A stretch of 32,240 bases of DNA from Bugula neritina (Eukaryota; Animalia; Bryozoa). Below the pieces are notes generated by a model. The model did not search any database, was not told the DNA's origin, and saw only the letters and a list, made by a program, of their open reading frames with translations. The DNA is taken from NCBI GenBank assembly GCA_964035545.1, contig CAXIUT010000250.1:23946-56185 (forward strand), in the 5' to 3' direction. The position numbers and the translations under genes are program-made. The stretch's first letter is position 1. Each line of letters starts with the position of its first letter. Below, piece after piece: positions 1-32,240 of the stretch.

Positions 1-77
1 CCCAACCCCAACCCCAACCCCAACCCCAACCCCAACCCCAACCCCAACCCCAACCCCAACCCCAACCCCAACCCCAA
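1..77 (+). repeat. Left telomere, (CCCCAA)n
   Basis: Perfect CCCCAA tandem repeats from base 1; Tetrahymena-type C4A2 telomeric repeat. Confidence 0.99.
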
Positions 78-295
78 ATAAGTTAACTATCAGTTAAATA
101 GAAGAACCAATGTTTTTATCAATAGAAAATTATAAAAAATTAAATATCATGATGCATGGCTTGAAATAGAATAAGATACTCCTTCAACTTAAAAACCTTG
201 ATTAATTGTCTTTTTAAATTTACTTTTTATTCGATTAAGTTATAAATTATTTCATAGTTATAGATTAAGATGTAAATATTTAGTATAAAAAGGGA

Positions 296-2000
296 TCAAT
301 CATCAGCTTCCCAGTTGAGTACCTCTCCTTATTAATTCTATTGAGCATTTTATATTCTCCGATACTCAGGTTTTACAAATCGATCCCAATCAGTCCAATC
401 AGGATTCTCTACCTTGACATTTCTTTCTTCATAGGCATCTCTTTGTTCAAAGTTAATAAGTTTATTAAGATCAGTCAACATATTAATAAAAATACTACAC
501 TAGTATTTTCTTTTAAGAAAATCTTCAAGTGTGAAATGAATACTTCCATCTTTTTTGAAAAGATCTACCATTTGACAAAGTATATTCTCAAAATTAAAGT
601 CAAGATTGCTCTACATATAAGTTAATCTTTGACTTTGTTATTAATAGAAGTATTCCAATTAATATCCAGTAATGATTCCATTACTATCAAGATCCATTAT
701 TTTAAACCAATATTATAAACTTTGAATAGTTGTTTTGTCTTAAACACTCAAAATAAACCAAACGAAATCTCCGAAACCCATCTTCTATTCAAATTGAAAC
801 TTTTTAACTGCTTGAGAAAATATCCTTTCAAGAGTCTTTCGACTTAATGTATAACCTGAATATTTAGACAGCTATTCTCTTCCCAGTTGAAAGTCATGAT
901 CACTATCTAACTCCCAAAACTTTATATAAATCACATAAAAATCTTCATAACTGAAAAAGTCAGGATTTTTATTAATATCTGCCTAGGCCTAAATATCAAC
1001 TAAACTTTGAAGTATTTTAGAACCTTTAAACTCTCTTAATATCATAAAAAATACCTAAAAGTCATCTTGTAGTCATACTTTCTATTAGCCATATAGAACA
1101 TACGATGAATCACACAAAGAGAATACCAATCTTGAAACTATGGAGTCTACTTTAAAAAATCTAGTCCAGGATGAGATGCCAAAATTTCCTTTAATAATTG
1201 TTTAAAATCTTAGATTGTAGCATATTTCTTTGATGGAATCGAACACAAAAGCCAGAAAGCTCTTTGAAGCAAGTTTTATCTTTAAAGAATTTTCCATGTT
1301 TTGAGAAACTCTGTTTTATTCATTTTCTAAGCAGAAGAATTATTAGTAGATCTGATAATAAGCAATTGAGAGAAATAACTCGGCAATCCAAGTATATTAT
1401 CAAGTAGTTTTTTTGCTATTTCATTATCAATATCATTAGCTCTGATTCCAATAATTGAATTAATCGTTAGAATACTATCTTTTTCTGTCGCCTGATCGAT
1501 AGGTTTCCCTTTTGGGTAGTAAAATTGAGGAATTTAACTTGTTACTCCACGTATCTAAGTATTGATTGATTTAGTTAAAACTGTTGATTTTATCAAAGAA
1601 GGTCCTGTATAAGTTTAGTTCATATTCTTTTTGATATTATCTGAATCAAAAGATGGGTTACCTTTTTCTTCAATCGGACCTCGAGGTGGAGTTATCGTAT
1701 TGCTAAGAATAGCCGATGAGTTAAGATGTAAGTTATTCAATGGGACTTTATGATGTGAAAACAAAGGATTTGGTTCTCTTTTATTAATACAGTCGTACTA
1801 TGTTGCTTTGAGTTTGTTCGATTGTGCTTTTTAGATGAGTTGATCAACAGTTTAGTGATTGGAGCTTAACCATTTGATAAAAAGAGTCTTTATTTTGAGA
1901 GTAATACGTCTAATTTCTTTTTAGCGAGGTAGTATCTGAGAGAACTAACATAACCTGGAGCATTTTTTAGTTATTTATAGTTTTTTAAGAGATCGATCAT
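296..2000 (-). CDS. Protein phosphatase 2A regulatory subunit B'' (PR72/PPP2R3 family, EF-hand)
   Basis: With TAR=Glu and 20-nt introns at 1888-1907 and 1035-1054: [101 protein letters not shown]. Ends in TGA. Confidence 0.95.
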
Positions 2001-2293
2001 GTTTAGTTAATATCGTTCTTTTAAATATTTACTTAATTGATATTTATAACTTCAGAATAAACAAAATCAATCAAATCTAAACTTAATAAAATCAATTCAA
2101 AATTATTCTTTTCAATAAATATTTACTCAAAAACATTATGAATATATTGAAGATCTATTCTTTAAAAATAAAAGAATTTATACCTTGATTCGTCTTCTAC
2201 TCATCTTTTTAAGATTTTTTATCTATTTCTATATTATTTTATATTCATTGTATTGAATGAAGATGACACTCTTTATCAAAGATATTATCAAAA

Positions 2294-4608
2294 ATGATTT
2301 TCAATGATTTTTAGGAAATAGGTTTTAAACTTCAAAAGGATACTCCTGAAGGAAGAGCCAACTCAGAATCATCATATTTAAGTTATTTAACCTTAAAATC
2401 AAAAAATTATCATTTTGAGAACAGTCTTGAACTGAACGTTTATACTGAAGTCGATCTAAAAATTAGTATTTATATTTCATCAAAGAAAGGTATCCAATGT
2501 AGAAAGAAACTTCTACAAGAGTATTTCCGAGTAATGAGTTGCTTGGAAGAGGCTATGATGTATTTGATCAGTATGCCAATGTTCGATCAGCTACTAGCCA
2601 AAACCTTTTTGCTTTTGGTTTTCAAGAACCAACCTATTCATTTCAATTAGAGGCCTAAAACTTTATAGGATATCCAAAGGAGATTGCTGGCTACTCTAAA
2701 TTGAGTCAGACTGAGATCAGAATTTCTCATGGATCAACCGTAGATTAATGTTTATCAGATACAAATATAAATTTTGGAGTGGAAGGAAGATATGCATTTT
2801 TTTCAGCAAGTGCTTCTGTGGGATTTGATTCCCAAGAATCAAGAAAAACAACTAATGACTTTACAACTGTCAGAAATATTATTGATAAATATGCCTTGTT
2901 CATTCAAGACTATTCAACTCTGCCATTGAATCCTAACTTCTAAAAAGATTTGGGCATCCTTGAACCTCGAGCTATTTTTCAAAAATATAAAACTCATTTC
3001 CTTCAAAAATTTATAGTCGGAGGAAGACTTGACTATTCAGCCTCTACTAACACTATTCAAATTGAATCATCAACCAATATATCAGCTTCAGCATAAATGT
3101 CTTTCCAATTTTTAATTGGAGGAGTAGGTGCCAATGTATCTGTTTAGGATCAACAAGAAACTAAAAACTTTTAGGAAAATTCTACTATTAAATTAAATTC
3201 TGTTGGAGGAGATCCTTCCCTTGCTACCAATATTATGATTTCTGGATAAGGTCCATCGTACTATGCTAAATGGTCTTCAAGTGTCAATGCTGATTCTGTT
3301 TTAACAGACTTCTTTTCAGATAGTTTAGTTCCTATCTGGCTATTAGTTAAAAATGAAAGTCAAAGGAATGCTCTGAAAGAATACTTCCCCATTTATGCTT
3401 AAACTTATAACATTAATACTCAAATATAAAAACCAATCAAACTAAAATTTTCTTCAAACTTCTAAGTTGTAGGATCAAATTAAGGTTATCACATTAATCA
3501 TGTTAAATTTTATAAACCGATTGTTGGCAAGGATGAATTTTGGTTAAGTCATTATCCAATAAAATATAATACTTCAATATAAGTCTCTTGGCCTATCCTC
3601 CAGACACTTGACCCATCACTTTTACAAAAACCAACTGGATATCAAATAATTTGGTCTGAAGCTACTTCTAATTTGAAATTCACTATCTGGAGACCTGTAC
3701 CTCCCCCTAACTTTGTATCTCTTGGCATTATCACCAATTTTGGAACTACTCATACAGATATTCCCAATGTCGAAGGACTAGTTTGTTTGCATTAATCAGT
3801 TGTAGCTGAGGGAAATCATAGCACAGTGCATATTTGGAACCATTCTTCTACAAGTACTGGTAGTATGATTAGCCTATGGAACACTGTTCCTCGGGATATA
3901 AAAGGAATCGGAGTTCAATCTCCAGCAATTGCAATTGGATTTTATCCAGCCTTTGATTATTCTCATTTTGTCTTGAACAAATCTAAAGTATATTTAGATT
4001 CCGACTAAACTTTAACTCTAAGAACCACTTTGGATAATATTAAATGCGACTCAGGTATCAAAAGTCAATTTTCATAGGCCTCTATTCATAAACCTAAATT
4101 AGCTGATGGACAATTCTGGTTTGGGCATTCAGTGACACTTCAATAATGGGATACAATCAATTAGCCTTGTTTTTATGTCAATTAAAACTAAAATTAATTA
4201 AATTTATTCAAAAGTCCTATAGGCTATGAAAAAATCTGGAATTATACTAAAGGAAATATACTTTTTTCATCCTGGAGACCTATTGCTCCTGAAGGATACG
4301 TTTCTCTTGGTTATATTTATATGTTAGACATTGATAATGTTAACCCTCCAAGTGGAGATGCAGTTAAAGGGCTCGTTTGTGTCAAGGAGGAATTTTGTGT
4401 TGAAGCTAAAGCCCACTATAATTCTGAATGGGCTTCAGGAGGAAGTGATAAATGTACAACTCATAAGATAATTCCTAAAAATTCTTAAGGATGGGGTCTA
4501 AATCAGAATTATCCAAGAGTTGCTAAAGATTTCCACTAAAATCCAAATCCAAATCCGACACTTCACAAAGTTAATGTATTAAGACTGAACAAGATTCTAT
4601 TGAAATGA
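2294..4608 (+). CDS. MACPF (perforin-like) domain protein with two C-terminal Vps62/DUF946 (beta-tripod-like) repeats
   Basis: LLGRGYDVF; MACPF signature variant YKTHFLQKFIVGG; VGGDP...W...V...LVPIW. Then two repeats containing KPTGYQIIW...WRPVPPPNFVSLG and SPIGYEKIW...WRPIAPEGYVSLG. The start is uncertain: ATG 2294 with a 20-nt intron at 2466-2485, or ATG 2497 with no intron. Confidence 0.88.
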
Positions 4609-5061
4609 TTAAATCCATCAAATATTTGATAAACTATTTATCTAAATCAATTTAATAAAATATAGTATTCTATTTTGTTTAAAATTTATCAAAATATGAA
4701 TAAAATCAACTATAAATCAAAGTTTATTCTTTTATTATTCTATCTTGTTATTTTTATTCAAGTATTGATTTAATATTAACAAGCATTTTAATATTCCTAT
4801 TCATCTTTAAAAAGTAATTTTTAAGTTCTTTTTTTAATATTAAATAGCTTCTTTTATTTTATTGATTCGACATCATATTCTTCTTCAAAATATTATATTT
4901 ATAGATAATCTAAGTTCAAATAGAGTCTTATTATAAAAAATATTCTTAAAAATTATGATATTTCTCAAATATACAAAATAATTAAGTGTATCTATTTTTT
5001 ATTCATTATTAAACCTTATTATTGACTTTAAGATTATTTTGATGAATAATTTTGATAATAA

Positions 5062-5853
5062 TCATAGTTCTTTATAAAGTAGATAATTTTTAATCTTTTT
5101 CAATATTTGTTTTGACTTCTCAGAATCATTCTTTATATTCTAAATCTCATTTTGATATTCTCTAATCTTACCAACTAAAGCTTCCTTTTGATTCTGTAAC
5201 TTACTAGTTTATTTGCTCAATTATTCATTTCTAACATCTAATTGCTAAATCTTCTCTCGAAAGTTACTATTTATTTTTTTTAACTCACTCTTATAAACCT
5301 GATTTGTATCCTCTAACTCATTTTGATTAATAGATAAATGCTCTAAATGTAATCTTAATCTTTTTATCTGACTATTCTCATTTTTTAACTGTTTATTGAG
5401 CTATTTATATTCTTCTTATTTGTATTTATACTTATTATAAACTTACATCAACTGTTTCTTACATTCAACTCTAGCTTTCTTAAGTTACTTCTCATCTTAG
5501 AACTTTTACAAATCAAATTCATTCAAATGAAATTTATTTTATATTTTACCCTCAATAACTTATCGAACCAGCAAAGGATAAGGAGTAATAACTCTTGAAA
5601 GAAGCTTCCAACCAATAGGTCCAAATATAGTTTTTCTAATTCCACTACAAATTGATGATAAATTTACTATCTCACTATAAGTAAGATAAGGACAGACCCT
5701 TATTATAAGTATAACTTTAGGTAATTTGATAAGAAATGAATGAGTATTACTCTTTTTAGCATGGATAGGATTGATCAGTTTATTATGTGTCTATGACAGC
5801 TAACTAACTAAAGACTAAAGACTTTTCTGTAGCTATTAAAGATTGCAAAGCAT
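5062..5853 (-). CDS. F-box domain protein with C-terminal coiled coil
   Basis: 264-codon ORF (TAR=Glu). LIKLPKVILIIRVCPYLTYSEIVNLSSICSGIRKTIFGPIGW resembles an F-box; a K/E-rich heptad region follows. Confidence 0.7.
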
Positions 5854-5893
5854 AATATGATTATTAAATAAATGATAAAAAAGATTATTGATA

Positions 5894-6991
5894 TCATTTT
5901 CTTGTAGGTCCAATAATACTAATAGTAGTATTTTATTGATATTGATCAAGTAGAGGTAAAATAACAGGATCTTTTTAGTTTTATTAATCTGAATCAAAAT
6001 TCATTGAAACACATAAATCTTCTTTATTATTTGCTTTTTTAGTAAATTAACTAAATTTAAGTAAAGTTTGTTCTTGAGTTATTTATTCCTCAAAAGTAAA
6101 TGAATTCTAAAAATGTTTTTCAAGCTCTTTTTAAGGTATTCTAGATATTTTCTATTTATCAAGTGATTTCTATAATATCTAAGAAGGAGATAAATTTATA
6201 TTCTACCTTTGTTTCTTTATCGAAAAAGGAATAAGTAAATTATTACATGATTCTGATGCTAAATATTCATGATAAGGTTTCTTTTCTTGATGATTTACCT
6301 TTCTTTTTAACTTTATACTTGTATTGAAATTTATCACGTGATTTTACCTCTTATTTTAAACTTAGTTGATTCTTATCATTATTTAACAAGATTATTTTAT
6401 AAAATACTCTGAAATATCTCTTAGTTTATACGACTTATCTTTTATTTATTCATACAAACTATCTAAATTTATTCCTCTAAATTTTTATTTATGATCAAGT
6501 AATATTCTGATAATATTTTTTCCAAATTATTATTAATTAACTAGATCTCTTTGATACTCATTTTTGGCATAATTTTCATTCATCCAGACAAAAGATTCAT
6601 AGTTAGAATCAAAAGCTATCATTTTTGCTGATATCTTAAAAGGTCCAAACTTTTAATACAAAATACTAAATCCCCAAATGATCTTTGATATTATTTTAAG
6701 ATTATTTACTGCACTTACTTCTTTTATTTACTAAAGATGGATTAACATTTTGGTTGGTTTAAGAACAAATATAACTTCTTGTTAGTTAAAAGGCTATATT
6801 CTGATCCATCTATTGGTGATAAGATGAGATTTATGTTAGATTCTCCAGTTGTAGAGTTAAAGCTGTTCAAGAAGACAATGAGTAGGAATGTGTAGATGTT
6901 AAAAAGTTAATAAATTTTACTTTTTATTGATAAAACGAAAGGATGCGCCTAGTTTTATACTTTCTACATGCTTATTCTATGGATTTTACAT
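5894..6991 (-). CDS. Hypothetical protein, possibly with a degenerate kinase-like N-terminal part
   Basis: 366-codon ATG-to-TGA ORF under TAR=Glu (IIWGFSILYEKFGPFKISAKMIAFD..FVWMNENY). No catalytic motif recognised; start codon uncertain. Confidence 0.6.
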
Positions 6992-7236
6992 GCTATATGA
7001 ACTTTTATCTAAAAGGTTTATTATTATTTGATTATTTTATTTTGAAAACCTAGTTTGAGAATTAAAAGCTTTTTATTTTATAATCTAAGTCTAAAAACAT
7101 AAACTAGATGATATTTATCATTATTATCATCTGTAAATTTACTATATTAAGATAGTTTGGTTTAAGTAAATAGATTGAAATGAATTCAAAATTAAATTAA
7201 ATAGTAATTATTCTGATTGAAGTAAATATTTTACAA

Positions 7237-7809
7237 TCAAGACCTAACTCCTTCAAATATACTTTGTTATATTTCAGAACAAATAGATTGAGCTTCTTCA
7301 AAATCAATATTCTAATGCAAAGGAAGACTGAAGTCTAGCCCATCAAAAATGTCGAACTAACACTTCATTATTTACTCTTTTGTTATTTTGTATTTAGTCC
7401 AAAATATCAATTCTTCCAGTTGAGGTCTTCTGGTATTGAAAAACTTGGAACTTATATTAAATACAGTCACTGCCACCTTTAAAGCTATCTATTAATAACC
7501 TTCAAACACAAGACTGTCCAACATCTATAACATTAGACAATATGAATAAATGTCATAGCTGCAAATTTAGGTCAAATTTTGAATAGTTATCAGTGCCAAG
7601 TATTTTGATGATTTCTAAGTGTGATAAACTGAACTAATTAGTAAACCTTAATATGTTTTAGCGGTTTAAATCTTTTCTTCAAGGCAATTGCTTGTTTAAA
7701 GAGTAGTTTTGTGTTAATTTGAGTGAATAAAATAGTTTTCCTGATGAAATAGATTCTATACTTGAGGTTTGAAGTGTTATTACTCCATTTATGTCTTTGG
7801 ACAATTCAT
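7237..7809 (-). CDS. Divergent cyclin-like protein (N-terminal cyclin box only)
   Basis: 191-codon ORF. VAVTVFNISSKF...LEELIFWTKYKITKEEIMKCEFDIFDGLDFSLP matches cyclin-box helices 3-5, and the conserved Glu is encoded by TAG. Confidence 0.65.
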
Positions 7810-8134
7810 AAGTTATTTGATAGTAGTCAAATTATGATTTATATATGAATTAGTTCTACTAGTAAAATATAAAAGATTTTATTTATAAAATACAATATTA
7901 TAATTATCAATTCTAAACTAAATATCGTCTCTAGCATTCATTTATCAACTTTTTTCAATAATTAATCTTACTTAATATTGTTGAAACTTAGTTCTATTTT
8001 AATAAATCAGTTAAAAGAATGATATTTAATGTCATCTTTGATAAAATAATAAATATTTATTAATTTTAATAGAAGGAGTCTTAAAAAGAGCAAGAGCTTA
8101 AATTATATAATTATATTAGATATTATAAATAAAA

Positions 8135-9544
8135 ATGGAAGCTCAAGATATGAACCTGGTAACACCAAAATAGCCACAACCAGAATAAAAAAAAGCTATC
8201 CTCAAAATAGGAGACAAGTAAATAGAACTCCCAATCCTGAAAGGCACCCAAGGCCCTGATCTCATCGACATTCGAACTCTCCTCAGTAAAGCCAATATGT
8301 TCGCATATGATCCAGGATTCATGTGCACTGCCAGCTGTATCTCCAATATCTGCTATATCAATGGATAAAAAGGATAGCTACTCTATCGAGGTTACCCAAT
8401 TGAACAACTTGCTGAGCATTCAACCTATATGGAAACTTGCTATCTCATGCTCTATGGAACTATGCCTTCTCTTAGCGAGCTTACCAAGTTCTAAGAAATC
8501 GTAGTTGGGTAGATGATGATCAATTAAAAAATGATAGAATTTTACAAAGGATTCAAAAGTACTTCACATCCCATGGCTATTATGGTAGGAGTCGTTGGAG
8601 CTCTGTCGGCTTTTCTACACTCAGATAATCTTTTTAATCCGAGAGATAGATATGAAGTGGCTATCAAGTTGATAGCAAAAATGCCCACACTTGCCGCCTA
8701 TGCCTATCGAGCAGCCAAAGGATTACCTTTTGTCTATCCTAAAAAAAGCTATGGATATATGAAAAACTTTCTCTATATGATGTTTTCTAATCCCATGGAC
8801 GATAATTTCTAAATGGAAGAAGATATCATCAGAGCACTTTAAGTAATTTGGATATGTCATGCATAGCATGAACAAAATGCTTCTACATCTACAGTCAGAA
8901 TAGCTGGAAGTTCTCATGCCAATCCTTATGCTTGTATCGCTGCTGGTATAGGATCTCTTTGGGGACCTTATCATGGAGGAGCTAATGAAGCTGTCCTAAA
9001 TATGCTTGAATAGATTCTTTCTAAAGGGACTACGATTGAATAAATTTTGGCAAAAGCGAAAGATAAATCTTCTAACTTCCGTTTGATGGGTTTTGGACAC
9101 AGAATATATAAAAACTTTGATCCTCGAGCAACAATTATGCAAAAGATGTGCTATGCAGTACTTAAGTTAGTTGATGATAACGAGACAATGCCTTTGTTAT
9201 AACTGGCTATTAATTTAGAGAAGCAAGCCTTAAAAGATGAATACTTTATAAAGAGAAAACTTTATCCAAATGTAGATTTTTACACAGGCATAGTTTACAA
9301 AGCAATTGGTATTCCTAAAGACATGTTTACAGTATTATTTGCAGTATCAAGAAGTGTAGGTTGGATGGCCCATTGGTGTTAGATGATGAACTAGAATCCA
9401 AATAGAATAAGTCGGCCAAGACAACTGTATGTGGGTCCAATAAACAAGTAATACTAGTAGATGAAGAAGAGAAAGAGTAACGATGATTCTCGAGTGAAGG
9501 AAATGCCTAAATTATGTAAATTAACTCAATTAATGAAATTATGA
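8135..9544 (+). CDS. gltA: Citrate synthase, bacterial GltA (type II)-like, probably peroxisomal
   Basis: 470-codon intronless ORF: [87 protein letters not shown]-terminus -MKL. Confidence 0.96.
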
Positions 9545-9575
9545 TCCTCAATCAATTACATTCGATAATGTTAAT

Positions 9576-10178
9576 ATGAATAAAATAAAAGCTAAAATCA
9601 ATGATGACCAATTTTCACCATGGTAAGAATCATTCAATGACATGTCCAAAACTATGTAACTATCTCGTCATATCAATAAACCAATAAAATTAAAAAAAAC
9701 TTTATAACCTCTCGCTCATAGTCCTCGTCTGCATTAGTCCAACAAAAAAAATATGACCAGAACCTTCATCAACATCAGTAAAATCAATCTACACAACAAC
9801 AATCCTCATCAATCATAATAACTAAATCATCAAGAATCTAGAAGATATTCTGGTCCTAGGATCACTTTCTACTCTAAAATGAATCCCAAAATAAATGGAC
9901 GTTCTAAATCATTTTTAGATCCTGAAGAATAATACTCGAATAATCATAATTTTATAAAAAAGAATATAGCCAGCTAGCTAGCACCAAGAAGCGAATCAAT
10001 AAAATATTTATAAATAATTGACTAGAAAGATCAAATAAAAAAGAAATAATTAAGCTCTCCCAGATATAAATCAATAAACTTACATAAAATAAACCACCCT
10101 AAAGCAAAAAAAGGATAATAAAATCAATGTCTATACCTTCGTAGACTAAAACAATTGTATAATCACTATAAAATATGA
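9576..10178 (+). CDS. Hypothetical basic low-complexity protein
   Basis: 201-codon ATG-to-TGA ORF under TAR=Glu that fills the gap between neighbours; no motif recognised. Confidence 0.6.
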
Positions 10179-10228
10179 TCATTTCATCTATTTTTCTATT
10201 TCTATACATTATATAAAATCATTATTAG

Positions 10229-11032
10229 TCACCAAGGCTCAATATAATTATCATCATGGTGTTGATGCAAAGCACTATTCTTGCTAACTCTTCTACTCTG
10301 ACTAGTATAACTTATATGATTCGGCCTCTTTATCATCTCTCGACGTCTCTATCTATTTATCAACATCTTTGAAGACAATGGCTAGTCATCTTTCTACATA
10401 AACTAAATATTTGTTATTGGAAGTTAAGGATTTCTCAAAAATGGTTGCTGTATATTACTTTTAAATGAACTATTCAACCAAAATGATTTTATCACCTCTT
10501 TCTTCTCACTCTAGATCTATGAATTGAACTACTTCAACAAATCTTGATATCGTCCCTAAGTTATAAATATATTTACTACTTTTTATGATGGCTAGTAATG
10601 TGAAAAATGTAAAAAGTCTGTATTTCTACTTAAACTAAGTCGTTCCTGTGCTTTCATAAATGAATTTATATCATTTCTTTTACCTATCTTAGATCTATAT
10701 GTTTTAGCTGCCTGAGTTCTTGATTATCTACGACTCAATTCACTTTGAGGTTGAGACCTAGAAGATCTAGAATGGGATCTAATTGCATTTTAATTTCTAG
10801 ATGTCTCAATTATATTTTATTTAGTTTGATTTTTTATTTAATTTTTAACCAACTTAGCCGTATGATCCAGAAGGTACTTTCTTTGATTGGTATAAGAGTT
10901 ATGTTTTTGATGACATTTTATTTCTGGAATGCTTAAATTTTTCAAAGTATTTTCTATTCTAGTGGGATAAGGAGATTGAGGGGAACAAGAACGATTGAGT
11001 TAGTGTTTTAACCTTTGTTTTTGCAAAAACAT
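10229..11032 (-). CDS. Hypothetical Ser/Arg-rich protein
   Basis: 268-codon ORF (RSHSRSSRSQPQSELSRRESR). Possible in-frame 21-nt intron at about 10556-10576. Confidence 0.6.
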
Positions 11033-11132
11033 TCGACCAATAAAACAAAGAAACTAATATAAAATTATCTAATATGTTCAATATGGATAAATATCACAAA
11101 ATAACATTCAATAAATTTAACTAGACAATAAA

Positions 11133-12719
11133 TCATTTCTTTTCTTTATCTAAATATTCTATCACCTTCAACACTATTGCCTCTTAGTATGATATCTTAT
11201 CTTTTAATGCATAAATAGCACGTACTGCATCTTCGTAACTGGTCTGAGGCCTTAATATTAAAACATATCTAGCTGCTCTATCGATTAATTTGTAATTAGT
11301 TGGCTTAACAAAAGTCATTATATTGGAATAGTAGCGATTCATCAATCCCATAGCTACTGTTGATAGGTTATTCAGGATAACTTTCAATATAGAATGATGA
11401 GATAATCTACATTTTGATGGATAAACTGGAAAATCTACTCTAAGCATCTCTTTGTTTGCTTTTGATGCAGTTATCACAAGGGGATGTTCGATAGTTATTT
11501 TATTAGCTCTTTATTCATGCAATCCAAATCCAAGTATACTTTAAGAAGAAACTTTATTTTTATACTTAGTCCAATAAACACTATCCAATCCTCGAATTTA
11601 TCGATGTCCAAGCATCTCCTTCCAATCTTTATCAACTCTTTCTTCCCACTTCATGTTAGCGTTTATAGGTGATTTATGGATGATATTAAGATTACACCAG
11701 CTTTCAGGTTAATTTGGTTCATATTTATTTTTAAAAGGATTTAAACTAAAAGTTGGAGACCTTTCTGTTGTATCTGTTATTATCGTAATCGCATAATACT
11801 CATCAGTACAATAAGAAAGTATTTATCCATTTTTGTAAAGCCCTGTCTAAAATTAAATCAATTTAGTAATAGGATTAAAATCTGTTGTAGCTATGTACTT
11901 TCCCATAGCATTCACGTTGTCTTAAGCATAATGCTTCCAGCTAACTTATTATTTTCTTATAGATCTAAGACGATCGCATCCAAGAAGAGCTATTCCAATA
12001 GCATGCATAAGAATGGTAGTTGATTGCATTCTAGTTGATCCTGCTAGTGCCATATATCCTACATTACAATTTATTTTGCATATTTTATCACTTTGAATAA
12101 ACTATCTTGATCTCTCCACATTTTTTATCAATATTTCATCTGTATTACCATAGAGTATATAAGGCTTTCGTTTAGTTAGTTATGTTGATTTCCAAATGGC
12201 ACCAATCACCCAAGAAGTCTAACCTCCTTCAGTACTACCAATCAAGATATCATTCTATTTGAATCCAAGTTAGACTAGCTGTTGAGAAGCAAATTAAGGA
12301 TGATCCTAGAAATCTTAAATTGATTTGATGAGGGCTGCATCTCCTCCAGCCATGAATGATATAACTCTATTTTCCCATTCTTTATATAGCTAGATTGTTT
12401 ATTGTCTCCAAAGTGTTTCTAAGACCATTGATAGTCTTCCAGTAGCTCCACAGCCACAGATGAATATTCTACCTCCTGTTTATAAAGCATCATTAAGTTC
12501 TTTGTAGAGATGCTATAATTAAGGTATTTTAGCTTTGAGGATATCAACTAGTTAAATATCAAGAGTTTTGATGATGGACACTGCTTTAGGAAGATCATTT
12601 TTAGCAAAATCTGAAAGACCAATAGTTTTAGGGTTTTGCTGTTCAGTTAGTAAACATCCTAGTTTAAATTTATGTGCTATTTGAAGAAAATCGTCAGCAG
12701 TTTAAGTTTAACTTGCCAT
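11133..12719 (-). CDS. MurQ (N-acetylmuramic acid 6-phosphate etherase)/glucokinase-regulatory-protein-like tandem SIS-domain protein
   Basis: 529-codon intronless ORF: LLTEQQNP, GGRIFICGCGATGRLS, FMAGGDAALIKSIEDFED, GSTEGGETSWVIGA, LAGSTRMQS, TDTTERSPTFS, LKVILNNLSTVAMGLMNRYYSNIMTFVKPTNYKLIDRA. Confidence 0.88.
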
Positions 12720-12767
12720 ATCTTGACTATATTTAATCCAAATAATAAAAATAACATAATTTTATTA

Positions 12768-13752
12768 ATGAATCAAAGTTTTGATGCCAGCAATAGCTAT
12801 CACCTCCCTAGAATCTCTCAAAACGATTCTACGTATCTAAAAACATCAAGAGCTAATAACCAAGAAATGAGACGATCTATGTCCCAGCATCAAACCAATA
12901 ATAAGAAAGCAAGTTTAACACAAAAAATAGTGATGATGGAAGATATAAGAAACGTTGATGAATATGACAAGATGAATGAAAAAGATCTATTAAGATAACA
13001 TTAAAAATTACTTAAAGTATTAAAAAAGTTTCAATAAATAATCGATATGAATCTCAAAAAAAACAAAAATAAAGATAAAAAGCAAGCAAACCTCATTCAT
13101 CCAGATAAGATATCTACAACGGATAAGTTGCAAATAATAAAAAAATTATTGATAACTATCAAAAATAACTTAAATAGCTAGATTTACTTAAAAAATGCAG
13201 AAAACTTCATTAAGTTATCTAATAAAAAAGTCAAGTTCAAATTCAATAAATAAACTTAAAAAAGATATCTTCCAACTTAAAAATTAAGATAATATGGCTG
13301 GACGTAGTCTAGTTGCTGATAGAGGTATTATCTAAAAATAACTCAAATAACATTAAAAAGATCTGAAAATCTAATTAATCAAAAAACAATAATACCAAAA
13401 GAAACTATAAGATCTCACTATTATGCTTGCTGATTTAAAGAAAGATTGTTAAGGAATTAAAATAACATAAATAAATAACCAAAAAAATCATAACTAAGAA
13501 ATTGCTCAGAAGATAGCTCTCAAACGAAGATAACTAGATGAAGCCACAAAAGCATATGTTACTTATGAGTAAGGCATTCAAGACAATATGGTTGCAAAGG
13601 CGAAAAGAAACAAAAATGTTGCAAAATAGATCTAAGTTTGTGATAAGAGAATAGCTGAGCTTAATGGAAAAATTCAAAAATACAAAGAAAAAGTAACCAG
13701 ATATCAAGAAGCAATGGAAATCATTCCAAAAGATAAACAACATGCATAGTGA
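12768..13752 (+). CDS. Coiled-coil protein; reading frame interrupted by two apparent -1 shifts
   Basis: Frame +3 from ATG 12768, then frame +2 for about 13060-13260 (KIIDNYQKELKELDLL), then frame +1 from about 13260 to TGA 13750-13752. No canonical 20-nt intron bridges the shifts. Confidence 0.55.
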
Positions 13753-13777
13753 TTATTAAATTTTATGTCTATCATTA

Positions 13778-15091
13778 TCATGGCTTTCTAGCTGAACTTA
13801 TATTTGATTTATTTGGCTTCTGAATCCTTCTGCTCTGACATTCTTGCTTTATCTACTACAACCTAGAATCTTTTATTATCACAGGCTCACTTTACATCTT
13901 ATCTTTATACTACTTCATCTTTCTGATCTTCATCCCTTCCCAAGCATTCAATAACTACTTCTATATATCTGTCAATTCAGTTGTCATCAGATCTCCTAAC
14001 TCAGTTATGTTGTTAGTATCAGTTACAACTTTTTCATTCTACTAGTACTAGAATTGCATAACTCCAAAGAAATTCAGTTATTTATACTAATCTTTAAACC
14101 ACACAGTATTTAGATTTTTGACCTTAATATCTCGATTAATTTCAATATAATGGACCATTTTGTAAGTCATGTAAAGACTATACTATTCAGGCATCTCTTT
14201 AAGCATCTGTTAATATTAGTCTAGTAAATCCATAGGAATATAATCTTTAGAATACTTAGATAAAAGACCAATTTATGTTTTCATCTGAGTTAGACTTCGA
14301 TTAAACATCAGTGTATTTTGAGGCTTACGATAATCTAGATACTAACTAACTATAAATTCTGATTCTCTTTAATGAGGTTTAACAAATCCTTGGATTAATT
14401 AAATATTGGCTGTTTTAGTTGCTGATTTAAGTAGCAAACGTAGTTGTTTTTCAGTAACCAATTAAAGTCCTTTATCTTTATATTTTACTATTGCGACTTC
14501 TTTACCTGGATGATTATGTGTTTTGATGGTAACAGGTTAATCTTAATGCGAATCAGAATGAAAAGTAAAGTTTTTAGGTTTATTTTAAGGATTATCATTG
14601 CTAACTCCGTGTTTAAAACTAGGAATAACAGTCTAAAAATATTTAATATGCACATTATTATCTCCAAACTGAGGACCCTGCCCTCCAGCTTTCTTCACAT
14701 CCACAAATACATTAGCTATCTGCTTCTTTATCTATGGAGTCAATTGCACCATAATAAAAGCCTGCCCTTTAGTTTTAAATAAAGTTTTAGCCTACCCATT
14801 CTAAAAGAAACATAGTTCTGGCATATTAATTTTGAAAAATATTTTATGATCAACTGATGAGAGAAAGTTAAAGAATTTTTTCATTTTGCTTAGATCTATT
14901 TTAAACATAGTATTAGACTGTTTTAAAAACTCCAATCCCTTCTACCTATTATCATACCTTTCCATACAAATAGCACATTGACAATACTGACTTTCTTAAG
15001 CTGTTTAAAAAAATTTATTAACCACTGACTACAATGCATTCAATCCGATGTTTTTTTCATTATGGTGTTGTGTAACTTTTTATTTATTCAT
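13778..15091 (-). CDS. Hypothetical protein
   Basis: 438-codon uninterrupted ATG-to-TGA ORF under TAR=Glu, with a CxCxxC near the N-terminus; no family recognised. Confidence 0.7.
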
Positions 15092-15118
15092 TGATAAATA
15101 TATATAATACTATGCATA

Positions 15119-15853
15119 TCATCCTATTCGATAACCTTGACCTGAAAAATACTACCCTCTTTGGTTATTTCTGGGGGATGGAACTTAACGAGGGACTTGT
15201 TGAGATTGATTTTACGATATTATTTGTCCTCTTTGATTTGGTTAAAAATAGGTTTTAAGGAAAGTCGGAGGAGGAAAGATTTAACCATTTTTTTATATAA
15301 AGTTAGGACTTTTGATCATTCCCAAAAGAAGACCAATAAGAAAGCCAGCCATATAGTTTTTAAAAGAACTTCCCAGCAAAATCATAACAGCTGCATAGAT
15401 AATAGGAAAATAGACACTATGTATTCCAACAGTAGAAGTCAGATAAAAGCAATCTGTAGGATGTTGTACAGCCCACATCATAAACAGAATCATAATGAAT
15501 GAACTTCCATAGAAATAAAGACTCCCAAAAGTAGAAAATATAGCCAAAAATATGATAGATAAGATAAAAGTCCAAGTAAAAGCTGCTTTTTATCTTTAAG
15601 GATATATCTTACTCGCAGCTTTAGTAAAAGCAAGCATTGCAAAAGCTATATGAAATGGCAATAGATAACCGATTCGACTCAAATAAAGAATAGCTGTGAA
15701 AGGTCGCCATATTCCAAACTAAAACACAGTACCTTTGAAAGTGTAACTAAGCGAATAAGGATCGATAGATTATGTATATACCATTATAGATAGCATAATA
15801 GTTGATGCTATATATATCTTGCCTAAGGTAGGGATACTTTGCGATCGATTCAT
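15119..15853 (-). CDS. Derlin (Der1-like ERAD rhomboid pseudoprotease)
   Basis: 245 codons; IPTLGKIY, IWRPFTAILY, several transmembrane segments, YFPIIY, PPTFLK, C-terminal SHP box FSGQGYRIG. Confidence 0.85.
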
Positions 15854-15904
15854 TATAATAATATTTAATACTTATCAATAAGTACAAAAGATAATAAGAT
15901 GATA

Positions 15905-18366
15905 TCAATAGAAAATACCTTGAGCCCAATATTGAAATCGATCGTACCATTTAGAAGCCCAATTATCCAAACTCAAATTCACCAACTTTTGACAATGCTC
16001 ATTCAAAAGAGAATCATTTGTCACTCCTGCTGGATTCATTCGAGCCTACATCGCATTTATCGAAGCTTCTCCCTTCATAAAACATGGCATCGTCAACCCA
16101 CTTGTTGAATACATCAACTTTACCAACATCAACACCTTGTTCTGATGCTTGCGAATTGCCTTAAAACCACTATATAGATAAATATGTACAGGAAAAAGTA
16201 TTATCTGAACTTTTTGAAGTAGTAAGAGTCAGGTCCATCAAGAACTTCAACTTGCTCTGATAAAAGTTTAAAAGGGCAATCTCTTTATAACTCAATCCCT
16301 TTCCCAGGCATATTAGAAAGGAAAAATCCAAAATCGATATGGAATATTTTACCATTTCTATGAAGCAGTATATTTCCATTATGACGATCTTTAGCCTGAA
16401 TAATGTACATAACTAAACTATAGGCAGCTAGACTTTTCATGAAATGTTCTTTTGCTGATACCAAATCTTCAGAGTAGTAGATTTAAAAAAATTATCTAAG
16501 AGTAATTTTAGTGGGAAAAGAAGTTTTTAAGGTTTTTTGAAGGGAATCAAAAGTAACAGAATCTTTAACCATTTCTATAATACCTCTATCAGCACCCATC
16601 GAAAGAACTTCATAAGGAGTCAGAATAAGTGGCAGTTTTTAAAGTCTAAAAATATAGTCGAATTGTTGAATAAGTTGCATAGCAAATTGTTCTTGTTTGA
16701 GATCATCATGAGTCTTAACAATAATATGCAAAATATCCCAAGAAACAATATCACCAAAAATTGAATTCTTTTGTAATTTCTCTTTAGTATCCGATAAAGG
16801 CTATCCAAACATCTTTTCAAAAGCCTCATCATAATATTTTTTAGTATTTATATTATAATTTTTTATTTGCCTGAATGATTTAGATTTATCGCCTTGTTTG
16901 AATGATTGATGAGCTCTGTTTAAAGATTATGTTATCTATTGCTTTTAGTTACCTACCACTGAGACTCTCTAGGTCTACAAAGAGGCAGAATATAACTCTC
17001 TTGGGGCTAGTTATGATGTACCTTCTGGATTTTATGCTTTATGATGATATTAGTTCTCTTTCTAGTTTTTTAGTCTTTATTCCTCCATGATATTTGTCAC
17101 CTTTCCAATTGTACCTCTGATTCCTACACTTGACTGTCTTCTCTTCTTGAACTCAGCAGTTCTTTAGAAGTTTCTACCAAAATAACTAATTCTATTGGAA
17201 AAGTTGGTCATCTTCATAGAAAATGATTTACTTTCAAAGTAATAGGAGTTTCAACATTAACCCAGAACTTTTATTGATCCATTGGATTTAATTTGTCTGA
17301 GGGACAATAAGTTTAGATACAAAGACAAACAGGAGCTCTTTCTTTAGTTGAAAATACTCTCACTTATGAAGTAACTATTTTGAGGATATTGCACAATCTA
17401 TAAGAATCTTAGTAATAATCTAAATACTTTTAGAAAAAGGAATATAAGCAGTGCAAGGTAATTTTTAATTAATACTTTTGACATATTAGATAACTTTTCC
17501 TTTTTTATCAGAATATTGTTTGAGTTAATCACAGATAGCAAAAAGGTCCTAAAAAAAGAGAATAGTCGACTAGAAAGAGGTAGAATTATCAATATCTGAA
17601 AATATCGATTGATAGTGTTTCAATACTACGTCCTATCCTGTAACTTTCACCTATTGACCATACTAATCTTTATTGGTTTGATAGTCATATACAATTTTCT
17701 TTGTCTTGCTATCCAAAGGATACTACTACTTAACAACTGTATCAATATAGAGATCCAAACAGGTGAGGTTGATATTTCTATAATGAACAGCTAAATTTTT
17801 AATAAAATTGTTATTGTACTAGATAACAGGTTTTAGGACTTGTATTTAATTTTTACTAACATTTTTTTATAAAGATTTCATGTAGAAATAAAAGAGATGG
17901 GCAAAATAGTAATTTAATTTACACATCTTTTCAATAGCTTCTTTCAGGTAGTTGTTTTAGAGACTACGATAAAACACTATAAAATTGCACAACTGAGGCA
18001 ACTAAATTAGCTACAATTTTACATAAAATTCCAGATCGGTACGATAATTGATCACCCCAGTACACGGATTTATCTTGCATTTCTCAATATGTTTCTATGG
18101 AATTGAATCATCATTGCAAACATATATCAGAATCATCAACTTAACTGGATCAAGAATCAGTTAGTCCTATATTAATCATTAAATACACTGTCTTGAACCA
18201 GATAGTCCTAGATCATCCTCTGGATTGTTTACTTGCGACTATCAGAAGTCATAACTTTAGACTCCTGACAACAAGAAAAACATTTACAACAAAATACCTT
18301 CTAACAAAAACCATAGTCCTCTGTCTTTGAAGTCACTATCCCCTAGTATTTAGATGCTACGTTCAT
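15905..18366 (-). CDS. Phosphatidylinositol 4-kinase type III beta (Pik1-like)
   Basis: 787 codons after five introns (18167-18186, 18002-18022, 17408-17427, 17212-17231, 16170-16189). DLEFYLPQL, VFSTKERAP, IIVKTHDDLKQEQFAMQLI, SLAAYSL, KDRHNGNILL, HIDFGF, PFKL, YDRFQYWAQGIFY. Confidence 0.96.
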
Positions 18367-18539
18367 GTGTTGATTGTTATTAATAAATCAATTAAAATCA
18401 CCTTTAACCATATCATACTGTCATTTTAATTTAAACAATAAAATCAATGCAGTCAGAATATAAAGATTAAATAATTTAGGATAATTATTGAGAAATTAAG
18501 ATTATAGTATTTAGTTTATCAAGGAAATTAGAATAATAA

Positions 18540-19925
18540 ATGCTCAGAAAAATGACAATGAAATCATAAAGACAAAAAATATAATAACTTATCTCAACTT
18601 TTGATAATAAAACATACACTCCTTCTTGCTCATAGGCAGAACTACTATAATAATCATAGCTTTTATCATTTTACTTCAAAAACCTTCATCAACACATCAC
18701 TCCTAACAACTACCTCTCATAAAAACGATACTAAATCCTCACAGATGGATTATACATACTCCTCAAAGGATAAATCAGCTTTATGTATTCAAGAACATCA
18801 TAAACAAATGAGAAGAATATTAATAAATCTAAAATAAATGGAAGTAGAAGTCTCAATGGAACCGCACTCATCAACCAAACCTTTAGCGTCTTTAAATGCT
18901 AAAGTAAAAATTGTACTGTACTCTAAGATAGCGCTCTCATCAAAATAGAAGAATAATAAGCTGCATAGTGCAAATTCTACTAACTATACAACGCCAGAAA
19001 ATAATTATATGACAAACACTACCTCTCTATAGATCATTAATATCTTGTTGACGTCGAAGACTATTCAAATGTATTCAGTGTCGATACTAATATCCACTCC
19101 AACTTCAGATTTAAAAAATATAGTTTTAGACAGATACTTCTGCCTGACTAAGTGGGTATCATAGCATAAGGAAGAGCTAAACTCAAAGAAGGGATAAATC
19201 AAGTTCACTAGCTATAAAAATATGGAACTTTGCTTCCAGATCTAGCATATTAAGTAACCACATCCTCTCTAATTGTTATGCATGTAATCTACAATGAAAC
19301 CATGTTCATGAAGGCATCACCTAAAATAAAAAACAAGAATTTACCTCAACTAAAATAGAAAAAGCAAAATAAATAATCAGGTCTTAAGTATAGTGACTAC
19401 CAATGTTTACTACCAAAGAGATAGAAAGAGAAGAGATAGAGATAGATAACAAGATTATCAAAATAATCATAGCATTATTCAATAATATCATCATTTCTAT
19501 GTCATAAAAGTTTACAATTTGTAAGAAAACAAAATAATTTAAATCGTAGTAGATAATAAAAATAAAATAAATATAAAAATCCTTTAGTATTATTCAACAT
19601 TGTCAATGATAAGCCAAGATTAGCCACTCCTCATTTCAATAAAAAATCAACTCAGTCAGTTAAAAACAAACAAGTAGGATTTAGGATGTAAAAGATGAAT
19701 TCATAAAAATCTAATAATCTTAATATACTAAAAAAGATTAGAATGCCTGTTAAAGATTATTAAAAAATAGTAAAAAAACACTAAAAAAATCAAACTGATG
19801 TAGAACTAGGAACAGTATATAAATCTAAAAGCTTATTTAGACTTGCCTCAGGAAAAAATATGACACAAGATCTATAATAATAAGATAATAGTATCAACTT
19901 TTTACCCTATAGATATTAAACCTGA
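18540..19925 (+). CDS. Hypothetical protein with possible degenerate cyclic-nucleotide-binding-like folds
   Basis: 462-codon ORF. GLYILLKGEISF...CTVLEDSALIKIE and VGIIAEGRAKL resemble cNMP-binding beta-roll strands; K-rich tail. Confidence 0.6.
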
Positions 19926-20064
19926 TCTCTTTTTATACTATCTAAATATAAATCAATATCAATTCATAATTTGATAATTAAGATGCAGGTCACATAATAT
20001 TGATTGAATGTGTAGTAGTAAGATATTACACAAAATCAAATCAAATTATAATTTTATAACTTAC

Positions 20065-20464
20065 ATGGACGAAGGCGATGTACCTATCTCTTGACTCAGA
20101 AATAATTTATTTCAGAAGAAGTCATCAAAATAATGGATGATGCTGTCAACAACCTCTTCGGAATCAGATAAGATCAAGCTGAAAAAGATGTCAAAGCCAT
20201 CTACAACAAAGAAAAAGCCAACACCAACATCAACAACCTCATCGATCACGTCATCAGAGGACTCTGCAAACTCAACAAACCCTTCAAATATTCAGTCACT
20301 GGAGTCATCATGCAAAACAACGGAGCCGGACTCAATACCTGCTGTATCATATCACCTATCTAGCACTCGCCTGCAACGACCCGAACAACGACGGTGTTGT
20401 CACCCTGCAAAGAGAAGTCGGACACAATATCCTAGTCATCACCATCTTCGCCATGCAAATCTGA
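20065..20464 (+). CDS. Dynein light chain, Tctex-1 family
   Basis: After 20-nt introns at 20080-20099 and 20344-20363: FISEEVIKIM...[38 protein letters not shown]...ITIFAMQI. Confidence 0.93.
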
Positions 20465-20558
20465 TGTTCATCTTGCTATTGTTTTATTAATAGTTTATTC
20501 ATAAGTGAAAGTATGGTTAAATGAACAGATGATTTATATATACTAAGATCCGAAAATA

Positions 20559-23057
20559 TCAAGCAGTAATAAAGCTCGAAGAATTACCCTCTGCATCCAA
20601 TTTATCAACTTTGATAGCTACTTTTTTATTTTACATCGACTGCTTCAACTGCTATAACAACTCCTTCTTGATCTCACGATTCCCTCTCATATCAATCGTT
20701 ATATCGTCTGTCTTCTAACAACACTCCCGGACCACCTTTATTATATTTCCCATCGTCTCAGATGTCAAATCGCAACTTTATAAATTCAAGTCAACTGTTG
20801 ATAAACTACGCATTTTCAAAAGACAACTTGCCAAGTAATTAGCTGCATAGTCACCTATGTTGGTTCCTTAGAGGTTTAGTTTCAACTTTTTTACCTTTTT
20901 AGTCCGAATCAAACCAGCACAAATACACTGAACTCCATCAAAATTAACTTAATTGTATCTCACACTCAAATCTAACTCCTATAATTTTGGCTACTGAGAT
21001 ATCAGTCGACCAAGGTAGTGACTTCCTTTTTCAGTAAAGCCACAAGTATCAAAAACCAATCTTAATTTACATATAGATTTAAGGTTTAGAATCGAATTAC
21101 AAAGATATTTGAAGGCAAAATCTGAAAGTTTATTATTGGATATATTAAGATCTAGTGATTCTATTTTATTAAGTTATTCAAGAAAAGGTGACCCATTCTT
21201 TAAAGCTTTCTATGAAAATTAGTTATTCATCAAGTTCATTTTAAGTTCTTGTAGTGACTATAGCTTAGAAATGGTCTTAAGGAACTAGGTAAAACCTTTA
21301 TCTGATATTTAAGAACTAAATAAATTTATAATTACTTTCTGAAATATAACTTAAGAGAAGATAAAGTCTTCATACTGACACAAAGATCACCTACAGCATA
21401 GATTCCTTATTCTCTCATTGAATTGTTTGAAATATTCAGAGTAAAATCTTTTACTTTTTGAAGACAATAAAGCTATTTTGAAGCTTTTCCAAAATGAAAA
21501 GGATTTATCTTTGTATTTTCAAGATTTATTGATAAACAATTGATATTTTGAGCTGTAGCTATATTTTTAAACATAATTATCAAAAATTACGGTTTTATTT
21601 AGTTGTATCCTAAGTTAAGATCTAAATTTTTAAGTTATGAAAGGTTGGAAAAGTCAAAAAAATCATCAAAAGAGTTATCAATTCTGATATGATTACTAGA
21701 AATATTAAGTTCTAATAGTCTTAGTTCTGTAAGGTGGTTTTTAATGGTTTTAAGTAAAGATTTAAAGCCAGCTCCTGTAATATGATTACTAAATAAATAA
21801 TAATTTACTTCCAAAGATTAAGACTCAAAGTTTTCATATTCTTATTCTTTTATAAAGCCTCAGATATCAAAAACAAGTGCTTATCTGTTACTTTTCCCAT
21901 CTCAATGCTAAGTTTTAATTCTTGAAGTCTCATATATTTTATGTTAATCAAATCTTCAAGGATATCTCTTTCAGGTTGTTTACTATTACCAATATTAGTT
22001 TGAATAGAAATATTGAGTTTTTAAAAATTATTTTATGTGCTTACCAAGTTTTGCATCTGATTCAAATTTTATATCTTATCAATTACTATCAAACTACTTG
22101 ATTATAAGTTGTTAAGAAGTTTAGGATCCAACTATAAAGTCTTATTTATTTTCTATATCATTAATAATATACGTTTCTTAGCAAGTTATTTTATGAGATA
22201 AACTTTGATAACTCAATGAAATCCAAACGATTTGAGACCTACTGTTCTAACATCTTTCTCAAAACCTTTCCCAAACCTATCACGTTAGGATACATATCTT
22301 TGATTATTTGAATTCTGTCCTAGATCTTTTATGCCTATTTATTCAGTCTATCATCTATCTTTTTCAATGAACAAAACTCCAAAAACAATAATCCCAAAGA
22401 ATAAGTATCACTTTTGTAAGCTTTATAGTTGACAAGATGTCTTTTTTATCTATAGGCTTTGAAAAGTTCAGGAGAAAGGTAATAAGGAGTACCGATTACT
22501 GTCATTTCCTTCGTGTAGTCACAAAAATCAACAGCAGCTCCTGCACCCACGTCACAAACCTTAAAATACAATGGATCTTATGAAAATAGCAAGATATTGG
22601 AAGGTTTAATATCTCTATGTGCGACCTATGACTGCTGCAAGTGAGTGAAGACCTCAATCATACTGGTAATGAACATGATGATATCTTATTGTTCGAAGGG
22701 TTCTTTTCTGGAAGAAAGGTATGTTTTCAGGTTGGCAATACCTTTCTCCATTTGAATATATCCTTTCTTATAGGAGTTAATATTTCCTCTTGTCTCCTGA
22801 AGACAATAACATCCTCGGAATTATACGATATTCGGGTGAGGATTCACTTTGATCTTTGCCAATAGTTCTATCTCCTTGCGGAATATAAATTCAGCCTGCT
22901 TGTCATCTAACCGGATCTATTTGACGCACTCAATATTGTTCTCCTCGTCGAGAACCTAGTAGACGATACTATTGCCTGTACCGATTACTTGTCGGATTTT
23001 GAAACGATCATACAGCTACCGTTATCCGCTAATGAACTTGATGCTTTTATTGCTCAT
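20559..23057 (-). CDS. Ser/Thr protein kinase with C-terminal RI-like leucine-rich repeats
   Basis: 813 codons after 20-nt introns at 22153-22172, 21789-21808 and 21316-21335. HPNIV, AHRDIKPSNILL, KVCDVG, GTPYYLSPE, KSDTYSLG; then repeats such as LSLNLWNNHI, LDLNISNNKL and LNLEGTNIGD. Confidence 0.92.
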
Positions 23058-23393
23058 CTTTAAATGTATAATCAAATATCAAACAACTGAGACTACCTTC
23101 TCATCTTCATCTCTTTCTTCCTCCACTCTTTATTGATCTACTATTTTTCATTCCACCTACAATCGCTCCTTCTCTTTGATTTTATCTTCCGTTTTTCCAT
23201 AACTACTATCCCAATATAGGATGAGATTGAACTTGAGGCTCAAGCGTTTTATTTCTCAAAGAGATCATGAGACAAAAGGATCATACTAAAACGAAAAGAG
23301 GTTCAGTTTCTTAAATAAAAGCATTTGAGTTCAGGTTGCATTTCTTTTGAGTTAGTTGATAAATAAAGATCAATAATCGTTATAAAACGTAAA

Positions 23394-24136
23394 TCATTTT
23401 CTAGCCAACAAAATATCTATTTTCTTGAAGTCCCAATAAAGAGTCAACATGTAAAAGACAATAAAGTAACAAATTACCCATTCCACCAAATGCTACAAAC
23501 CTAAAACGTCCAATAACTGCATTACATAAGCCACAGCCAATATGATTGCTATATATCCAGCATAACTCTTAAACTTAAAGTTCCACTCTTACATAAAATG
23601 TTTGATCGCCCATAACTATCTGTAAATACTAGAAGCTGTCCATATCATTTTGAATGCCAAAAGCCAAAACAGTCGAGAACCATAGAAATAAAGGGTATGG
23701 TTGAGATCTCCTCCATCTGAGATAGCGGCTGTTGATAGACATAGTGAAATACAGGCTACAACAGAGTAGATTCCGAAGTTATTTAGTCGAGATTAGACTT
23801 ATCCTTTGATTTCGAAGCTTTTCATTTGAAGATAATTTCTTAATAATTAAGTAAGTACTTGAGAGTTTGGAAAGAAATACAGAAGAGTACAGGGAAAACC
23901 ATCATTCCAATTCTGAATAGAATATATTATGGATAATGAATAGCTGGATGCAAGATGTCTGTTCTTGGAATAGGATACACATCAGGTGGACTCTTCATTC
24001 GAGCTTCAGCATAAGTCAGAGTAAAACTAAGAAAACCAATGATGAAAGCCAAAAGAGGAAAAGCTTTTCCTGAGAAGCCGAATCCAGCCGATTTGATTCT
24101 TTGAGGTTGATATAAAACTTATGAGTTCATATCCAT
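23394..24136 (-). CDS. Frag1/DRAM/Sfk1 (TMEM150-like) membrane protein
   Basis: 241 codons after a 20-nt intron at 23839-23858. Multi-pass membrane protein; AIHYPEYILFR and LVEWVICYFIVFYMLTLYWDF match family motifs. Confidence 0.75.
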
Positions 24137-24281
24137 TATGATTTTTATATAGATTTTTAATAATTACGATGATTGATAAATGAAATATATGAGATTAACT
24201 TAATATTTTAGATCAACAAATAATTAAAAAGAGCTCAATTAATTATAAATAATAACAAAATATATAAAACACAGTATAAAA

Positions 24282-24909
24282 ATGTGGAAAGCATCAAACA
24301 AAAAGAAATATTAAACAAAAAACACTTTTATCATGAAAGGATCAGCAAGATGTTACTACACCTCAAAGGTAACAGTCTAATTTGATCAACTAAATTAAAA
24401 TGGTAAATATATCCATCCAAGTATGAGATAACTACAACGTCAACAACTAATTTTACCAACTTTTAATCATGACAAAATATATTTCACTCCAACTTTTAAA
24501 CTTCCATCCTAAACAACAGATATAGAACGGTACATGGAAAAACATTCTAACAAGTTGATCCAATATTAGCCCATCGAATAATCATAAATAGTAAATAATA
24601 TCTTATCTAGATGGAACCAAGACCCAAATAGAAACGATATTGCCATGTCTGTGAAGATAAATTCTAAGATTATTTAGATGTATTTTTGATCTTATCAAGC
24701 ATATCAACTCAGAAAAACACTACGAAGTTGTCCACAAAGACAAATATCACAAAAAGATAGTAAAGCTATGCAAGAAGATCTGGAAGAGAAAAGAGAAAAA
24801 CAAAATACCAGTTGAAGACCGATAATAAGTATAGGAAAGTATAGAACAAGTATAAAGTAAATAAAACAACCAATATACATAAAATCAAATGGTATCTCAT
24901 ACTAACTGA
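24282..24909 (+). CDS. Dbf4-type zinc finger (zf-DBF) protein
   Basis: 196 codons after 20-nt introns at 24591-24610 and 24680-24699. Splicing yields KRYCHVCEDKFEDYLDHINSEKH, the C-x2-C...H...H spacing of Dbf4 motif C. Confidence 0.8.
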
Positions 24910-24989
24910 TCATGAGTTACCTTTCTTATTTCTATCAACTTATCACAGTTCAAAATGCATAAATTATATTAAATAACTCAATCAACGTT

Positions 24990-25378
24990 ATGATCCCTCC
25001 CTACGCACACACCTTCACAGTCATCCTCGCTGTCTTCGGACTAGTGGGCTGTATCGGTCGGTTCGACTACAACTTGGTCCTCGCTCTCGGCTGGATCTAC
25101 CTCGGAGACATCAACTATCGTCTCACCAATTCCATTGGGGTATCTCTCTATTAATGCAGTTCTACGTAATGGTATTCGGATCGGTAGTCGTCGATGCTAT
25201 AAGTATGATATTATCAGCTGGTCAGGGAGATCACTTTACTTTTATATTTTTACCTTTATGTGAAATAATAGTAAAATTTGCAATTTGTGCATTTTCAGCT
25301 TTCCATTTCTACAACAAGATGAATAAAAAAAACATTCCATAACCACTAGAACAATAATCCCAATTATAGAAAAAATGA
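24990..25378 (+). CDS. Small multi-pass membrane protein (weak AGTRAP-like resemblance)
   Basis: 123 codons after a 20-nt intron at 25140-25159; 3-4 hydrophobic segments and many C-ending codons. Confidence 0.75.
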
Positions 25379-25432
25379 TAATTATATTCTTATATTTAAT
25401 AATTAATAAGCTAAATGAATATCATTTATTCA

Positions 25433-27303
25433 TCATTTATCCATTAGATCAGCCAATTCTTCAGGGGCATACATCGCTTTGTTATTACTTTGCTAATCAA
25501 TTAAAAAGCAGGCCAAAAGAGTATCAACTGCTACATCGAATATCGACATAAAAACAACTGCTATCGCCAGTGATATTATTCCAACCAATATCAATAGATA
25601 AATAGGCTAGAGAACGTTTTATTTAATACTTGATACGAATGTTATCAAGATGTAGAAGAGGAAAGTTGTCAAACCAGCTATTAGTAATTTACCTACAAAA
25701 GCAAGAATAAAACCAACTGCTGCTACTATACTATACCTAAGAGCATTCGATAAAATCAATGCTATTGCATCACCAGCAGCTGTACAAAAATTTTTACCTG
25801 TTATTGCAATTTGAATAAAAGCATTTTTATTTAAAAATTAAACTACTCGCTTTATACACTCCAAACAACAACGAACACAATTTATAAGAGCTGAATAACA
25901 ACAATTTGCCTCTCCTGGTGGCTCCATCTGACTATTGAATATCTAGAATATTATCTGAATGAATTGAATGATAGCCAAAAGAAGAGCTCCAAATGCTAAA
26001 CTTCCTAAATGGTAACGGAATACCATATAGTATGCTGTACATATAGGAGAATCTAACTCTACTCCTGGAGCCTTAGAAAAGTACCAAACAGCACATGCCG
26101 CAGCAACCACAAAAGTAGTTATGGCCAATAGCAAAGCATTAGTCCACAGAGAACCGAAAAGGAAATAATAGAAGTATCCGAGACTAGCACTTGTAAAACT
26201 TTCAATAGATGTGAATACATCATCTCCTTCAACCACAAAATTTGCAGTACCAATCAATGTTACCATTGCAAAGAGTGCAAATACCCAAAATGCAAATACT
26301 ACTAGACCCATAATGACAGGAACTAGTACAACTTGACAAGTAGAAGCAATGAACTGTCCAGCAACTCCGCAAAGAGCCACAGCAAGTCGAATCCGACTGC
26401 AACAACAAAGAATAATTATGATAATAATTGCCATTACCCCAAATGTGACATATCCAAATATATTATAATAGCTGTTAGTAGGCAAATCTGGAATATCAAT
26501 GCCTAAATTCCCAACAAAACTATCCTGACTGATAGCTCCTCCATTGTAAAGGAAAATGATACCTAGTCCAGCCAGGAGAAGAACCAAGAGGAGGAGAGAA
26601 ACCCAAATGAAGCAAGCAGCAAAGCATCGAAGGAAGAACATGAAAAGGACAGAAATAATAACAGCAGCTACTAATGCCAGTAAAATCCATTTCCAATTCT
26701 AAATAAAAATATATTTACTTATTAGACATCAGTAACAAAGTTAGCAACTCCAGCCTGTCTCAATCTATCAGAAAAGGTACTAGTATAATCCTTAAAGGCG
26801 TTTTCAAAGACAACTGAAGTAGGAATACAGACTCTCCCAATAAGGCCCTTTGTCTCATAACCTATCAAATCACTAGTTGTTAGAGTATCATTAGGATTTC
26901 CGTTGGAGTCAATTGTTTTGGTATAGTCACATGAAGCCTTATCATTTCCTGCACTAAAACAGTCAAGAACTGTTAAAGTGTTACCATTAAACTCTGGGCA
27001 TGCTTTTACGCATGTTCTATGTTGCAAATTGCTGGTCGTTGGATTGTAAAAATAAGCATACTAGAAGTCCTTGGTCACTGAGTTAGAACCTCCACAAACG
27101 TTTCCTTTCTAGTCAGTTGCACGATACACGTTGGTTGTATCTCCATTGGTGTATCCATAGATAGCGAATCCAATCAGGACTCCCAAGTTGATCAAGAAAA
27201 GGATACAGCAAAATACATCTGTACAATCTCTTTGATAGGGGTGTCTAGGTCCATTCTTCACATCTGCGAATCTTTCAGCCACAGCCTGTTAGTCCTCTGC
27301 CAT
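25433..27303 (-). CDS. Choline transporter-like protein (CTL/SLC44 family)
   Basis: 617 codons after a 20-nt intron at 26699-26718. RDCTDVFCCILF, CVKACP, RIRLAVAL, RYHLGSLAFGALL, FLNKNAFIQIAITGKNFCTAA, AVDTLLACFLIDE. Confidence 0.95.
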
Positions 27304-27441
27304 TTAAATTATATCAAAAACTTAAATATTAAGAGTTTAAAAAGTTTAGCGACCGTTTAGACCTTAATAACCAGTAAATAAATAGATATTCAATATATTA
27401 TTTCCAATATTCAACAATGAAGTTAACTATCTCCATATTTA

Positions 27442-28848
27442 TCATTTTTACTTCGATAGTATTATTACTTTGCGATTATTCTTTCCCTTGCGTTATTCTG
27501 GATTCTTCAATTGAATTAACATCTGAGATGCCTCAACATGCTTATCCTATAACTATAAAACCTTTTATAAAGATTCAATTGCCTCCTGCTTTCTACTTAA
27601 TTGAAGCAAACATTTTGCTTTGCTTACATAAAACTGACAACATCTTGGACTAAATACTACAGCTTAGTTAAACTCACCTAAAGCTAAGTCATAGTTCTTA
27701 GAGTTGAATAAAGCTACTCCTCGAACACTATAGATAGAAGCTATCCTGAAATTTAGCTCATCATTTTTTTTTTCAACTTCATGAGCTCTAAGATAGTCTT
27801 CTAAAGCCTTAACAAAATCATTCAAAGACCGATAACAATCTCCTCTATTGGTTAGCATTCCCCAATCTTTAGGATTAAATGTTAATCCTTCAGTAAATAG
27901 TTTACAAGCCTCGTTGAATTTCATTTGCTTATATAAGAAGATTCCCATTTAGTTGTAAGTTAAAGAAATTTGACTTCGAAGTTCTCCTTAAAGAGATAGA
28001 TCTTCAATATGCTTATTTGCTAACTCAAGATCAGATAAAGCTTGTTCATATTGCTCTTTAGTTCTGTAAAGATAAGCACTCAATATAAGTAGTTGAGTAT
28101 GATAAGGATGAATCTATAGACCTTTTTTGACCTTTAGCTTACATTTCTATATTTTTCTGTCAATAAGATCATATTTAGCTTCTTTGTACAGCTTTTAGAT
28201 TTAAGGAGATATCATTTAGAGGAAGAGTTGAATTTAAGAATTACTTTTATCAAGACTATAGGCATTCCAAAATTATTTATATCCTTTGGCTGTTTAAAGC
28301 AGACTCCAATAAATCATGGCTCTTAAAATTATAAGATCTGCATCTTTCTAATCAATCATAATGCAGTTTTATACTTCACTTAAAGCTAACTATCTTTGAT
28401 TTACTTCAAGATAAGCTAAAGCACTTTAGAGATAGTCACTAAAAATTGATTTTTAACTTATTTTTTTCATCAATCTTTTGTGAAATTGAGGATATCTTCT
28501 TGAAAAAGATTAAAATTCTGTATCTTCTAGAATGTTTTTAACTGATCCTATCTATAGTAGTTGCAGTCCTTGTATTTTTGATATGTTTTTGACTTTTTCA
28601 AAAGCAGCAGAAGAGTTATTTAATTGATGCATTCTTCGATAAAATAGACTTGCACTCGTTAAATCCAATATTTTTTAATATATTTATGCTAATTCGAATA
28701 GATACTGAGGATCTTCTTTGAGAAAAATAGCTTTATGATAAGCTTCAATAGCCTACCAGTAACTATCTTATCTCCTAAGACTTCTGGCTAATTCTATTTT
28801 ATCTGCTAAACTTTCATTGATAATTTTATCTTTGGATGTTTGTTTCAT
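27442..28848 (-). CDS. Tetratricopeptide repeat protein, TTC16-like
   Basis: 469-codon ORF with multiple TPRs; QISLTYNEMG...LTNRGDCYRSLNDFVKALEDY resembles TTC16. Confidence 0.85.
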
Positions 28849-28912
28849 TTATCAGATTAGAATAATTATAAAGTTCAATAAAAATAAATACTAAGATAAG
28901 TTAAATAAATCA

Positions 28913-29953
28913 TCAAAATTTGGCTTTATTGTCATATGTTCCAAATACTTTATCCCAAAAGTTAGTCGTAACACCGAAATTAGTTTGAGAATTTCGATAG
29001 TGATGGGTTAAATGATTAATTCTTAATTATTTTAACCATTTTATTTAAATTTAACGCCCAAAATGACAATAATGATGCATACTATCATATGCTATCATTC
29101 CTCCTAGAAAACCTACAAAGATCATCAGAGCTTTCAATTGAGGAAGAAATATTAATAGAACAATAATTAAAAGAGCAAAAGTAACATTATCTCTTAGAAG
29201 AGAAAAAGCAACTCTATTTTTAAGTTTAGGAAAACAATGATGAATCAAATGAGGATTAAGAACTCCGTCTTGAAAAACACCCAAAGGATGAAACATAAAT
29301 CTATGGTAACAATATTCTGAAAAAGTCCAAACAAAAATACCTATTACAGAAAGATATAAGTCATAAACAATTTACTCAATAGAGTTATTGGAAAAGATCC
29401 AATAAATGATTAACAACAATTCAAGAAGGAAACCAAAGAAACTTGTCCAAAAATTAGTTTAATAGTAATAGTTTTACTTTTTATTTCGTAGAGAGGTTAT
29501 CTTTTATGGATATTTTAATATTTTAGGAATCTAATTTAGAAGTTATAGCTATTATGCTTTGAGTTTGGATATTTATTCTAGCAAAGGTTGCTAAAAATCA
29601 AATTTTTATATTATCTATTGATGTTTTTTTATTTTTTAATTGTTAAAAACTGAGCTATAAAACTTTTGTCCTTCCCCACTTTTTGAAGAATTATCTAGTT
29701 TACCAATAACTTTTCGACAAACTATAAGATCTGCATTAAGAGAGTGGTTTTTAGCAAGATAAACACTAGATAAATCTTTGTTGATAAAAGGGGTCAAAAT
29801 ATTATTGTATCCAGGATGATCGAAATCAGAAATATCAATTATCAAATTTTTCCATAGCACTAACTTCTTATCTTTTTGATTGATTTAAAATTATTATTGA
29901 GACATCTACTTAATCTAACTGAAAGGTTGAAGTGCAAAGTTTATTTGTTTCAT
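28913..29953 (-). CDS. Fatty acid 2-hydroxylase (Scs7/FA2H-like; cytochrome b5 plus FA hydroxylase domain), paralog C
   Basis: 347 codons; b5-like DISDFDHPGY...HS; His boxes WTFSEYCYHRFMFH, HLIHH, YDSMHHYCH, HLTHHY; FGVTTNFWDKVFGT. Confidence 0.9.
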
Positions 29954-29998
29954 CGATTATAAAAATTTATTATAAAATGATCAATATGTTTATGAAAA

Positions 29999-31042
29999 TC
30001 ACTGTTTTTTATCTTTATTGCCATAAGTTCCAAATACTTTATCCCAAATGCTACTAGTTACTCCAAAATAGGCATCTTGATTTCTATAATGATGTTTTAA
30101 GTGATGAATTTTTAAATATTTAAGCCACTTTATTTCTGTTTGAGGTCCAAAATGACAAAAGTAATGAATCAAATCATAAAATATCATTGCAGCAGTAAAA
30201 CCAACTATCATTATCGATGCCTTAAGAACAGGAAACAGAATCAACAAACCCAAATATATCAATAATAGCGTAAAAGAATCATGTATCAAAGGAAGAGCCA
30301 ATCTATTTTTTAGATTAGTAAAAGAATGATGAACCAGATGATTATGAAGTGTCCCTTCAGGTATTTTATTACCAGAAGGATGAACTATAAATCTATGACC
30401 TCCATATTAAGTTAATGTCCAACCTATTATTCCAAAAATAACTAAATAAAGATTCGATAGGATCTATTGAATCGGATAATTATAGAATAAAAAGAATGCT
30501 ACCAAAAGTAATTAAAGGAAAAATCCAGGAACAGTAATCCATAGATGAGTTTAGTATAAGAAATTAGCAATTGTTCCTTTTACTGATTGTATTTTTGATG
30601 GGACTTTAAAGCATTTAGGAAATTCAGTTAATATTTGAAGTTCATCTGAGTTAAGTTTTGCAATAGATTCCATAATAGGCTGTTGAAAGTCAATTTTTTA
30701 TACTATTTATTGATGTTTTTTAACTTTTTAGTTATTATAAACAGAGTTATAAAAATACTATCCTTCACTCTTATCTGAAGAGTTTTTAAGACGACCAATA
30801 GTTCTATTGCAAACAATGAGATTAGCATTAAGAGAGTGATCTTTTTAAAAATAAGCTGATGAAAGATCTTTGTTGATGAAAGGAGTCAAAAGATTATTAT
30901 ATCCAGGATGATCAAAATCAGAAATATCAACTATTAAGTTTTTCCATAAAACTAACTTCTTATTAGTCTGAGCTGATATTTGTTCTTTTGATATTTATGA
31001 AATTTCAGTATAAGGTTTGAGTCTATAATTCAGAGGATCCAT
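29999..31042 (-). CDS. Fatty acid 2-hydroxylase (Scs7/FA2H-like), paralog B
   Basis: 348 codons; DISDFDHPGY, WTLTEYGGHRFIVH, HLVHH, YDLIHYFCH, HHLKHHY, FGVTSSIWDKVFGT. Confidence 0.9.
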
Positions 31043-31079
31043 ATAATAAAATTATAGTAAATGAATAAAAGAATAAAGA

Positions 31080-32117
31080 TCAACTTTTTAATTTTTAATA
31101 AGTTCCGAATATTTTGTCCCATAAATTGGTCGTTACTCCAAAATTGGAATTAGGATTTCTGTAGTGATGTTTGAGATGATTAATTTTTAATTTTTTAAGC
31201 CAAGAAATTTATATTTAAGGACCAAAATGACAATAATAGTGAATACTGTCATAACTGATCAAAGCTGCCATAAGACCAATAATAATCATACACACAGATA
31301 ACTATGAAATAAAATACCTCAAAATAGTCATAATTACAACTATTCTAACAGACATTTTAAAAAAAGAAAGAGCAACTTTGTTTTTAAGATTAGGGAAGGC
31401 ATGATGAACCAGATGAGGACTATAAGTACCATTTTATTTAATTCCTTATTCATGAAGTTGAATTCGATGAACGTAGTACTCTGCTAAAGTCCAAAGAAGC
31501 CAACCTATCATCACTAGATGAATATTAGATAAAATATCAATAAGAGAGTTATTGCTAATTGTCCAAGTAATTAAAAGGGTTAATTCAGTTATAAATACAG
31601 AAAAACTAATCCAGAAATGTTCTTCTGCTAAGAAATTAGATATTTTACCTTTAACGAATGTGATCTATTCAGGATTTTTGAATAATTTAGGAATATCTGA
31701 TAATAGTCTAAATTCTTATGGTTTTAACTTATTGACTGATTACAATAAAGGTTGACTGAAATCACATTTTTGTAGAATATCTTAATGCTTCTTTATTTAT
31801 TAACTACCTACAACACTATTATAAAAACACTATCCTTACCTTCCTTATTATGAATTTGACAATTTTCCAATAGTCCTTGAACAAATAATCAAATCTCCAT
31901 TACTAGAATGATTTCTGTTTCTATAGGCTTAAGAAATATCACTACCAAGTTGCGACTTGATGATACTATTATATCCAGGATGTTGAAAATCAGAAACATC
32001 GATGATTAAATTTTTATAAAGAACTATTTCTTTAGTTGTTTTGATTGATTCTAGTTACTATTGGCTGATTTCTTGAAGTTAAGAGTATGGAGGTAATATT
32101 GGATTTAAAGGATTCAT
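31080..32117 (-). CDS. Fatty acid 2-hydroxylase (Scs7/FA2H-like), paralog A
   Basis: 346 codons; DVSDFQHPGY, WTLAEYYVHRIQLH, HLVHHAFP, YDSIHYYCH, HLKHHY, FGVTTNLWDKIFGT. Confidence 0.9.
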
Positions 32118-32155
32118 TGGTAATAATTATAACTTTTTTGAACAAATAAAAATAA

Positions 32156-32240
32156 TGGGGTTGGGGTTGGGGTTGGGGTTGGGGTTGGGGTTGGGGTTGG
32201 GGTTGGGGTTGGGGTTGGGGTTGGGGTTGGGGGGTTGGGA
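32156..32240 (+). repeat. Right telomere, (TTGGGG)n
   Basis: TTGGGG tandem repeats to the end of the window, complementary to the left telomere; one G6 unit near the end. Confidence 0.99.

Follow-up and report, generated by a model that had tools for sequence, protein, structure and literature searches.

The window, which is the whole 32,240-nucleotide stretch of DNA analyzed here (Bugula neritina assembly GCA_964035545.1, contig CAXIUT010000250.1, positions 23,946 to 56,185), is a complete telomere-to-telomere macronuclear chromosome of a ciliate, with telomeric repeats at both ends and genes on both strands (Table 1). Gene models are intron-aware open reading frame (ORF) calls made from sequence alone, with the intron range restricted to 18 to 24 nt because the 25- to 34-nt introns of a first rescue pass looked spurious. 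No RNA run containing the window was found; four sequencing runs matched to it gave DNA-like contigs that differ by ≈1% strain variation and lack splice joints, and introns, 3′ ends, and expression are therefore predictions throughout. Database searches used protein segments free of UAR codons, and translations reading through UAR, with X at those codons, served in script-based comparisons. Three ORFs that crossed telomere junctions were artefacts and were removed by splitting the contigs at telomeres.

The ciliate uses the glutamate ("peritrich") genetic code, NCBI table 30, in which UAA and UAG encode Glu and UGA is the sole stop codon. An earlier note on this DNA had read the code in this way, and both halves of that reading are borne out. 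The ciliate gene for eRF1 has nine UAR codons, of which seven align with Glu of the host eRF1, including the invariant E55, and Glu is the predominant residue at UAR positions across seven citrate synthases, for UAA and UAG alike. Long ORFs are bounded by TGA only, and C termini anchored by homology end at TGA.

Table 1. Telomeres and stop signals of the window; for each stop, the positions span the TGA (or tandem TGA-TGA) together with the base that follows, where given.
Feature	Positions	Strand	Basis
Left telomere, (CCCCAA)n	1..77	+	sequence
TGA-T, gene 296-2070, one 20-nt intron 1035-1054	295..298	-	
TGA-T, 720-codon ORF 2449-4608, weak Vps62-like Pfam match	4606..4609	+	
TGA-T, gene 5062-7117, 19-nt intron 5901-5919	5061..5064	-	
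TGA-T, ORF 7237-7944, low coding score	7236..7239	-	
TGA-T, citrate synthase 8042-9544, C terminus homology-anchored	9542..9545	+	
TGA-T, ORF 9537-10178	10176..10179	+	
Exception TGA-C, ORF 10229-11077, modest coding score	10228..10231	-	
TGA-T, 571-codon ORF 11133-12845	11132..11135	-	
TGA-T, ORF 13153-13752, 25 nt from convergent stop at 13778	13750..13753	+	
TGA-T, ORF 13778-15118	13777..13780	-	
TGA-T, ORF 15119-15874; ATG of next gene ≈60 nt downstream	15118..15121	-	
TGA-T, gene 15905-17250, 20-nt intron 16170-16189	15904..15907	-	
TGA-T, ORF 18492-19925	19923..19926	+	
TGA-T, ORF 20559-21386	20558..20561	-	
TGA-T, gene 21580-23078, 20-nt intron 22153-22172	21579..21582	-	
TGA-T, gene 24177-25378, 20-nt intron 24591-24610	25376..25379	+	
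Tandem TGA-TGA, choline-transporter-like gene 25433-26728	25430..25435	-	
TGA-T, TPR protein gene 27442-28851	27441..27444	-	
Tandem TGA-TGA, ORF 28913-29980	28910..28915	-	
TGA-T, fatty-acid hydroxylase gene; Pfam domain end 8 residues before stop	29998..30001	-	
TGA-T, ORF 31080-32240, perhaps internal ORF end	31079..31082	-	
Right telomere, (GGGGTT)n	32157..32228	+	sequence

The intron-aware calls yield 20 distinct stops for the window, and T follows the TGA at 18 of them (binomial p = 1e-5, background 42%), the exceptions being TGA-C at 10229 on the minus strand and TGA-A at 15653 on the plus strand. The latter ends an ORF (15237-15653) that is a rival of the minus-strand ORF 15119-15874, itself ending in TGA-T. 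Where the earlier note had counted T after the TGA of 23 of 24 genes, the strong bias stands and the rate does not, falling to about 80 to 87% rather than 96%. The minus-strand gene ends that it named at 296, 11133, 15905, 25433, 28913, 29999, and 31080 were found, as were the plus-strand ends at 4608 and 9544, each a TGA followed by T; the tandem TGA-TGA stops at 25433 and 28913 were likewise confirmed, and no convincing gene was located at a further end given as 20464. The ORF that stops at 31080 overlaps ORF 29999-31258 in a different frame, for which reason this stop may be internal. A metagenomic homologue of the fatty-acid hydroxylase (58% identical) ends in TGA-TGA, and a related-locus search found no relatives of the choline-transporter piece.

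The bias extends well beyond this one chromosome. Eighteen telomere-bounded pieces of the same ciliate, totaling 170 kb, hold 104 stops, at which the base after the codon (+4) is T in 83, A in 14, C in 4, and G in 3 (p = 4e-15). This frequency of 80% rises to 87% when contig C15 is left out; in that contig, which may belong to a second ciliate, T follows 16 of 27 stops, or 59% (p = 0.004 against the rest). At +5 to +21 of the 104 stops the T frequency is 0.35 to 0.51, as against 0.80 at +4, and so the excess of T beyond base composition proposed in the earlier note is upheld. The comparison with TGAs that are not stops is equally clear: T follows 35 to 38% of the out-of-frame TGAs inside genes and 42% of all TGAs. 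Because the excess is limited to +4 and does not appear at out-of-frame TGAs, it is real and position-specific. The TGA-T bias is an unusually strong stop-codon context bias.

ORF-based gene calling or a small sample is hardly a credible source of the bias. Although the gene models come from sequence and some ORF ends fall in introns, a rule that picks the first in-frame TGA has no influence on the base after it; moreover, the same pipeline returns background values on other ciliate contigs, the homology-anchored stops agree, and p for the 104 stops is below 1e-14. A further candidate is a cause unrelated to translation. Since convergent stops lie only 25 to 54 nt apart, the 3′UTRs must be tiny, and signals could lie immediately next to the stop, so that T might belong to a 3′-end processing or UTR motif or reflect a local mutational or dinucleotide bias beside these very short 3′UTRs. 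We regard this as very unlikely, given that a single position deviates while +5 to +21 remain at background, that TGAs in other frames or antisense show 35 to 42% T, and that the T keeps its place with respect to the frame and is conserved while its neighbors vary.

That conservation can be followed at the citrate synthase stop, the one gene for which this was done. Seven orthologues, 70 to 84% identical, all with UAR as Glu and all sharing the same terminal ...LMKL residue, end in TGA-T in six cases, whereas the bases from +5 on vary; U is thus kept at an orthologous stop while the 3′UTR differs. Among the closest Glu-code relatives (three contigs, L151, L157, and L160), T follows 23 of 29 stops over a background of 35%, and 15 of 18 when only ORFs of at least 300 codons are considered. 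More distant Glu-code contigs have T at 21 of 52 or 15 of 38 stops (Fisher p = 0.001 against the closest relatives), a contrast of 29 with 52 stops in which the distant value is perhaps deflated by intron settings tuned to this genome. A metagenome scan by telomere pattern gave unrelated organisms, of which the low-GC ones served only as comparators: these contigs, with C4A2 telomeres, show 42 to 46% T as against 68 to 86% for this ciliate by the same crude method. From these comparisons, the +4 U bias looks restricted to this ciliate and its closest relatives.

The stop signal is nevertheless not "near-obligate", as it had been described. About one-sixth to 20% of credible genes (21 of 104) end in TGA-V, mostly TGA-A, and across the 104 genes their coding score per codon equals that of the TGA-T genes; taken as a proxy for expression, the score likewise shows no difference between the two groups, where an extended stop signal would be expected to be stronger at high expression. 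UGA-A, UGA-G, and UGA-C still terminate apparently normal genes, and U at +4 is a preference rather than a requirement.

These exceptions bear directly on a more radical reading, in which the eRF1 of this lineage recognizes UGAU only and UGA before any other base is leaky or serves as a sense or recoded codon. In its favor, the +4 bias in the window is very strong, and a search for in-frame TGAs flanked on either side by coding potential returned four weak matches, all of them TGA-V. Two of the four, however, are accounted for by 20-nt introns, and the remaining ones are weak, none of them convincing. In conserved domains the codon is nearly absent: about 110 ciliate kinase and about 55 Ras domain matches (≈165 in all) contain 14 in-frame TGAs, against more than 1000 TAA and TAG codons, a total estimated from tables. 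In-frame TGA is thus ≈1% as common as TAA/TAG in these domains, a rate for which tiny introns could account. Examples of matches with such a TGA lie at C264:86185-86943, C15:77227-77907, C86:77892-78701, and C27:44610-45089 of the assembly. In-frame TGAs that might serve as back-up stops downstream are not enriched (14, as against 15 per out-of-frame frame), and no enrichment of tandem stops was found among the 104 genes. With 53 of 6392 tRNA candidates scored, no ciliate tRNA-Sec was found, only the host gene and, on a small contig, a single tRNA-Sec-like match that is a tRNA-Ser(UGA). The earlier suggestion that TGA-V is leaky or free for recoding thus finds no support, and recognition of UGAU alone is very unlikely.

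In termination that extends beyond the triplet, and in its very short 3′UTRs, the ciliate does resemble Condylostoma, Parduczia, and the karyorelicts (PMC4967479). In the Condylostoma-type codes, however, the stop codon frequently doubles as a sense codon (PMC4967479), whereas here in-frame TGA hardly occurs in conserved domains.

Relative to the host eRF1, the ciliate eRF1 carries RASQIKD in place of TASNIKS and G-S in place of GTS, and keeps the YxCxxxF motif as YNCDSRF. Altered NIKS loops are known elsewhere, with KATNIKD in Tetrahymena and SIKD in Paramecium (PMC3632111). By its motifs, the protein is an eRF1 of the UGA-only ciliate type; the same motifs are silent on +4, so that the motif check proposed in the earlier note identifies the factor and says nothing about the fourth base. 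The premise that eRF1 reads the +4 base was also too simple, since in solved termination complexes this base stacks on G626 of the 18S rRNA (PMC5829715). This stacking, together with the purine preference of known structures, counts against the UGA-U signal proposed below (PMC5829715).

Comparison with known systems shows how unusual the identity of the base is. In other eukaryotes a purine is preferred at +4, TGAT is reported as under-represented, and UGA-C is leaky, although mammalian reporters show UGA-U to be a strong context (PMC5829715). This ciliate shares with the eukaryotic tetranucleotide stops a position-specific +4 effect and the rarity of C (4%), but where those favor purines (PMC5829715), it prefers U and is depleted in purines, with A at 13% and G at 3%; an overwhelming U (83 of 104) runs contrary to the purine preference that the earlier note had mentioned for animals and yeast. 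In bacteria, +4U acts as an extended stop signal; in E. coli and yeast it reduces read-through (PMC5289835). A U following bacterial UAA or UGA is interpreted as reducing read-through where release factor and near-cognate tRNAs compete for the codon (Wei & Xia, PMC5289835; Poole, Brown & Tate 1995, cited by PMC10553269), and in this respect it resembles the present case. The bacterial enrichment is moderate, most evident among UAA-ending genes with high expression, and involves RF1 and RF2 (PMC5289835), whereas in this eukaryote, whose release factor is eRF1, it concerns UGA and reaches 80 to 87% of all genes. Closer relatives in code, namely Tetrahymena, Paramecium, and Oligohymenophorea sp. 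PL0344, share UAR reassignment, UGA as sole stop, and an eRF1 NIKS loop changed to xIKD, but they are reported to show only avoidance of C at +4 together with an excess of tandem UGA (PMC10553269). This ciliate differs from those three in its strong preference for U, and its 104 genes show no excess of tandem stops. A literature search found no description of UGA-U in peritrich-code ciliates.

On the pattern of stops across these contigs, UGA-U is probably an extended stop signal that selection on termination fidelity maintains in this Glu-code lineage. The working stop signal would be lengthened by one base, with UGA-U strongly preferred, and selection would act on the contest of eRF1 with near-cognate tRNAs at UGA, the weakest of the three stop codons, U presumably giving the lowest read-through in this lineage. 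The same selection could operate with the sensing on the tRNA side and an eRF1 that has no preference of its own. A purine 3′ of the stop would stabilize near-cognate tRNAs, including the abundant UAR-reading tRNA-Glu, which is a single position away from a UGA reader, and U would minimize read-through. Bacterial use of +4U grows with the abundance of near-cognate tRNAs (PMC5289835), and a tRNA with a CUA anticodon was found on a ciliate contig. Yet distant Glu-code ciliates need the same tRNAs and have background T at +4, and for Tetrahymena, Paramecium, and PL0344 avoidance of C is all that is reported (PMC10553269); we consider sensing by the tRNAs unlikely.

For the extended signal that we favor, the change would instead lie on the side of the termination machinery, in the N-domain of eRF1 or the decoding center, and not in suppressor tRNAs, because distant Glu-code ciliates must carry UAR-reading tRNAs and yet are without the bias. 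A more specific proposal, conceivable though doubtful, is that one Glu-code sub-clade, comprising this species and its nearest relatives, switched its +4 preference from purine to U through eRF1 (for example, by the RASQIKD loop or the shortened GTS loop) or the decoding center, so that its machinery effectively reads a fourth base.

UGA is the leakiest stop codon. This lineage relies on it alone, and both the size and the identity of the bias at the following base stand out. For gene prediction on such ciliate contigs, whether in metagenomes or in host assemblies, TGA-T offers a cue that separates true stops from the TGAs in 20-nt introns. The apparent restriction to a sub-clade adds a natural contrast for the study of fourth-base sensing in eukaryotic termination, and a switch of preference within that sub-clade, if it occurred, would amount to a natural experiment in the sensing of that base.

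The window begins with (CCCCAA)n and finishes with (GGGGTT)n; these telomeric repeats at both ends make it a single, complete macronuclear chromosome, from a ciliate with a GC content of 30%. It forms the final 32 kb of contig C259 in an assembly totaling 216 Mb, the large contigs of which contain intron-split, standard-code genes from another organism (hereafter, the host), and many of the small contigs consist of telomere-capped ciliate pieces strung together. In C10, C11, C14, C15, C259, and C314 (loci L007-L023), one C4A2 tract comes first and several G4T2 tracts follow, with unrelated sequence directly past each G4T2 tract and N gaps at two junctions; the window closes the chain in C259. 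Public runs labeled with three different organisms match parts of window positions 8001-14000 at ≈99% identity, indicating that this ciliate, or strains close to it, occurs with several hosts or in several samples.

Within the long ORFs of the window, TGA is the only interruption, and TAA and TAG (together UAR) are abundant in frame. UAR-free pieces gave Pfam matches to citrate synthase, a choline-transporter-like protein, a TPR protein, and a fatty-acid hydroxylase; a 720-codon ORF at 2449-4608 (plus strand) has a weak Vps62-like match. In the ciliate eRF1 gene, seven of nine alignable UAR codons lie opposite glutamate in host eRF1, with TAA or TAG encoding the invariant Glu55 (the host exon being numbered against the human eRF1 sequence) and several further conserved glutamates. 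When seven citrate synthases were aligned, UAA and UAG positions were likewise each matched mostly by glutamate. The code read from these alignments is the glutamate code (NCBI table 30), already described for peritrichs. On C10 (L008:6787-6858, equivalent to G000:C10:16787-16858), a tRNA gene whose anticodon is CUA, labeled "Pyl" by ARAGORN, presumably encodes the UAG reader.

Compared with the host factor, ciliate eRF1 has RASQIKD for TASNIKS, YNCDSRF for YLCDNKF, and G-S for GTS, with one residue lost. Its xIKD loop matches the form seen in UGA-only eRF1s, which is KATNIKD in Tetrahymena and SIKD in Paramecium (PMC3632111). The earlier note had inferred an eRF1 that may effectively recognize UGAU; RASQIKD and YNCDSRF match the UGA-only type, but none of this speaks to the base directly after the stop (+4).

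Sequence runs covering parts of the window gave DNA-like contigs with ≈1% variants, and as none was an RNA run, gene models were built from sequence alone. ORFs delimited by TGA only were scored by codon log-odds, for which the longest ORFs served as training set, chosen greedily without overlap, and then joined in a "rescue" step over 18-24 nt GTA...AG introns; contigs were split at telomeres, three ORFs having crossed telomere junctions. The predominant intron length is 20 nt. The intron at 1035-1054 itself holds an in-frame TGA, and because several tiny introns hold TGA in the upstream frame, unspliced messages would stop early. Stops of convergent genes lie 25-54 nt apart (13750-13780, 10176-10231, and 25376-25435), so their 3'UTRs have to be very short or overlapping.

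Exceptional stops and tiny introns of the window, and the ciliate eRF1 gene
Feature	Position	Strand	Remark
Stop, TGA-C	10229	minus	exception to TGA-T
Stop, TGA-A	15653	plus	exception; competes with minus-strand ORF ending TGA-T at 15119
Tiny intron	1035-1054	minus	GTA...(T/A)AG
Tiny intron	5901-5919	minus	GTA...(T/A)AG
Tiny intron	16170-16189	minus	GTA...(T/A)AG
Tiny intron	22153-22172	minus	GTA...(T/A)AG
Tiny intron	24591-24610	plus	GTA...(T/A)AG
Ciliate eRF1 gene	C314:17039-18373 (L001)	minus	aligned with host eRF1 exons of the same assembly

With these intron-aware models, 18 of the 20 distinct stops in the window are TGA-T; the rival minus-strand stop of the TGA-A exception has the next gene's ATG ≈60 nt downstream. 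Across 18 pieces of the same ciliate (170 kb, 104 stops), the +4 base is T in 83, A in 14, C in 4, and G in 3 (p = 4e-15 against 42%). T frequency is 0.80 at +4 versus 0.35-0.51 at each position from +5 to +21, and T follows 35-38% of out-of-frame TGAs within the same genes, which shows that the excess is genuine, linked to reading frame, and limited to a single base. The earlier note had called this T near-obligate (23 of 24 window genes): the strong excess stands, but the 96% level is not borne out. Of the stop positions that it named, 20464 alone is absent, and the one at 31080 is possibly an internal ORF end. Genes ending in TGA-V (V, A, C, or G) look real, since their coding score per codon equals that of TGA-T genes (0.091 versus 0.087). 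C15 (G000:C15:1-40000, L014-L017) differs: TGA-T makes up 16 of its 27 stops, compared with 67 of 77 for the remaining contigs of the ciliate (p = 0.004), and codon usage is similar to theirs; C15 possibly represents a second ciliate in the assembly or a different gene class.

Relatives were collected by searching the UAR-free citrate synthase piece against public assemblies, which yielded many gene fragments, and retrieving their contigs. Seven full-length orthologues, 70-84% identical and all using the glutamate code, end at the same ...LMKL residue; the stop is TGA-T in six and TGA-G in one, and the sequence differs from +5 onward. A homologue of the fatty-acid hydroxylase has TGA-TGA at its end. 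In the closest relatives (L151, L157, and L160; citrate synthase 82-84% identical), T follows 23 of 29 stops with intron-aware models and 15 of 18 for ORFs of at least 300 codons, versus 21 of 52 and 15 of 38, respectively, on more distant glutamate-code contigs (Fisher p = 0.001; local background 35% T). By one crude method, unrelated low-GC contigs with C4A2 telomeres gave 42-46% T and this ciliate 68-86%. The bias looks limited to a sub-clade, on small numbers and with intron settings tuned to this genome.

The seven citrate synthases also share a C-terminal ...PKLCK(L/I/W)T.LM(K/E)L tail (window 9485-9544; L151, L154, L157, L160, L161, and L163) that may be a targeting signal. A 4-base deletion variant occurs at 9547, immediately past the TGA-T-C of this gene.

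The suggestion that UGA-V is leaky or free for recoding found no support in searches for TGA within domains, back-up stops, or tRNA-Sec. About 110 kinase-domain and 55 Ras matches of the ciliate (≈165 together) typically hold 5-18 in-frame TAA/TAG each but only 14 TGA altogether, a rate for which tiny introns included in the search match could account. The 170 kb yielded four weak in-frame TGA candidates, all TGA-V; two were rejected because a 20-nt intron contains or adjoins them, and the remaining two are weak. Back-up TGA is not enriched within six codons past the stop (14 in frame versus 15 per out-of-frame frame), and the sole small-contig match in the tRNA-Sec search, in which few candidates were scored, is a tRNA-Ser.

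That the fourth base influences termination has long been known. In other eukaryotes, purines are favored at +4 and TGAT is under-represented, and in solved termination complexes the +4 base stacks on G626 of 18S rRNA (PMC5829715). For other UGA-only ciliates, only avoidance of C at +4 and an excess of tandem stops have been reported (PMC10553269); the nearest parallel to the preference seen here is bacterial +4U (PMC5289835). Our literature search found no report of UGA-U in glutamate-code ciliates. The U preference directly following this ciliate's only stop codon is real, strong, position-specific, and conserved; U is not obligate, and the preference gives no evidence for recoding. The best reading of UGA-U is that of an extended stop signal selected for termination fidelity, and the preference represents a fresh variant on an already known type of stop signal.
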